Source: a virus (taxonomy: Duplodnaviria > Caudoviricetes). Taken from it: DNA of 54,876 nucleotides. This document shows, one piece after another, positions 1 through 54,876 of this stretch (positions within the stretch are counted from its first letter, which is position 1; every line of letters starts with the position of its first letter). Made by a program: the position numbers and the translations under genes. Where the stretch lies: the IMG/VR virus record IMGVR_UViG_3300035126_000263, positions 1 through 54,876 of that record; one strand, 5' to 3'. A model generated the notes under the pieces. The model was not told where the DNA came from. It saw nothing but the letters and a program-made list of their open reading frames with translations, and made no database searches.

Positions 1-127
1 GCCTTTTTTGCTTCATTTCGCGCCCAGTTCCCTATGTTGTCAAAATGACTTGCGTTTGCAATTTCGCTTAAAACTTCCCGCGCATCAATGAGCTGTTGCG
101 CGAATTTTTGATTTATGTGCGCGTTTA
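1..127. repeat. Terminal overlap identical to 54750-54876 (circular assembly)
   Basis: Exact 127-nt identity of first and last bases; an ORF reads across the join; 127 is a common assembler k-mer. Confidence 0.95.
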
Positions 128-608
128 TTTCTGCGCCCTTGTTTGCATCGCGCAAATGTTTCCTCGCCTCGTCGCGCTCCCTTACAAATCTGCGAGCGTC
201 GGCTTCTATTCCGTCAATACGATCATACCAAGAATCCGTTACTCGCTCTAAATTCTGCAAATAAGTTAGCGAATCAATAAAACCATCGGCGTGATTTTTA
301 TCAATCCATCGGTGTATCGAAGATAGTTCTTTTTGAGCCTCTTCTATTCGTTCTTCAAGTAGTCTAATTTCTCCAAGCGTTCCCTCGCAAATAAGATTTC
401 CATCCTCCCATAATCCAAGTTGTAATTTTAGATTTTTATTTTCCTCACGCGCCTCATCTCGCTCTTTGCAAAGTTTATTAACTTCCAGCATATTCTCTAC
501 TGCAAGCGTATCATATTTCTCTTTAAGTAATAGATAATCAGAATATGAAACATATTCTTCTCCACTCATTATGCGTTCATGCGTCATAAGGTTTGGTGTG
601 TCATTCAT
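1..608 (-). CDS. Hypothetical coiled-coil protein with ERDEAR repeats (~208 aa; continues across the circular join to a stop at 54731)
   Basis: Manual translation from ATG 608 (ATGA overlap with upstream stop): MNDTPNLMTHER...KERDEAREE...RERDEARKH...ALEGAK*; stop overlaps resolvase ATG 54734. Confidence 0.8.
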   Translation of the reverse strand, partial: MNDTPNLMTHERIMSGEEYVSYSDYLLLKEKYDTLAVENMLEVNKLCKERDEAREENKNLKLQLGLWEDGNLICEGTLGEIRLLEERIEEAQKELSSIHRWIDKNHADGFIDSLTYLQNLERVTDSWYDRIDGIEADARRFVRERDEARKHLRDANKGAEINAHINQKFAQQLIDAREVLSEIANASHFDNIGNWARNEAKK

Positions 609-799
609 GGAAGCATTGAATCAATATCTTGTATCTGTGTCAATACTTTTGTTTCAGAAAAGTATTGGTTCATAATCTTGAGTCCTTCGTTGTGATAGTT
701 CTCTGCGATACAATACCTTTCCTTGTCTTGAGCTTCCCAGATTGCGTTTGCTGCCTCCAAATACTTCAACGCTTTTCCGTATGCTTGGTCGATTGTCAT
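605..799 (-). CDS. Hypothetical protein
   Basis: 64-aa ORF translationally coupled to dnaB and to the next gene. Confidence 0.7.
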   Translation of the reverse strand: MTIDQAYGKALKYLEAANAIWEAQDKERYCIAENYHNEGLKIMNQYFSETKVLTQIQDIDSMLP

Positions 800-2031
800 T
801 AGTATACCTCCTCAAGTTTTGAGATGTCACCACGCATGATGATTTCCGTAGAATAGTTCCTCTGCCCACGGCGGTTCTTCTTGATCGTCAACCTACTCTT
901 TTCCTTGATGTGTTCGATATACACTACTTGGTCAGAGTGCATTCCGATTGCCCGTGATTCGCGGAGTCTTCCTTCGTCATTAAGCTGAGAAGCTGTGAGC
1001 ATAATCGAGTTATTCTTGAGTGCCGCCAGTTTTAAGCGCCTTGCAATCTCTGAAATCTGGCTTTCCCTACCTTCTTCACCATCAGATGAGATAATTTGGA
1101 GGTAATCTACGACAATTACATCTGCCCGTTTTTCCCCCGTATACCGATTTATATGGCATTCTATCTCGTCAATTTCGGCTACTCCATCCACGATTTCAAG
1201 GGGTAACTGGTGTAATTTCAACAATGCGGCACTGATTTTAGCAAGTTCGTCTTTGTTTGCTGTCTTGTAATCTTCCGGTTCTCTGATCGGATACCCTGCC
1301 AAGTTGCAAGCCATGCGAGTTAGGATGTCCTTCGCTTTCATCTCAAGGCTGAAGAACAGAACCGACTTACCTTCTTCAAGATTTGCGAGTGCCGCTTGGA
1401 CGAGATAGATAGATTTACCACCACCAGTCTCTGATGCTACTGTCATCATCTCGCCTTTGTGCATTCCACCCTTCAGCGCACGATCTACTTTGAGTAATCC
1501 AGTAGGAAAGAAATCCTTTACTGCTTTTCCTTCCATCTCGTCGATGATTTCGATGATGAGGTCTTTGACTGGTTTCACTTTCGTCGTCCGATCTTCGGCC
1601 AAGTTCATTATCGTTTCCGATAATTCCTTCAGATTTGCTTTGCCTGTCCGTAGGTTTACTTCTTCCTTCTCCATGAGAGTAAGAACATCGCGGTATGCCT
1701 TCGTGCGGTGCAGGTGTTTCCGGTAGTCATCTGCCATGTCTTGGCAAACCTTACCCGAAGCTACCTTCATCGTGCATAATGTGTCGTGGACAGATTCTTC
1801 ACCACCCGCCGCTTCCAACTGCCCAGTTGCTTCAAGCTCTGCAATCGTAGAAAACGGGCAGCAAGACCCTGTCCGCTGGTGAACCCCTTGTAGCGCATTA
1901 AAAACGATTCTGTTGGCTGGTATGGCGAAATAATCGCTATCCCATGTTTGTTGGGAAAGGATGTTTCTGTCGATTGCGATGAGCGACAACGCTGCCGCTT
2001 CACTCTTTCGTGCTATTGGGACTTTTTTCAT
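799..2031 (-). CDS. dnaB: Replicative DNA helicase, DnaB family
   Basis: Walker A ASETGGGKS, FSLEM, VIVVDYLQI, SQLN..GRLRES, KNRRG motifs; DnaB-like N-terminal domain. Confidence 0.93.
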   Translation of the reverse strand: MKKVPIARKSEAAALSLIAIDRNILSQQTWDSDYFAIPANRIVFNALQGVHQRTGSCCPFSTIAELEATGQLEAAGGEESVHDTLCTMKVASGKVCQDMADDYRKHLHRTKAYRDVLTLMEKEEVNLRTGKANLKELSETIMNLAEDRTTKVKPVKDLIIEIIDEMEGKAVKDFFPTGLLKVDRALKGGMHKGEMMTVASETGGGKSIYLVQAALANLEEGKSVLFFSLEMKAKDILTRMACNLAGYPIREPEDYKTANKDELAKISAALLKLHQLPLEIVDGVAEIDEIECHINRYTGEKRADVIVVDYLQIISSDGEEGRESQISEIARRLKLAALKNNSIMLTASQLNDEGRLRESRAIGMHSDQVVYIEHIKEKSRLTIKKNRRGQRNYSTEIIMRGDISKLEEVY

Positions 2032-2864
2032 TAGAATGAATTGTTGTTATGGAATTTGTCTGGGTTGATTATGTTTTTTGAGCGGATGACCCAATTGGCG
2101 AGAAAGCCCCTCGTATATTTTCGATCTGGACGTGATAGCAACCAAGTCTGTGCAGCCTTAACTTCGCGTTCCACGTCTTTGTCTGGATTGAGACGCTGGA
2201 GTTCAGCGATAAATTTTTCGTCAACTGGTTTTGATTCCCGCGATTTTTTATTTCGTGGGGGGGCGGACGGCATTGGGGGGGTCGTTCCTTTGCCATCGGC
2301 AGATTTCAGTTCGGCGGTAGCTGAACCCGAAGCGTGAGCTTCATTTGGGTTAGTCGGGAAAAGATTAGTTTGAGTTGAGGAATGTGAGGCCACTGCCGAA
2401 CTTTCCCTTGATGGTTCTATTTTCGGTTCATTATGATGGTTCATTATAGATGGTATGAACTGGTTCATAGGGCGGGTGGTATGAACTGGGTTAGAGGGGG
2501 ATGGTGTGAACTGATTCATACCATCACTTGTCCTGTGCTTGCTTTTTGGTATAGCCAAATAGATCACATCCTTCGTCAATTCATCATCGCCAACTTTGTT
2601 CAAATTGAGCTTGTAGGTATTCGATGTTCGCCGCCCAACTGGGCTGAATCTCTCCTCCGCTTCAACCAATCCAATCTTTTCAAAAGCATGAAGAAACTTC
2701 CTTGTCGTTTCCTCGGATATATTCGCTTTCTTGGCAATAGTCTTAATTGACGGGAAGCATACTCCCTCATCACTGCAAGTATCAGCTAAAGACAAAAGAA
2801 CCAACCTTGCGTTACCTTGGGTCTTACTACGCTCAAAGACCTCTGACATTATTCGGACGCTCAT
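2031..2864 (-). CDS. Phage replication initiator (N-terminal HTH, lambda O-like)
   Basis: ARLVLLSLAD...CFPSIKTIAKKANISEETTRK...RTSNTYKL HTH typical of phage replisome organizers; directly upstream of dnaB; internal iterons. Confidence 0.8.
   Translation of the reverse strand: MSVRIMSEVFERSKTQGNARLVLLSLADTCSDEGVCFPSIKTIAKKANISEETTRKFLHAFEKIGLVEAEERFSPVGRRTSNTYKLNLNKVGDDELTKDVIYLAIPKSKHRTSDGMNQFTPSPSNPVHTTRPMNQFIPSIMNHHNEPKIEPSRESSAVASHSSTQTNLFPTNPNEAHASGSATAELKSADGKGTTPPMPSAPPRNKKSRESKPVDEKFIAELQRLNPDKDVEREVKAAQTWLLSRPDRKYTRGFLANWVIRSKNIINPDKFHNNNSF
2410..2523. repeat. Putative replication origin iterons inside the initiator gene
   Basis: TGGTATGAACTGG at 2451 and 2477, TGGTGTGAACTGA at 2502, inverted copies (TATGAAC-TG-GTTCATA), GGTTCATTA repeats at ~2425 and ~2438. 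Confidence 0.65.
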
Positions 2865-3142
2865 TTTGATCCTTCCTGCCAGTTTGCATCTTCATTCAAT
2901 ACCCACTTTATGGCGTTATTCAGTTTTAAGAACCGAAGTCCAACCAATGTCATAAAAGCGTTGTGAGCTTGCGTCTCTGTAATGCCAATTATGTCGGCGA
3001 CAGATTTGATGTCTTTTGCGTCAAAGCCACCATCGTAATTATCAATGACTGCGAATACTTGCTTCTTCTTATCGTCGATGATCGACAATCTGATTATTTC
3101 CTTACGAACGAAGATGCCTCCGTTCTTTTCTAATGGGTTCAT
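2861..3142 (-). CDS. Small winged-helix DNA-binding protein
   Basis: DIKSVADIIGITETQAHNAFMTLVGLRFLK HTH-wing pattern; ATG 3142 preferred over 3223 because the upstream part is a structured leader. Confidence 0.6.
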   Translation of the reverse strand: MNPLEKNGGIFVRKEIIRLSIIDDKKKQVFAVIDNYDGGFDAKDIKSVADIIGITETQAHNAFMTLVGLRFLKLNNAIKWVLNEDANWQEGSK

Positions 3143-3290
3143 TTTATAAAAGGCGACCCCTTGTGGCAGCGGATAAAAGCGGCAACTGACGCATGAAGGT
3201 GGATTACCACCACAAGGGATCATATAGTTTGTTTGTTAATTTAATTTTATCCTATCCGGCCTTCACCCCGGATGTGCAATTTCTCGCACA
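3143..3290 (-). promoter_or_regulatory. Structured 5' leader (attenuator-like) of the replication operon
   Basis: Two 5' hairpins (GAAA tetraloop; GGUGAAGG loop) and a 12-bp stem 3221-3210/3166-3155 followed by U-run. Confidence 0.55.
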
Positions 3291-3295
3291 ACTGA

Positions 3296-3324
3296 AAACT
3301 ACTATAGGTTGTGTTCGATGTCAA
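3296..3324 (-). promoter_or_regulatory. Sigma70-type promoter
   Basis: TTGACA-17nt-TAGTTT on minus strand. Confidence 0.7.
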
Positions 3325-3350
3325 GCATCTTTTTTTATCGGTTACGATAA

Positions 3351-3719
3351 TCAGTCCAGCGTAACTCTACCAATTTCACCATTCGACCAGTCATACATTC
3401 TGTTATTGAGTAGTTCCCAAATTTGGTTAGCGTCTTCAGTGGATTCGCATTGATAGGTTGCGCGTTTCTCTCCAACGCCTGTATCGGTCACAACAATATC
3501 AAGTCGGATTATTATACTACTATCAGTTCCGGTGGCTACGATGATAGCGGTGTGGTCTGGTTTGATTGCCATCACAAGAATACCATCCTCGTTTTCGTAG
3601 GTAGCCATAAACGGGGTGTCCAATGCACCAGATAAAGATATGTTTGCTATCAAGACGGAATGCCTAATTGCTGTAATCAATTTTTGTGCTTTATCGTTCA
3701 TTTCGTTGGTGTTATCCAT
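3351..3719 (-). CDS. Hypothetical protein
   Basis: ORF track 3351-3737; ATG 3719 chosen because it lies just after a -10 box (leaderless). Confidence 0.7.
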   Translation of the reverse strand: MDNTNEMNDKAQKLITAIRHSVLIANISLSGALDTPFMATYENEDGILVMAIKPDHTAIIVATGTDSSIIIRLDIVVTDTGVGEKRATYQCESTEDANQIWELLNNRMYDWSNGEIGRVTLD

Positions 3720-3727
3720 AAGCAACC

Positions 3728-3773
3728 AAAGTATCAAAAAAGTATTGACTTGTCAATAGTCTTGGTTTATTTT
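3728..3773. promoter_or_regulatory. Divergent sigma70 promoter pair with abutting -35 boxes
   Basis: Plus: TTGACT(3745)-17-TATTTT(3768). Minus: TTGACA(3756)-17-TACTTT(3733). The -35s form the palindrome TATTGAC-TT-GTCAATA. Confidence 0.7.
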
Positions 3774-3775
3774 TT

Positions 3776-4114
3776 ATGCAAATGAAACATCCATTAGAAA
3801 CTGCTTATGAATCCTGCATGAGTGCCTACGAGCAATCACGCACGATCCGTTCTCTTGGACGAAAGACTTTCGCCAGCCAGCTTCGTGAAACAAGGAGATT
3901 GCTGAAATTGACTGTCCGTGAACTTGGAGATAAGATCGGCGTTACAGGATCACTGGTCAACCAGATTGAAGTAAACTCCAAGAGTATCCTAAAGAAAGAA
4001 CAAGTCGAAAAAGTAATCGCCCTATGCTACAAAGAAAAACGCCCCTACAGGCAAAAACAGGATTTAAAAAGCGAGGCGGAAAGCTCAGAGCAGTCTCAAG
4101 CTCCCGAAGAGTAA
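3776..4114 (+). CDS. XRE/Cro-family HTH transcriptional regulator
   Basis: QLRETRRLLKLTVRELGDKIGVTGSLVNQIE classic HTH_3 pattern; start may be ATG 3782. Confidence 0.8.
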   Translation: MQMKHPLETAYESCMSAYEQSRTIRSLGRKTFASQLRETRRLLKLTVRELGDKIGVTGSLVNQIEVNSKSILKKEQVEKVIALCYKEKRPYRQKQDLKSEAESSEQSQAPEE

Positions 4115-4341
4115 AGAATGCCGACTACGAAAAAGTTAAAGCAGAATACTTTGAAGAAAAAAACTACCAGTGTGAGATATGTAATGGGCAAGGCACAGAC
4201 CTTCACCATAAGAAAGGAAGGGGCAAGTTCTTATGTGACAAGTCCTCATTCATGGTTCTTTGCCGCCCCTGCCACAATCGCTGCCACCACGAAGTAGGAT
4301 GGGCAAGAGAGAATGGATATATAATTTATGACTACAAATAA
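4024..4341 (+). CDS. Small HNH/Zn-finger nuclease-like protein
   Basis: CEIC...DLHHKKGRG...LCRPCHNRCH; basic N-terminus RKTPL. Confidence 0.7.
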   Translation: MLQRKTPLQAKTGFKKRGGKLRAVSSSRRVKNADYEKVKAEYFEEKNYQCEICNGQGTDLHHKKGRGKFLCDKSSFMVLCRPCHNRCHHEVGWARENGYIIYDYK

Positions 4342-4555
4342 TACGTTTGAATCCCGCATCATCTGCGAGGGAACTGAAGTAACCAATACACCAGAGAAGA
4401 TTCTGTTTCGTCAGAAGTTCAATCAATGTTGGGTGAAGAAAAGCGACATCCGACTGCATGAAACCATTGGACATCTTGACGGAGAGAAGATGATCCGTAT
4501 TGTAGTTCCAGAAGAAGTAGCGAATACTTTGGAACTTGAAGGAATTCTTGATTGA
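4328..4555 (+). CDS. Hypothetical protein
   Basis: 75-aa ORF overlapping the previous stop. Confidence 0.65.
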   Translation: MTTNNTFESRIICEGTEVTNTPEKILFRQKFNQCWVKKSDIRLHETIGHLDGEKMIRIVVPEEVANTLELEGILD

Positions 4556-4564
4556 TCTTTGAAA

Positions 4565-4835
4565 CAATTTGTCACGTTCTTTTGCCAGACGAACGTATTC
4601 ATCCAATTCGGATTGGGCATTCCCGACGAGATAGTAGATGTAGAAAAGCGCACAATGGCAACATGGATGGCCAAGGGACATCAATTGTGCGGCGTGACAA
4701 TAACTTTACTGGGAAGCATGGAGTCATGCAGCTAACTGCGAGCTTTGAAGTAGTCTTGTGTAAAGTGGCAAAAAGAGCCAAACGGCAATACATGGGGCCG
4801 TAACTAAAACCATGACCAAGAGTAACGCCTTGGCC
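4565..4835 (+). ncRNA. Candidate structured non-coding RNA
   Basis: Nested stems 4569-4578/4691-4700, 4650-4656/4684-4690, 4703-4709/4760-4766 plus at least 5 local hairpins; G-U pairs favour the plus strand. Confidence 0.55.
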
Positions 4836-4840
4836 CAGTA

Positions 4841-6715
4841 TTACCAATCTCCGTTATCGTCTGATCCGTAGTCATCGTCTTGAGTGGTATCAATTGATAC
4901 CTCATCCCGCGCCCAGAATCGGTTAGTTGGAACTGGTTTATCGTTACCGATAAAAACAAGTCCATTACGCCGCGCCATTTCGAGGGCATAGATTAAGCTA
5001 TCACTCAAGTCGGGCGAGTATCCCGTTCTTCCTTTAAGCTCATCTTTAGTCTCAATAGCAATCTTCTTGGACTTGATCGTGTATCGGCGCAGGCAAAGTT
5101 CCCGCGCCAAATCTGAAGCAGGATCAATCCCAAAGATAACGCGACTCTTAAAGGCGTGATAGGCCGAGTAGTAGTATTCAGACACAAGCCTATCGTAAAC
5201 ATCCTTACACGGGCGTTTATCAACCTCTGCCGCGATTCGGTCAGTAGGTTTACCCATAGATGAGATAAGAGCGATAGCGGCCCCAGAAGCGTCAAAACGT
5301 AGCCACTCACGAATGATAGCTTGCCCAACTCGCCCACCATCACCGGACACGTCCATACCAAACTTAGATGGCTGAACGCCAGCCGCGCGGCACAACTCAA
5401 CAACTTCAGTAGCAAGTTGGATTTCAAACTCGGCAGCGGCATTAGCAGATAGTTGAATTACCTTCTGACTTTCCAACCACATAACACGATTGCGAGTTCC
5501 GCGCACGAACCCAAGTTTAGCGATAGTAAGAACGCATCTGTCGCCGCCAATTGTAAATGCGGTGTCAAAGCCAGCCACCTTAGTAAAGCCCTCGGAATCC
5601 CATAATGGTTCTTCGTTGGTATCAGCATTACGAATCAAATCAGCAGTAAGAATGGTCTGAGCGAATCCAGATTTTGGCCACCAACCGATAGCGTTACGCA
5701 CATAGTCAATTGCATTCTCGTCTCCATAACACAACTTGAGCATTTCCTGTTGCTTCTCCCGATCCATAAGGAATGGAAATGGAGATGGTTCATTTGGAGG
5801 CGCGGCGAAGTTTGGGCTACGCATACCGTTGTAGAACAAGCAAACGCCAGTCTCGGTTTCCCACTTATCCATATCTGGACTGACTGAATCAAAGTTAGAG
5901 CAACCTTTAGGCATAGCCCAACGGGTATGTGGGTTATCTCCAGCGGATGGGTTTCCAATACCTATGAATGTCTTGTCATTGTTTGATGCTAAGTTGGTTC
6001 TTGCAGTAATCGCGCCCAGTTCCATTTCGGGTAACTCATCAAGTGCAAGGCGAACTCGATCATTCTTACGACCACGGGTGGTATCAATAGCTTTCTGACC
6101 TTCATTACCTGATTGAAATGCGAGAGCTTTAATAGCATTTCGGTAGTCTTTATCCTCATCGTTAGACGCGCCACCCCATACAATCATATGACGATAGTCG
6201 ATGAGTTTACCTATTTGAACGCGAGCGCATTTATAAAGTTTGGAGATGATACCCCAGATACGATCTTCGGATGCACCCAAAGTGGTAGTGGCTACCCAAG
6301 ATGAAGTGCAATGCGGGGCAGAACACCAATCAAGATAGACCCAAAGACCAACTGGAAAACTTTTTCCCATCGAAGCGGCTCCGGCCAAACAGATGTCAGT
6401 ATTACTACAAAGTTCATCGAGGGTTCTCAGCAATTGGGTATTGGTATAACCACGATTGACAATAGAAACTTCAGTTGGCCATTGGAGCTTAACTGCATTT
6501 ATAAAATGCTCAGATGGGGAAAGTAGTTTAAAATCTGAAAGATTTATATTTTTCCTAACACAATAAGTTCTACCATATTGCCCTCTGCTTATTGCATAGC
6601 AAAACAACTCAATACCAAGATCGTCCATGTTTTCTGGAAATTGCATTCCGTAACGACGAATACCTTTGTTTGAAGAAAAAACTCTTGACATATCAATAGG
6701 AAAATATATTTTCAT
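4841..6715 (-). CDS. terL: Terminase large subunit
   Basis: Walker A LAGAASMGKS, Walker B LALDE, GIGNP motif, RNase H-like nuclease AGFDTAF.GGDRCV and SPDLSDSL; start may be ATG 6691. Confidence 0.88.
   Translation of the reverse strand: MKIYFPIDMSRVFSSNKGIRRYGMQFPENMDDLGIELFCYAISRGQYGRTYCVRKNINLSDFKLLSPSEHFINAVKLQWPTEVSIVNRGYTNTQLLRTLDELCSNTDICLAGAASMGKSFPVGLWVYLDWCSAPHCTSSWVATTTLGASEDRIWGIISKLYKCARVQIGKLIDYRHMIVWGGASNDEDKDYRNAIKALAFQSGNEGQKAIDTTRGRKNDRVRLALDELPEMELGAITARTNLASNNDKTFIGIGNPSAGDNPHTRWAMPKGCSNFDSVSPDMDKWETETGVCLFYNGMRSPNFAAPPNEPSPFPFLMDREKQQEMLKLCYGDENAIDYVRNAIGWWPKSGFAQTILTADLIRNADTNEEPLWDSEGFTKVAGFDTAFTIGGDRCVLTIAKLGFVRGTRNRVMWLESQKVIQLSANAAAEFEIQLATEVVELCRAAGVQPSKFGMDVSGDGGRVGQAIIREWLRFDASGAAIALISSMGKPTDRIAAEVDKRPCKDVYDRLVSEYYYSAYHAFKSRVIFGIDPASDLARELCLRRYTIKSKKIAIETKDELKGRTGYSPDLSDSLIYALEMARRNGLVFIGNDKPVPTNRFWARDEVSIDTTQDDDYGSDDNGDW
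6685..6712 (+). promoter_or_regulatory. Sigma70-type promoter for the head operon
   Basis: TTGACA-16nt-TATTTT upstream of ATG 6728, overlapping the terL 5' end. Confidence 0.55.
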
Positions 6716-6727
6716 TTCAAAAGCAAG

Positions 6728-7105
6728 ATGAAACTAAAAAACAAAAACCTCGCACCAATCGGCGGCTGGTTCTGGAAATACGAAATCAAGCGCGATAAAC
6801 TCACATTCCCTGCAATTGTTCATGGTAGCACATGGAATTCCTTGATAAAAAATATCGAGAAAGACTATCGCTCAAATAACATCGAACTTCCTACTAACAT
6901 CGAAGAGATGGTTGAAGATCAAATCTGCCAGCGTCAACCAAGTGATCGTTGCTGGTATAGTGATGGACTTGGAGACAAGATCGCTCAAGCCATCCATACA
7001 GTTGCAGCGGTAACTGACAAAGTTTTGAAAACTAAACTTGAACAGAAAGCTAAAATATGTCCTTCATGCAATAAACGTAGGGCCGTATTGAATAAATTAT
7101 CCTAA
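6728..7105 (+). CDS. Hypothetical Cys-containing phage protein
   Basis: QICQRQPSDRC and GLGD...CPSCNKRRAVLN motifs. Confidence 0.75.
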   Translation: MKLKNKNLAPIGGWFWKYEIKRDKLTFPAIVHGSTWNSLIKNIEKDYRSNNIELPTNIEEMVEDQICQRQPSDRCWYSDGLGDKIAQAIHTVAAVTDKVLKTKLEQKAKICPSCNKRRAVLNKLS

Positions 7106-7117
7106 AAGATAAAACAT

Positions 7118-9613
7118 ATGCTTTCCGTAGGTAACGACCAATTTTCACTTGCTGTTTTAGATCAAGATGGCAAACCACCCGAAACGCGAATCTCCAACGC
7201 GAACCACGCTTGGAACATAGCAAATCATTTGCGACTCGCTAACATCGGGCGTGAGAATAAGCGTTTACGTATATACAAAGCATACAAATCTTTCCCCCCT
7301 ACAGGATACAGCAAGCTTGCCGAAAAACGTTTGCCTTGGCAATCTGACGTTAACTATGGACAACTTAGTTTTATTGTTGATAACCAGAAGTCCAGTTACT
7401 ACGATGTAATTACGGAACGGCAGGCTTGCTGCACGATCAAAAGTAAATTTGGCAATGAAAAAGAACGCCTCGTTAACTCAGAGAACATTGCAATTGCATT
7501 TGACCAAGCAATCCGTGAATGGCCCGGATACCTCTACAACACAGAGCAAGACCTTGAGGAAATGTTGCTGTATGGAAAAGGAATTGGAATGTGGGATAGC
7601 CCACTCGGATGGATGCCAGAACACGTTTACCTCTCCGACCTTCTTTTTCCAGATGACATTAGGATTGACTTTTGCAACCTTGAAGAGTTTGTGCGCCGTG
7701 TCCGTTTGACACCATACGAACTCTACAAGAAGATCGAGAATCGTGCAGCGGCAGAAGCAATGGGATGGAATGTGGACGCAGCAATTGATGCTATCCGTTT
7801 CCATCGTGCATTCAGCAACCATCGTAAGACCCGTGAAGATTTCTTCCGCACGATTAGCGAATCTGGATTCAACTGGTCACTCTCCGTAAACCAAAAGATC
7901 GACCTCTACGAAGTTTACTGGAGGGAGTTCGACGGAAAGATCAGCAAGGCGATTATCCTTCAAGACTATCAACCAATCTCGGATTACATCAACTCCAATA
8001 TCAAAGGAGCAGGCAAGATCAGCGAAGATGACATCAGAACCCAGCACGGGTTTATGATGCTCAAGGTAGGACTCTTCAACTCATGGGATGAAATCATGTA
8101 TATGCTCACCGATTCGGTTGGCAGCGGACTCTTCCAAGACATCAAGAGCCAAGCGGAGTCGGCGTTCGTCGCCTGCCGTCAGTATGACTTCACGATGAAC
8201 TCGCTGGTTGATGCAGTGCGCCTCAACTCCATGTTGATGATCGAAGGGCAAGGGCCAGACGCAACTAAGATGTTGAAGCAGATGGAATGGTTGCCGATCA
8301 GCGTCATGCCAGACGGGGCGAAGTTCATCCAGAACCGCTTCCAGCTTCCAGTAGCAGAAAGCATGAGCTTCATGCAGTTCTTCATGGGAGATATGTATCG
8401 CGGAATGGGTCAGTATCGCATCAACGCTCCTACTGCTGGAGGAAAGCAACGCACTAAAGGTGAAGCTGAATTGGATGCGGCTGAGTCAGCTAAACTATCT
8501 GGAACTCAGATTCGTCGATTCAACGAGTGTCAAACTCTCTACTTCAAACAACTCTACAAACGCTTCGTAAACGCAAAGTCCAGCGATGATGGATACGAAT
8601 ATGTGAAGAAGTTCTATGAAGTATTGGAAGAACTCGGCACTCCGAAAGAAGCCGCTGCTTGGAAGAACATCACAAGCATCCGTTCTAACCTCATCAACGG
8701 GGCTGGCAGTCCGTCATTCAAGCTCATCACGGCAGAGAAGCTATTGAGCATTACAGCAATTACTCCAGCCAATGAAGGGCAAGAGAACGCAGTTAAAGAT
8801 GCAATCGCGGCACTCTCTGGCAGGGACAACGTAGCTCGTTACCGGAATACCAAACCAACAAAGATTACTGATACTGCTCGCGTAATTGGATTTGAGAATG
8901 CTGGCATGACAGATGCGTTCGTTAACCCTCAAAACTTCCCAGTATTGCCAACTGATCCACATATCGAACACGCAGTTGGTCACTTGCAGGACATGATGAT
9001 GCAGTTGCAGATGAACCTGCAATCCGTGCAACAAGGTCAACCAGAGCTTGCAGAACTTTCCAAAGCAGTCCGCTCAGTCAAATTCAAGGGTGGTCACATC
9101 ATGGCGCACGTTGAATATATCAGTAAAGACCAATCCAAGCAGGACTTCTTGAAGCAATTCATGCAGGGAATGAATGAAGCGCAAGCGATGGCCGACGAAC
9201 TTCAACAAGTTTACGTCCAAATGGCTGAAGCTGAAGCTCAGAAATCTGGTCAACCTAACTCCGAGGAAGACATTAAACTTCAATACCTTGCTGCTAAATC
9301 TGGCATCGAAATCGACACCAAGAAGAAGCTTGCTGACATCTCGATTGGCAAGGCTTCTATCAGTCACGCTCAACGCACCGAGCAGCGTAAGGAGCAAGGC
9401 ATCACTCAACTCGCACTTCAGAAGGCTAAAGCTCGCGCTGAAATTCAAAAAGAGAAATCAAAGCAAGCAGCAATGCAAGGCAAAGCTCCAGAGATGGAAG
9501 AGCCAAAGATGGAAGAAGAACCAGAAGAAATGGAGACTGAAACCGAAGAGGTTGATACTCCAGAAGAAACTGAAGAAGTTGAGATGGAAAATAATATCAC
9601 ACCAATGCAATGA
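7118..9613 (+). CDS. Portal protein
   Basis: 831 aa, lies between terL and scaffold/capsid; LLYGKGIG segment, Q-rich helical barrel and acidic tail as in P22-like portals. Confidence 0.75.
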   Translation: MLSVGNDQFSLAVLDQDGKPPETRISNANHAWNIANHLRLANIGRENKRLRIYKAYKSFPPTGYSKLAEKRLPWQSDVNYGQLSFIVDNQKSSYYDVITERQACCTIKSKFGNEKERLVNSENIAIAFDQAIREWPGYLYNTEQDLEEMLLYGKGIGMWDSPLGWMPEHVYLSDLLFPDDIRIDFCNLEEFVRRVRLTPYELYKKIENRAAAEAMGWNVDAAIDAIRFHRAFSNHRKTREDFFRTISESGFNWSLSVNQKIDLYEVYWREFDGKISKAIILQDYQPISDYINSNIKGAGKISEDDIRTQHGFMMLKVGLFNSWDEIMYMLTDSVGSGLFQDIKSQAESAFVACRQYDFTMNSLVDAVRLNSMLMIEGQGPDATKMLKQMEWLPISVMPDGAKFIQNRFQLPVAESMSFMQFFMGDMYRGMGQYRINAPTAGGKQRTKGEAELDAAESAKLSGTQIRRFNECQTLYFKQLYKRFVNAKSSDDGYEYVKKFYEVLEELGTPKEAAAWKNITSIRSNLINGAGSPSFKLITAEKLLSITAITPANEGQENAVKDAIAALSGRDNVARYRNTKPTKITDTARVIGFENAGMTDAFVNPQNFPVLPTDPHIEHAVGHLQDMMMQLQMNLQSVQQGQPELAELSKAVRSVKFKGGHIMAHVEYISKDQSKQDFLKQFMQGMNEAQAMADELQQVYVQMAEAEAQKSGQPNSEEDIKLQYLAAKSGIEIDTKKKLADISIGKASISHAQRTEQRKEQGITQLALQKAKARAEIQKEKSKQAAMQGKAPEMEEPKMEEEPEEMETETEEVDTPEETEEVEMENNITPMQ

Positions 9614-9855
9614 CAACCGAAAAAGTAAAATCCCTATGCGCGGCAATAACCTCACACGAAGACTGGAACAAACTACAGGCGTATCTGCTGCTTAACGTAA
9701 ACCCACCAGAAGGAGTAACCACGCTTATCCATGCAATCAAAACTATTGATGCTATTGGAACGGAAGAGCAAGGAGCATTCAAAAAAACAAAAGTTGCTGG
9801 AAAGCATAAAGAGCCAGCGGACATCACTGTTGACCCAGACCTCGACGAAATCTAA
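9610..9855 (+). CDS. Hypothetical head-module protein
   Basis: ATGA-coupled to portal. Confidence 0.7.
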   Translation: MTTEKVKSLCAAITSHEDWNKLQAYLLLNVNPPEGVTTLIHAIKTIDAIGTEEQGAFKKTKVAGKHKEPADITVDPDLDEI

Positions 9856-9858
9856 TTT

Positions 9859-11142
9859 ATGGCAGACACAAACGACACAGCAGACGTAATCGCGGAACTG
9901 AAATCCAAACCTCAAGTTCCGATTAAAGGTAACACATCTGACTTCCTCAAGAAGTTCAGTAAACAACAATCCGACGAAGGCAAGCCAAGTGCTACCAATG
10001 TTGGTGATCCTAACCTTGGAATAGCAAAATACAATGAAGAAGAACAATCAGAAGAATCAATGGGAGTTAGTGAGTCAGAAATCACATCTGACCGAACAGG
10101 AAAAAAGAAAGGCTTTGTTGAGCGACAAATCGAAGAAAACCGCAAGCTCAAAGAAGAGTTGGAAAAATACAAGAAAGACGAAATTCCCAAGTTTGAAACC
10201 AAAATCCAAGAACTTGAGCGAATGGTTTCCGAGTCAAAATCGACGGCAGAAACCAATCATTACCAAGATCAACTCAACAAAGCCAACCAAGAAAAGCTGG
10301 AAGTTGAGCAACAACTATCAGAACAAATCAAAGAGTTGCGTAGTAAGCTCGATTTCCACGACATCACAAGCAATCCAGATTTCAAAAAGAATTACCTCGA
10401 TCCTATCAAAAGCACATACGATACTGCGAGGCAGTTGCTATCGAATGATCCAACGCTTCTTTCAACTTTCTCCCGTGCTGTTAATGCAAACGCCTCCATC
10501 TTCAATTCGGCCTCCGAAGAAGACCGTAGAGCGGCAGAAGCCGACCGCGATCAAGCGTTCGAAGAAATCACGAACTCGCTCTCGCAGTTCAAGCAATATC
10601 AGTTCGCAGAGCAAGTCAACAGCTTCATCAAAGCAACTCAAAGCCACCATTCAGCTCTTGTCAACTTTGAAGAAACCAAGCAGAATATACTTCAAACCGC
10701 TAAACAAAAAGAGCAAGAAGGCAGGAACAAGTATCTGAACCAGTGGCGTGAAGGCTACAAGAATACTCAGCAAGAGATTGATCGGGCGACTGAAATCCCA
10801 GATACGATTGCTGACTACATGAAGGAGAAGGGAATCAAGTATGACATCTCCCGCGACGAGGCTATTGCTTTGGCGGCTACCCAGCAGACCAATGAGCAGG
10901 CATCAGTTGAAGACATGAACCGACTGATCCACCAAGGCCGCGCCTATCAGAAGATTCAAGCACAACTGAAAGCATACCAAGAGATGGTAAAAGAAAAAGA
11001 TGAGTATATCGCACAACTAAAAGGTTCGTCGCGCATCTCATCATCATCAAGTGCATCGGATTTCCAGAAACCAAGAATGAGCATTACGGAAGGACTGGCT
11101 GCTAAACTTGCGAAATTCTCACCGCAAGGTCGAACAGCATAA
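9859..11142 (+). CDS. Putative capsid scaffolding protein
   Basis: Charged coiled-coil 427-aa protein immediately upstream of the major capsid gene. Confidence 0.65.
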   Translation: MADTNDTADVIAELKSKPQVPIKGNTSDFLKKFSKQQSDEGKPSATNVGDPNLGIAKYNEEEQSEESMGVSESEITSDRTGKKKGFVERQIEENRKLKEELEKYKKDEIPKFETKIQELERMVSESKSTAETNHYQDQLNKANQEKLEVEQQLSEQIKELRSKLDFHDITSNPDFKKNYLDPIKSTYDTARQLLSNDPTLLSTFSRAVNANASIFNSASEEDRRAAEADRDQAFEEITNSLSQFKQYQFAEQVNSFIKATQSHHSALVNFEETKQNILQTAKQKEQEGRNKYLNQWREGYKNTQQEIDRATEIPDTIADYMKEKGIKYDISRDEAIALAATQQTNEQASVEDMNRLIHQGRAYQKIQAQLKAYQEMVKEKDEYIAQLKGSSRISSSSSASDFQKPRMSITEGLAAKLAKFSPQGRTA

Positions 11143-11169
11143 GCCTTACATTCTAAAGTCTGGCATAGA

Positions 11170-11214
11170 TGGGGGAGGTAGTTTGTCGCTGTTCTACCTC
11201 CCCCAATTTTTTTT
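11170..11214 (+). terminator. Rho-independent terminator
   Basis: GGGGGAGGTAG...CTACCTCCCCC followed by T8. Confidence 0.8.
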
Positions 11215-11225
11215 AAAAAAAACTC

Positions 11226-11445
11226 TTGACATAGTAAATAGGTGATTGCAATGTCCAGCGCAAGAGATATACGAAATTATCGTTTACGATAAAATTAGTG
11301 ATTCAGCCGTACTCTGGCTGGCGAGTATCAGCACTCGCATCAAAAGCTGTTTCCGGACTGGTCTTGAAAAAGACACCGAGGGTTGAACTCCGGCTCGAAA
11401 ACAACAAGCATTCGCTTGGGGCTTTCGGGCCTTTTGCGTTTGTAA
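11226..11445 (+). promoter_or_regulatory. Capsid gene promoter, palindrome site and structured 5' leader
   Basis: TTGACA at 11226, palindrome at 11277, consecutive hairpins 11294-11435 with GAAA and UUCG tetraloops. Confidence 0.55.
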
Positions 11446-11494
11446 ACCAAACTAAAACCAAAACCAAAAATCAAACTCAAACAAAATAAATATT

Positions 11495-12907
11495 ATGGCA
11501 TCAGATCAGCTATATTTCAATTCGTGTGCTGAGATTGACAGTTTCTTCCGCGAGGGCCGCGAATATTTCAACGACCTCTACGTTAAGAAGCTCGTCACCA
11601 ACTCTGCATATTTCACCCGTTTCGAGGAGCAAGCATGGCCTCTTAACCACACAACCGAACAGAAAGCATTCCGCTTTGGCCGTGGATTCCACGATCCTTG
11701 CGCTCCTTTCCGCACGATCACCGACACCTACTGCGAGACTGATTCTTGCGATAGCAAACCCGAAGTCATCCAACGCCCCGGAACCGAGAGCTACACTTTC
11801 GAGCTTCTCCGTAAAGAGATGACCACTGACTGGATTTGCGTTGAGAGCCTTCTTTATCGCCTCTTCCCCGCTGAAGAGATTCTCCAGTTCGAGGAGTCGA
11901 ATGCCCGTATCACCAAGAACGTCCACGAAGAGTTCCTTCGTTCCAACTACATCGGTGGTTCTGGACACAAATGGATGGGCATCACCACGGATGACGGCAC
12001 TTACTGCGGACTCGTTGACGATGCAGCATGGTTCGTTCCAGAGCATACGCTCAACAACGAAGCTGGCTACGACCTCTGCGCTCTTCGCGTTAAGATGGCT
12101 CCAGCCGACCTCAACAAGATCGCTTATCTCTCGCTTGATATGCTCGACGATGCACTCGTTGACCTCCAAGACGAAGATGACGCTTTCCGTCTTGATCTCC
12201 AAGATGCGACTGGTCAGCCTCTGCTCGACATCGTTATCCCTGATCCTCAAGTTGGCCGTGCGCTTTACTTCCAAGCCAAGCGCAACAATGGTTACTGGGA
12301 TGCTAACACGGATTTCGACGAGCGTCTCACCCGTTTGAAGCTCGGCATCAATCGTATCATCGGTGACTACGCCTTTGGTTACGACATCAATGCCGCTCGT
12401 TTCAACGCTGACACTGCCTTCAACGCAAGCCTCGCTCCATTCAATGAAGCTGATCCTGCGACATGGGCGCGTCTCGTCCGCGTTCCTCGCTACATCAAAG
12501 TGGTGATGGAAAACGGCTGCTCGTATGTTCCTAACAAAGCCTACCGCAATGCCGACTTCGGTATCTCGGTTGCTATGGTCAACAAAGCAATGTGCAAATG
12601 GACAATGCCATCCTCGACTGGATACGGCCAAGCCCAACAGATGACCCAGAACTACGCTGGTGATTGGGAATGGAAGAACCCAGATTGGGAGTGCAACCGC
12701 TGGCGCAAATCGGGCTTCTATCAAGCCCAGTTCCGTCTCGCCGCACAGGTCAAAGACCCAACCATCATGCACTCGTTCCTGCATCGCCTGCCTAAGAGCA
12801 AGAACCTCTATGGTTCCTGCTGCCCAGTTCAGAGCTACATCGTTCCTGAAAACAATCAGGACTGCTATAGCTGCGCTGGTGTGGGTGACATCGTTGTGCC
12901 TTCCTAA
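11495..12907 (+). CDS. Major capsid protein
   Basis: 470 aa after the scaffold gene, strongly biased codon usage, own leader and downstream hairpin. Confidence 0.75.
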   Translation: MASDQLYFNSCAEIDSFFREGREYFNDLYVKKLVTNSAYFTRFEEQAWPLNHTTEQKAFRFGRGFHDPCAPFRTITDTYCETDSCDSKPEVIQRPGTESYTFELLRKEMTTDWICVESLLYRLFPAEEILQFEESNARITKNVHEEFLRSNYIGGSGHKWMGITTDDGTYCGLVDDAAWFVPEHTLNNEAGYDLCALRVKMAPADLNKIAYLSLDMLDDALVDLQDEDDAFRLDLQDATGQPLLDIVIPDPQVGRALYFQAKRNNGYWDANTDFDERLTRLKLGINRIIGDYAFGYDINAARFNADTAFNASLAPFNEADPATWARLVRVPRYIKVVMENGCSYVPNKAYRNADFGISVAMVNKAMCKWTMPSSTGYGQAQQMTQNYAGDWEWKNPDWECNRWRKSGFYQAQFRLAAQVKDPTIMHSFLHRLPKSKNLYGSCCPVQSYIVPENNQDCYSCAGVGDIVVPS

Positions 12908-12967
12908 GTTAAATAGGGGAGGGGCTTATTCAAGCCTCTCCCCACAACCTTAAATAAAATACAAAAT

Positions 12968-13582
12968 ATGTCTAATTCACGACCACTCGCTTATGATCGC
13001 GTCAACCTGTTTGGCCCGATTGCCGTTAACCTTCTCGCTACTGGAGACGCTGACCTCCTCGTCCTTAACGACGAAGACACTAAGTTCTTTCCAACAAGCA
13101 TCGTTCTGGAAACTGCCTACGCTCGCGGAACTACTGCCACCGATCCAGTTGTGATCGTTGACAACGGAACTACTGGCGAAAACATCACTTCCTCGCTGAC
13201 CATCACGGACGCTCTTGATAACCAAGGACGCTATAACCCAATGGCACTTGTGGCTAATCCATTCGTCATTACTGGTTCTGGCAAACTTCGCTTGGTGAAA
13301 TCCACTGTTGGTGCTGGTCAAGCTACTGCAACTCGTTCCCGCACTTCGGGCGTTGCTACAATCGTTACCGCCGCTGCTCATGGCTTTGCCACGGGCGACA
13401 CGATCACGATTGCCAGCATGACTGATACTTCGTTCAACGACGTGCAGGCTGAAGTTACAGTTGTTAACTCAACTACCTTCACCTATGCGAACGCTGGTGT
13501 GAATGTTGCTTCCGGTGCTGATACTGCTGGACGTGTTGGCGCACTTTACGTGAATGCCTACGTTGTTGGCATCTACTACTAA
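12968..13582 (+). CDS. Putative capsid decoration/minor head protein
   Basis: Thr/Ala/Gly-rich beta protein right after the capsid gene, same codon bias; ATIVTAAAHGFATGDTITIA motif. Confidence 0.55.
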   Translation: MSNSRPLAYDRVNLFGPIAVNLLATGDADLLVLNDEDTKFFPTSIVLETAYARGTTATDPVVIVDNGTTGENITSSLTITDALDNQGRYNPMALVANPFVITGSGKLRLVKSTVGAGQATATRSRTSGVATIVTAAAHGFATGDTITIASMTDTSFNDVQAEVTVVNSTTFTYANAGVNVASGADTAGRVGALYVNAYVVGIYY

Positions 13583-13593
13583 ACCTCAACCTT

Positions 13594-13634
13594 GGGTGGG
13601 GAAGTAAATACTTCCTCACCCTCACCACTTTTTC
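13594..13634 (+). terminator. Probable terminator
   Basis: GGGTGGGGAAGTA-AA-TACTTCCTCACCC then T-run. Confidence 0.55.
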
Positions 13635-13640
13635 TAAATT

Positions 13641-13934
13641 ATGGCTTGCTTTACTGATATCGATTACCGCAATAAATCTTATCCACTGCTTCTGACAATT
13701 GCCGCAAAAGCCGCTGAAATAAATAGTTCTTACAATGGCCCTGTTTCTTATGGCTGCTTTGATTCCATGAGTGATGAGGCTAAACTATATCAATTTTACT
13801 TTGCACTTCAAAATATTGCTGAACAAGGATCAGTTACCGAAAATTGTTTTGTTCAAAAAACTCCAGATCAGCAATTGTTTTTATTTAATAGCTCAATTGA
13901 AAATGTTTTGAATTTAATCCCAATTGGTGGTTAA
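13641..13934 (+). CDS. Hypothetical virion protein with three CF-containing helical repeats
   Basis: ACF.., GCF.., NCF.. repeats about 30-36 aa apart. Confidence 0.7.
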   Translation: MACFTDIDYRNKSYPLLLTIAAKAAEINSSYNGPVSYGCFDSMSDEAKLYQFYFALQNIAEQGSVTENCFVQKTPDQQLFLFNSSIENVLNLIPIGG

Positions 13935-13956
13935 TTATCGTAACCGATAAAATATT

Positions 13957-16029
13957 ATGCCGACTGATTCACAGTTCTTAGATGGAACAAGCGATATTCA
14001 ACGCCTTGCTATTTTGCGAGCGGCAGAAGCGCAAGGAACATACATTAGTCCACTAACTGACGCTTGTTTCAAAGATGCAACTGAAGATGTTCAGAGGCTT
14101 GAAATTCTTCGTGCTATTGAAGGCATATCTGGCGGTGGAGGTGGATCAGGAACTGTTACAAGCATAACTGGTGGAACTGGACTTACTGGTGGAACAATTA
14201 CCACTTCTGGAACACTTGCTGTTAGCTATGGCACTACTGCTGGAACAGCTTGCCAAGGCAATGATTCTCGACTTTCGGACGATCGCATTCCGACTGGTTC
14301 TGCTGGCGGCGATTTGACTGGGACATACCCAAATCCAACTGTTGATGGATTGCAGGGAACTCCGGTAAGCAATGCAACGCCAGTCAATGGACAAGTATTG
14401 CAATACAATGGAACAAGTTGGGTTCCGGGAACTATTCCTACCGGTGGTTCTGGTGGTGGTGGAGTTATCTACTACCTCAACTTCAATACGGCGGCAGACA
14501 CTCCTTTAACCAATATTCCTCAAACTCCAAATGCGACCAAGGAACTTGGAATTGTCGGAGAAACAACAGCGACAAGTTATACCTCCCCTATTCTTTCTAC
14601 TGCGACTTACGACTTTCTCGCATCGTTTGTTACTGATCTCAATGTTCCATCTGCTACAGCAATCCCCGCTGGCATTTGGGATTTCAATATCTTCGTAGAA
14701 TCAACGACTACAAACTCTGCGAACCAAATTCGTTTCAAAGTTGAAGTTTTGAAATATGATGGAGTAAACGCCCCAACGCTCATTGCAACTTCTAACGATG
14801 TTTACATCTACGATCCATCTGAAATCAACCAACAGGTTGCATCGGTGGTAATGCCACAAACTACGATTCTTGCAACTGATCGAATCGTTGTTTATTTGTA
14901 TGGACGGGCGAATCAAAACAACAATCGTCTTACATTCCATTTCGGCGGGAACTATCCATCACATACTCATAGCACAATGCCATCTGTCACAGGAACTGGC
15001 GTTGCAAAAGTAGTCAATGGCGTATTCCAATCACCAGCATCCACGATTGTAAATGCTGACGTGTCTGCAACCGCAGCTATTGAAGTAAGCAAACTTTCTC
15101 AAGCAACCAATCGAATCCTTGGCAGAACAACTGCCGGAACTGGATCAGTAGAAGAGTTGAGTGTTGCAGGCAATCTTACGCTTGCTTCTGGAACATTAAC
15201 TTCATTTTCTCCTCAAATTGACAGATTCGTAGGTTCTGGAACATGGACAAAACCCGCAGGCGCAAAACAAGTTTTATTTGAATGCGTTGCAGGCGGTGGC
15301 GGTGGTGGTGCTGGAATAAAAGTTGCTGCTGCTACAATTTCTTCTGGCGGTGCTGCTGGAGGTTCTGGTGGATATTCCCGTGCAACAATCAATGCTGTTG
15401 ATTTAACAGATGCTACCTATATAGTAACAGTTGGTTCTGGAGGGCTTGGAGGAATTGCTGGTGGTGCAGGTGGAACTTCTGGAACAAATTCATTTGTTGC
15501 TGGTAGCACGCTTGGAACATTTATTTCTTGCCGTAGCGGCGGGGGTGGAGGGAACGGGGCAACTCCCGGCAATTCAACTGGAGCTATTTCGGGACTTCCG
15601 CAGGGAGTTGCTGGAATTTCTGGAACAGCAGGAGCAGCAGGAGGAACAACAGGCTCTGGCGGGTCTGCTAACTTCGGGCCAAGTGCTGGAGGTTCTGGAG
15701 GTGGAACATCTACAACAGCAGCATTTGCAGGAGGGCCGGGTGGGAATAACAGTATATCGGGGTTGCCTACAGCAGCAGCGGGGACACTGGGTGGTGGCGC
15801 GGGCGGCACAGTTACACCAATTAACATCCCATCCCTCATTATAAATGGTGGCGGTGGCGGCGGCGGTGGATCATCAATAACATCAAATGCAGGCGCAGGC
15901 GGCAATGGCACTGGATTTGGTTGTGGTGGTGGAGGAGGAGGTTCTTGCTCCAGCAACACCGCTGGATTTGTGGCAGGAAATGGTGGCGCAGGCGCACCCG
16001 GAATTGTAATGATTACAACATATTTTTAA
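13957..16029 (+). CDS. Fibre protein with glycine-rich C-terminal domain
   Basis: GTVTSITGGTGLTGGTIT, AGGDLTGTYPNP and GSGTWTKPAGAK...GGGGGG motifs typical of phage fibres. Confidence 0.8.
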   Translation: MPTDSQFLDGTSDIQRLAILRAAEAQGTYISPLTDACFKDATEDVQRLEILRAIEGISGGGGGSGTVTSITGGTGLTGGTITTSGTLAVSYGTTAGTACQGNDSRLSDDRIPTGSAGGDLTGTYPNPTVDGLQGTPVSNATPVNGQVLQYNGTSWVPGTIPTGGSGGGGVIYYLNFNTAADTPLTNIPQTPNATKELGIVGETTATSYTSPILSTATYDFLASFVTDLNVPSATAIPAGIWDFNIFVESTTTNSANQIRFKVEVLKYDGVNAPTLIATSNDVYIYDPSEINQQVASVVMPQTTILATDRIVVYLYGRANQNNNRLTFHFGGNYPSHTHSTMPSVTGTGVAKVVNGVFQSPASTIVNADVSATAAIEVSKLSQATNRILGRTTAGTGSVEELSVAGNLTLASGTLTSFSPQIDRFVGSGTWTKPAGAKQVLFECVAGGGGGGAGIKVAAATISSGGAAGGSGGYSRATINAVDLTDATYIVTVGSGGLGGIAGGAGGTSGTNSFVAGSTLGTFISCRSGGGGGNGATPGNSTGAISGLPQGVAGISGTAGAAGGTTGSGGSANFGPSAGGSGGGTSTTAAFAGGPGGNNSISGLPTAAAGTLGGGAGGTVTPINIPSLIINGGGGGGGGSSITSNAGAGGNGTGFGCGGGGGGSCSSNTAGFVAGNGGAGAPGIVMITTYF

Positions 16030-16031
16030 TT

Positions 16032-16247
16032 ATGGAAATCGACGATTGGGCAATAATCAATACGGCAGGCGGATGGCTTGAAATGGTTGTCCGTTGGGAT
16101 GGAAATACCGAAACATGGCCAATTCCAGAAGGAACATATGCAGTTCGCCGTTCAGAAATAAATTTAGATTCCCTTCCATTAAGTCCAGATATTTTAAATG
16201 ATCCAGTCGAGATTTTCGTTGACATCGAAGAAGCTGGATCGTATTAA
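16032..16247 (+). CDS. Small fibre-associated protein/chaperone
   Basis: ATG 16032 just after the fibre stop; WAII...VVRWDG..W..PEG pattern seen after Gly-rich fibres. Confidence 0.6.
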   Translation: MEIDDWAIINTAGGWLEMVVRWDGNTETWPIPEGTYAVRRSEINLDSLPLSPDILNDPVEIFVDIEEAGSY

Positions 16248-16319
16248 CACTTTTATTGTTGAGGAATCAACATTAAAAAACAAAAACACAAAAACTAAAC
16301 TAAACAACATAAACTAATT

Positions 16320-18005
16320 ATGCCAAACAACGACATCAACCGCACACGCTTCAGCAATCGTCACCGTCTTCTCGGTGATCCAGCAGGAGCAGGCGCACCA
16401 CAATCCGCTCTCACAGCAGAGTTGGCCCACAACGAAAACGACCAAATCCTCTACATCGGAACTGGCAATGACGGAGCAGGTAATGCTACCGCCATCATCC
16501 CAATCGCTGGTGAGGGTCACTTCTCAACTCGCGCTTATGCTGAGTCCCTGAGTGGTGGAGTTCAATCCGCACTCGACGCAGAAGTTACTGCACGTCAAAC
16601 TGCGGTGAGCGAGCTTTCGAGCCGAGTTGACGCTATTGTGTCCAACACGGATGCAGCGGCCCTTGACTCCCTCTCGGAAATCGTTACCGCTTTCCAAGGC
16701 GCGGATAGCGACCTCAATGGTGCTATCACCGCTCTCGGCACATCGGCCACATCGGCTATCGGTGCAGAGCAAGCCCGTGCTGAAGCCGCTGAAGCTGCCC
16801 TCGCTTCGGATATTTCCGACGAAGAAGCCGCTCGTATTGCAGCTGACAACATTTTGACTGGCGATGTCAGCAACCTCGTAAGCCGCGCCAACACCAACGA
16901 CACTCGTAGCACTGCTATTGAGACTGCCGCTGGTATTGTCGAAGGACGTGTTAGTGAAGCTGAGAGCGACATTATTGCGATTGAAAACGCTGCTACTGCC
17001 TTGACTGGCCGTGTTAGCGATCTTGAGAGCGATCTTGCCAGTGAAGTTAGCCGCGCTGAAGCTGCGGAGGCTGAACTTGAGAGCGACCTTGCTGCTGAAG
17101 TAACTGCTCGTATTGCTGCTGTTAGCGCAGAACAAACCCGCGCTGAAGCTGCCGAATCCGGTCTTGCTGACGACATCGCCAGCGAAGTGTCGGCTCGTGA
17201 AGCTGCTATTTCTGCGGAGCAAACTGCCCGCGCTGCTGCTATCTCTGCCGAAACGACTGCTCGCACCGCTGCTATCGCTGCTGAAACAACTGCACGTGAA
17301 TCCGCTATCTCGGCTGTTAATAGCCGTGTTGACAGCGTTCTCTCGAACATCGACCCTGCTGCCCTTGACAGCTTGACCGAAGTTGTTGCCGCCTTTCAAT
17401 CGGCTGATAGCTCCATCACGGACGCAATCACAAACCTGACTGCTGGTTCTGCTGCCGCTGTTGCTGCTGAAGAAACCCGCGCTCTTGCCGCTGAAGCTGC
17501 TCTGCAAACTGCTATCGACAATGAAGTTTCTGCTCGCCAAACTGCGATCAGCAACCTCGCCTCGGAGATTGCCAGTGATATTGCTGACGAAGTTTCCGCA
17601 CGTGAAGCTGCCGTAGCATCGCTCCAGACTGCGATTGATAACGAGGTTTCTGCTCGCACAAGCGACGTTCAGAGCGTCCGCGACGTTACTGACAACCATG
17701 AAACCCGTCTTTCGTCGGCTGAAGGCACGATTGCTGGTCTTGGCACAATGTCAACCCAGAACTCTAACAACGTAAACATCACTGGTGGTTCTATCAGCGG
17801 TGTTAACCTCCAAGCCTCCAGCATGGAGATCAGCGGTGCAGGTTCTACTGCACTCTACGTTGGTTCTACTGGTTCTGTTGGTATCGGAACTGAGACTCCT
17901 TCTACTGCGCTCGACGTTGTTGGATCGGTCACTGTTTCGCAAAACATCATCGGTTCTGGAACAAGCACACTTACTGGGTTCATCCTCGGTGGTGGCACGT
18001 TCTAA
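16320..18005 (+). CDS. Long coiled-coil fibre protein
   Basis: 11-residue repeats (AEVTARQTAVS, AEQTRAEAAES), duplicated AALDSL.E.V.AFQ.ADS node, C-terminal GSVGIGTETPSTALDVVG. Confidence 0.8.
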   Translation: MPNNDINRTRFSNRHRLLGDPAGAGAPQSALTAELAHNENDQILYIGTGNDGAGNATAIIPIAGEGHFSTRAYAESLSGGVQSALDAEVTARQTAVSELSSRVDAIVSNTDAAALDSLSEIVTAFQGADSDLNGAITALGTSATSAIGAEQARAEAAEAALASDISDEEAARIAADNILTGDVSNLVSRANTNDTRSTAIETAAGIVEGRVSEAESDIIAIENAATALTGRVSDLESDLASEVSRAEAAEAELESDLAAEVTARIAAVSAEQTRAEAAESGLADDIASEVSAREAAISAEQTARAAAISAETTARTAAIAAETTARESAISAVNSRVDSVLSNIDPAALDSLTEVVAAFQSADSSITDAITNLTAGSAAAVAAEETRALAAEAALQTAIDNEVSARQTAISNLASEIASDIADEVSAREAAVASLQTAIDNEVSARTSDVQSVRDVTDNHETRLSSAEGTIAGLGTMSTQNSNNVNITGGSISGVNLQASSMEISGAGSTALYVGSTGSVGIGTETPSTALDVVGSVTVSQNIIGSGTSTLTGFILGGGTF

Positions 18006-18025
18006 TCTGAACTAAACTAAAAAAC

Positions 18026-18062
18026 ACCCTGCCGTTACAATGCGTAGCGGCAGGGTTATTTT
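18026..18062 (+). terminator. Rho-independent terminator
   Basis: ACCCTGCCGTTAC...GTAGCGGCAGGGT-TATTTT. Confidence 0.7.
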
Positions 18063-18085
18063 GGCAATCTTTTTTAAAAAATATT

Positions 18086-18799
18086 ATGGCACTTACAGAC
18101 AACCTACTCGCTTTTTATAAACTCTCCGACCTCACCGACTCCTCCGGAAATAACCGCACCCTCACCAACAATGGCAACGTTTCTTTTGCTTCTGGTAAGA
18201 TTGGAAATGCTGCTGTGTTTGATGGTTCAAGCAATTACTTCTCTGTTGATAATTTTCCTGCATTTGGAACTGGCGATTTTACTGTGCAAGCATGGTATTA
18301 TACAGATTCAACAAATATGTATCCTGCTGCATTAGAATTTGGAAATCATCAAAATGCAGATTCAATTGGTTTTTTTCTCGCAAATTCTGGAGAATATCGT
18401 TTAAAGCCATTTATTTATAGTGCGGCGTTTTTTGATCCAACCACAACTCCTGATATTTCTATTGGACAATGGAATCATGTCGTTTGGAAAAGAACAAACT
18501 CAATGTTTAAAATTTTTGTTAATGGCGTTGCTTCTGAAGAAATTGAATTTTCTAATGAAATAGTAACACCATTTCAAACCAGCATTGGATATGCTAAAGG
18601 AGCAGATGGTGGAGGAGATTATTATGTGAACGGCTCCATTGACGCAGTTGGTATCTGGAACAGAGCACTCTCTGATGCAGAAGTCGCTGAACTCTACAAT
18701 AACGGAACGGGTCTTGAACTTGATGGTGTTGTTCAACCAACGCTTGTCAAAATGCAAGCTCCTGTTAAATTCTTCGGGAAAATTAAATTTGGAGTCTAA
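18086..18799 (+). CDS. LamG/concanavalin A-like lectin domain virion protein
   Basis: GKIGNAAVFDG, GDFTVQAW, QWNHVV, GSIDAVGIWNRALSDAEV motifs. Confidence 0.85.
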   Translation: MALTDNLLAFYKLSDLTDSSGNNRTLTNNGNVSFASGKIGNAAVFDGSSNYFSVDNFPAFGTGDFTVQAWYYTDSTNMYPAALEFGNHQNADSIGFFLANSGEYRLKPFIYSAAFFDPTTTPDISIGQWNHVVWKRTNSMFKIFVNGVASEEIEFSNEIVTPFQTSIGYAKGADGGGDYYVNGSIDAVGIWNRALSDAEVAELYNNGTGLELDGVVQPTLVKMQAPVKFFGKIKFGV

Positions 18800-18804
18800 A
18801 TCAA

Positions 18805-19050
18805 ATGCCGTCCGAAACCGAAATCCCATCACGCATCCTCCCATTGCAGAGTTTAATCCCCGGTGCTAAACCAAGCACTGCTCAATGGATCGAACGCGAA
18901 ATTGCGATCAACGTGACGGACGGCAAAATTTACATTAGGATAGACGAAGACCCAGTTCTCGTCGCCGAGCGTATGCCAACACCACCAAGCGACACAGGAA
19001 CATTTGCACTTAAAGTTGTGAATGGAGTTTATACTTGGGTTGAAGAATGA
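18805..19050 (+). CDS. Small virion protein with Mtd-N-like fibre anchor motif
   Basis: PGAKPS....EREIAINVTDGKIYI. Confidence 0.6.
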   Translation: MPSETEIPSRILPLQSLIPGAKPSTAQWIEREIAINVTDGKIYIRIDEDPVLVAERMPTPPSDTGTFALKVVNGVYTWVEE

Positions 19051-19415
19051 AATTTCTGATTTCCATATTTGTTATTTTACTGACAAGCTGCACATCTACT
19101 CCCCCAGTAGATCAACCGCAATTTGTCGGTAAATACAAAAATGCTTGTTTGCCAGAAGCAATTGCGATGACGCAAGCATTGAAACAAAGCGGGATTCAAT
19201 CAAAAGTTCTTATAGTAAATACTCCTAAGTTTAGCCATGCGTTGTCATGCTACCTTTATCCAACAAATCAAAATAAACTTTGGGTTTGGGATTCATACTG
19301 GAAAAGCATGAACCTTCGCGCATGGTGGAATGATTCTGATTCAGTTGCAAAAGAGTGGCTGAAATGGTGTAGTGCAGAAACCAAACTTACGAGTTCTTAC
19401 TTTATAGACAACTAA
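19047..19415 (+). CDS. Lipoprotein with transglutaminase/papain-like Cys-His-Asp pattern
   Basis: Signal peptide and lipobox LLTSC; NACLPEA...HALSCY...WVWDSY. Confidence 0.55.
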   Translation: MKFLISIFVILLTSCTSTPPVDQPQFVGKYKNACLPEAIAMTQALKQSGIQSKVLIVNTPKFSHALSCYLYPTNQNKLWVWDSYWKSMNLRAWWNDSDSVAKEWLKWCSAETKLTSSYFIDN

Positions 19416-19419
19416 TCTT

Positions 19420-19641
19420 ATGATGGAGCAAGATGACATTCAAAGAACACTTGGAATACTTTCTGGTAAACTTGATCTTGTGTTAGAAAATCAAAAAGAC
19501 TTTGGCAGTAAATTTGCTGATTTTGAAAAACGCTTGCGTTCGTTAGAATCTCATCGGGGCTACGCATTTGGAATCATTGCCGCAGCAGCATTTATCTGGA
19601 CAGTGTTTTTTGAATTTCTCAAAAACAAAATTGGAAATTGA
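19420..19641 (+). CDS. Coiled-coil plus C-terminal TM protein (XhlA-like lysis accessory)
   Basis: EKRLRSLE coiled coil then hydrophobic helix. Confidence 0.6.
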   Translation: MMEQDDIQRTLGILSGKLDLVLENQKDFGSKFADFEKRLRSLESHRGYAFGIIAAAAFIWTVFFEFLKNKIGN

Positions 19642-19643
19642 AA

Positions 19644-19802
19644 ATGAAACCTAACCAACTCGCGCTTGTGCTGATCTTGATCTCACTTGCATTTCTCGCA
19701 ATGGCATTTTTGAGTGGATGCACAACACTTGGAGTTTCATTAGAGACAGACTATGGGCGGTTGACATATGAACTGCCCGAACCAAAAGGAACAAAAAAAT
19801 GA
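19644..19802 (+). CDS. Small lipoprotein (spanin-like candidate), not in ORF track
   Basis: MKPNQLALVLILISLAFLAMAFLSGCTTLGV..., lipobox LSGC, 52 aa. Confidence 0.65.
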   Translation: MKPNQLALVLILISLAFLAMAFLSGCTTLGVSLETDYGRLTYELPEPKGTKK

Positions 19803-19972
19803 AAAAAACAATTAACGCATTGCTCGCAAAGTTGAGCGAAAATTCTACATGGCGTGGTATGATTTTGGTCGCTACGGCGGCTGGAGTTAAACTTGAACCA
19901 GAACTCCAAGAGGCTATTCTTGTCGCGGGACTCGGCCTTGTTGGGTTAATCAATATTATCCGTAAAGGCTAA
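19799..19972 (+). CDS. Holin, not in ORF track
   Basis: 57 aa, LSENSTWRGMILVATAAGVKLEPE pattern, two hydrophobic segments, coupled to endolysin start. Confidence 0.7.
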   Translation: MKKTINALLAKLSENSTWRGMILVATAAGVKLEPELQEAILVAGLGLVGLINIIRKG

Positions 19973-20511
19973 TGGTTCCTAACTCCAGACCGCAGCAAGC
20001 GAAAGAAAAAACTCTCGGCATGGTTATCCGTGCTGGTATTGAAGATCGCGTTGCTTTGGTAGGAATAAGAGGATACTACTCTGAAACATTCGCTCCATCT
20101 GGAAATAATCGGGGAATTTATGATGATGCGATTATTTTATTATCTCCTTCTGTTCATGCTACTTTTAACGCCAATACTGATCCATCGGTTTTTAAGAAAG
20201 GTATCGCGGTTCTTAAAACGGGTGTTCACAGGTATCGTAAAGGCAATCATGGTATCAGTAAACCCGGAGGTGGCTACCCAGCGTTGCGACCTGCTAACGC
20301 AAAAGAACAACTCCCTGTTACGCGAGATGGCGAAGGTGATTCGATGGGAGTAGCAATCAACATCCATAAGGGCAGTTACAAATCAACTTCCTCGGAAGGA
20401 TGCCAAACAATTTACCCGCCGCAATGGGATGGATTCATCAATTTAGTTTACTCAGAGATGAGTAGATATAACCAAAAGACAATTCCATATTTACTTGTGG
20501 AAAACGCTTGA
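19972..20511 (+). CDS. Putative endolysin (L,D-transpeptidase-like motif)
   Basis: INIHKG....SSEGCQTI His/Cys motif; follows the holin. Confidence 0.6.
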   Translation: MVPNSRPQQAKEKTLGMVIRAGIEDRVALVGIRGYYSETFAPSGNNRGIYDDAIILLSPSVHATFNANTDPSVFKKGIAVLKTGVHRYRKGNHGISKPGGGYPALRPANAKEQLPVTRDGEGDSMGVAINIHKGSYKSTSSEGCQTIYPPQWDGFINLVYSEMSRYNQKTIPYLLVENA

Positions 20512-20543
20512 CTAAAACTAAACTATCGTTAACGATAAAAACT

Positions 20544-21659
20544 ATGAGTTGCGGAAATTCCAGAAGTTCTAAATGCAATCCATGCGGCCCAAGTGAGGCG
20601 GCAATAAATGCGATTGCAGATAAAGCGGCATACTACGCTCGTATCGCAGTTGAAGCCGCTAACTCTGCTTGCTTCCAATTACAAGAAGATGGAAATCGGC
20701 GTTGGGCATATATTGGAGATGGCATTCAAACTATTTTTGATTTGCCGGGAGCGGGAACAACAATTTCAGCATCCTATATCGTAGGCATTGATGGTGTTCT
20801 TCAAGACCCAGATAACTATACAGTCCAGCAAATTCATCCATCAAATCCATACACTCTTACTATGTCAGTTCCTGTTCCTAATGGATCAGAAATTGTCATA
20901 GTATCAATTAAGGGGATTACCGGAGCTACTGGGCCACAAGGCCCGATTGGGCCAAGCGGAGGGCCAACAGGAGCCACTGGGCCAATTTCTCCTGCTGGGG
21001 GCATTCGCTGGGCTTATACAAGCGATGGATCAAATACATTATATGCTTTGCCCGGAGCATTTTCAACTTTAAACACAGCATACCTTGTAACATACAATGG
21101 CGTTACTCAAGACCCCAATAACTATACAATTGCTGCTGGTTCTCCATATTCTATTACACTAAGCACCGCTCCTGCTACTGGCGTTGGAATTGTTATTGTT
21201 TCTCTAAATGGTATTCAAGGTGCAACTGGGCCGCAAGGAACTCCGGGTGGAGCAACGGGTGCAACCGGGCCAGTTGGCCCTGCATTTCCAGCAGGAGGAT
21301 TGCGATGGGCTTATACTGGCAATGGATCGCAAACAGTTTTCAACATTGCTGGAGCATCTACAACATTAGGTACAGCATACTTGGTAACAATTGATGGCAT
21401 TACCCAAGATAGTGCAAATTACACAATTACTGCTGGAAGTCCATATACATTGACAATTTCAACTGTTCCTAATGGATCGGTTATTGTAATTACATCGTTG
21501 ACTGCTGGACTTGCAAATTGGATTACTGGATTTGGTTCTCCAAATGGAGTTATAACAGCACCAACTGGCAGTGTTTATACAAATTTGAATGGAGGATCGC
21601 TTTCTACATTGTATGTAAAAGAATCTGGTTCTGGAAATACTGGATGGATTGCAAAATAA
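20544..21659 (+). CDS. Tail fibre/adaptor with three repeated domains and collagen-like linkers
   Basis: Three RWAY.GDG..T.F.LPGA...V..DG..QDP.NYT domains separated by GATGPQGP; ATG 20544. Confidence 0.75.
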   Translation: MSCGNSRSSKCNPCGPSEAAINAIADKAAYYARIAVEAANSACFQLQEDGNRRWAYIGDGIQTIFDLPGAGTTISASYIVGIDGVLQDPDNYTVQQIHPSNPYTLTMSVPVPNGSEIVIVSIKGITGATGPQGPIGPSGGPTGATGPISPAGGIRWAYTSDGSNTLYALPGAFSTLNTAYLVTYNGVTQDPNNYTIAAGSPYSITLSTAPATGVGIVIVSLNGIQGATGPQGTPGGATGATGPVGPAFPAGGLRWAYTGNGSQTVFNIAGASTTLGTAYLVTIDGITQDSANYTITAGSPYTLTISTVPNGSVIVITSLTAGLANWITGFGSPNGVITAPTGSVYTNLNGGSLSTLYVKESGSGNTGWIAK

Positions 21660-21683
21660 TTTAACAACTAACAAAAAAAAATT

Positions 21684-22925
21684 ATGCCACTAACTAAAGC
21701 CACACAAAATGTAATTGCACCTAACATTTGTACAACGGATACAACGCAGACAATTACTGGAACTAAAACATTTACTGGAACCGTTACCAGTGATATAATT
21801 AATTCAAAATTAATTAAAGTAGAAAATAATAGTGGAGATGCCGCTATTACACTTGGTGGAAGTGCAAATGCTTATATTGATCTTAAAGTTCCAAGTTCAG
21901 ATGCTTTAGATTTGCGTATTGGAACAGGTGGAAATGGCGGTTATCTTTCTACAAGCGGAAATTCAAATATATTTCTTATACCCGGAGGAACTGGAGCTGT
22001 AGGAATAGGAACTGTTTCTCCAACACAAAAACTTGATGTAAATGGAAATATAAATTCAAGTGGATTTTTGACAACATCTGGAGCAAGGGCAACAATTGGA
22101 GTTACAGATGTTGGTCACAGAGGCTCTGGAACAAATTGTTTGCTTGGTTCATTTTCTCCACTTGGAAATATAACAACTGGAGGCGCAAATACAGCAATTG
22201 GAACAGCAACATTATTTTCAGTTACCAGTGGAAGTAATAATACAGCGGTTGGCGCAAACGCATTGTTTGCATCAAATGGAGTTCAAAATACTGCTTGCGG
22301 GGTAGAAGCATTATATGCAAATACAACAGGAAACCTTAACACTGCCGTTGGAGCATTGGCTGCAAATATACAAACCAATTTTGATAATAGTGGTGCTTTT
22401 GGATACAATGCACAACCAACTGGATCAAATACAATTCGCATCGGAAATGCCTCTGTAACAAGTGTAACTTGCCAAACTAATGCTTGGTCGGATGAGCGTG
22501 ATAAAACAGAAATTCGTGACACTGTTCTTGGGCTTGATTTTATCAAATCACTTCGACCAGTTGATTACAAATGGGATTTCCGTGAAGACTATCGTAAATT
22601 GCCTCCAGAATCTCCTTCTATTGATGCAACTGAAGATGAGATTGCGAAGTATAAACAAGACTTGGAAAAATGGAGAGAAGAATCGCAATTGAAAAATCTT
22701 GTGCGTGATGGTAGCAAAAAACGCACACGCTTTCATCATGGTCTTATTGCTCAAGAAGTAAAGGCTCTTATTGAATCTACTGGCGTTGATTTCGGTGGAT
22801 TCCAAGATAGCACAATCAAAGGTGGAGACGATGTAATGACAATTGGATACCAAGAACTGATTGCTCCTTTGATTAAAGCGGTTCAAGAGCTTTCAGCTAA
22901 AGTTGCAATGTTAGAATCTAAATAA
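21684..22925 (+). CDS. Tail fibre/spike with C-terminal intramolecular chaperone (peptidase S74-like)
   Basis: NTAVG..AL repeats; WSDERDKTEI...LRPVDYKW...HGLIAQEV...YQELIAPLIKAVQEL. Confidence 0.85.
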   Translation: MPLTKATQNVIAPNICTTDTTQTITGTKTFTGTVTSDIINSKLIKVENNSGDAAITLGGSANAYIDLKVPSSDALDLRIGTGGNGGYLSTSGNSNIFLIPGGTGAVGIGTVSPTQKLDVNGNINSSGFLTTSGARATIGVTDVGHRGSGTNCLLGSFSPLGNITTGGANTAIGTATLFSVTSGSNNTAVGANALFASNGVQNTACGVEALYANTTGNLNTAVGALAANIQTNFDNSGAFGYNAQPTGSNTIRIGNASVTSVTCQTNAWSDERDKTEIRDTVLGLDFIKSLRPVDYKWDFREDYRKLPPESPSIDATEDEIAKYKQDLEKWREESQLKNLVRDGSKKRTRFHHGLIAQEVKALIESTGVDFGGFQDSTIKGGDDVMTIGYQELIAPLIKAVQELSAKVAMLESK

Positions 22926-22927
22926 TT

Positions 22928-24880
22928 ATGCCTATCACAAAAGCAGATCAAAATGTATTTGAACCAGTATTAGCTACCGGCAGCACAACCTCGCGTTTAT
23001 TGCAAGATAGGTTTGCTGATGTAGTCAATGTGAAGGATTTTGGTGCAATTGGGAATTTTAACCCAACTACGCAATCTGGATCAGATGATACCGCTGCATT
23101 TAACGCCGCGATTGCTATAGCAAATGCAAGTGAAAATGGAAAAGCAATTTATATTCCTCAAGGAAATTATAAAATTACATCAGATTTAACAACAATAACA
23201 AAAACAACTTCATTTCTTGGCGAATCGTTACAGTCAACAAATTTATTCTTTAAGAACTGTAATGGTTTTTCATACAATTTAAGTCCATATACATATATAA
23301 AAGATAGAAGTTCATCAATACATAATCTTTCATTATATACAGACAAAAATACAAAAATAGCAATATCATATATTAATGATAAAAAACCTTGGCCCAATCC
23401 TTCCCATTTAGAAATTTTTAATGTTAATACATTGGGGGAGGATCAATATGATAGAACAGTTGTGCCATTTCCAAACAATCAATATTGGTTAAATGGAATT
23501 TATATGTATAAGGCTGAAGGTTGCATTATACAGAATTATTATTATTTTGGGTCTTGGCAGGGACATGGAACAACAAATGGTATTGGAATTGTAATAGATA
23601 CCTGCCTTGGAGTTCATATGCGTGCAGTAGCAATTTCTTCTTGTTATAAGGGAATAACTGTAACTGGACAAACTGAAGGAATTTTTATACATCAATCCGG
23701 ACTTGCGCAATTGGATGTAGGTATAGAATTTTTTGATCTTGTTAATCCAGCTAATAACCATGTTATTTCAGATAGCCATATAGCATCCTTTGACTGTGCA
23801 ATTGATATAGCAAGTGACCTTGTTTATGATCCAGTCGGTTGTTATATTTCTAATTGCTTTATATTGGAATTGGAGGGAGCCAGAACTTCATATACTCACA
23901 TAAAATTTAATTGTCATAGATCATCTATAACAAATACAACGCTTCAATCTAATGCAGGATTAACTGCAAGTGTCACAGGTATTCTTTTGTCAAATAGAAG
24001 CAATGTTGTATCGAATGTTGTATTTCGTAACACAACCAATGTAATTGAAATAATCCAAAAAAATATAATTGAATCGTGCTTAATATCAAATTGTCAAATT
24101 ACAAATAGAGTTGGAAGATCGTTTACACTATTATCAGGGCCAAGGACATTATCCAATGTAAGCAATATTGTTATAAGTGATGGAACTAATAGCACAAATC
24201 AATTAAAATCATATACTGGTAATTTTGAAATATACGATCAACAAGGAAGATTAAAATTAAAAACAACTACTGATCAGATTTTGTTTGGAGATAATGATTC
24301 TAATGTCAGATATATTGACATGAAATCTTCAATAGGCGCAACATCCGGTTTTGACTCAAGAATACTTTCGTCTGGAGGATCAAATACAGACGGAACGGCC
24401 AATTTAATTTTTCAAGCAGGAGAGCATGTATTTAATCAAATGATTAGGCCGCTTAATGATAATTTATATTCTTTAGGAGAAGGTTCTAAAAGATGGTCGG
24501 TTGTGTATGCTGCAACTGGAACAATCAATACATCAGATCAAAATGAAAAGCAACAAATTAGAAATATAAGTGATACAGAAAAATCAGTTGCAACTAAATT
24601 AAAATCATTGATCCGCGCATATAAGTGGAATGATGCTGTAGAGAAAAAAGGAGAAAACGCACGAATCCATTTTGGCGTAATTGCACAAGAAGTAAAAAAA
24701 GCATTTGAGTCAGAAGGATTGGATGCCAACAAATATGGAATCTTCTGTTACGATGAGTGGGATTCAAAAGAAGAAATAAAAGATGAAAACGGAGAAATGC
24801 TTGTTCCTGGAATTAATTCTGGTAGTAGATACGGAGTCCGTTACGACGAGCTTTTTGCATTTATCTTAGCAAATATATAA
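22928..24880 (+). CDS. Tailspike (beta-helix depolymerase-like) with C-terminal chaperone
   Basis: VNVKDFGAIG...DDTAAFNAAI...IYIPQGNYKI pectate-lyase-3-like start; TSDQNEKQQI...HFGVIAQEV...YGVRYDEL. Confidence 0.85.
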   Translation: MPITKADQNVFEPVLATGSTTSRLLQDRFADVVNVKDFGAIGNFNPTTQSGSDDTAAFNAAIAIANASENGKAIYIPQGNYKITSDLTTITKTTSFLGESLQSTNLFFKNCNGFSYNLSPYTYIKDRSSSIHNLSLYTDKNTKIAISYINDKKPWPNPSHLEIFNVNTLGEDQYDRTVVPFPNNQYWLNGIYMYKAEGCIIQNYYYFGSWQGHGTTNGIGIVIDTCLGVHMRAVAISSCYKGITVTGQTEGIFIHQSGLAQLDVGIEFFDLVNPANNHVISDSHIASFDCAIDIASDLVYDPVGCYISNCFILELEGARTSYTHIKFNCHRSSITNTTLQSNAGLTASVTGILLSNRSNVVSNVVFRNTTNVIEIIQKNIIESCLISNCQITNRVGRSFTLLSGPRTLSNVSNIVISDGTNSTNQLKSYTGNFEIYDQQGRLKLKTTTDQILFGDNDSNVRYIDMKSSIGATSGFDSRILSSGGSNTDGTANLIFQAGEHVFNQMIRPLNDNLYSLGEGSKRWSVVYAATGTINTSDQNEKQQIRNISDTEKSVATKLKSLIRAYKWNDAVEKKGENARIHFGVIAQEVKKAFESEGLDANKYGIFCYDEWDSKEEIKDENGEMLVPGINSGSRYGVRYDELFAFILANI

Positions 24881-24883
24881 AAC

Positions 24884-25045
24884 ATGAAAATTGAATTTAA
24901 CGAACAACAACTACAAGTATTGAGTGCAGCATTGGTGGAGTTGCCATATCGTATGTCTGCACCATTGATACAGCATATCAACCAACAAATTAAAGAACAG
25001 CAGGCGTTGGAATTTGACGAGCGTAGAGAAAAAACGGAAATTTAA
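24884..25045 (+). CDS. Small hypothetical protein, not in ORF track
   Basis: MKIEFNEQQLQVLSAALVELPYRMSAPLIQHINQQIK..., 53 aa filling the gap. Confidence 0.7.
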   Translation: MKIEFNEQQLQVLSAALVELPYRMSAPLIQHINQQIKEQQALEFDERREKTEI

Positions 25046-25048
25046 TAT

Positions 25049-25855
25049 ATGAGCTACTGCACACCATGCCCACCTTGCGATACTGAATATCCGTTGTTGT
25101 GTGAACCACTTGAGACAACTGCCAATGGAAAACGATTGGTAGTAGAAGACTCTGCTGCTTGCCAAAAGACAATTCAGAGTCCAGTTGCCCAGCAAGTCTT
25201 GAAGACTGATGGTGCTGGTAATTTGACTTGGACAAACGGAGCGAGCGGAACTGTATTGAGAAAAGATTCAACGGGTCTTGTAGAGTTTGCTACGCTTAAT
25301 AGCGTTCTTCAATCCAGTCCAGTTGATCTTGGTAGCCAGCCATTGACTACTACTGGAGCATTGACTGTAGGTTCACTTTCTCCAACGCTTGCTATTACAG
25401 CATCGTCGCTGACTGTTTCTGGTGCAACATCAACTGGATCATTGAGCGTGAGCGGGGCGACATCAACTGCCGCGATTACTTCAAGCAGCACGATTCTCGC
25501 TAATGGTAACGCATCCAAGATTGGATACAATACTGGTGCTGGCGGGTCTATCACGCAAGGCGCAGGAGCAAAGACAAACTCTGTTACGCTGAATCGTCCT
25601 ACTGGAATTATCGTAACCGATAACGCGGCCCTCGCATCCGCTACTGCCGTTACCTTTAACTTGAGCAACTCGGTGATCGAGGCTACGGACATCGTTGTGG
25701 TAAGTCACATCTCTGGAGGAACGCTTGGTGCATACAACTTTGCAGTAGCTCCAGCGGCAGGCAATGCTAACATCGTGATCCGCAATATTACGGGAGGAAG
25801 TTTGTCTGAAGCACTGACATTGCGCTTTATCGTAATCAAGAGTGTCAACGCATAA
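25049..25855 (+). CDS. Virion structural protein (Cys-rich N-terminus)
   Basis: MSYCTPCPPCD start; Thr/Ser/Gly-rich beta C-terminus. Confidence 0.7.
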   Translation: MSYCTPCPPCDTEYPLLCEPLETTANGKRLVVEDSAACQKTIQSPVAQQVLKTDGAGNLTWTNGASGTVLRKDSTGLVEFATLNSVLQSSPVDLGSQPLTTTGALTVGSLSPTLAITASSLTVSGATSTGSLSVSGATSTAAITSSSTILANGNASKIGYNTGAGGSITQGAGAKTNSVTLNRPTGIIVTDNAALASATAVTFNLSNSVIEATDIVVVSHISGGTLGAYNFAVAPAAGNANIVIRNITGGSLSEALTLRFIVIKSVNA

Positions 25856-27861
25856 TGCCAGCAGAAGGATCAGTCTTTGATGGATTCACAAGTATCATCG
25901 CGCAAGACGCAGATACTCATCCATCGTATTTACCGGAGTCTGTAGTATCAGAGTCGGTAAATAGGACATTCCGAGGTGGCATCAATCGAACAAGGCCAAG
26001 CATTCGGAACATCCCAATTATCGCTGGAGATGGGGAAGCCGAGACTATCGTTAACGATATTCTTGGTGGTAGCTTTCAAGGCGCGTATCCATATCGCTCA
26101 ACTAACTTCAGAACGAGCGATGGTATCCTGCTATCGGTATCTGGGATTATTTATTTTCTGAAGATGGTAAACAACCGAGCGTTTGCCTACAAGATCATCG
26201 AAGGCAACGATCCGGGTATGATGCACACATGGTTTGTGCAAGCCGAAGATCGGGCGTATATCCAAAATGGCTACCAAAATGCTATAGCATGGGATGGAGT
26301 ATTAGGAACGTTGACAGCAAGTGAGATTCAAAACGGAGACTACTGCGAGATTGTATCAGTCGGGACTACAAACTTCATGCTGATCGGTGCGCCATCCAAT
26401 ACGATTGGAGTTAAGTTTACGGCAGTCATCACAGACACTCAAAGAGGAACGGGAACAGGAACAGTCAAGCTACCTGCCTACCGACTGAACCCATACTTGG
26501 CAAAGATGCCGATTGGAACGATTATGGAGTATGCCTTCGGGCGAGTCTTTGTTTCTGATAGGTTCAATCAAATCTACGCATCTGACATTATCTATGGTGG
26601 TGGGTTTACTGACACCAAGAATACGGAGAACTTCACAGAGATTGGATATTGGGCAGAAGGTGGCGCGTTCTCGACTCCAGCCATGATGGGGAATATCACT
26701 GGTATGAAGGTCATGCCACAGATCGGAACTAACCTTCGCGGGCAAGGTGAACTTGTAGTCCTTACTGGTAACGGAGCATTCTCAATGGATGTTTCTTTAC
26801 CAAGAAGCCAATGGAATACATCGAACATCCAGCGCATCTCACTCCTTGGGCGCGGATGCACATCGCCATACCTTGGACTCGCCAACTCTGAGCTTTGGTT
26901 TAGATCACACGATGGTTGGGCATTCTATTCTAATAGCCAATCTGAATTTGCCAGATACTTCTCGCTTCGTAAACTATCGAGGGAAGTAAACAAGTGGGTC
27001 GAGAATGATACTCCATGGCTGAAGCAATTCGCTTCTACGATGTTTTTTGATAACTACATCATCAGCACAGTTTCGCCACAGACCTACCGAGCAGAAGGTG
27101 TAGAAGGACTAAACAGGTATCATAGGGGTATGGTAGTTCTCGACCTCGACCAATCGTCTTCACCTGCACCAGATGCTCAACTGCAATTCCGCTGGAATGG
27201 AATCTGGACAGGCATCAGACCAACTCAACTTCTGACTGCATTGATAAGCGGTGAGAAACGAGGATTCGGATTCTCGTTCGACGCAGACAACAAGAACCGA
27301 CTTTACGAGTTCACAATAGCTCAAGGCGACGACTACGGGCCTAATGGAAGCAGGCAGATTGAATCCTTCTTCACAACTGGTAGGTATGACTTCAACCGAA
27401 GCGGGGCTACCAACAAGTTCCTCCGCAAAAAGATTACTGGTGGAGAAATGTGGATGAGTGAGATTAAAGGACAGGTAGAAAGTGATGTTGAGTTCCGCGC
27501 CGACTCTAATCCTTGCTGGTCAGAACTGAAAGTGCCTACGACATTCGGGTGTGATCCATGTTCACCTAAAGTAACTGAATGCTTCCCACAACGAGGCGGT
27601 AATCGCTACAAACGCTACAAGTTTAACACGCCAGACCCAAGCGAGTGCAATGATTTGGCAGGCATTCCATCAGTAGAAGGAAGCGAGTTTCAGATCAAAG
27701 TAAACCTAACTGGGGCAGCTACAGTTGACCGAGTAAGGCTGATGGCAAACATTAAGAACAACGATGACTCTCCAGTTGGCGACTGCCCAGAAGAAAACCA
27801 AGAATGTGAACCATTTTTGTGTTGCCAAGAGAAATATTGGGAATACAATATCGTAAATTAA
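25855..27861 (+). CDS. Putative tail nozzle / tail tubular protein B-like
   Basis: 668-aa beta-propeller-like composition (AFGRVFV, IYASDI) upstream of ejection genes. Confidence 0.55.
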   Translation: MPAEGSVFDGFTSIIAQDADTHPSYLPESVVSESVNRTFRGGINRTRPSIRNIPIIAGDGEAETIVNDILGGSFQGAYPYRSTNFRTSDGILLSVSGIIYFLKMVNNRAFAYKIIEGNDPGMMHTWFVQAEDRAYIQNGYQNAIAWDGVLGTLTASEIQNGDYCEIVSVGTTNFMLIGAPSNTIGVKFTAVITDTQRGTGTGTVKLPAYRLNPYLAKMPIGTIMEYAFGRVFVSDRFNQIYASDIIYGGGFTDTKNTENFTEIGYWAEGGAFSTPAMMGNITGMKVMPQIGTNLRGQGELVVLTGNGAFSMDVSLPRSQWNTSNIQRISLLGRGCTSPYLGLANSELWFRSHDGWAFYSNSQSEFARYFSLRKLSREVNKWVENDTPWLKQFASTMFFDNYIISTVSPQTYRAEGVEGLNRYHRGMVVLDLDQSSSPAPDAQLQFRWNGIWTGIRPTQLLTALISGEKRGFGFSFDADNKNRLYEFTIAQGDDYGPNGSRQIESFFTTGRYDFNRSGATNKFLRKKITGGEMWMSEIKGQVESDVEFRADSNPCWSELKVPTTFGCDPCSPKVTECFPQRGGNRYKRYKFNTPDPSECNDLAGIPSVEGSEFQIKVNLTGAATVDRVRLMANIKNNDDSPVGDCPEENQECEPFLCCQEKYWEYNIVN

Positions 27862-27866
27862 ACGCT

Positions 27867-28376
27867 ATGGACAATCAATCTTCGTCTCCAGCACTTACAT
27901 TTCCAAATGTTCCAGATGACTTCTGTCCAACTGGTAACTGGCAAAGTGTATTTCAGCAATTCATTGATGAGGTTCTTACTAACGGAACAATCAATGTGCC
28001 GGGACTTGGCGATGTAACTCCAGCGCAAGTTGCTCAAATCAACGAAGACCTTGCTGACCAGCAAACGCAGATTAGCGCACTTGATACGCGAGTTGATGCT
28101 TTAGAATTAAATCCAACAATTAGGGTTAGATATAACACTGTTACTGGAATTATTACTGGAGACACGGCATCTATTGGAGTTACCTTTAGTTCTCCACTAC
28201 CATCTGCTGTTTATGGAATCTCATTGACTCCTATTTACGCTTCTGGGACTCCATTGACAACGCCGCTTTACACTATTGTTTCACAAAACACAGCAGGATT
28301 TACATTTCGCGTTGATAACAACATTGCAGAAATTACGAGCTTGAACTGGATGGCGGTTCATTCTTCGACACCATAA
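27867..28376 (+). CDS. Tail-associated protein
   Basis: Short coiled coil plus C-terminal VTFSSPLP...GFTFRV...WMAV domain; ATG 27867. Confidence 0.6.
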   Translation: MDNQSSSPALTFPNVPDDFCPTGNWQSVFQQFIDEVLTNGTINVPGLGDVTPAQVAQINEDLADQQTQISALDTRVDALELNPTIRVRYNTVTGIITGDTASIGVTFSSPLPSAVYGISLTPIYASGTPLTTPLYTIVSQNTAGFTFRVDNNIAEITSLNWMAVHSSTP

Positions 28377-28399
28377 GCCATCACAAAGAAAATAAACAT

Positions 28400-28564
28400 A
28401 TGACACCACTAAAAGGAACTGATCCTAAACTCGTTAGCGGAGGCTCACCAACTCGCGGCATGATCCGTGAAGGTATGGGCAATATGAACCCACCTAACAC
28501 TGGTAAGAACCCATACTCCAGCGCACCTCTGCCTAAATCTGGCAAGCCCGTTGGCGGAAAATAA
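28400..28564 (+). CDS. Small Gly/Pro-rich protein, not in ORF track
   Basis: MTPLKGTDPKLVSGGSPTRGMIREG..., 54 aa, A-rich leader. Confidence 0.6.
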   Translation: MTPLKGTDPKLVSGGSPTRGMIREGMGNMNPPNTGKNPYSSAPLPKSGKPVGGK

Positions 28565-28585
28565 TTATCGGAAACGATAATCCCT

Positions 28586-29548
28586 ATGGCTGATACCCTC
28601 GAAGAGATGGTGGAAGTCGTCAAAGGGTTTGTTGGCGATAGTGGCGTTTGTTCTTACGACAGAGCCGTTAAAGCTGTGAACCAAGCAAGACGACTGCTCT
28701 GGAACAAACGGGCGTGGAGTTCGCAAGAAGAATACGTCCAGATTTGCTGTGTGAACGATTGCTTCACGCTTCCAGCCCGTTATGAGCAAATCAAACTTGC
28801 TTGGATCGGTGACAACTCTGCGAGCCTCGCTGATGAATGGTTCAATGCGACCAACGCTTTCGCTCTGCACGCAGATCACTCATGCCATAGGGGGATTGTA
28901 GAAGTAGGAGGACTCCATGTTCTTTTCCGCGACTACACAACGCATCCATACCAAATCGGAGTAATGGCCGAGGAAGCTGAAGACATCGGCGTAGAGTTGA
29001 TGTTTGAAGCGCAAGACCAGTATGACACCTACCATAAGGTTAAGGTGACTACTGCTAATCCTCCAACGCTGGCAAAATCTGATCTCCTTGTGAAAGGAAT
29101 TCGGGCAGTCAGTAAGCCAATTACCAAAGGAAGGATTCGGGTGTATGCCTACGACACTGCATTGGAAGCAAAGACGCTGATAGCAATCTATCAACCGAAC
29201 GATGCTAACCCAACCTTCCGTCGATTCAAAGCACCGAAGACCTGCGAGTGTATCACGCTCTACGCATCGAAGAAATACTTTGATCTAACCGATCCGAAGG
29301 AACTCTGTGAGTTCATTCCAGATGCGATGATCTATGCGGTTCTTGCATTGAACTCGCGTGAGAATCGTAAGGCGCAAGAGTTCTTGAGTAACCTCGCGCT
29401 TGCCGTGCAAGAGCAGGAGAAAGAGATGGAGAACTTGGAGATACCAACAGCAGGGCCAATTCGCTTCGCTAACTATAGTCGGGCAGAGAACCTAATTGGG
29501 TCTGACCTACTCTCTCCATCACCAAACGACTACTTCCTCTACCGATGA
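28586..29548 (+). CDS. Putative head-tail adaptor / tail tubular protein A-like
   Basis: Helical N- and C-termini (AVNQARRLLW; PDAMIYAVLA) and position in the tail module. Confidence 0.5.
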   Translation: MADTLEEMVEVVKGFVGDSGVCSYDRAVKAVNQARRLLWNKRAWSSQEEYVQICCVNDCFTLPARYEQIKLAWIGDNSASLADEWFNATNAFALHADHSCHRGIVEVGGLHVLFRDYTTHPYQIGVMAEEAEDIGVELMFEAQDQYDTYHKVKVTTANPPTLAKSDLLVKGIRAVSKPITKGRIRVYAYDTALEAKTLIAIYQPNDANPTFRRFKAPKTCECITLYASKKYFDLTDPKELCEFIPDAMIYAVLALNSRENRKAQEFLSNLALAVQEQEKEMENLEIPTAGPIRFANYSRAENLIGSDLLSPSPNDYFLYR

Positions 29549-30033
29549 CGCTGACAATCCCAGACAAGATTGATGCAAGAAACGTAGTTGGATATGGCGA
29601 TCCAGACTACGAACTAAACTTGATGGACTTGGAGATTCTAAAACTTCCTCCACGGGAATGTCCGTTGGTTCACAAGTTCACACCGGGAATGTATATTCGG
29701 GAAATCTATATGCCGAAGGATACGATTCTCACAACCTTGCTTCATCTGACTACGCATCCTTTTTTTATTATGAAGGGTGATGTGACTGTCTGGTATCATG
29801 GTATCCCCGCCCATCGTTACAAAACGGGCTATAGCGGCATCACAGAAGCAGGAACAAGGCGTATGCTCTACACTCATAGAGACACAATCTGGACTACCTG
29901 CCATGTCACAGACTTAACTGATCCAGACGAAATTATTGACACAATCACTTCAAGAGACTTTAATCCTCACATCGCCAAGGAAGACCCAAGGGTGCAGAAG
30001 TGGCGGCACAATCGAACCGACTTAATCAAATGA
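29545..30033 (+). CDS. Cupin-like phage protein
   Basis: HKFTPGMYIREI...HLTTHPFFIMKG...GTRRMLY. Confidence 0.6.
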   Translation: MTLTIPDKIDARNVVGYGDPDYELNLMDLEILKLPPRECPLVHKFTPGMYIREIYMPKDTILTTLLHLTTHPFFIMKGDVTVWYHGIPAHRYKTGYSGITEAGTRRMLYTHRDTIWTTCHVTDLTDPDEIIDTITSRDFNPHIAKEDPRVQKWRHNRTDLIK

Positions 30034-31112
30034 GATTCCTTCAGCATCCAGAAGATTTACTTTTAAACAAACATCCAATGATGTTTCATACCAGCGGATT
30101 CGCTATTGCGGCTGGTGTGGTAGCTGTAGGTGCGGCGGCAGGGTCGGCGGCTATCTCAATGTCGGCAGCAGATCGAGCCAAGAAAGCTCAGGGTGCAGCA
30201 TCTAAACAATTTCAAAGACAGCAGAGAAAAGCTACCAAAGGATTTGTTAAGGGACAAGAACAAGTCCAAGGGATGATTGAAGAAGTCAAAGCTCCAGAGT
30301 ATAACCTTGGAGCAATGATCGGTGATGCTGGTCAGATTTCAGATTACTATCGCAAGCAACTTGAGACATTCCAACCCGGAGCAGCACAGCAACGCCAGCA
30401 AGCTCAGACTCAAATCGGGCAAGCGATGGATGTTATCTCGCAATATCTTAAAGGAGATATTCCTCAAGATGTCAAAGACCAAATCACACGCAATGTTGCA
30501 GAGAGTGCAGGCGCAGGATTCAATCCAGCAACGGCAGGCCGCGCTGGTGGATTCCAAGCAGCACAAGGGCAGATGGCGCGTAACCTTGGACTAACTTCAC
30601 TTGATATTCAAAGGCAGGGACTGGCAGCAATGCCATCAGTTCAAAACACAGCAATGAACTGGCAGCAATTGGCAAGGGCATTCACAGCAGAACCACTCGA
30701 TGTAGGAAGACTACAACTTGGCTACCAAACTGCCCAAGCAGAAGTCGGATTGCAGAAAGCTAAGATGACAGGTGATGTGTTCAAGAATATTTACGCAGCA
30801 CAATCTGGTTTGGCGGATCAAATCTACGGAGCAAACAAAGAAAACATCGCCGCAAGCTACGCTGCCCAACAAGCAGTCGGCCAAGGTGTATCTGACATCG
30901 GTAAGGCTACCTCTGGTGCGTTGATGGGTATGAGTAATGTTAGTGCCGCACAACAAGGGCTTGCTTATGGAGCTGGAGGCCCATCAACTAAAACTTCTAC
31001 AGCTGGTGCATTTGGGGATTTTCTTAGTTCAGCATTATCTGCTTATGGACAATCTCAATCATCTCAAATAGCCAATCCATTTGAAGGAACAAAAAAATTG
31101 GCATATCAATAA
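30030..31112 (+). CDS. Internal virion (ejection) protein
   Basis: Hydrophobic Ala/Gly N-terminal segment, Q/A/G-rich helical body; start 30030 or later. Confidence 0.6.
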   Translation: MRFLQHPEDLLLNKHPMMFHTSGFAIAAGVVAVGAAAGSAAISMSAADRAKKAQGAASKQFQRQQRKATKGFVKGQEQVQGMIEEVKAPEYNLGAMIGDAGQISDYYRKQLETFQPGAAQQRQQAQTQIGQAMDVISQYLKGDIPQDVKDQITRNVAESAGAGFNPATAGRAGGFQAAQGQMARNLGLTSLDIQRQGLAAMPSVQNTAMNWQQLARAFTAEPLDVGRLQLGYQTAQAEVGLQKAKMTGDVFKNIYAAQSGLADQIYGANKENIAASYAAQQAVGQGVSDIGKATSGALMGMSNVSAAQQGLAYGAGGPSTKTSTAGAFGDFLSSALSAYGQSQSSQIANPFEGTKKLAYQ

Positions 31113-31118
31113 AATACT

Positions 31119-32507
31119 ATGTCTATCGCAGAACTCATAATGACAGGAACGGAGCGAGCATCCAAATCAACGGATTGGGTGGCAGATTCTTTGGCTAAAA
31201 TTGGAGACAATGTAACCAAGGTTCTTCGTGAACGCGAGCAGCAGAAGCAAGCGCAGGAGATGCTACCATTCTTGCAGCAGAGTATGCAGGAGTCGATGAC
31301 ACTTGCTGGATCAGGGAAGACTGGTGAGGCGTATGCGAAGTTGATGCCGTTTATTACAGACCCATCAGTAATAAATAATCCAAATTTGAGGCAAGCTATA
31401 CCTGCATTTCAAAAGGGAATAGAACTTGCAACAAATGATTTCTATAAAAAAGAACAACTTCGCATTCGTGAAGATATGTATAATGCGAGATATGGTGGCG
31501 GCGGCGAAGGTGGTGGTGGCGGATTCGACGTTGGAAGTTATGTAGATATGTTGAATCAAGGGCGCGATACAACCCAAGACGCAGAACAAGTTGTAGATCA
31601 AACTCAAGTTAATCCAATGGTTGCAGGCCAACTTCCGGGTTTGCGAATTCCAGCACCACAAAATCAAGTTGGAGCGGCAATGGCGAGGGAGGAACTTGAT
31701 AAACAAAATGCAGAGCAACTTCCTGTAATGTCGCAAGGCCCAACAAGAGAAGCGGCACAAGCAATGGGAGGGGTATTGCCAGAAATGCAAAAAGAACCTC
31801 CACCTAAAAACATTCTTGAGAAATTTACCAAGATTGAAGATAGGTTTGCCAAATTGCCACTTGATAAACAACGGGCTGAAATGGATAACACATCTATTAT
31901 CTTCCCAAACAAAGAAGATATAGCAGCATACGAGCCACCTAAAGGCCGTGGGAAAATTGAACTTTCTACCGCTGCTGGTATAGGCGTTCCGGGTGCAGTT
32001 GCCGTTGAACTTCCACAAGCAGTTTCAAAATATGTTTTGAGTGGTGTAAATGTAAATCCCAAAACGGGAAATGTTAGTTATTCAATCAATCAGAAAGAAA
32101 TTGATAAAGACCCTAATGCAAAATCTGCTATTAGTTGGTTGAGAGATTGGCAGGAAGCATCTGTAAAAGTAAGTAGTAATCCTCAATTGAGAGACTTGTT
32201 ATCGCAAGCAAACAACGATGCGTTGGCTATTGATATTGCTCCAGTAAAAGTAGATACAACAAAAGTTTCTACAATAAGTGGTGCTATGGCGGCAAAACAA
32301 GATAACTATGACCTTTCTGTTAAAGGAAAACCGGAGAGTAAAATTACAGTTTCTAAAGATGTAGCGGATCAAATCACCATGCTTCAGACTCAAACTGCTG
32401 CTGCCAATACTCACAATGCTAAGTTTATTCGCTTGAAATCTGTTGCACCTCTGCCACAATCAAAAGCATCTGATTTTTTATCGCAATTTCCAGCTAAAAA
32501 GAAATGA
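31119..32507 (+). CDS. Internal virion (ejection) protein
   Basis: Second of three increasing-size genes ending the structural operon. Confidence 0.55.
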   Translation: MSIAELIMTGTERASKSTDWVADSLAKIGDNVTKVLREREQQKQAQEMLPFLQQSMQESMTLAGSGKTGEAYAKLMPFITDPSVINNPNLRQAIPAFQKGIELATNDFYKKEQLRIREDMYNARYGGGGEGGGGGFDVGSYVDMLNQGRDTTQDAEQVVDQTQVNPMVAGQLPGLRIPAPQNQVGAAMAREELDKQNAEQLPVMSQGPTREAAQAMGGVLPEMQKEPPPKNILEKFTKIEDRFAKLPLDKQRAEMDNTSIIFPNKEDIAAYEPPKGRGKIELSTAAGIGVPGAVAVELPQAVSKYVLSGVNVNPKTGNVSYSINQKEIDKDPNAKSAISWLRDWQEASVKVSSNPQLRDLLSQANNDALAIDIAPVKVDTTKVSTISGAMAAKQDNYDLSVKGKPESKITVSKDVADQITMLQTQTAAANTHNAKFIRLKSVAPLPQSKASDFLSQFPAKKK

Positions 32508-35500
32508 TTACCCAAGAAGATTTAAAGACTATTCGTGAGCGCGGGTATTCTGATGATGAGATTTGGAGTAAACTTGCTGAAACAAATTCCGATTTTTCCA
32601 TAGTAAAAGAACGTGGATATTCTTTAGAAGAAGTTGCTTCTATTACTTCTGGTAAACCAATGCCAGAACCAGAACCAGCAGGCACTTCTATTGGTGATAC
32701 ACTTCAAACAGCAGCAGAAGAATTAGAAGCAGGAGTTGGCAGGGCTGGCAGTGCATTTGCGAAATCAGCGGTTGGATCGGTAAGGATGTTTACTGATCTA
32801 TTTGGCGCAAATAATAAGGTGTCTAAAGAGATTGCTGGAGTAGAAGATTACATTGACCAGTTTACTACGGCTCAAGCCAAGCAAGACAAAGAAGAAATAT
32901 CTCGCTTGTTCCAAGAAGCAGAAGGAAAAGGTTTGGGCAATAAAGTTATGGCTGGTCTTAAAGCTGTAGCTGTATCTCCAGAGACACTTGGGCCAGAAAT
33001 GGCGGGGTATATGCTTCCGTCTTTAGCTGCTGGCTTATTAACCGGAGGCGCATCTATACCAGTTCAGATCGGAGCGCAGGCTACTATTGGTGCGGCCCAA
33101 GCAGCAGGCTCGATCAAAGGCGACATCTACCAATCAGTCAGAGACTACTCCCGCGAGCAAGGTCTTAGCGAAGTTGAAGCTGATCGTGCTGCTACCGAGG
33201 CTCAATCTTATGGAGGTAAGAACTTAGACTTGATTCTTACTAACGCTGGCATCGGGGCATTGGCCGCATCAACTGGAGCGGAAAGGATAGCAACACGCAT
33301 TCTTACTGGCAGAGGGAAAGATGTAACAAAGAAAACCATCGGAGAGTTCTTGAAACAAGGAGCTATGGCTGGTGGGGTAGAGGCTTTGACTGAGGGAACT
33401 CAAGAAGCAGCAGAACAAATCTCACAGAACATCGCCCTACAAAGAGAGGGTAAAGACGTTCCTACCTTCCAGAATGTCCCGCAAGTAGCTACGATGGGCG
33501 CGGTGGCAGGTGGTGTGATTGGTGGCGGGTTGAAGGGAGTTGAATTTCTTTCAGCGGAAGAGAAGGCTGAACAAGACATCAATCGTTCAGCAGATAGAGA
33601 AGCAAGATCACTTTCCGCTACTGACTCCACAACCAAAAAGGTTATCAACGATCTTAACCAATCTGAGAACGCGATTGATTCTTTAAGGCAAGAGTTAGAC
33701 ACGCTGGAGCCAACTGATCCAAAAGCGCAGCAATTGCGGATGCGAATCTCCGAGGAGCAAAAGAAAGCTACAGGACTAAAGCAGTCCCTTGGAGAAGAAT
33801 TATCGGAACCGATAACCGCGATAGAGGAACAGCAGGCAGCGTTGGCTGGAGCGATTACTGCACCCGCCGAGCCAACTGTTAAGGAAACCTTACAAGTTCA
33901 GCCTACACAAGCTGCACCCGCACCAGTAGAACAAGTAGTCACGCCACCCGTTGAAGTTGCGCCACTTCCTGCAAGAACAGTTGAAGAATCTATTCAGAAC
34001 AAAGATACCTTTGAGTTTGAAGGAATGCGCGGAGCAGTAACGCTTGAAGATGGCACTGCCGTATTCCGTCCATTTGGAACAAATGATAAGTATGAAGTTC
34101 CAATCAATCCCAATCAAGCTATCAGTGAGATTGAAGGAATCCAATGGGTTCGTAAAGGACAGACTCGCCAAGCTCCAGTTGAGCCAACAATTCCAGAAGT
34201 TGCAGCAATAGTTGAATCGCAACCACAGATTACAGAAGAAGAATTTAACGCTACGGAAGATGACTTCCAACTTCCTCCATCTTTGATTGAGATTGAAAAG
34301 TCACCAACGCTTAATGCAATAGCTGATATTTTTAATACAGGTGAATCAAAGATCGTCCAAGAAGGTAAGCGAGCGAAGAAGGTTTCAGCTACTCCAGAGT
34401 TCTATAGGCAGATCAGTCCAGAGCAAATTGATGTAGCCAATAAGCAAATTGATAATGCGTTAAGGATCATTGATAACCTGCCTGTATCTGAAGAACAAAA
34501 GCAAACATTGGCAGAACCATATCTGTTAATCGACCAAGACATTTCATCTTATGAAAACAATCCAGAATACAAACAATACAAAGCCTCAATTCGCAGGGAA
34601 GTTCGCCCTGCTGACCAAGCTATCACACTCCCAGAAACTGCTGGCAAAACTAAACCCACAGCAAAAAAACCAAAACTCGGACAAAAAGGCGGCGTTCTAA
34701 TCCCCACCAAAGAAGACTTTATCCAAGCAGGACAGAACATCTACGAAGCTGGCATGGAGTTTGGTGCTTGGGCCAAACAGATGATCCAGCAATTCGGTGA
34801 TGCGGTCAGAGAGTTCCTTGGGGAAGTGTGGCAAGCAGTGAGTGGTGCGCCAGTGAAGTTGAATGAACTCATGGGGTATCTTCCTAAGAAGGGTGAAGCT
34901 GGCGCAGTAAATGTTGGTAAAGGTAAAAAGCGTGAGCAAGTAATGGGTGCAAAGGTTGGCCCAGAAAAGAAAACTCCAGAAGGTATCATTGCCAAGACTC
35001 AAGAACTTTTACGCAAGCAGTTTGACCCATCGAAAGTATCAGATAAGAATACTACTGAAGCATTCCGAGCCATTGGAAAGCTGACCAGTAAACAAGGAAA
35101 TGCTTTCGCGGAAGAGTTGAATGACCTTGGCAGAGTAGAAGGATCAGAGGTTAGTATGGGCGCAGCGTTATTTGTGAATGACCTTTTTGAGTATTCTATA
35201 AGACTAGCAGCGGAAGGTAACAAGAAGATGCTTGGTATAATGATGTCCAACATCAATAAACTACCGACTGGAGCAATGGGCGCAACAGGGGCGGGTCAAA
35301 CCCTTCGCGCAAGGTTGGAGTTAGCCCAACGATTTTTGATAATGGGACAAGCCGAGCAGGATGCCTACACCAACTATGTAGCAGAGTTTATCTACGGGCC
35401 TAACCCAACTAAAGAACAAATCCAATCCATCAAAGATGCCTATGCAGCAGTAGAGAAGACTCCACAAGTAACCGAGCAAGAATTGACTGATGAGATCAAA

Positions 35501-38422
35501 GCAGTTGGCGATCGTTCTGGAACTGACTTGGTTGGTAAGATCAACGAGGAGTTTACTAAAGCTACTGAGAAGAAAACTCAACAACGCAAGACTGAGGAAG
35601 CGGAACTTGATGAGGAATACAAGAAGGTTCAAAAGCAAGCTGACGCTGAGATTGAAAAGCTCGCCAAGATTCAGTCTGATACACCTTCATTCGATCCAGC
35701 GACAGCAAGGCAGACCGCAAATGATGTTCGTGCTATCGTGGCTGCTGACTTGAAACAACGTCCAGACATGGAACGCAAAGCTCCTTGGAAATCCATGTTG
35801 GTTGCCAAGCTACAAGAAGCAGGAGTTGAACCAGCAGCAGCAGAGACATTGGCAGATATTGTTTGGAGACAGCATGAGATCAACAACCTTTCGAGGGAAT
35901 TATCCTCCATCAACAAAGCCATAGAGAAAGGGCCAATTTCGGAGATCGTCAAAGCAATCAAAGATACTCCGCTGGAAGATCAACAGAATCCTAACTGGAG
36001 ATATGAAGTCATGCGCGACTACCTCCGCAGAGCAGGATTGACTGTTGCCCAGTCTGAGAGGATTGCGAAGCTGATGGACATCTCGCTCCAGAAACGCTTC
36101 ACGATGGCGCAGGAGCAAGCATTCACAGATGCTATTAGCAAGTCTGCACCTTGGAAAGCTGGAGATACCAGAAGCCGCAGAGCATTCCAGAAGGTATTGC
36201 AAGCCCTCCGCGCTGGAGCATTAGACCCAGCAAGGAATGTGTTGAGTGACATGGCGGCATTAAATGGATGGACTGGGTTTACTCCAGACCAATACAAAAC
36301 TCTTCTCAAGAATGACGCTATCCTTTCTGATCCAGAAGCAGGCGAGCTTAAAAAGGCAGAAGCCTACAAAGCAATCCAAGATGTAATCTCCAAGGCTAAA
36401 CTACCTATCCGCGCTAGGGATGTCATCGGGCAATACTACGATGCACAAGCATTGAGTGGCATTCCTACATTGACTGTGAACTCATTCTCGCCAATCGCAT
36501 TTGCTATGCGGAATGCTATTATTGAGATTGGATCAGGAACACTCAAGGGTAATCCGAAGGCTATTACTAATGCAGCTACTGCCCTTGTAGATTCAATCAA
36601 ATCGTGGGCAAACACAGTTGCCTTCTCTTTCAAGAACAACGTCACAGTTTACTCCAACGTGGATTACATTGTAAACGATGACAATCTTCTTAGGCTTTAT
36701 CGTCGTGGAGTAGATCAGTTCAAAAGTGGTAAGACACCAAGAGAACGAGCAGACGGAGTAAAGAACATGATGATTGGTATGATGGACTATGTTCGTCGTA
36801 TCTTGAATGCTCTCGACTATGGCGCGATTGCCTCACTTCAGAACCAGAACATCAGCAAGTATTCGATGGCAGTAATGAAGCGGCAAGGGATGTCTATCAA
36901 AGAAGGTAACGAAATGTTTGCGGTGATGATGAAGGCTAAGAATGATTTCTACCTTCAACAGATCGCTATCGGAACCGATAAAAACAAAGCAAGCATTCTC
37001 GCTGATGAGTTCTACATTTCCTCATGGAATGATGCTCTGACTAAAGCAGGCGTAGAGAAGAGTGATATTAAGCAAGCAATGGATGCTGCAATCAACGATG
37101 CGTTGTCTTCTGTTGGTAGGAATAGGCAGTCACTTGACTCTTTGAAAGACGAGTCAACCAAACTGAAAGACGCTGGCGTATCTTCGATGCCTGCCTTGTG
37201 GTTGTTAGAGTCGATGGCGAATGCAGCCAATCAATCCGACAATCAGATTTTGAAATTGTTCAGCCGAGTTATCTATGGATTCGCAATCGTTCCTGCTCGC
37301 GTGATTCGTGAGACAGCTTGGTTTTCACCATATGGATTTGTGCGCTTTGGATATGATGCCATCGCAAAAAAGATGGGCAGAACATCTCCTTATGCTCAGT
37401 CACTTGGAACTGATATTCAGTATAGCCAAAGGCTAAACGAGGCTATCGCTGGCACTGTAGCATTGATTGCGCTTGCATCCCTCCGCGCTGGTTCAACTGA
37501 CGAACCAGAGGAAGATGAGTTCAAGATAGTATTTACTGGTAATGGCCCAAAGAGGAGCGATGACCCTCAGTTCTACGACTCTTGGTATAAGGCAGGCAAT
37601 AAGCCAAACACGATGAGCGTTTATTTCGGGAAGTCCAAGTTTGACTTGAATATGATGAGGGGATTTGAGGCGTTCACTTGGCCTGCCATGATGCTTGGTG
37701 CGCTCGATGATTTGGAGATTCGCAAGAAGCAAAAGCGAGATGCGAATACAGGAACTCAATTGGAAGACGCTTCCATCGTTGCGGGGTTTGTATTTGATGC
37801 AGCACTTCGCCGTGGGCCGTATGCCTTCACCACAAAGTCACTCTTCGGAACCTACGGAGACATCGGTGTAGAGGGCGTTGCGAAGGGGTTGACCTTCCCT
37901 GCAAAGACTCTGATTCCAGTATTGGGAACAAGCCTTGCAAGTAACCTCTCAAACTTCATCAACGACCCAATTGATAGACGCACATTGGATGGCGCGGTAT
38001 GGTCAAACATCCCATTCATCGGGCCTGCCGTAGCACCGAAATCCTTGAACGCATTTGGTGAACCATCGTTGTCAACTGACTTCGCAAGCAAAATGTTTAA
38101 GCTCGGAGTTCCGATTATCTATGACATCCCGACTGACAGAGAATCAATCATGCTTCATGAGTTGGTCTTGAGTAAGGGTGGTGGGCCAAGCATACCGACT
38201 CGGAATCAGCTTGCACAAAGGCTCGACAGAGACCCGACTAATAAAGAATACGAGATGTTCGTGAAAGAATATGGTTCACTTATCGCAGAAGATATGAAGG
38301 CAAATTACACTGATCTTTTTGAAGCGTCAGCGGAAGGTTACAGCAAGTATGTAGAGAAGATTGGAAATGTTGCCAGAGATATTGCTGAAACAAGAGTGAG
38401 AGAAAAATTTGAAAAGCCTTGA
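32504..38422 (+). CDS. Large internal virion (ejection) protein, 1972 aa
   Basis: Gly/Ala hydrophobic N-terminal region with EALTEGTQEAAEQ, long helical body, last in the structural operon. Confidence 0.65.
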   Translation: MITQEDLKTIRERGYSDDEIWSKLAETNSDFSIVKERGYSLEEVASITSGKPMPEPEPAGTSIGDTLQTAAEELEAGVGRAGSAFAKSAVGSVRMFTDLFGANNKVSKEIAGVEDYIDQFTTAQAKQDKEEISRLFQEAEGKGLGNKVMAGLKAVAVSPETLGPEMAGYMLPSLAAGLLTGGASIPVQIGAQATIGAAQAAGSIKGDIYQSVRDYSREQGLSEVEADRAATEAQSYGGKNLDLILTNAGIGALAASTGAERIATRILTGRGKDVTKKTIGEFLKQGAMAGGVEALTEGTQEAAEQISQNIALQREGKDVPTFQNVPQVATMGAVAGGVIGGGLKGVEFLSAEEKAEQDINRSADREARSLSATDSTTKKVINDLNQSENAIDSLRQELDTLEPTDPKAQQLRMRISEEQKKATGLKQSLGEELSEPITAIEEQQAALAGAITAPAEPTVKETLQVQPTQAAPAPVEQVVTPPVEVAPLPARTVEESIQNKDTFEFEGMRGAVTLEDGTAVFRPFGTNDKYEVPINPNQAISEIEGIQWVRKGQTRQAPVEPTIPEVAAIVESQPQITEEEFNATEDDFQLPPSLIEIEKSPTLNAIADIFNTGESKIVQEGKRAKKVSATPEFYRQISPEQIDVANKQIDNALRIIDNLPVSEEQKQTLAEPYLLIDQDISSYENNPEYKQYKASIRREVRPADQAITLPETAGKTKPTAKKPKLGQKGGVLIPTKEDFIQAGQNIYEAGMEFGAWAKQMIQQFGDAVREFLGEVWQAVSGAPVKLNELMGYLPKKGEAGAVNVGKGKKREQVMGAKVGPEKKTPEGIIAKTQELLRKQFDPSKVSDKNTTEAFRAIGKLTSKQGNAFAEELNDLGRVEGSEVSMGAALFVNDLFEYSIRLAAEGNKKMLGIMMSNINKLPTGAMGATGAGQTLRARLELAQRFLIMGQAEQDAYTNYVAEFIYGPNPTKEQIQSIKDAYAAVEKTPQVTEQELTDEIKAVGDRSGTDLVGKINEEFTKATEKKTQQRKTEEAELDEEYKKVQKQADAEIEKLAKIQSDTPSFDPATARQTANDVRAIVAADLKQRPDMERKAPWKSMLVAKLQEAGVEPAAAETLADIVWRQHEINNLSRELSSINKAIEKGPISEIVKAIKDTPLEDQQNPNWRYEVMRDYLRRAGLTVAQSERIAKLMDISLQKRFTMAQEQAFTDAISKSAPWKAGDTRSRRAFQKVLQALRAGALDPARNVLSDMAALNGWTGFTPDQYKTLLKNDAILSDPEAGELKKAEAYKAIQDVISKAKLPIRARDVIGQYYDAQALSGIPTLTVNSFSPIAFAMRNAIIEIGSGTLKGNPKAITNAATALVDSIKSWANTVAFSFKNNVTVYSNVDYIVNDDNLLRLYRRGVDQFKSGKTPRERADGVKNMMIGMMDYVRRILNALDYGAIASLQNQNISKYSMAVMKRQGMSIKEGNEMFAVMMKAKNDFYLQQIAIGTDKNKASILADEFYISSWNDALTKAGVEKSDIKQAMDAAINDALSSVGRNRQSLDSLKDESTKLKDAGVSSMPALWLLESMANAANQSDNQILKLFSRVIYGFAIVPARVIRETAWFSPYGFVRFGYDAIAKKMGRTSPYAQSLGTDIQYSQRLNEAIAGTVALIALASLRAGSTDEPEEDEFKIVFTGNGPKRSDDPQFYDSWYKAGNKPNTMSVYFGKSKFDLNMMRGFEAFTWPAMMLGALDDLEIRKKQKRDANTGTQLEDASIVAGFVFDAALRRGPYAFTTKSLFGTYGDIGVEGVAKGLTFPAKTLIPVLGTSLASNLSNFINDPIDRRTLDGAVWSNIPFIGPAVAPKSLNAFGEPSLSTDFASKMFKLGVPIIYDIPTDRESIMLHELVLSKGGGPSIPTRNQLAQRLDRDPTNKEYEMFVKEYGSLIAEDMKANYTDLFEASAEGYSKYVEKIGNVARDIAETRVREKFEKP

Positions 38423-38446
38423 CACCCGCAGAAGCTGATGTAGATT
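38419..38446 (+). promoter_or_regulatory. Sigma70-type promoter
   Basis: TTGACA-16nt-TAGATT; -35 overlaps the stop codon of the 1972-aa gene. Confidence 0.65.
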
Positions 38447-38452
38447 GGTTCT

Positions 38453-38525
38453 GCAAACTGCATTGGGTTTGTTTCATGTTATTCATTAGGGGACGCACCT
38501 CGGAGAAATTCGGGGTGCGTTTTCT
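38453..38525 (+). ncRNA. Candidate small regulatory RNA
   Basis: About 70 nt with no ORF between a promoter and an intrinsic terminator; three CAU triplets. Confidence 0.5.
38492..38525 (+). terminator. Rho-independent terminator
   Basis: GACGCACCTCGGA-GAAA-TTCGGGGTGCGTT-TTCT. Confidence 0.8.
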
Positions 38526-38572
38526 GTTATCGTAACCGATAAAAATATTTTCTAAAAAGTATTAAAAAAATG

Positions 38573-38600
38573 TTGACACGATAATCGTAGTCTGTAGATT
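38573..38600 (+). promoter_or_regulatory. Sigma70-type promoter of the recombination operon
   Basis: A-rich UP element, TTGACA-16nt-TAGATT; palindrome 30 bp upstream. Confidence 0.7.
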
Positions 38601-38639
38601 TGCCTTGTGAACGGCACAACCTCCGTCCATAAAAACCTA

Positions 38640-38852
38640 ATGAAAGATACACCAACAGTAAAAAAAGAAGTAACAGAAAAACCAGCAGTGCAGAACTCCG
38701 AACTCCAGCGTGAAATCTATCTCCGCTTGGTATCGGCGGCAGCAGCAGATGGACGATTCCTTCTCGGCAATCTTCCCAATGCGCAGGCAGTAGTCAAGCA
38801 GGGCGACCACCTCAAGGGTGTGGCTGAAATCCTTGCCAAGTGCTACGAGTAA
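38640..38852 (+). CDS. Hypothetical protein
   Basis: ATG 38640 with A-rich leader. Confidence 0.7.
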   Translation: MKDTPTVKKEVTEKPAVQNSELQREIYLRLVSAAAADGRFLLGNLPNAQAVVKQGDHLKGVAEILAKCYE

Positions 38853-38989
38853 TGGAAGACGATTACGATCTTTCTTCGGAAATCGAAGAGGCGCGTCACG
38901 AAGCATACATTCATAAATGTGCGATGCGCGACATGGATCAAGGCATCCGACCTACCTACTGGGACGAACCCAATGACGATAACGAATAG
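38852..38989 (+). CDS. Small acidic protein, not in ORF track
   Basis: MEDDYDLSSEIEEARHEAYIHK..., 45 aa, coupled start. Confidence 0.5.
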   Translation: MEDDYDLSSEIEEARHEAYIHKCAMRDMDQGIRPTYWDEPNDDNE

Positions 38990-39842
38990 ACACGATTTGC
39001 CCGCGCCCATGTATCGGGCGTTGGCACACGATGGTTATATGGCAGGTCAAAGGAAAGCTGACATCTCAGTGACTACCTTGATCGGGCCACCGAAGATCAA
39101 CCAACTTAAGAAACGCTACTCTGACCAGATCGTAGAAGACGCATCCGACAGGGTGTGGGCATTACTTGGTCAGTCAGTGCATAAAGTTCTTGAGTTGGCA
39201 GGCGGCGAGGATGAGATGACTGAGAAGCGTCTATACAAAGAAATCAATGGATGGACGCTGACCGGACAGACTGACCTCTACGAGACTGGCAATCAGACTA
39301 TCTCTGACTTCAAGGTAACATCGGTATTCTCCTTCCTCCTCGGCGGCAAGTCTGAGTGGGAAGCACAGATCAACCTCAATGCTATGCTCTGGAGAGAGTA
39401 TGGATACGAAGTCAAGAAAGGTCAGATCGTCGCCATCCTCCGTGACTGGCAGGCAAGCAAGGCAGAGTTTGACAAAGAGTATCCTCAGTGTGCAGTTCAC
39501 ATTGTTGACATACCTCTTTGGGATAACGAAGAGTGCATAGCCTACGCTACGGAGCGGATCAAACTCCACCAAGCAGCGGCAGCAATGCCAGACGATACCA
39601 TCCCTGCCTGTGATCCAAAGGAACGATGGGCTAAACCAGATACCTTTGCGATCCGAAAGGACGGGAACAAACGAGCAGCAAAAGTGTGCGAGACATTAGA
39701 GGAAGCTGAAAGACTGCTGCCTACCTATGGCGCGAAACACTCAATCGAAAAACGAAGCGGAGGGGATATGCGATGCGAGCGTTACTGCTCAGTAGCTCCC
39801 TTCTGCCACTACTACAAAACAACCTATAAAACCAATGAGTAA
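38973..39842 (+). CDS. PD-(D/E)XK exonuclease (Cas4/RecB-like)
   Basis: ISVTTLIG, GQSVHKVLE, LTGQTDLY...ISDFKVT, QINLNA, C-terminal RCERYC..APFC. Confidence 0.85.
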   Translation: MTITNRHDLPAPMYRALAHDGYMAGQRKADISVTTLIGPPKINQLKKRYSDQIVEDASDRVWALLGQSVHKVLELAGGEDEMTEKRLYKEINGWTLTGQTDLYETGNQTISDFKVTSVFSFLLGGKSEWEAQINLNAMLWREYGYEVKKGQIVAILRDWQASKAEFDKEYPQCAVHIVDIPLWDNEECIAYATERIKLHQAAAAMPDDTIPACDPKERWAKPDTFAIRKDGNKRAAKVCETLEEAERLLPTYGAKHSIEKRSGGDMRCERYCSVAPFCHYYKTTYKTNE

Positions 39843-40068
39843 GAATCTACCACCTATCGAAAGACTGGCGATGCTGCCAGAAGAGAATAGGCAAGAAGCA
39901 TTAGACTGGATGGCAAACCAACCATCAGCAAGCATAGATGACACTGTTGATCCAATAAGCCGATGGGAAATCCGCATCTCCCTTGGCGGGTTAGGAGATT
40001 TCTATCGCATCTATGACAAAGCAACAAAAGAAATCAAAGAACTGGAAGTAAACGAAGATAACTGGTAA
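39835..40068 (+). CDS. Hypothetical protein
   Basis: 77-aa ORF in operon. Confidence 0.65.
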   Translation: MSKNLPPIERLAMLPEENRQEALDWMANQPSASIDDTVDPISRWEIRISLGGLGDFYRIYDKATKEIKELEVNEDNW

Positions 40069-40075
40069 ATAAATT

Positions 40076-40897
40076 ATGAGTAACCAATTAGACGGCCTTG
40101 AGCCGAAAGACATCATTAAGAAAGTAACGGGGAAGATAACCAAACTCTTTCCAGAAAAGAAATTTGAAGGCAACTACGGCCCGACTTCAGTCCAAAATGG
40201 TGAGATTGAAATTGATGGGCAGACATACAAAATTGCATTCTGGAAGAATAGCCAACCAGAATCCGCTAAGAATAGGACAGTCACATTATCCTCAACTCGC
40301 AGTAAGCAGGGTTTGAGTGGAGTGACATTTGAAAAAGAATCCTATGAAAAAGAAGGCAAAAAAATTGAAAACCTTCTTATTAAGGTTACAGCATCGGCTA
40401 AAATTGAATACGATGGCGAGAGCGAAGAGCCTGCCCGTGTTGCATCTCCTGCGACACCCAAGGTTATCGTAACCGATAATCCAGAGAAGGCATTGGATGA
40501 GATCGTGGAGCTTCACCAGTATATTGATAGCCTCGTCCGCATGGCATACCTTGGCAAGATCACAGACGAAGAAACCCTTCGCTCGTATGTCTCATCGGTC
40601 TTCATTGAAGCTAACCGGAAGGGCATCCACTACTCATCGAAGGTCGAAGCGCCGAAGAAGGAAGAGCCAGTGAAGGATGAGGTTGATCCCAACGACTGGG
40701 GTTCTGTCATCGTCCCATCTGGATCACACAAGGGCAAGAAGCTGGCAGAGATCGGCAAGCCTGCCCTTACCAAACTTTACGAATACTACTTAGAGAAAGG
40801 ATTTAACACTCCCTTTGCTAAATGCGTAGAGAAAGCAGCGGAAGACTTGAACCTCGACGCACCAGCAGGCGAGGAAGAAGACAACATTCCATGGTAA
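40076..40897 (+). CDS. Putative single-stranded DNA-binding protein
   Basis: OB-fold-like N-terminus (VTGKITKL...YKIAFW), acidic tail EEEDNIPW. Confidence 0.6.
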   Translation: MSNQLDGLEPKDIIKKVTGKITKLFPEKKFEGNYGPTSVQNGEIEIDGQTYKIAFWKNSQPESAKNRTVTLSSTRSKQGLSGVTFEKESYEKEGKKIENLLIKVTASAKIEYDGESEEPARVASPATPKVIVTDNPEKALDEIVELHQYIDSLVRMAYLGKITDEETLRSYVSSVFIEANRKGIHYSSKVEAPKKEEPVKDEVDPNDWGSVIVPSGSHKGKKLAEIGKPALTKLYEYYLEKGFNTPFAKCVEKAAEDLNLDAPAGEEEDNIPW

Positions 40898-40939
40898 TCC
40901 TGTTCTCCCCAGAACACCTAACCTAAACCTAAACACAAC

Positions 40940-41920
40940 ATGAAAAAGAAAGAAATAGAATTGTTCAGCCCAACTCAAGAGGGAGTCATTGTCCCTCTGT
41001 CAACCTACCTCCGTCAAATGGGGGAGTTCGTTAAGACCGAATGGCCGGGGATCAACATCACCGAAGCTCACATCAAGAAGGCATGGAGCAAACTCCAGAA
41101 GAACGAATACCTTGGCGACGATGCGCCAGATGAGATGCTGGAGATGTATGAGAAGATGTCCGCTGACTTGGACATGGCCGAAGAGATGGAAGAAGAACGC
41201 CTTGCCATGCCAGCAGTAGAAGAGGCAGAAGAAGTTGAGGTTGAACTTACCGAAGATGAACCAATCAACGAATCCCTCGCCCTTGTGGAGAGTGTGAAGG
41301 ATGGATTGGAACTCAGTTCATTTACTCAGAAGTTCGACATCGGATCAGGAATGACTCAGTGCGTTCCTAAAGGTAAGGTGGAGATGAAAGACTGGGTAGC
41401 AGCATTTGCCTTCGGTCTGACTCTCGAAAGCGGAGCACAATGGATCATCGGTGATTCAGTGGTAGCCTTGGAGAACGCAGGGCATGAGGATGTAGTCAAT
41501 CAACTCTGCTCTAACTTCAAGAAGTCCTATCCAACTGTCTCCGGTTACGCCCGTGCTTGCCGCGCATTCCCTGCTGATAAGCGCGATCCTGCCCTTCCAT
41601 TCACAGTCTATCGTGAGATTGGCAACGCTAACTTCGGTGACAACAGCACCAAGAAACAGCAAGAACTTCTTGAAGCAGCAAAGACTGAGAAGCTATCCTC
41701 GACTGAGGTTCGCAACCGAGTGCGGCATGAGCAGGGTAAAGACGATAAACCATCCGGTCATCGCTTCCTTCTCCTCAATGTCGGTAACTTCTCCAACTCG
41801 GAAGTCCTCCGCTCGATGCCCGAAGAAGTGCAAGAACATCAACTCTTGATCGACCTTGGCGATAAGTCATGGTTCGATCCAGCCGAAGGTGAATGGTTGA
41901 AATTCGGAAAGGAAGCATGA
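40940..41920 (+). CDS. Putative DNA-binding protein with LmbU-like domain
   Basis: QWIIGD...SYPTVSGYARACRAFP...R...LPFTVYREIG resembles the LmbU-family pattern as I recall it. Confidence 0.45.
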   Translation: MKKKEIELFSPTQEGVIVPLSTYLRQMGEFVKTEWPGINITEAHIKKAWSKLQKNEYLGDDAPDEMLEMYEKMSADLDMAEEMEEERLAMPAVEEAEEVEVELTEDEPINESLALVESVKDGLELSSFTQKFDIGSGMTQCVPKGKVEMKDWVAAFAFGLTLESGAQWIIGDSVVALENAGHEDVVNQLCSNFKKSYPTVSGYARACRAFPADKRDPALPFTVYREIGNANFGDNSTKKQQELLEAAKTEKLSSTEVRNRVRHEQGKDDKPSGHRFLLLNVGNFSNSEVLRSMPEEVQEHQLLIDLGDKSWFDPAEGEWLKFGKEA

Positions 41921-41921
41921 T

Positions 41922-42068
41922 ATGAGCAAGAAAGATTACGAAGATGATCCAGAAGCCTATTGGCAGGATAAAGCAGACCGGAAAGAACAAGACGGCAAAG
42001 AAAAACTAAACCGCTGGGAGAAGGAGAATCCTCATTGGCCCTACGGATTCAAACCGAAGGATTGTTAA
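41922..42068 (+). CDS. Small hypothetical protein, not in ORF track
   Basis: MSKKDYEDDPEAYWQDK..., 48 aa, coupled to next start. Confidence 0.55.
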   Translation: MSKKDYEDDPEAYWQDKADRKEQDGKEKLNRWEKENPHWPYGFKPKDC

Positions 42069-42322
42069 TGATTGAAAAAATCTTAGTGAAACTATGCGCG
42101 TTCTCATCTGAACAACTCATAGGTATTGCAAACAAAGCGTTGAATGATAGACAGGAAATCTTGGAGAGATCAGAGAAAGAAAAAGCAAGACTCCAAACTA
42201 TTAACTCACGCTTGCTGGCAAGGCTGGCTATGACAGAGAGAGCGCGAAACGAAGCTCAAGCAGAAGTGCAAAGATTAACTAACTTAGAAATAGCAAGACA
42301 ACAAAACAAAGAAAACAAATAA
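42068..42322 (+). CDS. Hypothetical coiled-coil protein
   Basis: ATG 42068; ERARNEAQAEV. Confidence 0.65.
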   Translation: MIEKILVKLCAFSSEQLIGIANKALNDRQEILERSEKEKARLQTINSRLLARLAMTERARNEAQAEVQRLTNLEIARQQNKENK

Positions 42323-42325
42323 TTT

Positions 42326-42607
42326 ATGTCAGAACCAACACAACAAAACGAAACCTCGAAAGCAGTTCTTGAAGCGTTCACCTTCATTAAGAGCGGCGAC
42401 GAGACACTAAACGAACGAGTCCACGCAATGGCCAGTCTGTTGCATACAGCAGCGATGATGGTCATCAAATCAGAATCCCGCAAGGGTGAAGGGTTTGAAG
42501 CTATCCGCTACTTGGAAATGGCGTTCCTATACTACACCCAAGCGCAGTTTAGGAAACGCTTCGACACAGAAGAACCAAAAGAAGAGGCTCCACGAATTAT
42601 CAGTTAA
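42326..42607 (+). CDS. Hypothetical protein
   Basis: 93-aa ORF ending the operon. Confidence 0.7.
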   Translation: MSEPTQQNETSKAVLEAFTFIKSGDETLNERVHAMASLLHTAAMMVIKSESRKGEGFEAIRYLEMAFLYYTQAQFRKRFDTEEPKEEAPRIIS

Positions 42608-42671
42608 AGCATATGGCGAACTACTAATAAACTACCAATTCATGCGAAATTAGTAGTTAACCGATAACAAC

Positions 42672-42717
42672 AAAAAAGCCCACCTTGGATTTTTCCTCGG
42701 TGGGCTTCTTGCTTTTT
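42672..42717. terminator. Bidirectional terminator
   Basis: AAAAAAGCCCACC...GGTGGGCTTCTT between convergent operons. Confidence 0.75.
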
Positions 42718-42721
42718 AGAA

Positions 42722-44350
42722 TCAGATCAGATTCTCTTCTTCTTTTGGAGCGAGTGAGATTGTTGCGTCGATCTCGCCATCATTAAGGGTGTCCATCTGC
42801 TTCAGCTTGCTATCAAGTTTCTCACACATGGATTCTTCGATAGGAACGCCCGCCGAATACACGAGATACTGCACCGATTTCGATTTTCCACCCGCTCTGT
42901 GAACTCGACCTAATACCTGCTTGAGGTCGAAAACGGAAGGCGTAGGCATTATTAGCGCAACTCGTGGATGGTTGCCGTTGAGATCATGGAGGTTTAATCC
43001 TTCCCTTGATGCTTGGATGATACCAATGATGACTCGGCTCTTATCATTCTGGAATGAATCGATCTTACCTCTACGCTCTATCTCATCTTGACCGCCATAG
43101 ATAGCGCAATCGGTTTTCAACTCTTCCATGAGCCATTTTCTCGATTCAGAAAAATTCACTGCGATAAAAACCGAGTGATTCTCTTCTATCAAATCGCGGG
43201 CCATTGCTGCTACGGCAGGGCATTTCAACAATTCAATTCTCTGGCGAGCGCGGGTTTGCTCTGCCAGAACATTTGCGCTGAAATTCTCTGCTTGTCTCAA
43301 CTCTTCAATGCGGTTACATAGGTCGTCATATTCACCCGCAATCTTTCGAGCGTTGTCCATGTCGAAGGCTTTTGCCCTTATCAATGTCTCTGGGAATGCC
43401 TCGCCAAGATCGGAATGCCTTAGACGATTGCCTTTCTCTGGATAGATGCGGCTATGCAACTTTCTCAGAACCGAATTGCCTCCGGTGAACTGCATCCCGA
43501 ACCTTGTCTTGCGGCATCCGTGCTGTGACAAGAAACGGAAGTAGTCTTTACCGCCTTGGTGAAGACCTAAGAACTGCCCGATTGCCCATAGTTTAGTTGG
43601 ATCATCCGCAATGGTAGCAGAAAGAGCAATGGCAGGAATGTTCTGGATAACCGAATCACGGACAAGAAAAGCATTCTGACTTAGACCCGGAGATTTTCCG
43701 CGATGAACCTCATCCCATATAAGGATAACATCATCAGGAAGATAATAACGAAAATCTTTCTTCTTATCATCTGTCCATCTGCCGATCTTAGACTTACCAG
43801 TCTTCAACCATTCCCAATTAGTTACCTCAAATGTTTCCACTCCCATCATCTTAGCTGCTCGCCTCCAATCGGTAAGGATAGCGAGAGGTGCAACTACAGC
43901 AATGCGTTTACCTAACTCCCGTGCAATACCCAATGCACAGAAGGTTTTCCCTACGCCTGTGGAGTGACCGAGAAGAACGCGATTGTATTTGTTCATAGAG
44001 GCGACACCCATCTGCACGGAGGTTTGCTGGTATTCAAACAAGCCTTTGGGGTGGAGTAATGGAATCAAATCTAACTCTGGCACTGCCTCAACAGGATTAT
44101 CGGAAACGATTATCTGTTTGAACTTAAGCTGATCGTCTGACCAGTGGGTTAGTTGCCATTCTTCGCGGAACTTGCCAAGCTGGATGCCAGCATCCGCCAT
44201 TTGCTTTTTGAATAGCTCTTTGTCTTCTCCGTAAACCCTCCAAAAGGCTTGGGTAATCGGAGCTTTCTTGAGGAGTCGAACGCCTCGCTTTGTATTGAGT
44301 TGAATGGGGTGAGACCACTCAACTGTTGCCATCAAATCATGGATGTTCAT
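42722..44350 (-). CDS. Superfamily 2 (SNF2/DExH-like) helicase
   Basis: HSTGVGKT, IWDEVH, LSAT, REGLNL, QVLGRVHRAG. Confidence 0.9.
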   Translation of the reverse strand: MNIHDLMATVEWSHPIQLNTKRGVRLLKKAPITQAFWRVYGEDKELFKKQMADAGIQLGKFREEWQLTHWSDDQLKFKQIIVSDNPVEAVPELDLIPLLHPKGLFEYQQTSVQMGVASMNKYNRVLLGHSTGVGKTFCALGIARELGKRIAVVAPLAILTDWRRAAKMMGVETFEVTNWEWLKTGKSKIGRWTDDKKKDFRYYLPDDVILIWDEVHRGKSPGLSQNAFLVRDSVIQNIPAIALSATIADDPTKLWAIGQFLGLHQGGKDYFRFLSQHGCRKTRFGMQFTGGNSVLRKLHSRIYPEKGNRLRHSDLGEAFPETLIRAKAFDMDNARKIAGEYDDLCNRIEELRQAENFSANVLAEQTRARQRIELLKCPAVAAMARDLIEENHSVFIAVNFSESRKWLMEELKTDCAIYGGQDEIERRGKIDSFQNDKSRVIIGIIQASREGLNLHDLNGNHPRVALIMPTPSVFDLKQVLGRVHRAGGKSKSVQYLVYSAGVPIEESMCEKLDSKLKQMDTLNDGEIDATISLAPKEEENLI

Positions 44351-44538
44351 CGGCCATTCCTCCTCGCGTTATCCAAGGCACGGCGGCACTGCATCATCAA
44401 GAGCGTGTCACCATCACCATAAGCATCAAGAACGGCTTCCAAGGCTTCCATCATCTCCCGCTTTACTGACTCCCCACTAAGTGGAGAGTCTTTGAATCTG
44501 AAGAGGGGTTTCTGTTTGTGTAAGTTAAAGGTTCTCAT
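44347..44538 (-). CDS. Hypothetical protein
   Basis: ATGA-coupled 63-aa ORF. Confidence 0.6.
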   Translation of the reverse strand: MRTFNLHKQKPLFRFKDSPLSGESVKREMMEALEAVLDAYGDGDTLLMMQCRRALDNARRNGR

Positions 44539-44702
44539 TTCTTGAATGGGATGGATTTGATATTGCTGTCTGGATAAACGGTGGACTTGATTTTTGGAAG
44601 GTCACTTACAGATGCAGCAGCAGCAACATTCCATAGGTGAATATATGCTTCCGGTGGAAGGCAGGTTGATTGTGTAACTGTTTTGTTTGGTGTTAGTTTC
44701 AT
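44535..44702 (-). CDS. Hypothetical protein
   Basis: ATG 44702 after A/C-rich leader. Confidence 0.6.
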   Translation of the reverse strand: MKLTPNKTVTQSTCLPPEAYIHLWNVAAAASVSDLPKIKSTVYPDSNIKSIPFKK

Positions 44703-44736
44703 TGGTTTTGTTTGGTTTGTTGTGGAGGGAAATTTA

Positions 44737-44765
44737 TTGACAAGCGGAAAGGCATAGAATAGAAG
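44737..44765 (+). promoter_or_regulatory. Promoter giving a leaderless transcript
   Basis: TTGACA-17nt-TAGAAG, ATG 7 nt downstream. Confidence 0.5.
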
Positions 44766-44771
44766 GGGCGC

Positions 44772-45335
44772 ATGAAACAAGAATACAATGCGGAAACGCT
44801 CGGAACCCGTCGAAGGAAATGGGATGTTGCGAAGATAGAACAACTATACATGGCAGGCGCGGAGCTTGGTGACATTCTCAAGACTCCTGAGTTTTCCAAG
44901 TTGTCGAAGAACTATCTCAAAAATTTGATGGTGCAAGGGAAATGGATCGCAAAGCGAATCAAACTGCGTGAAGAGGTAGCGAACACGCTTGCGCCAAAGA
45001 TGGAAGATGTAATGCGGAGGGAAACGGAAAACCATTACAACTTCATGCTGACTCAAATTGCGGAGGAGAGAAAGCAAATTGAAATCAGGAACAAATCGGG
45101 GAACATTAAAGACCAGTCCGCTCGCCTCGATGTATTGGCGCAATACGAGAAAATGGCTACCAGAGCGTTGGGATTGGATGAGAATAACCTTCACGACAGG
45201 AAAGGGTTAAACATTAACGCAATGATTTCGCTCCATGTGGAGGGGCCAAAAAAAGCAGTCGATATTGATATTGTTCCCGTGGAATGTTCCAACGCTGTGG
45301 AGGGGGAGTTTGAACCCGTGGAGCGGCAACAATAG
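44772..45335 (+). CDS. Putative terminase small subunit
   Basis: N-terminal HTH (WDVAKIEQLYMAG...GKWIAKR), central helices ending RALGLDE, C-terminal IDIVP tail. Confidence 0.5.
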   Translation: MKQEYNAETLGTRRRKWDVAKIEQLYMAGAELGDILKTPEFSKLSKNYLKNLMVQGKWIAKRIKLREEVANTLAPKMEDVMRRETENHYNFMLTQIAEERKQIEIRNKSGNIKDQSARLDVLAQYEKMATRALGLDENNLHDRKGLNINAMISLHVEGPKKAVDIDIVPVECSNAVEGEFEPVERQQ

Positions 45336-45413
45336 GTTAGTGAAAAGTATGTCATAAAAATCTATTTACAAAAGGCAGAATAGGGATTGACCTATCCTGC
45401 CCTTTGTGGAGGG

Positions 45414-45641
45414 TTATTTCCAGACTGGGCCGAGGCTTTCCAGATAACGATACATGGGCGTGCCGATAGGAATGCGGCGGTGAACACCATCCCGGCGAAT
45501 CCATTCGCAATCGTAGATTTTTCCTTCACCCGTGAACCACGCCGAGCAATGGCCCGTGAAGTAAGGGGATGTGACTTTGTGGAGGGCGAATGACTTTGTG
45601 GGAAATACGCCGCCTTCAAAAGTGACTTTTTGGATTTTCAT
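45414..45641 (-). CDS. Hypothetical early protein
   Basis: 75 aa, ATGA-coupled. Confidence 0.6.
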   Translation of the reverse strand: MKIQKVTFEGGVFPTKSFALHKVTSPYFTGHCSAWFTGEGKIYDCEWIRRDGVHRRIPIGTPMYRYLESLGPVWK

Positions 45642-45901
45642 GCTTCCCCCTTTGCTTTGCGGAGTGTGGAGAGGGCATCAGGAAGCCAAGCGGAAAGGAT
45701 AGGATTTCCTTCATCATTGGCAAGCTGAACCCGTGCAACGGCGGCCTCAAGCAAATCAAGCAAATCGGGAGCGGCTGAAATGAGGCGAGCATTGGCAAGA
45801 TTGCCGCTGTGGAGGGCGCAAATCTCGCTTTTGCCGTGTTTAATCAATCCCCATGTGGAATCATGTTTCCAAGGCCCGGGTGTGTGGAGTGTATTATTCA
45901 T
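45638..45901 (-). CDS. Hypothetical early protein (HTPGPW...ANARLIAAAPDLL family)
   Basis: HTPGPW and ANARLISAAPDLLDLL motifs common in phage early genes; ATG 45901. Confidence 0.75.
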   Translation of the reverse strand: MNNTLHTPGPWKHDSTWGLIKHGKSEICALHSGNLANARLISAAPDLLDLLEAAVARVQLANDEGNPILSAWLPDALSTLRKAKGEA

Positions 45902-46102
45902 TAGTTTGTGTTGTGTTGTGGTTTGTTGTGTTGTGGAGGGAAAAGTGGAAGGGGGTATTTTATCGGAAACGATCATTGCCGCAGGAATGCGCGATAGTGG
46001 AAAGGAAGGTAAAGAGTGCGGAAAGGTAATAAAAACGCGATAGCGGGACGATTAGAGCAAAGCGGGAGAGGTTCGGACTCTTCCCGCATAGTGTGGAGGG
46101 GA

Positions 46103-46339
46103 TTAAAACAAAATGAAGGAATAATTCACTTCACTTTCAACGGGATTGATTTTCTCCCATGTTTTCTTGCCACAAATAAGAGTTTTCGCCTTTTCGTTGA
46201 AAACTACAGTGTGGAGGGAAATAAATCCCCCATTTGAAGCGGGGACTGTTTCGCATTTTTTAACGAATCCCCGCCGATTGCCAACGCGAACGGGCGTGTT
46301 TGGAGAAAGTAAATCGTTTGATCCAATTTTTCTGTTCAT
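46103..46339 (-). CDS. Hypothetical early protein
   Basis: 78 aa, coupled start. Confidence 0.6.
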   Translation of the reverse strand: MNRKIGSNDLLSPNTPVRVGNRRGFVKKCETVPASNGGFISLHTVVFNEKAKTLICGKKTWEKINPVESEVNYSFILF

Positions 46340-46446
46340 AATAAGATAAAAATTAAAGCCGCAATGAGCGTGGAGAGGGTGAGCAAAAGACCGAAAAAGC
46401 GATTCTTTGCGCGATTATATTGAAGAGATGAGTTAAGTTTATTCAT
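46336..46446 (-). CDS. Small membrane protein, not in ORF track
   Basis: MNKLNSSLQYNRAKNRFFGLLLTLSTLIAALIFILL, ATGA overlaps at both ends. Confidence 0.55.
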   Translation of the reverse strand: MNKLNSSLQYNRAKNRFFGLLLTLSTLIAALIFILL

Positions 46447-46571
46447 TGGAAAGATTCTGCTAAGGTTTCAGGGTCAAAGCCACGGCGGGCGCATTCATTG
46501 GCGAATGCTTCCCACGCTGCGGAGGTATTTTCTGAAATATATTTGAAATAAAGTGAACGGATTTTTTTCAT
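46443..46571 (-). CDS. Small hypothetical protein, not in ORF track
   Basis: MKKIRSLYFKYISENTSAAWEAFANECARRGFDPETLAESFQ. Confidence 0.55.
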   Translation of the reverse strand: MKKIRSLYFKYISENTSAAWEAFANECARRGFDPETLAESFQ

Positions 46572-46616
46572 AAGAAGAGAAGAGCGGGAGGGATAGAACT
46601 TCCCGCATTGGTTTAA

Positions 46617-46961
46617 TCAGAATGAGGAAACGATAATCCCGCCTTCGAATTCGATTAGCTGGCCATGGTCTTGGATATATTCGCGGATTTTGTCGTCTGT
46701 CTCTTCATCTTCGCAATCTTCCGCGCCTACCTCTTCGAGCCAATCGCCGGAGAAATAATCCGCCGCCCAAGCTTGGAGCGAATCATATTCCGAGAAGTCG
46801 CAGCGAATAGCGCAAGTGTCTAACTCCATTTCCTCTCCTGTGCTTTCTTCATATTCTTCAAGATATTCAGCAAGGGCAAGCGAACCGTTGTAACTCCATC
46901 GGGCGTTTGTATCGTTTTTGAGTGCATCGGCAATTTGATAGGTGTTTAATGTCATTTTCAT
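46617..46961 (-). CDS. Highly acidic early protein (DNA-mimic/anti-restriction candidate)
   Basis: About 30 D/E versus about 6 K/R in 114 aa. Confidence 0.6.
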   Translation of the reverse strand: MKMTLNTYQIADALKNDTNARWSYNGSLALAEYLEEYEESTGEEMELDTCAIRCDFSEYDSLQAWAADYFSGDWLEEVGAEDCEDEETDDKIREYIQDHGQLIEFEGGIIVSSF

Positions 46962-47007
46962 GTTGTTTGGTTTTTCTTAGGTTTTTAGGTTTTTGTTATG
47001 GGGGAAA

Positions 47008-47286
47008 TTAAAGATTAATCCAGTTCGGGCATTTCCAAGCAATCTCAACAGAGTCTAAAGATGCGCCATGATATTGGATAACATCTTGAATGGGCATTTC
47101 CATATTCAAAGGTTGCCCGGCCCATATTGCAATGGCGTTTCCATCTTCTTGAATGCTGATATAATTTTTGGGCATTTTCGCCATAAGAGCAAATACACGC
47201 TCTTGCTCTGCTTTTGGTGCATCATGTTTTAATTCCATCCACTCGGCTTGAATTGCGTTTAGTTCAGTAGTGTCAAATGTTGTCAT
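47008..47286 (-). CDS. Hypothetical early protein
   Basis: ATG 47286. Confidence 0.65.
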   Translation of the reverse strand: MTTFDTTELNAIQAEWMELKHDAPKAEQERVFALMAKMPKNYISIQEDGNAIAIWAGQPLNMEMPIQDVIQYHGASLDSVEIAWKCPNWINL

Positions 47287-47324
47287 GTTATATATAGAGG
47301 TTGAGTTTTTCGTTATGGGGAGAA

Positions 47325-47525
47325 TTAGGAAAGGCGAATTACTACGCAATCGCCAAACATGGCAGGGAATAAATCTAGCTTCTTGTATGCGCCAGCTTCA
47401 GTATAAGTGAAGATGTCCCATTTGTTGTCTGTCCAGTCGCGCGAGTCGCCATAAGCAGACCCACGATAAAAAAGGCCTTCTGGATTCTGGATTGCATATT
47501 CGCAAGTTATATATGTGTTGTTCAT
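47325..47525 (-). CDS. Hypothetical early protein
   Basis: 66 aa with A/C-rich leader. Confidence 0.65.
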   Translation of the reverse strand: MNNTYITCEYAIQNPEGLFYRGSAYGDSRDWTDNKWDIFTYTEAGAYKKLDLFPAMFGDCVVIRLS

Positions 47526-47624
47526 TTTTGGGTTTGTTCGAGTTGTTGGATTTTTAGTTTTAGCACCGCGATCTGCTTTGCATCCCTGAGAGACGCAAGT
47601 TTGACCCTTAGCGCATAAGTTTGT

Positions 47625-47846
47625 TTAGTCATATAATTCAATGTCGGCGGCAACGCAGGTTTCACAATAGCCGCCTTCATTCAATAAGCGCACAGGATAC
47701 TTAGTGCGGCATTCGGTGCATTTGATTTCAAAGCCGCTGATGCGACGGTCAACGCACATGGCAGCGATTCCGATTGGCAGGATAGCGTCATCGCATTTCA
47801 GGAAACGCTCGCCAGTGGTTTTAGATTTCAATGGTGTTATTGTCAT
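47625..47846 (-). CDS. Small Zn-finger early protein
   Basis: CTEC...CETC. Confidence 0.65.
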   Translation of the reverse strand: MTITPLKSKTTGERFLKCDDAILPIGIAAMCVDRRISGFEIKCTECRTKYPVRLLNEGGYCETCVAADIELYD

Positions 47847-47939
47847 ATAGGGTTTTTTCTAATTATGGCGGCATGATAGCCGCAGGATTTTTCTGCATTG
47901 TTTCGACACTGGCAAAACCAGTGCGAAAAGTTTTTTTTA

Positions 47940-47950
47940 GTCAAAGAGCG
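47940..47950 (-). promoter_or_regulatory. boxA-like antitermination site
   Basis: CGCTCTTTGAC in the early leader, flanked by hairpins. Confidence 0.45.
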
Positions 47951-48008
47951 TTTGTGAAATTACTCGCAGACCTTGAATTGATCAGCATCTGCGAACATCA
48001 CGAGAGAG

Positions 48009-48036
48009 AGAATACAACACAGAGAGAATATGTCAA
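48009..48036 (-). promoter_or_regulatory. Strong early sigma70 promoter
   Basis: A-rich UP element, TTGACA-16nt-TATTCT. Confidence 0.7.
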
Positions 48037-48059
48037 CAGATTTTTATTTATTATTTTTA

Positions 48060-48870
48060 GATAGGGGACAAGCAAGTCTCGTTCCACTCTTCTATCGTTA
48101 TATAGCGATATTTGCCATACTAAGTATGGCAAGAACATCATTAGCATCTTTCATGCCATCGCTCTATCGCTAAACAGCGATACTTGCCATATTGCGTATG
48201 GCATAGCAATCTCCGCAACTTGTTTCCGGTTTTCCATGCCATCACCGAAAATGCGATTGCCTCCAAAAATCCCCAATGCCGATACACCATCCGTTTCATT
48301 CCACGCAATCCTGTGCCAACCTCGCGCAAAGATTATTGCAAGCCGCTTGCATTATGTCATCCTGCTAATGAGACTGGTAGCTTCTGATAATATCAGTATG
48401 AAATAGCGGCGGCCTTTCCAGTCTCAACAATGCCGGACATCACCCGCCAATCATTCCGGCTCATCGCTCATCACTCGACTATGAGCAACGCTGCACGCTG
48501 CACAGCCGAGACTATACTAAGCAGGAACGCGACACTGGCAGGCCGTAGCACGGCGGCGTAAGAAATCTATTTTTCTATAGGACGGCGACCCCATCACCCC
48601 CCTGCCCCACGCACCCCAGCGCGCCAGCTCCCAATGCGGAAACCCCTCTCCCTAGAAAAACCGCTATTTTATGCAATGCGTATCTTTATCCTCTCCCCAT
48701 AAAAACTCCATTTTTTACCTATACGCATCTTTATCTCCCCTATGCTTCGCACCCATGCAGCTACGCTGACCCATGCTAAAGTCTTATGCTTTGCTCTAAT
48801 GTCGTATGCTGATGTCTTATGCGCTGCTCATGTGCAGTTATCGGTTCCGATAATCGTGTGCTAACCATCC
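48060..48870. other. Large non-coding region (candidate genome terminus/packaging region)
   Basis: About 800 bp with no credible ORF; tandem double hairpins, C-tracts, YATGC repeats. Confidence 0.5.
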
Positions 48871-48871
48871 T

Positions 48872-49417
48872 TTAGTTTTCGCAGGAGTAGATAGTCTCTT
48901 GGAGTTTGAGTTTTGGGAGGGTGGGTAGGGTGTAGGAGTTATCTTGGAAGGCTACTTTGTTGGTGGGTTGGATGGTTAGCCTTCCGTTGGCGAGTTCTAT
49001 GAAGATGAATTCCTTATCTTGTTCTGGGCTATCTGACCAGCCATCGTTTAGGTGGGCGGTTGAGAATAGGTAGGTTCCCTTTAGTATGTTTGGGCCTATC
49101 TTGGTTGTTACTGGCATTCCTCTTAGGATTGGGTTTTGGAGTATGGTGAAGTTGTATGAGTAGCAGTCCCAGAGTTGGCTTTCTTCTATCCGCCAGTTTT
49201 CGAGTGCTTTTTCTTTGAATCTGACTGCGTTTGGTGGGATGTTTCTGTAGAGTGCGCCGCCTTCTCTTAGGATGACATTTATTCCCCATGCTCTACTTGG
49301 GATACTTGTTAGTCCTATCCACATAGCTTCTACTGGCCCGATTGGTTTTTCGTGCGTGTATTCGCTATCTATCCAGATGTAGCGGTGAGTTGGGAGTGCG
49401 CCGATTTTTGTATTCAT
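48872..49417 (-). CDS. Hypothetical protein
   Basis: 181-aa ORF; QLWDCYS, QDKEFIFIELANGRLTIQPTNKV. Confidence 0.8.
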   Translation of the reverse strand: MNTKIGALPTHRYIWIDSEYTHEKPIGPVEAMWIGLTSIPSRAWGINVILREGGALYRNIPPNAVRFKEKALENWRIEESQLWDCYSYNFTILQNPILRGMPVTTKIGPNILKGTYLFSTAHLNDGWSDSPEQDKEFIFIELANGRLTIQPTNKVAFQDNSYTLPTLPKLKLQETIYSCEN

Positions 49418-49418
49418 G

Positions 49419-49568
49419 TTATCGGTTACGATAATTGTTAGCTGCCGCCCATCCTTGTCGGAAGGTTACGCAGATTAGTTCTTGGGAGAATAACCAAACG
49501 TTGAAGTCCTCGTATTGGTCTGTTAACCACGGATAGTAATTTAAGAATGCCTTGTGACAGTCTTTCAT
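49419..49568 (-). CDS. Hypothetical protein
   Basis: ATG 49568, coupled. Confidence 0.55.
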   Translation of the reverse strand: MKDCHKAFLNYYPWLTDQYEDFNVWLFSQELICVTFRQGWAAANNYRNR

Positions 49569-49648
49569 TTTCTCGTTGTTGTTTCTACTATGAAGCAGGC
49601 TACTACTATGCTCCATGCTAAGATCATTGCCATTACTTGGTCATTCAT
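49565..49648 (-). CDS. Very small membrane protein, not in ORF track
   Basis: MNDQVMAMILAWSIVVACFIVETTTRK, ATGA overlaps at both ends. Confidence 0.45.
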   Translation of the reverse strand: MNDQVMAMILAWSIVVACFIVETTTRK

Positions 49649-49848
49649 AGTAGTTCTATTTTATCTGCCCATAGCCACATTGAATCATCTTCCCAGTAGC
49701 GTTCATTTGGTTCTACGCGACTCGTTCCCTTTGCATCTGGGTAGTTTTCTTTGATGTATTTTAGCATGGCTTTATGAGTTTTAAATGCAGCTTCTGGTAG
49801 GTCATTGCTGCATCCTTGTAGTCCGCTTGAGAGTATGTAGATTTTCAT
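49645..49848 (-). CDS. Hypothetical protein
   Basis: 67 aa, coupled. Confidence 0.6.
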   Translation of the reverse strand: MKIYILSSGLQGCSNDLPEAAFKTHKAMLKYIKENYPDAKGTSRVEPNERYWEDDSMWLWADKIELL

Positions 49849-50357
49849 ATGCCGAGCAGTTTTTCTCCGTCATAAAAGGTTCCTCGGTATGTTACACGAT
49901 TTCCTTCTTTGACTACGAATACGGATGGTTTAGTTGAGTGATCCCAGTAGGAAGTTTTTGGTTCTCTTTCAAATTGAACTATTGTGACTCCCATTTTTTC
50001 TGCTATCTCTAAGGCTATTGGATCGGATTTGTAGATTTCTTTGTAGATAACTTTTTTTATCTTATAGGCGGCTATGGTCTTTAGGCAGTCTCTACATGGG
50101 AGTAGGGTGGATACCAGTGTCTTTCCTTCGCCCGGACTGGTGTATCTGAGAGCATTCTGCTCTGCGTGGATTACGAACTTTGATCTCTCTTCTCTTGATG
50201 ACCAGTCTTCTTCTACACCTTGAGGGAATCCATTATACCCTACTGAGGCTATGGAGTTGTCTTCTCTGAGGATTACCGCGCCGACTTTATGCCACGGGTC
50301 TTTTGACTTCTTAGCCACTACCTCGGCTATGCTCATTGCATACTCATCCCAACTCAT
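49845..50357 (-). CDS. dCMP deaminase
   Basis: SKDP..KVGAVI, GYNG, HAEQNAL, PCRDC. Confidence 0.92.
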   Translation of the reverse strand: MSWDEYAMSIAEVVAKKSKDPWHKVGAVILREDNSIASVGYNGFPQGVEEDWSSREERSKFVIHAEQNALRYTSPGEGKTLVSTLLPCRDCLKTIAAYKIKKVIYKEIYKSDPIALEIAEKMGVTIVQFEREPKTSYWDHSTKPSVFVVKEGNRVTYRGTFYDGEKLLGI

Positions 50358-50463
50358 ACCTTTCTCTCCTTTATGTGTGCGACAAATTGCGTTTTATCGA
50401 GCGTTTCCCTACTGAGCATTTTTAAAATCCCTACGTATGTGTGCGACATTTTTTCGTCCCAGT

Positions 50464-50670
50464 TCATCTTAATTTTCTCAATACTTCTTTTGCGTAGTCT
50501 GATAGATGTCTCGCGGACAATCCAGAGTGTGCTATGTATACAAGTGCAGCTATTGCTTCTTCTCGTTCACGCTCCAATTGACGTGCGTGTCTCCATATAA
50601 TCGGATGAGATAATCTTGCCGCGCTTCCAAGCTGATCTTCAATATGGTCTGTTTCTGGTGTATCGCTCAT
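50464..50670 (-). CDS. Hypothetical protein (MSDTPETD...LERERxEA type)
   Basis: ATG 50670 coupled to the glycosyltransferase stop. Confidence 0.65.
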   Translation of the reverse strand: MSDTPETDHIEDQLGSAARLSHPIIWRHARQLEREREEAIAALVYIAHSGLSARHLSDYAKEVLRKLR

Positions 50671-51785
50671 GGATAGTATCTGTTCATTGCTTCGATGTCG
50701 TTTCCTTTGGCATACCACCCGTCTCCAGTGTAAACATCCATGACATCTGAGAAATATTTCTCATACATGGGTGCTACCCGCTCCAAGATGAAGTTCTTGC
50801 CGAATCTGTGGCAGTCGTATGGGCAGATTCGGTCTATGTTATTGATCGCATCTACGTAGTCACCCATAGTCCGGCAGCGGAATCCTGTTATCCCGTGCAG
50901 ATTATTCTCGGTAAAACTACCCCAGTCAGAGGTAATTGTTGGAGTGCCAGAGAGTAGGTTTTCTATTTGGACTCCACCGAATGGTTCTACATACTGACTT
51001 GGTAGAAAGGATGCTTTAGCCCTCGACATGAGCCTCTTTCTGGTAGGAACATCGGCGTATCCTACATAGTGAACATGGTCTGGGAGTTTATAACCTTCCT
51101 CTTTTTGGCCTGCGATGACTAGTTTAACCCCTGCTCGGTAGGTAGCTTCAATGGCAATATCTACACCTTTTCCAGAGTATACCCTACCAAGATAAAGAAA
51201 GTAATCTTCTTTCTGGCCACAGAAGTCGAAGTCTTCTTTATCGAAGTAGTTTGGGATTACCACAGCATAGTTATCTTGCTGGCAATTTCCTACTGCCTGC
51301 ATTCCACAGAACGCATGGTAGATTGCGTAGGATTCAAATACTTTCCACCGCGCCCAATGTCCACCTGCATATCCAATACCCGGCTCAACTGTGATTAGGT
51401 CTGGATGCGCGTCACAGATTGGACGAACGCCACTGCCCCAAAATGGGAGAATAAAGTCGTTCTTTTGCTTACGCTGCCCGATTGCCTTAATCGCGTTTCG
51501 GTAGAAGGTTTGGTAGGCATGGTCATTCGTATCAAATTTAAAGAATGTTTTCCTCCAGTCATGTGATCCATAGCTTTTGTTGAAGTCATCGTTGGTTAGG
51601 ACAGGGACGTGTTCTGTGCAGATTAAGTCTGAATCTTCGTGTCCGTAGTGGATTACTTCATGGCCGCGCTGGGTCATCATTTTTGAAAATTTCAAAATTT
51701 TTTGTGTGTAAGCACACGCATTAAATTCTTTACTTGTAACAGTATGCGGAATCCCAAGAGCATGAAATCTAAATTTGTTATTCAT
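50667..51785 (-). CDS. Glycosyltransferase, GT-B fold (GT4-like)
   Basis: YLGRVYSGKGVDIAI, EPFGGVQIENLLSGTPTITSDWG. Confidence 0.88.
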   Translation of the reverse strand: MNNKFRFHALGIPHTVTSKEFNACAYTQKILKFSKMMTQRGHEVIHYGHEDSDLICTEHVPVLTNDDFNKSYGSHDWRKTFFKFDTNDHAYQTFYRNAIKAIGQRKQKNDFILPFWGSGVRPICDAHPDLITVEPGIGYAGGHWARWKVFESYAIYHAFCGMQAVGNCQQDNYAVVIPNYFDKEDFDFCGQKEDYFLYLGRVYSGKGVDIAIEATYRAGVKLVIAGQKEEGYKLPDHVHYVGYADVPTRKRLMSRAKASFLPSQYVEPFGGVQIENLLSGTPTITSDWGSFTENNLHGITGFRCRTMGDYVDAINNIDRICPYDCHRFGKNFILERVAPMYEKYFSDVMDVYTGDGWYAKGNDIEAMNRYYP

Positions 51786-52566
51786 TATTTTTTATGTAGT
51801 AAAATTCATTTGGCTTTGTTTTGATGCGGTATAGTATAGTAGTATGTGAAACGCCATAATAATCAGCTGCTTCTGCTATACTATTAAATATTCCATTTGT
51901 AGTTGATACTGGCTTACAACGAAAAGAACTTGCCTTTTTCATTTTATCACGAGTTTCTTTAGATTTTTTTTTACCTAACATAGAGCGACTAATCTTGTCA
52001 CGTTGTTCATTAGGCATTTTTATCCCTTTTCTGACTTCACTCATTTTAGCACGATGAGAGTCAGAAAATTTCATACCTATTCTAACGGCACTCATTTTTG
52101 CGCGTGTTTCAGCGGTATGTTTTCGCCCAGTTAGTATCTTAATTAACTTTTTACGATTTTCATCAGACATTTTTCTACCAGTAACAGCTATTCTCATTTT
52201 CTCTCGTGTTATGTCTGATACAATGATACCTTTTCTAATTTCAGACGACATTTTCCTACAAAAATCAAAACGTCTTGAGTTAATACGAACCTCTCCTAAT
52301 CTCGACATGGCAACACAAGCTCTCTGCATACGACGATAATTGATATTCTTAATACCATAGCGGTATAAATAAATTTTTGCTAATAACTTATGTGCTAAAA
52401 AATGTTGTCTTCCTGTTAATATTACAGTCCTATTATTACGTCCGAAAATACTAATAGGAAATACATGATGGGATTCAGTGTATTCATTGCTTGAATGAAC
52501 AGCATTTTTTATCAGAGCAATATACCACTGACAATATTTTCGCCAACGATGGTAGTTTGTTTTCAT
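51778..52566 (-). mobile_element. Free-standing HNH homing endonuclease with NUMOD3 repeats
   Basis: ESHHVFP...LTGRQHFLAHKLL; repeated G.KHT.ETR.KMS; C-terminal FNSIAEAA..Y HTH; AT-rich; own promoter. Confidence 0.85.
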
Positions 52567-52597
52567 AATTTCAAAACCATAAAATATGGTTTACTAA

Positions 52598-52626
52598 ATT
52601 TTACTACCTTCTTGGTTTAATGTCAA
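52598..52626 (-). promoter_or_regulatory. Promoter of the homing endonuclease
   Basis: TTGACA-17nt-TAAAAT. Confidence 0.75.
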
Positions 52627-52669
52627 GCCCAAGGCAATGGAATCTAAATTTATCGTTAACGATACTCAT
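52604..52669 (-). pseudogene. Stranded original 5' end of the glycosyltransferase gene
   Basis: MSIVNDKFRFHCLGLDIKPRR* versus GT start MNNKFRFHALGI. Confidence 0.8.
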
Positions 52670-52872
52670 GGTTTTTTGAACTGAATTTCATCTAACATAT
52701 CTGATGGGTCTTCATCTCCATTTGCCATATATTCAATCCATCTTGCGGGGTTAATTGTAGCGGTGTGAGTCCAGCCATCACTTGTTAAGTTTTCTTCGTG
52801 CGCTTCATCTACTGTTAAGCACAATATCTTACCTTCTTTAGCATAGATAAAAAGGAATTGTGGGATACTCAT
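52666..52872 (-). CDS. Hypothetical protein
   Basis: ATG 52872, coupled. Confidence 0.65.
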   Translation of the reverse strand: MSIPQFLFIYAKEGKILCLTVDEAHEENLTSDGWTHTATINPARWIEYMANGDEDPSDMLDEIQFKKP

Positions 52873-53126
52873 AGGTCTAATAATATCTTTCTCGCCCATG
52901 CAGGCGTGTTGTCATCTACTGATATTGTCCAGTTACCATTTGCAGATTGGCTCATAGACAGAGGTTGAATAAACTTTCTTTCGTAAACTCCTTTTTTAAG
53001 TTGAACGATTACTTCGTTGGTAGTGAATCTTTCTCCACACTCACAAGCTCTTCTCCTCCTTACTCCTGCCTCTTTCTTCCTACTGTCTATTACTGATGTT
53101 GCTTTATTGCACTTAGGACAATTCAT
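52869..53126 (-). CDS. NrdR-like N-terminal zinc-ribbon protein
   Basis: MNCPKC...VIDSR....VRRRRACECGERFTTNE; no ATP cone. Confidence 0.75.
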   Translation of the reverse strand: MNCPKCNKATSVIDSRKKEAGVRRRRACECGERFTTNEVIVQLKKGVYERKFIQPLSMSQSANGNWTISVDDNTPAWARKILLDL

Positions 53127-53287
53127 TTCTTTTCTTGTCCAGTAAGCGTGTATCGCTTCATGCCACGCTTCTTGAAGAAGTCTTCACAGGCTTTAGCAAT
53201 CTGCTTGGAGTTGAGTGGATACTTCCACCCTACTCTGGCATCATCTTGGTCAACATTTCCCTCTGTATCTTTGCCATTTACTTTCAT
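53123..53287 (-). CDS. Hypothetical protein
   Basis: ATG 53287, coupled. Confidence 0.55.
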   Translation of the reverse strand: MKVNGKDTEGNVDQDDARVGWKYPLNSKQIAKACEDFFKKRGMKRYTLTGQEKK

Positions 53288-53526
53288 TTCATTGACTTGC
53301 TTCCTCGGCACTTCCAGCGTTTCCGACTCAAGTTGTTTGGACTATTCGGGTCACTCTTCCAGTCGCCCTTGATCTTAGCTGACCTCGCACAATATGAATC
53401 ACCACGCTTGCTGCCCGGATCAACATTTGCTCCTTTTTGGCCGTAAGAAACCTTGCGGGTTCTTCCAGTCTTTGCATTTTTTACTATTTTAACTGACGCT
53501 TTGCCAGTTGCGGGTTTTGATTTCAT
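53284..53526 (-). CDS. Small basic phage protein
   Basis: KVSYGQKG...RGDSYCARS...SPNNLSRKRWKC. Confidence 0.75.
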   Translation of the reverse strand: MKSKPATGKASVKIVKNAKTGRTRKVSYGQKGANVDPGSKRGDSYCARSAKIKGDWKSDPNSPNNLSRKRWKCRGSKSMK

Positions 53527-53678
53527 TTCTTCTTTGCAGTTTTAGCTGATTGCTTGAACGCTTTGGCAGTTGGTGCGCCTTTGCTTCCAACCTTCCTCAT
53601 CTTCTCGCCACTACCAGCGGCGATGCGTTTGCGTTTAGCGTGAATTGCGGCATAAAGCCCTTTTGGTTGTTTAGTCAT
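53523..53678 (-). CDS. Small basic phage protein, not in ORF track
   Basis: MTKQPKGLYAAIHAKRKRIAAGSGEKMRKVGSKGAPTAKAFKQSAKTAKKK. Confidence 0.75.
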   Translation of the reverse strand: MTKQPKGLYAAIHAKRKRIAAGSGEKMRKVGSKGAPTAKAFKQSAKTAKKK

Positions 53679-53720
53679 ATTTGTATTGCTTTGTTAAAAA
53701 CGATGGCTATGATTGATTAC

Positions 53721-54263
53721 ATGAAAAATAAAAACTGCTCACACTGCGAAAAAGAATTTACTCCTCGTCGTAATTCCCAAAAATTTTGTTCTCATAGATG
53801 CGTTGCATTTGATGTCGCAAAACGTTTTGGAAAACAAAGAGGAGAGAAAAAAAGAAATGGAATAACAAAAATTTGCAAGATTTGCTCCACATCTTTTTAT
53901 GTTCCTAAATATAGAATTCCTACAGCCCTTTATTGCTCTCGCAGATGCACATCTATTGCCAATCCTGAAAATACAAAAAAAGCAAGAGATGTCAGTCCAC
54001 TTATGGCAAGGGCTGGCAAGTGCGCTCCAAGAATATACAATTACATCACCATTAATGGCGAAAGAATTAGAGAACACAGGCATATCATGCAATGTTATCT
54101 TGGAAGAAAACTTGAAACATGGGAACACGTGCATCATATAAATGGAAACGGACTTGATAATAGAATAGAAAATCTACAAGTTTTGAGTAATTCTGAACAT
54201 CAAAAATTAGAATTGAGTTTAGTTACTTCTTCTTTGGAACTCCAGAAGAGCGAAGAGCAATAG
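53721..54263 (+). mobile_element. HNH homing endonuclease with two Zn-finger repeats, inserted antisense
   Basis: CxxC...FCSxxC twice; REHRHIM...VHHINGNGLDNRIENL; promoter TTGCTT-16-TATGAT directly before ATG 53721. Confidence 0.85.
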
Positions 54264-54408
54264 CCAATGCCTGTTTACGGCTCTTAGCCATAGGTGCTTT
54301 CTTCGGGCCTTTTGGGTCAATACCAGCCTTCAGTTTGCCAGCTTTGTATTCACGCATTGTTTTTGCCACTTTTGCGGCCTTACCTGCTTTTGTTGTTGGT
54401 TTTTTCAT
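54223..54408 (-). CDS. Small basic phage protein
   Basis: KVAKTMREYKAGKL...KSRKQALAIAL. Confidence 0.75.
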   Translation of the reverse strand: MKKPTTKAGKAAKVAKTMREYKAGKLKAGIDPKGPKKAPMAKSRKQALAIALRSSGVPKKK

Positions 54409-54734
54409 AATGATTCCATCCCATCTCTGAGAAGTTTAAAAAATGTATCTGATGACATCGTGACTTTCCAAGGTTTATTATTCTTCTTTGAAGCCACGGC
54501 CCACGCGATGCCTTTAGCATCCCGCTCGGCCTGCTCGCAAGCCTTATCTAAATTTAAGTTCTGAACGTGCTTCACCTCAAAGTGGAGTTTACCTTTCAGT
54601 TCTTCGCAGACTACATCCGGTGAGTCTTGACCACCCGCGAATTGCTGTCCACGTTTAGCATTGAATCCTTGGGCGCGGAGTTCATCTCGCCACTGACGCT
54701 CGGCTCTTGCTCCTTTTGCTCTTGAGTTAATCAT
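54405..54734 (-). CDS. Holliday junction resolvase (PD-(D/E)XK)
   Basis: SRAKGARAER, SPDV, HFEVKH. Confidence 0.8.
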   Translation of the reverse strand: MINSRAKGARAERQWRDELRAQGFNAKRGQQFAGGQDSPDVVCEELKGKLHFEVKHVQNLNLDKACEQAERDAKGIAWAVASKKNNKPWKVTMSSDTFFKLLRDGMESL

Positions 54735-54749
54735 TTCGCGCCCTCCAAT

Positions 54750-54876
54750 GCCTTTTTTGCTTCATTTCGCGCCCAGTTCCCTATGTTGTCAAAATGACTT
54801 GCGTTTGCAATTTCGCTTAAAACTTCCCGCGCATCAATGAGCTGTTGCGCGAATTTTTGATTTATGTGCGCGTTTA
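54750..54876. repeat. Terminal overlap identical to 1-127
   Basis: Exact duplicate of window start. Confidence 0.95.

Follow-up and report, generated by a model that had tools for sequence, protein, structure and literature searches.

A 16-bp palindrome, TTATCG-KWWM-CGATAA, recurs along the whole window, by which we mean the complete metagenomic phage genome of 54.9 kb (54,876 nucleotides) analysed here. The sites are most likely docking points for a dimeric DNA-binding protein made by the phage, through which the whole genome is controlled or organised. The window holds 12 perfect copies, 5 copies with one mismatch and 2 copies with two mismatches, and the array is a trait of an uncultured lake-water phage family with about 20 copies per genome. 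We propose, at a probability of roughly 0.45, that the palindrome is the site of a phage-encoded symmetric dimer, taken here as the protein encoded at 40940, and that it serves genome-wide transcription control.

The array was described in an earlier note on this DNA. As an observation it is confirmed as a whole, and its interpretation is partly supported. All of the 12 perfect and five one-mismatch copies claimed there are present at the positions given. The claim that chance would hardly produce the motif also holds, with a mean of 0.00 perfect copies in dinucleotide shuffles and 12 copies reached in 0 of 100 shuffles; at up to one mismatch, 17 matches are observed, where shuffles average 0.20 and never exceed 2. 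The window shows no enrichment of half-sites as such (52 in total, 24 of them within perfect motifs; composition alone predicts about 32). The two weaker copies, at 7097 and 26045, have two mismatches each and are genuine, because relatives conserve their arms: the arm major-allele frequencies are 0.974 and 0.986, respectively, against 0.794 and 0.813 for the flanks. The spacer is constrained as reported, being K-W-W-M at 19 of 19 sites. Among the 47 window matches at up to three mismatches, exactly these 19 carry such a spacer and none of the other 28 does. The sites are as follows.

1608–1623, perfect, within the DnaB-like helicase gene (799–2031, minus strand), between its N-terminal and its C-terminal domain; identical in 28 of 28 distinct relatives, with a flank major-allele frequency of 0.82
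3335–3350, perfect, begins right after the stop of a conserved 128-aa gene (3351–3737, minus strand); followed 3' on the minus strand by N10-TTGACA-N17-TAGTTT
4938–4953, perfect, in the 3'-terminal part of the gene for the putative terminase large subunit (4841–6715, minus strand); first site past the XRE operon, its relative position in the gene kept in the relative G004 (0.94 versus 0.96)
7097–7112, decayed with two mismatches, 5 nt ahead of the ATG (7118) of an 831-aa gene; a perfect copy in 41 of 48 distinct relatives
11277–11292, perfect, 5 nt ahead of GTG 11298 and upstream of the major capsid gene (11495–12907); a terminator (11171–11215) and TTGACA(11227)-N17-CAATGT lie upstream
13935–13950, perfect, occupies the gap from stop 13934 to ATG 13957
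20523–20538, one mismatch, 5 nt ahead of ATG 20544 and overlapped by TTGACT-N17-AACGAT
25608–25623, perfect, intragenic (gene 25049–25855)
26045–26060, two mismatches, intragenic (gene 25855–27861), kept among relatives
28565–28580, perfect, in the gap between stop 28564 and ATG 28586
33800–33815, perfect, within the 1972-aa gene, at a relative position of 0.22 shared with G004
36966–36981, one mismatch, within the 1972-aa gene
38527–38542, perfect, adjoins the terminator 3' of the 1972-aa gene, with TTGACA-N17-TAGATT 30 nt downstream
40464–40479, perfect, intragenic (gene 40076–40897), 476 nt upstream of the 40940 ParB-fold candidate gene
44097–44112, one mismatch, within the SF2 helicase gene (42722–44350, minus strand), at a relative position of 0.15 shared with G004
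45960–45975, one mismatch, overlaps the ATG of the ORF 45638–45976 (minus strand)
48838–48853, perfect, in a variable small-ORF region
49419–49434, perfect, its TAA serving as the stop of the ORF 49419–49616 (minus strand), 1 nt from ATG 49417
52650–52665, one mismatch, right after stop 52666 (minus strand), then N23-TTGACA-N17-TAAAAT, the promoter of a homing-endonuclease gene

Reading the coordinates bears out the claim that intragenic copies lie in different frames and give IVTDN- and LSETI-type peptides. At sites 25608, 40464, 36966, 4938 and 44097 the frame yields I-[VG]-x-D-[NK], with KVIVTDN seen in translation, and at sites 1608 and 33800 a second frame yields L-S-E-x-I. The gene names attached to these copies fared unevenly: DnaB (Pfam DnaB_C, 2.8e-30) and the SF2 helicase stand, TerL is weakly supported by a PHROG match of 8e-8, and the names 'SSB', 'tail' and 'ejection' find no family match.

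Selection acts on the DNA, as had been suggested, since the arms are near-invariant whereas the flanks and synonymous positions drift. At 15 orthologous sites, each with at least 3 distinct relatives, the arm major-allele frequency is 0.93–1.00 versus 0.78–0.96 for the flanks, and the intragenic sites hold their positions between clades (G000 versus G004). The copies also stand out in the codon-preserving comparison named in the earlier note. For copies wholly inside manually chosen coding sequences, 6 perfect copies are observed versus a mean of 0.19 (maximum 2) in 300 synonymous-codon shuffles, and 9 copies at up to one mismatch versus a mean of 2.03 (maximum 6); the observed counts were reached in 0 of the 300.

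The whole chromosome is covered, at intervals of 0.4–6.6 kb, close to the 0.5–7 kb given earlier. The spacing is more even than random placement, with gap CV values of 0.40–0.54 versus 0.93 and P ≤0.004 in five of six genomes, including G004. Gene junctions are preferred, again as claimed: by crude gene calls in six genomes, 48 of 114 sites are at junctions, compared to an intergenic fraction of 5–7%. For 5 of the 19 window sites, a TTGACW on the sense strand is no more than 60 nt away.

Ten other near-complete relatives have 12–27 copies each. Perfect copies number 12–15 in each of G001–G005, and copies of the 14-bp core 17–27 in each of G006–G010, with 0 for the reversed-pattern control in both groups. 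The distant lineage L535 (GC 55.5%) has recognisable counterparts of only 4 of the 80 window ORFs that were called automatically, yet 14 core sites occur in 21,011 bp of it. In a viral comparison set of 113 loci, each holding at least one exact 16-mer, the 93 loci related to the window have 1–9 copies, and each of the 20 whose tblastx coverage to the window is ≤0.04 holds a single copy. A search for the exact 16-mer in bacteria, with one genome per species, gave at least 120 stretches, and the 80 matches listed are all single copies in scattered taxa. These single copies in unrelated viral contigs and bacterial genomes are chance matches, and the sites are restricted to this phage group. No matching host regulon was found, in keeping with the earlier remark that the motif fits no recognised consensus.

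The site is dyad-symmetric and fits a symmetric dimer, in support of the dimeric binder deduced earlier from the palindrome. The spacer constraints share this symmetry (K/M, W/W, a central AT step avoided): the centre over 566 oriented family sites is AT in 1, TA in 189 and AA/TT in 376. TA or CA/TG centres are preferred in other clades, and the spacer orientation flips among orthologous sites. Over 52 distinct site sequences, base-pair changes in the arms break the pair 30 times, are compensated in 2 cases and yield G-T in 4. The symmetric constraints and the uncompensated arm changes together point to a double-stranded DNA site for a symmetric dimer rather than an RNA hairpin.

Three other accounts of the array were weighed against these observations. 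That the element acts as RNA, through a 6-bp transcript hairpin for processing or stability or for an RNA-binding protein at gene starts, has a low probability in our estimate. Many copies do lie -2 to +6 nt ahead of start codons; however, this proximity follows from the very short intergenic gaps. Two RNA contigs, from runs X19 and X20 (3035 and 3022 nt), have their first base at 11276, immediately ahead of site 11277, a weak hint, but a promoter about 50 nt upstream would also fit this start, the true 5' ends of transcripts do not show in contigs, and site 20523 is crossed by another RNA contig. The hairpin is weak (-3.6 to -6.7 kcal/mol), its arm changes are rarely compensated, its loop constraint is reverse-complement symmetric with an orientation that flips at orthologous sites, and the intrinsic terminator test found no T-run 3' of the sites. 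A-rich loops are favoured on the sense strand, AA 311 versus TT 65 in family-wide counts of non-independent sites, where composition predicts only 1.6–2.1 to 1. Given this AA excess and the two RNA contigs, an added RNA-level role is conceivable. It seems equally hard to credit that the sites serve chiefly as substrates for recombination or for a nuclease, either linkers for cassette exchange or targets of a phage nuclease or resolvase. Sites do border variable cassettes (past the 128-aa gene, around the tail-fibre genes and within the small-ORF region), the homing endonuclease gene adjoins site 52650, some copies in L016 and L535 form the tip of longer inverted repeats, and an exonuclease gene lies beside the 40940 gene in the window lineage and in L535. 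However, copies are kept inside the dnaB, terL and helicase genes without any cassette boundary, about 20 palindromic cut sites in its own genome would be costly to the phage, and the even spacing and promoter overlap are left unexplained. Some phages carry host-factor sites, and a host regulator or nucleoid protein borrowed by the phage could bind the palindrome, though we consider this improbable. The recruitment of a host factor suggested in the earlier note finds no support because bacterial genomes, among the 80 of at least 120 matches listed, give only single exact 16-mers, as do the unrelated viral contigs. The spacer preference also shifts between phage clades, which fits a binder evolving with the phage.

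A phage-encoded dimer is the preferred reading, and the candidate that we favour is the following.

40940–41920, plus strand, 326-aa protein, candidate binder with a central helical domain and a C-terminal five-strand beta domain

In its AF2 model (pLDDT 91), the central domain resembles the DNA-binding HTH domain found in ParB, Noc and SopB. When folds in the PDB are searched, ranks 1–12 are taken entirely by chains of ParB, P1 ParB or Noc, at probabilities of 0.60–0.99; against 6y93, the DNA-binding domain of Noc, the model reaches TMt 0.55, with an rmsd of 3.3 over 85 columns. It should be mentioned that this fold match is weak, with a best Foldseek E-value of 0.11 and none ≤0.001, and that a profile search against PDB sequences gave no ParB match. 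Pfam has no match in the protein and no consistent match among 60 homologues, where five families are matched by one member each. The earlier note had listed this protein among possible binders as 'LmbU-like'; it is still a candidate, but the label has no Pfam match and the model resembles instead the ParB/Noc DNA-binding domain. A ParB/Srx CTPase domain was seen neither as Pfam ParBc at E ≤0.01 in the protein nor among the matches of the 60 homologues, and inspection of the translation by eye found no GERR-like arginine patch. The recognition helix, KKSY[PS]TVSGYAR[AT]C[RK], shows hardly any change across 11 genomes, in which the whole protein falls to 50–60% identity. The L535 homologue is 33% identical, and one core site lies 49 nt upstream of its gene. 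Across the 11 genomes the nearest site upstream of the 40940 gene is at 476–2399 nt, with none consistently adjacent. The gene adjoins an exonuclease gene in the window and L535 lineages.

In the proposed mechanism, the half-site would be the 8 bp TTATCG-K-W, with the centre read indirectly via DNA shape. The 40940 protein would be the binder by virtue of its ParB/Noc/SopB-like HTH and near-invariant recognition helix, and a small XRE dimer (3776) could be its partner or an alternative binder. The sites, about 20 per genome, are placed at gene junctions, close to or on top of sigma-70-type promoters and, where long genes offer no junction, within those genes, so that the bound protein would be able to reach the genome throughout. 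Genome-wide transcription control would be the most likely effect, with repression where sites overlap promoters and read-through blocked or damped elsewhere. Several points do not sit easily with this scheme: the XRE protein is an equally classical candidate binder, the sites at late structural gene junctions fit poorly with a simple early-shutoff repressor, the weak 40940 fold match comes with no detected CTPase domain or ParA partner, and no site consistently adjoins the 40940 gene.

The XRE protein and the promoter region beside it are described by two features.

3776–4114, plus strand, 112-aa XRE-family HTH protein, alternative or co-operating binder candidate
3745–3756, TTGACTTGTCAA, a TTGAC-NN-GTCAA palindrome formed by face-to-face -35 boxes of the divergent promoters of the XRE gene and the 128-aa gene

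This protein, also proposed earlier, keeps its place as a candidate: it is a predicted homodimer, and in 3 of 10 genomes the motif overlies the promoter next to its gene. It matches Pfam HTH_3 (4.3e-05, 23.9 bits versus a cut-off of 23). The homodimer prediction scored 0.80 in each of three runs, against 0.00 for the best of three controls; among proteins solved as pairs, 20 of 30 reach this mark of 0.80, and among those solved as single chains 1 of 23. The dimer model, for which our own alignment was the input, has 100% contact agreement between runs and pLDDT 81, and the HTH appears free in it. The second palindrome, TTGAC-NN-GTCAA, is found at the XRE promoter in 10 of 10 genomes with XRE. 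The 16-bp motif is over the promoter in 3 of them, displaced past the 128-aa gene in 5 and absent in 2. In G004, G007 and G008, and in the partial loci L420 and L421, it covers -10/+1 of the leftward promoter beside XRE, with the arrangement TTGACA-N18-TATCGT in four of the five. The site directly after the 128-aa gene is the nearest upstream site in 39 of 42 distinct XRE loci, and the nearest downstream site is 0.8–1.5 kb off, past the XRE operon, in 40 of 42, so the XRE cassette is site-free and bracketed. The subfamily, with 103 homologues all at least 57% identical over the aligned part, is confined to this phage group. The third protein put forward earlier, a 'winged-helix' protein at 2861, was rejected, since it has no Pfam match and, with partial matches in only 2 of 5 relatives, is not family-conserved.

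That the XRE protein alone binds the palindrome, as a Cro/CI-type repressor with operators genome-wide, stoperator-like with a symmetric site, is possible but doubtful. The HTH_3 match, the predicted homodimer, the motif over -10/+1 at the five loci, the bracketed cassette and the restricted subfamily all argue for it, and the 6-4-6 geometry suits 434/P22-type operators. The helix variants also track different spacer preferences, a co-variation confounded by phylogeny. However, the recognition helix varies (GSLINQIE, GSFINQIE, GQLISQIE, GALINQIE) whereas the arm core is invariant, and one helix is common to G004 and L407, whose centre preferences differ. In 2 of 10 genomes there is no site within 1.8 kb upstream of XRE, the constant TTGAC-NN-GTCAA is a natural alternative XRE operator, and the 21 kb of L535 examined has no XRE homologue. 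Operators of 434 and P22 are palindromes with arms of about 6 bp, in which the uncontacted central bases are constrained by DNA shape. The lambdoid Cro/CI binder is a small HTH_3 dimer encoded beside a divergent promoter pair, and its operators, about six, are clustered at two promoters. The XRE protein is similar as an HTH_3 protein with a predicted symmetric dimer, but the palindrome has about 20 sites genome-wide, and in 7 of 10 genomes the XRE promoter itself has none.

Of the roles raised in the earlier note, the stoperator-like and the parS/Noc-like ones may be regarded as the two closest analogies. In a report on cluster A mycobacteriophages (L5 gp71 and relatives), more than 20 repressor sites over a genome of about 50 kb silence it, mostly in short intergenic gaps and also at a promoter; the stoperator is an asymmetric 13-mer bound by a monomer with two domains, and its orientation must follow transcription (PMC9283540). 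The present array likewise has many dispersed sites over a phage genome, often at gene junctions. In contrast, its site is palindromic rather than asymmetric, with a spacer orientation that flips among orthologues, and many copies are intragenic. Cluster A phages are temperate, with an immunity repressor and an integrase or parABS, whereas no integrase or lysogeny gene was found among the scanned window ORFs, many of which have no family match.

The parS and NBS palindromes of ParB and Noc are 16 and 14 bp long. The phage array resembles the ParB, KorB and Noc systems in having a short palindrome (13–16 bp) in several copies, 19 in the window, often inside genes as for parS and NBS, where a ParB-type HTH dimer is the reader. 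The fold search would place the 40940 model beside these proteins, at a best E-value of 0.11. However, the 40940 protein has no sequence-level membership or detected CTPase domain, and the phage sites are not clustered by an origin. A partition role proper is not supported because no ParA-like protein was found among the scanned ORFs, 51 by Pfam and 20 by PHROGs (10 by PHROGs only), the remaining ORFs being <75 aa.

The IncP plasmid RK2 carries 12 OB sites in three position classes, namely at promoters, at a distance, and far from any promoter. In one report, RK2 KorB brings about global gene silencing as a dimeric HTH protein of the ParB family acting via OB palindromes, and KorA is a dimeric HTH co-repressor of about 100 aa with its own palindrome, OA, at promoters (PMC11790492). 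The likeness to KorB-OB would lie in a short palindrome dispersed over a replicon of about 55–60 kb and in a global silencer of this family, with the 40940 protein as the predicted counterpart. The differences are that KorB, with its CTPase domain at the N-terminus, is a sliding clamp, whereas no such domain was detected in the 40940 protein; that OB is 13 bp and unrelated in sequence to the phage palindrome; that KorB is also a partition protein with a ParA partner, none being found in the phage; and that RK2 is a plasmid, whereas the present replicon belongs to a phage in which integrase and partition genes are apparently lacking. The KorA-OA pair, a small HTH dimer with its own promoter palindrome, may be paralleled here by the XRE protein and TTGAC-NN-GTCAA.

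Twelve perfect copies of the 16-bp palindrome TTATCG-KWWM-CGATAA, each named here by its start coordinate, are present in the window as the earlier note had counted, compared to a mean of 0.00 in shuffled sequence. The five one-mismatch copies were also recovered, bringing the total to 17 against a shuffle mean of 0.20. The two weaker copies carry two mismatches each, and the one at 7097 is a decayed form: 41 of 48 relatives have a perfect site there. The constraint proposed for the spacer holds in full, with a K-W-W-M spacer at 19 of 19 sites and at 0 of the 28 other window matches with two or three mismatches. Half-sites alone are not enriched in the window. Six of the perfect copies lie wholly within coding sequence, where 300 synonymous-codon shuffles gave a mean of 0.19 and a maximum of 2; the shuffles fall short of the observed copies, and a codon-preserving shuffle is thus removed as an explanation of the counts. 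A full-text literature search with the two arm hexamers returned primer-type matches only, a result that does not establish the motif as unpublished.

The array is shared across the family and is under selection. Five other records of 49-55 kb, which have most genes in common with the window and as relatives are not independent samples, contain 12-15 perfect copies each, compared to 0 for a reversed-pattern control. In each of five near-complete genomes from more distant clades, the shorter form TATCG-N4-CGATA occurs 17-27 times. A capsid protein at least 77% identical to that of the window is encoded by >150 viral contigs. Of 113 viral loci with an exact 16-mer, 20 are unrelated to the window and contain a single copy each, and the 93 related ones have up to nine; in bacterial genomes, the matches listed for the exact 16-mer are single and scattered over taxa. 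Orthologous sites show almost no variation in the arms, compared to drifting flanks. Conservation of the arms and spacer of site 1608 in dnaB is 1.00 versus 0.82 for the flanks (28 distinct sequences), and that of the arms of site 4938 in the terminase gene is 1.00 versus 0.88 (39 distinct sequences). The intragenic copies also keep their relative positions between the window and its relative G004 (0.94 and 0.96 in the terminase gene, 0.22 in both for the giant gene, 0.15 in both for the helicase gene). The site is highly constrained: it has been retained within essential genes and also between lineages that have almost no recognisable proteins in common.

The palindrome appears to be a DNA site and not a hairpin in RNA. 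Reverse complementation leaves the spacer rule unchanged, K being matched by M and W by W. At the central step, TA or AA/TT is found, with AT in one of 566 oriented sites, and the other clades prefer either TA alone or CA/TG. These centres of the other clades are flexible pyrimidine-purine steps, as would be expected for indirect read-out at the dyad. Spacer orientation differs between orthologous sites, and arm changes broke the pairing 30 times and were compensated twice. The corresponding RNA hairpin is weak, at -3.6 to -6.7 kcal/mol. Sense-strand spacers do have AA over TT more often than composition predicts, in counts that are not independent, and the ratio of 12 to 3 in the window alone is not significant by rough calculation. 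The RNA evidence consists of Logan contigs only, in which an uncovered part carries no meaning. Two lake metatranscriptome runs each have a contig of about 3 kb over the capsid operon (window 11276-13953) that begins 1 base ahead of site 11277 and crosses site 13935 into a different downstream gene; the highest RNA contig depth is in the capsid region. At best, the contig starts at this site give a weak hint.

The window is the entire virus record of 54,876 bp, and its bases 1-127 are identical to 54750-54876. The same 127-bp repeat is found in the close relatives G004 and G005, and is probably an assembler (k-mer) overlap of a circular or permuted map rather than a physical end, so that the label 'direct terminal repeat' may mean a circular assembly only. 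Fourteen of the 18 listed DNA run rows with the window sequence are labelled as lake or freshwater metagenome, the other four being soil or plain metagenome. There were no isolate relatives among 50,697 phage records by megablast of 15 kb or by tblastn of the capsid and terminase proteins. With gene calls of our own, made by manual or greedy ORF choice, the recognisable genes encode a DnaB-like helicase, an HTH_36/DnaD-like protein, an XRE protein, an SF2 helicase, a terminase (weak match), an exonuclease, a glycosyltransferase, tail fibre or spike proteins, a dCMP deaminase, a Hjc-like resolvase, an NrdR-like zinc ribbon and a homing endonuclease. No lysogeny or partition genes were detected in this widespread freshwater phage group. 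Most late genes (6728-42607) have A-rich leaders (...AAATAWWT-ATG) without a Shine-Dalgarno sequence, several early minus-strand genes are preceded by GGAGG-like sites, and TTGACA-N17-TAnnnT promoters are clearly present. The features discussed below are as follows.

2031-2864, HTH_36/DnaD-like protein
3351-3737, minus, 128-aa gene
3776-4114, plus, XRE protein (112 aa)
11171-11215, strong intrinsic terminator after the 427-aa gene
38490-38526, strong intrinsic terminator after the 1972-aa gene
40940-41920, plus, 40940 protein (326 aa)
44772-45335, plus, ORF of 187 aa
49845-50357, minus, dCMP deaminase, early region
50667-51785, minus, glycosyltransferase (phrog_3408, 2.9e-189), early region
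51778-52566, minus, homing-endonuclease-like gene
52869-53126, minus, NrdR-like zinc-ribbon protein (85 aa)

We favor the 40940 protein, with its apparent ParB fold, over the XRE protein as the candidate binder of the palindrome, at a probability of about 0.45. The protein has homologues in 105 representative clusters and no Pfam match. Its model is confident (pLDDT 91), and the twelve best PDB fold matches of the model are all ParB, P1 ParB or Noc chains, with SopB and Spo0J lower down. It should be noted that the E-values of these fold matches are weak (best 0.11, none at or below 0.001), and a search of the PDB with the sequence profile found no ParB. Its look-alikes in the atlas are unnamed clusters only; a 'DUF1016/ParB HTH' atlas cluster, with a score of 0.92, is a lead only. 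The HTH region, FKKSY[PS]TVSGYAR[AT]C[RK], is nearly unchanged in 11 of 11 genomes, with identity over the whole protein going down to 50-60%. A homologue only 33% identical is found in a distant lineage, L535, on a 52.8-kb metagenome contig with 55.5% GC. The 21 kb of this contig covered by our counts is matched by just 4 of 80 automatically called window ORFs and contains 14 core sites, whose spacers are of the same kind. One of the sites is 49 nt upstream of the start of the 40940 homologue, and a repeated TTGACG promoter is preceded by two others at 12 and 22 nt. Three further members of the 40940 family were not found, P0229 and P0235 being sought in viral contigs and P0226 in metagenome contigs.

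The XRE protein comes second, as a less likely candidate binder. It is an HTH_3 protein of a subfamily limited to this phage group, and it is predicted to form a homodimer via residues 5-39 and 71-84 that would leave the HTH free. The predicted homodimer, made with our own alignment, scored 0.80 in three of three runs (pLDDT 81), with contacts agreeing 100% between runs and the best of three controls at 0.00; among proteins of solved structure, 20 of 30 pairs and 1 of 23 single chains reach the mark for this score. However, the recognition helix of XRE differs between clades, and a different palindrome, TTGAC-NN-GTCAA, is located at the XRE promoter in 10 of 10 genomes that have the protein. 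In the window this palindrome is TTGACTTGTCAA at 3745-3756, forming two face-to-face -35 boxes of the divergent promoters of XRE and the 128-aa gene, with a one-mismatch copy of TTGACTTGTCAA at 6685-6696 in the divergent terminase/6728 junction. It may be the putative operator of the XRE protein itself; TTGAC-NN-GTCAA has two matches in the window at up to one mismatch, which is not above chance. XRE may also be a partner of the 40940 protein, by analogy with KorA and KorB. The 2861 protein, also proposed earlier as a binder, has to be dropped, being not conserved in the family, and the same applies to the HTH_36/DnaD-like protein. The NrdR-like zinc-ribbon protein was rejected as a binder as well: no homologue was found in G007-G010, near-complete genomes of other clades, and the protein varies widely within a clade that has one common motif. 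This protein, with homologues in G001-G006, has an NrdR-type zinc ribbon (PF22811, 1.1e-13) without the ATP-cone; as a guess, it may act on host NrdR boxes and change ribonucleotide reductase expression.

Six genomes together have 114 sites, of which 48 are at gene boundaries by crude gene calls, compared to an intergenic fraction of only 5-7%. The gaps between genes are very short and the motif is often the entire gap, as in the stop codon, motif, 1-6 nt, start codon arrangement at 13935, 28565, 7097, 20523, 11298 and 49417; because of these short gaps, the fixed distance to the ATG is not read as a separate signal. Distances between sites are more even than random, with a CV of 0.40-0.54 versus 0.93 (P<=0.004 in five of six genomes, which are related to each other, G004 being the most independent). 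The placement of sites with respect to promoters is not constant. The motif covers the -10/+1 region of the leftward promoter beside XRE in G004, G007, G008 and the partial loci L420 and L421, with the arrangement TTGACA-N18-TATCGT in four of these five. Site 20523 overlaps TTGACT-N17-AACGAT, the start expected from TTGACA-N17-CAATGT is about 15 nt upstream of site 11277, and a -35 box is located 10-30 nt downstream of sites 3335, 38527 and 52650. In 39 of 42 distinct XRE loci, the first site on the upstream side comes immediately after the 128-aa gene, and in 40 of the 42 the nearest downstream site is beyond the XRE operon, so the XRE cassette is site-free and bracketed by sites. Two other readings of the placement were rejected. 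As a promoter element, the motif has no constant -35 or -10 partner, its distance to the start codon ranges from -2 to +6, and 40% of the half-sites are TATCGG; as for in-frame internal starts that would follow intragenic sites, there is no conservation of the TTG after site 1608. In the variable small-ORF region, some copies of the motif form the tip of inverted repeats that are much longer and have similar flanks (L016, a viral locus, 5875-7984, four copies; L535 at 11971, 14325 and 15796), an arrangement that recalls repeated regulatory cassettes flanking small phage genes.

We propose that a dimeric phage protein would occupy about 20 sites over the whole chromosome. Global transcription control is judged the most likely effect. 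There are sites that overlap core promoters and others at module boundaries, and the XRE cassette has sites on both sides; an organising or protective role is also conceivable in view of the even spacing and of the sites located between late genes. A bolder and rather improbable version is that a ParB-fold protein without the CTPase clamp domain and some 20 evenly spaced palindromes would make up a genome-wide 'chromatin' system, in which the protein would act on the phage chromosome as a whole, by marking, silencing or shielding it, rather than on single promoters as a regulator, with a set of sites old enough to outlast almost complete protein divergence. If true, phages would have a genome-organising system of a new class.

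To our knowledge, dispersed arrays controlling a whole replicon come from only a few systems, e.g. RK2 KorB, the cluster A stoperators and P1 C1, all of them from plasmids or temperate phages of cultured hosts. The comparable array described here defines an abundant, uncultured lake phage group, of which >150 related contigs were found. KorB-OB with KorA-OA on RK2 (PMC11790492) is nearest in logic to the phage array; KorB has a CTPase clamp and a ParA partner, unlike the phage system. The nearest phage case is the stoperators (PMC9283540), which are asymmetric, orientation-dependent and bound by a monomer, and differ in this from the phage array. The phage palindrome is unlike the KorB-OB/KorA-OA or stoperator sites in sequence. 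If the binder is the ParB-fold 40940 protein, the ParB DNA-binding module would have been recruited in phages without a CTP clamp or ParA. The system is testable without the host, requiring two small proteins and one 16-mer, and the motif is a simple marker of this phage group in metagenomes.

Some other features of the window are mentioned here. The glycosyltransferase and the dCMP deaminase of the early region may point to nucleotide or DNA modification. The ORF at 44772-45335 has no family match, overlaps minus-strand ORFs at 44535-45194, and is conserved in five of five close relatives, with 31% identity in the distant L535. The homing-endonuclease-like gene, with NUMOD3, NUMOD1, HTH_psq and an I-TevI DNA-binding domain, separates site 52650 from the glycosyltransferase gene, as an insert with a promoter of its own, TTGACA-N17-TAAAAT; its homologue is absent from G001-G005, and in the viral locus L054 the site directly abuts the glycosyltransferase gene. 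Downstream of each of the two strong intrinsic terminators, there is a copy of the motif together with a TTGACA promoter.

Follow-up and report, generated by a model that had tools for sequence, protein, structure and literature searches.

What, if anything, is encoded in the 285 nt (positions 4556–4840) that separate two convergent stop codons, those of ORF75 and of terL, the gene for the large terminase subunit, in a complete virus record of 54,876 bp with direct terminal repeats? A preliminary description of this stretch of DNA, the whole of which is called the window here, had proposed a single multibranched RNA of ~270 nt that ends an XRE operon and might be associated with packaging. The placement at the end of an XRE operon agrees with our data: the spacer lies downstream of the XRE–HNH–ORF75 genes, and a consensus scan revealed no plus-strand terminator-like site within 4556–4840, nor between ORF75 and terL. 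Further left, the minus strand encodes a replication initiator and a DnaB-like helicase. ORF75 had no match in Pfam or PHROG; tblastn located its relatives at 138 loci, and of the 274 relatives of terL in viral contigs, 80 were kept for comparison. Neither ARAGORN nor the Rfam tRNA model detected a tRNA gene in the window, and blastn against annotated phage records returned no DNA similar to the region. The features discussed below are compiled in Table 1.

Table 1. Features of the ORF75–terL spacer and its surroundings in the window, and occurrence of the RNA modules among 64 distinct spacers of related loci.
Feature	Position	Strand	Description and basis	Distinct spacers (of 64)
XRE-type HTH gene	3776–4114	+	upstream of the gap	
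Small HNH nuclease gene	4024–4341	+	separated from the window's spacer by 215 nt	
ORF75 (75 aa)	4328–4555	+	no known family; conserved left anchor of the variable spacer; from the ORF list	
Linker TGATCTTTGAAACA	4553–4566	+	boxA-like word; overlaps the ORF75 stop codon	
Module A	4569–4700	+	predicted structured RNA cassette; model R1 match, pair counts, helix table	8, plus 1 divergent A2
Module A, H1	4569–4576/4693–4700	+	closing stem	
Module A, H3	4603–4607/4612–4616	+	hairpin	
Module A, H4	4649–4656/4684–4691	+	internal loop GGCAAC at 4657–4662	
Module A, H5	4666–4669/4679–4682	+		
A/U-rich linker	4701–4706	+	joins modules A and B; from the sequence	
Module B	4707–4840	+	predicted structured RNA cassette; alignments A1 and A5, pair counts, RNAalifold	41
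Module B, Pa	4707–4713/4834–4840	+	closing stem UACUGGG/CCCAGUA	
Module B, Pb	4716–4720/4725–4729	+	GCAUG hairpin	
Module B, Pc	4735–4739/4750–4754	+		
Module B, Pd	4766–4769/4777–4780	+		
Module B, pseudoknot	S1 4783–4786/4797–4800; S2 4791–4795/4810–4814	+	predicted H-type	
Module B, Pg	4816–4820/4829–4833	+	loop AGUAACGC at 4821–4828	
Terminator-like hairpin for terL	4814–4835	−	GGCCAAG..CUUGGUC, then AUGGUUUUAG; reverse complement of Pg and flanks; consensus scan	
terL	4841–6715	−	large terminase subunit gene (phrog_2, E = 8e-08); convergent with ORF75; conserved right anchor of the spacer	
Module T				37
Module H				17
Module C				7
Module D				7
Module E				3
Module F				1

All hairpins and stems on which the preliminary description relied were found in the window at the positions it gave. 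They comprise a stem at 4569–4578/4691–4700 (eight Watson–Crick pairs and two G–U pairs), a CCAAU-UCGG-AUUGG hairpin (4603–4616), CGCACAAU (4649–4656) pairing with AUUGUGCG (4684–4691), ACUUUAC (4703–4709) opposite GUAAAGU (4760–4766), a GCAUG-GAGU-CAUGC hairpin (4716–4729), and further hairpins at 4766–4780, 4783–4800 and 4816–4833. Folding of the single sequence did not set the region apart: on the plus strand, the minimum free energy of the 282-nt stretch was −65.2 compared to a mean of −72.1 for dinucleotide shuffles (z = +1.44), with 188 of 200 shuffles folding at least equally well, and z was 0.01 on the minus strand. Folding energies that match shuffles had been named beforehand as an outcome that would speak against a structured RNA, and for the 282-nt region this is formally what was found. 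Considered alone, the two halves termed modules A and B here gave z-scores of −0.12 and −1.80, respectively: A folds no better than shuffles and B only mildly better (10 of 200 shuffles folding as well as module B), so that by folding energy neither the whole region nor either module stands clear of the shuffles. As the whole region folds no better than shuffles, the case for structure rests on comparison.

Module A was recovered in eight near-identical window-type variants and four diverged ones (loci L047, L237, L251 and L252), the L251 and L252 copies being short forms devoid of the central hairpin. Model R1, built from the four diverged copies only and thus from no window-type sequence, found positions 4569–4700 of the window at full length (41.5 bits, E = 2.9e-8, 314 kb searched). 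Alignment A2, made with MAFFT, misaligned the helices of this module and was therefore replaced by a model-based alignment (A4), in which 97.1% of 243 cells in 11 distinct rows were paired and 13 of 27 pairs were changed on both sides; since A4 was fitted to the structure of the model, these counts lean towards that structure, and the covariation stems from three main lineages, with events fewer than cells. None of 500 shuffles reached the observed pairing or covariation, and slid controls were paired at 28–53%. A separate helix table yielded the same helices, with all pairs standard or wobble. For instance, the closing stem takes the forms UUGUCACG/CGUGACAA, UUGCCCG/CGGGUAA, UCCCCG/CGGGGA and UUUUCCCG/CGGGGAAA, and the 3′ helix occurs as CGCACAAU/AUUGUGCG, CGCAGUA/UGCUGCG and UGUAGUAG/CUACUACA. 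A 21-mer of the L047-type module matched its own contig only. With helices kept via compensatory changes above the level of shuffled and slid controls, module A is predicted to be a conserved structured RNA.

The same holds for module B, in which 97.8% of cells were paired across 28 distinct sequences and for which RNAalifold independently predicted the same helices. Within a set of 26 sequences representing one hairpin type and both phage lineages (see below), 99.3% of 878 cells were paired, and 10 pairs, amounting to 61 cells, were changed on both sides; as the lineages are few and their diversity modest, these cells overcount the underlying events, the covariation resting on two phage lineages plus hairpin swaps. 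Again, none of 500 shuffles reached the observed pairing, and slid controls attained 17–36%. The conserved closing stem of the module is UACUGGG/CCCAGUA (Pa in Table 1), which reads UACGGG/CCCGUA in the second lineage. Among the internal hairpins, one carrying UGGC is conserved, and another is variable, with the stems CUAC/GUAG, UUGC/GCAA, CUGC/GCAG or UCGC/GCGA, or is wholly swapped for GCGUAA/UUACGC. Hairpin Pg retains its loop AGUAACGC on the stems CCAAG/CUUGG, UUGGU/ACCAA, UUGGU/GCCAA or UUGGG/CCCAA. In addition, two crossing stems predict an H-type pseudoknot that is kept across sequences, namely S1 (CGGC/GCCG, four pairs) and S2 (CAUGG/CCAUG, five pairs), with 100% of cells paired; its covariation is thin, as two sequences have S2 as CACGG/CCGUG, i.e. 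one pair changed on both sides, and one U–G pair was also seen. Possibly a further pseudoknot exists in module B, pairing AGCU with AGCU in one hairpin type and UGAG with CUCA in the other (four pairs, in different columns). A 19-mer of module B had six matches in genome contigs, all in G+C-rich coding sequence and without the module flanks, which we read as chance. With compensatory changes above both shuffled and slid controls, we consider module B, like module A, a conserved structured RNA by prediction.

Comparison thus upheld most of the stems originally outlined, in that the closing stem, 3′ helix and apical hairpin of module A covary and the hairpins of module B are present in 26 of 26 sequences. 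The stem 4703/4760, described as enclosing a second domain, did not survive: all seven pairs form only in the window type, and at most five of seven in 13 of 17 arm combinations.

Two sets of observations bear on strand and coding capacity. One-sided changes in the modules preserve pairing on the plus strand only, as reflected by 11 G–U/U–G cells versus one C–A cell in the 26-sequence set of module B and by 17 wobble cells in module A, in line with the strand originally proposed. As to coding capacity, no reading frame of module B is open in more than eight of 28 sequences, whose lengths are 132, 133, 134 or 136 nt, and among six A–B spacers of 285 nt, none of the 10 variable sites is in third codon position, be it in ORF 4552–4803 or in ORF 4599–4847 of the window. 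The stop codon of ORF 4552–4803 is altered in five of these six spacers. A conserved ORF 4552–4803 with synonymous-biased change and no covariation would have favoured a protein; instead, covariation is present and the ORF is not kept. The preliminary description had likewise judged the overlapping ORFs to be unlike proteins, and by these tests the region is best taken as non-coding.

Are the two modules parts of one RNA? Both anchors, ORF75 and terL, were present at 136 loci (not deduplicated by contig), which yielded 64 distinct spacers of 0–1423 nt and, with modules annotated by our own regular expressions, 28 module orders. The window has the order A-B; elsewhere, both B-T and T-B as well as both H-B and B-H occur. 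Within the terL clade, B follows A in all nine A-containing distinct spacers, as a single RNA would have it. Conversely, B occurs without A in 32 of the 41 B-containing distinct spacers, and in L237 the B-containing array is followed, roughly 1.5 kb further downstream, by a solitary A-type module with an ORF on either side. A and B are evidently separable units and not one RNA of ~270 nt, given that they occur without each other, in different orders and in the genomes of other phages. More generally, calling a multibranched RNA from a single genome can mask modular units that become visible only by comparison.

Four distinct spacers, found at 17 of the 136 loci, measure 0–2 nt and contain neither module nor hairpin, so that the stop codons of ORF75 and terL abut; as these loci lack any module, nothing essential would be encoded in the spacer. 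Two other spacer types (L084/L095 and L091/L099) carry protein-coding inserts with their own promoter-like sequence. The inter-module junctions were T-rich in every spacer read. Of 34 distinct copies of module T, 32 have (A/U)CC after the closing stem, and the stem of module D covaries (CUGCC/GGCAG vs. CUUCC/GGAAG in L239). A 15-mer of module T hit mostly chance coding sequence in the viral contigs, and full copies were found, among the matches listed, only in the terL clade. When dispersed repeats (REP/BIME, MITE) were searched for, neither the 54,876-bp genome nor the flanking sequence of the 80 related loci contained a second copy of any module. These data delineate, for the terL clade, a predicted pool of at least eight cassettes (A, B, T, H, C, D, E and F) that are gained, lost and reordered at the ORF75–terL hot spot.

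A metagenome scan and a further viral scan revealed module arrays in a second phage lineage (L230, L236, L237, L242, L247, L249–L253 and L255). Here, a DnaB-like helicase gene is followed on its own strand by arrays such as D-B-(C)-H. This helicase is 22% identical to that of the window, while module B is 77–79% identical at the nucleotide level. In L237, module H is split within a variable stem by ~720 nt with ORFs. The array of L251 includes a tRNA with an encoded CCA end, preceded by the same AATTTA linker, and in another locus, L241, module T is embedded in a tract with 17 tRNA genes (ARAGORN) and lies on their strand; the tract also yielded a tmRNA-like match below the Rfam threshold. Modules are hence common to distantly related phages and co-oriented with tRNA genes. 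ORF75, HNH and XRE had no homologue in the compared parts of the second-lineage loci, and a functional tie of the modules to any of the three was discarded on this ground. A link to packaging, as first suggested, is also at odds with these loci, which have their modules beside a DnaB-like helicase gene and not beside terL, as well as with the 0–2-nt spacers of 17 of the 136 anchored loci.

The search for a known family that had been recommended at the outset gave none: at gathering thresholds, Rfam 15 (4227 models) had no match in the window or in 20 related loci. Permissive scans (E up to 10) of window positions 3500–6000, L020 5850–6270 and L065 5860–6110 returned only chance matches to snoRNA, miRNA and leader models, far below threshold, and no Rfam model of a ribozyme class (hammerhead, twister, pistol, hatchet, HDV-like) matched. 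Several individual candidates were rejected. A hammerhead reading of CUGAUGAG/GGAUGAG in module H fails because stem II does not adjoin the GAA and CAUC is the partner of GAUG; for module T, twister-like and HDV-like folds were dismissed owing to element order and the lack of an Rfam match; and mimicry of CRISPR repeats by module D, i.e. an RNA anti-CRISPR, found no CRISPR-DR match in L065 5860–6110 (E up to 10). As genes for TROVE and RtcB proteins are absent from the window genome, a Y-RNA/Ro or RtcB connection was dropped.

From independent, conserved plus-strand folds without a coding signal, fast cassette turnover, sharing between phages and co-orientation with tRNA genes, we infer small accessory RNA genes. 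Specifically, our preferred reading, to which we assign a probability of roughly 0.5, is that 4556–4840 consists of two independent plus-strand small-RNA cassettes from a pool shared with distant phages, whose products would be accessory and act in trans. The spacer would accordingly hold exchangeable small-RNA genes of putative function and expression, and neither one 270-nt RNA nor a packaging element. Since no plus-strand terminator-like site is present in the spacer, the array could be transcribed as an untranslated 3′ extension of the XRE–HNH–ORF75 transcript. Host RNases might then cut it at the A/U-rich linkers, much like tRNA precursors, and the freed RNAs of roughly 130 nt would act in trans as dispensable accessory factors. 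Because the modules are accessory and turn over fast, their likeliest role may be to engage, as decoys or ligands, host proteins that bind or cleave RNA in the arms race between phage and host. Counting against this reading, the array of the window continues into terL antisense, with no plus-strand terminator-like site ahead.

The linker in front of module A possibly helps transcription pass through the array. Its word TGATCTTTGA, a 10-mer at 4553–4562, had been highlighted as boxA-like; it occurs once in the window compared to 0.54 occurrences expected, which is not beyond chance and hence not distinctive, and it recurs on the array strand in both phage lineages. Of the 10 positions specified in GYTCTTTAANA, a boxA consensus (PMC5725501), GATCTTTGAAA fits eight and so falls short of a boxA, although the consensus of the host may be a different one. 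Like the boxA/Nus-factor sites of rRNA operons and lambdoid phages, the U-rich word GAUCUUUGAAA heads a long, putatively untranslated structured transcript, a position at which protection from Rho would make sense. It differs from them in its partial fit and chance-level frequency, and we treat this candidate as a lead only.

A bolder extension of this reading, which we regard as rather unlikely in its entirety, would make the hot spot an RNA counterpart of an anti-defence island. At least eight undescribed classes of compactly folded small RNA would form a mobile, combinatorial pool that passes between unrelated lake phages and whose members could be swapped for tRNA genes. Each class would counter or exploit a different host RNA-binding or RNA-cleaving system; one would carry a tRNA-like acceptor stem with NCC after it, and new ribozymes may be among them.

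Alternatively, the modules could serve in cis as ends of transcription units, i.e. as terminators, insulators or blocks to 3′ exonucleases for the ORF75 and terL messages, comparable to REP/BIME elements. They sit exactly between two convergent stop codons, although the hairpin-free spacers of 0–2 nt at 17 of 136 loci do without them, and the same modules are found between co-directional genes and inside tRNA tracts of other phages. Every module has a closing stem with a T-rich linker behind it, and on the minus strand Pg corresponds to a terminator-like hairpin 6 nt past the terL stop codon, which accompanies module B in other genomic contexts. However, terminator-like sites in 3500–7200 (3 vs. 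a shuffle mean of 3.2 in the consensus scan) do not exceed the shuffles, and a terminator needs neither conserved loops and junctions nor the pseudoknot predicted in module B. The mosaic, variable make-up of the spacers recalls BIMEs, mosaic palindromic units of enterobacterial intergenic regions that often lie between convergent genes. REP elements are simple hairpins in hundreds of dispersed copies, whereas the modules occupy one locus per genome, without dispersed repeats, and have complex predicted folds with conserved loops. A cis-acting role is conceivable but, in our estimation, unlikely.

Catalysis or self-mobility of the modules, as new classes of self-cleaving ribozymes that cut the array or as intron-like elements that spread as RNA, seems improbable. 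Each module combines a small conserved core with variable peripheral hairpins; a pseudoknot is predicted in B, and another was read from the sequence of H. The split of module H in L237 resembles the way intron loops can harbour ORFs, and cassettes are common to phages with helicases only 22% identical. Moreover, different classes stand in tandem beside tRNAs, as theta ribozymes have been reported beside phage tRNAs (PMC10879173), and clusters of small self-cleaving ribozymes in phages are alike in comprising small conserved-core RNAs of several kinds close together and adjoining tRNAs. Set against them, the modules match no Rfam ribozyme model, not even in scans of short stretches with E up to 10, no cleavage-site signature was found, and a GAUG/CAUC helix better explains the CUGAUGAG-like word in H, which would supply one of its strands. 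That a single locus should hold eight new ribozyme classes would also be improbable in itself.

Very doubtful is a function at the DNA level, with the modules as attC-like recombination or insertion sites of a cassette system or as hairpins of a replication origin. Such sites could account for the cassette-like gain, loss and reordering at one position, protein-coding cargo included (L084/L095, L091/L099), but the wobble pairs are consistent on one strand only, and conserved loops and the pseudoknot in B point to RNA, as do an orientation and a linker held in common with tRNA genes. The HNH nuclease gene 215 nt upstream of the window spacer and the replicative helicase gene adjoining the second-lineage arrays would fit this explanation; yet no integrase or recombinase was detected among the neighbours scanned, and ORF75, HNH and XRE are absent from the compared parts of the second-lineage loci.

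The original proposal of a single ~270-nt multibranched RNA tied to terL and packaging, along with a minor alternative of a small protein from ORF 4552–4803 or ORF 4599–4847, is barely tenable, given that its support (all listed stems in the window and the invariable A-then-B order in the terL clade) is outweighed by B without A, the solitary A-type module of L237, the loci missing all modules, a whole-region fold at z = +1.44 and, for the protein, the codon-position and stop-codon data above. The pRNA of phi29, a structured phage RNA of about 120–170 nt that works with the packaging ATPase, seems to have been the model behind the packaging idea. It is essential and universal in its phage group, whereas 17 of 136 loci lack the modules, which in other phages lie elsewhere than beside terL and which match no Rfam model; a phi29-type pRNA was rejected, since relatives that share the motor, with terL intact, do not all have modules.

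Other known systems offer partial parallels. The tRNA cluster of phage T4 encodes stable small RNAs of unknown function (species 1 and 2), co-located and co-processed with tRNAs; these are fixed genes, as opposed to the variable cassette pool here. ROOL RNAs measure about 580 nt. GOLLD RNAs often exceed 800 nt, and both classes are phage or prophage RNAs of unknown function that are frequently located near tRNA islands (PMC12286853). The modules are reminiscent of both in being phage-encoded, accessory, close to tRNA genes (T within a tRNA tract, a tRNA inside one array) and, for B, putatively pseudoknotted, features given for GOLLD and ROOL in PMC12286853; they differ in that GOLLD and ROOL are each a single RNA, while many unrelated units of 75–190 nt form combinatorial arrays here. 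In accordance with this, the GOLLD and ROOL models of Rfam had no match in the window or the related loci scanned. The literature yielded no description of the modules or of such arrays, although they may be listed in the tables of PMC10690425, a catalogue of 10,006 candidate structured RNAs from viruses, with IMG/VR among the sources.

Accessory regions of phages are usually viewed as collections of protein-coding 'moron' genes and tRNAs, whereas the present hot spot would be one of RNA cassettes. Eight or more distinct families of folded RNA, none of them represented in Rfam 15, are predicted to turn over among near-identical phages while being common to distant ones. If expressed, they would provide a natural comparison of related phages with and without each RNA for finding roles, contribute new folds, pseudoknotted ones included, to structural study, and help test if RNAs other than tRNAs serve phages as exchangeable weapons against their hosts.

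Assembled contigs from RNA libraries bear on this point. A run labelled as freshwater metatranscriptome contained a 244-nt contig made up of 15 nt of the ORF75 end, the whole of module B (two differences) and 89 nt of module T. This is a hint of expression only, as DNA may be the source of the contig and breaks in the assembly may account for its ends. In four RNA runs, no assembled contig covered module A or parts of the flanks, from which no inference is drawn. In two other RNA libraries, contigs of relatives join position 4557 straight to 4841, which shows that module-bearing and module-free forms coexist.

The pool of structured RNA cassettes is larger than the eight named module classes (A, B, T, H, C, D, E and F), because all arrays of the second lineage, which comprises distantly related phages, start with extra conserved hairpin units, e.g. 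GUUAACAUU..AAUGUUAAC and a GGGC..GCCC unit. A triloop hairpin, GC-GUA-GC, is common to module H, module E and the short form of module A. The helicase gene precedes the RNA arrays of the second lineage, unlike in the window, where transcription of the helicase and O-like genes is divergent from the XRE-HNH-ORF75 unit.

Positions of the features discussed, by contig
Feature	Contig	Positions	Strand	Remark
Extra hairpin units (example)	L250	1930-2200	-	second lineage
tRNA tract	L241	2700-13200		13.9-kb metagenome contig
tmRNA-like match	L241	10482-10898
Module T	L241	~9151-9243	as the tRNA genes
Module T	L027	3422-3492	-
Module T	L239	2239-2308	+
Coding insert	L084	4409-5604		after B-T; L095 arranged alike
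Split module H	L237	1880-2700	-
Module D	L065	5873-5945	-
DnaB-like helicase (phrog_19) and replication-initiation O-like protein (phrog_391)	Window	799-2864	-
Promoter-like site TTGACG-16-TATTGT	Window	4476-4503	+	within ORF75, ~50 nt ahead of spacer

Besides RNA modules, the hot spot holds protein-coding cargo. The insert shared in arrangement by two contigs (L084 and L095) consists of a TTGACA..TATAAT-like promoter sequence followed by an ORF of ~1.2 kb, which has many G/T/N repeats and, as judged by eye, is tail-fibre-like. In two others (L091 and L099) the insert is a different one, ~450 nt in length, and behind it stands a remnant of module B's terminal hairpin. In the second-lineage contig L237, module H itself is split at the base of its variable stem, its 5′ and 3′ parts lying ~720 nt apart; within the insertion are small ORFs, of which one has CxxC pairs, together with a sequence resembling a promoter. 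A 153-aa ORF in this region had no match in Pfam or PHROG.

One copy of module T lies in a tract where ARAGORN called 17 tRNA genes, all on one strand, and Rfam returned additional tRNA matches as well as the tmRNA-like match (42.6 bits, under the threshold of 47). In 32 of 34 distinct copies, the closing stem of this module (GGUCGG/CCGGCC, 6–7 bp) has (A/U)CC after it, a tail resembling the tRNA acceptor end (discriminator plus CC). A rival local hairpin, GCCGAG-UUAA-CYCGGC, competes with this stem.

The first hairpin of module D (GUUCUCUGCC-AGA-GGCAG) is reminiscent of the type I-F CRISPR repeat hairpin, but mimicry is unsupported, as the L065 copy had no CRISPR-DR match in Rfam and the stem covaries in L239.

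Upstream of the window spacer, the promoter-like site could give the array its own transcription start; counts of such sites around it equal those of shuffles. The XRE ORF (3776-4114) shares 91 nt (4024-4114) with the HNH ORF when the latter is taken at its listed extent (4024-4341), and the real HNH start may lie further downstream than 4024.
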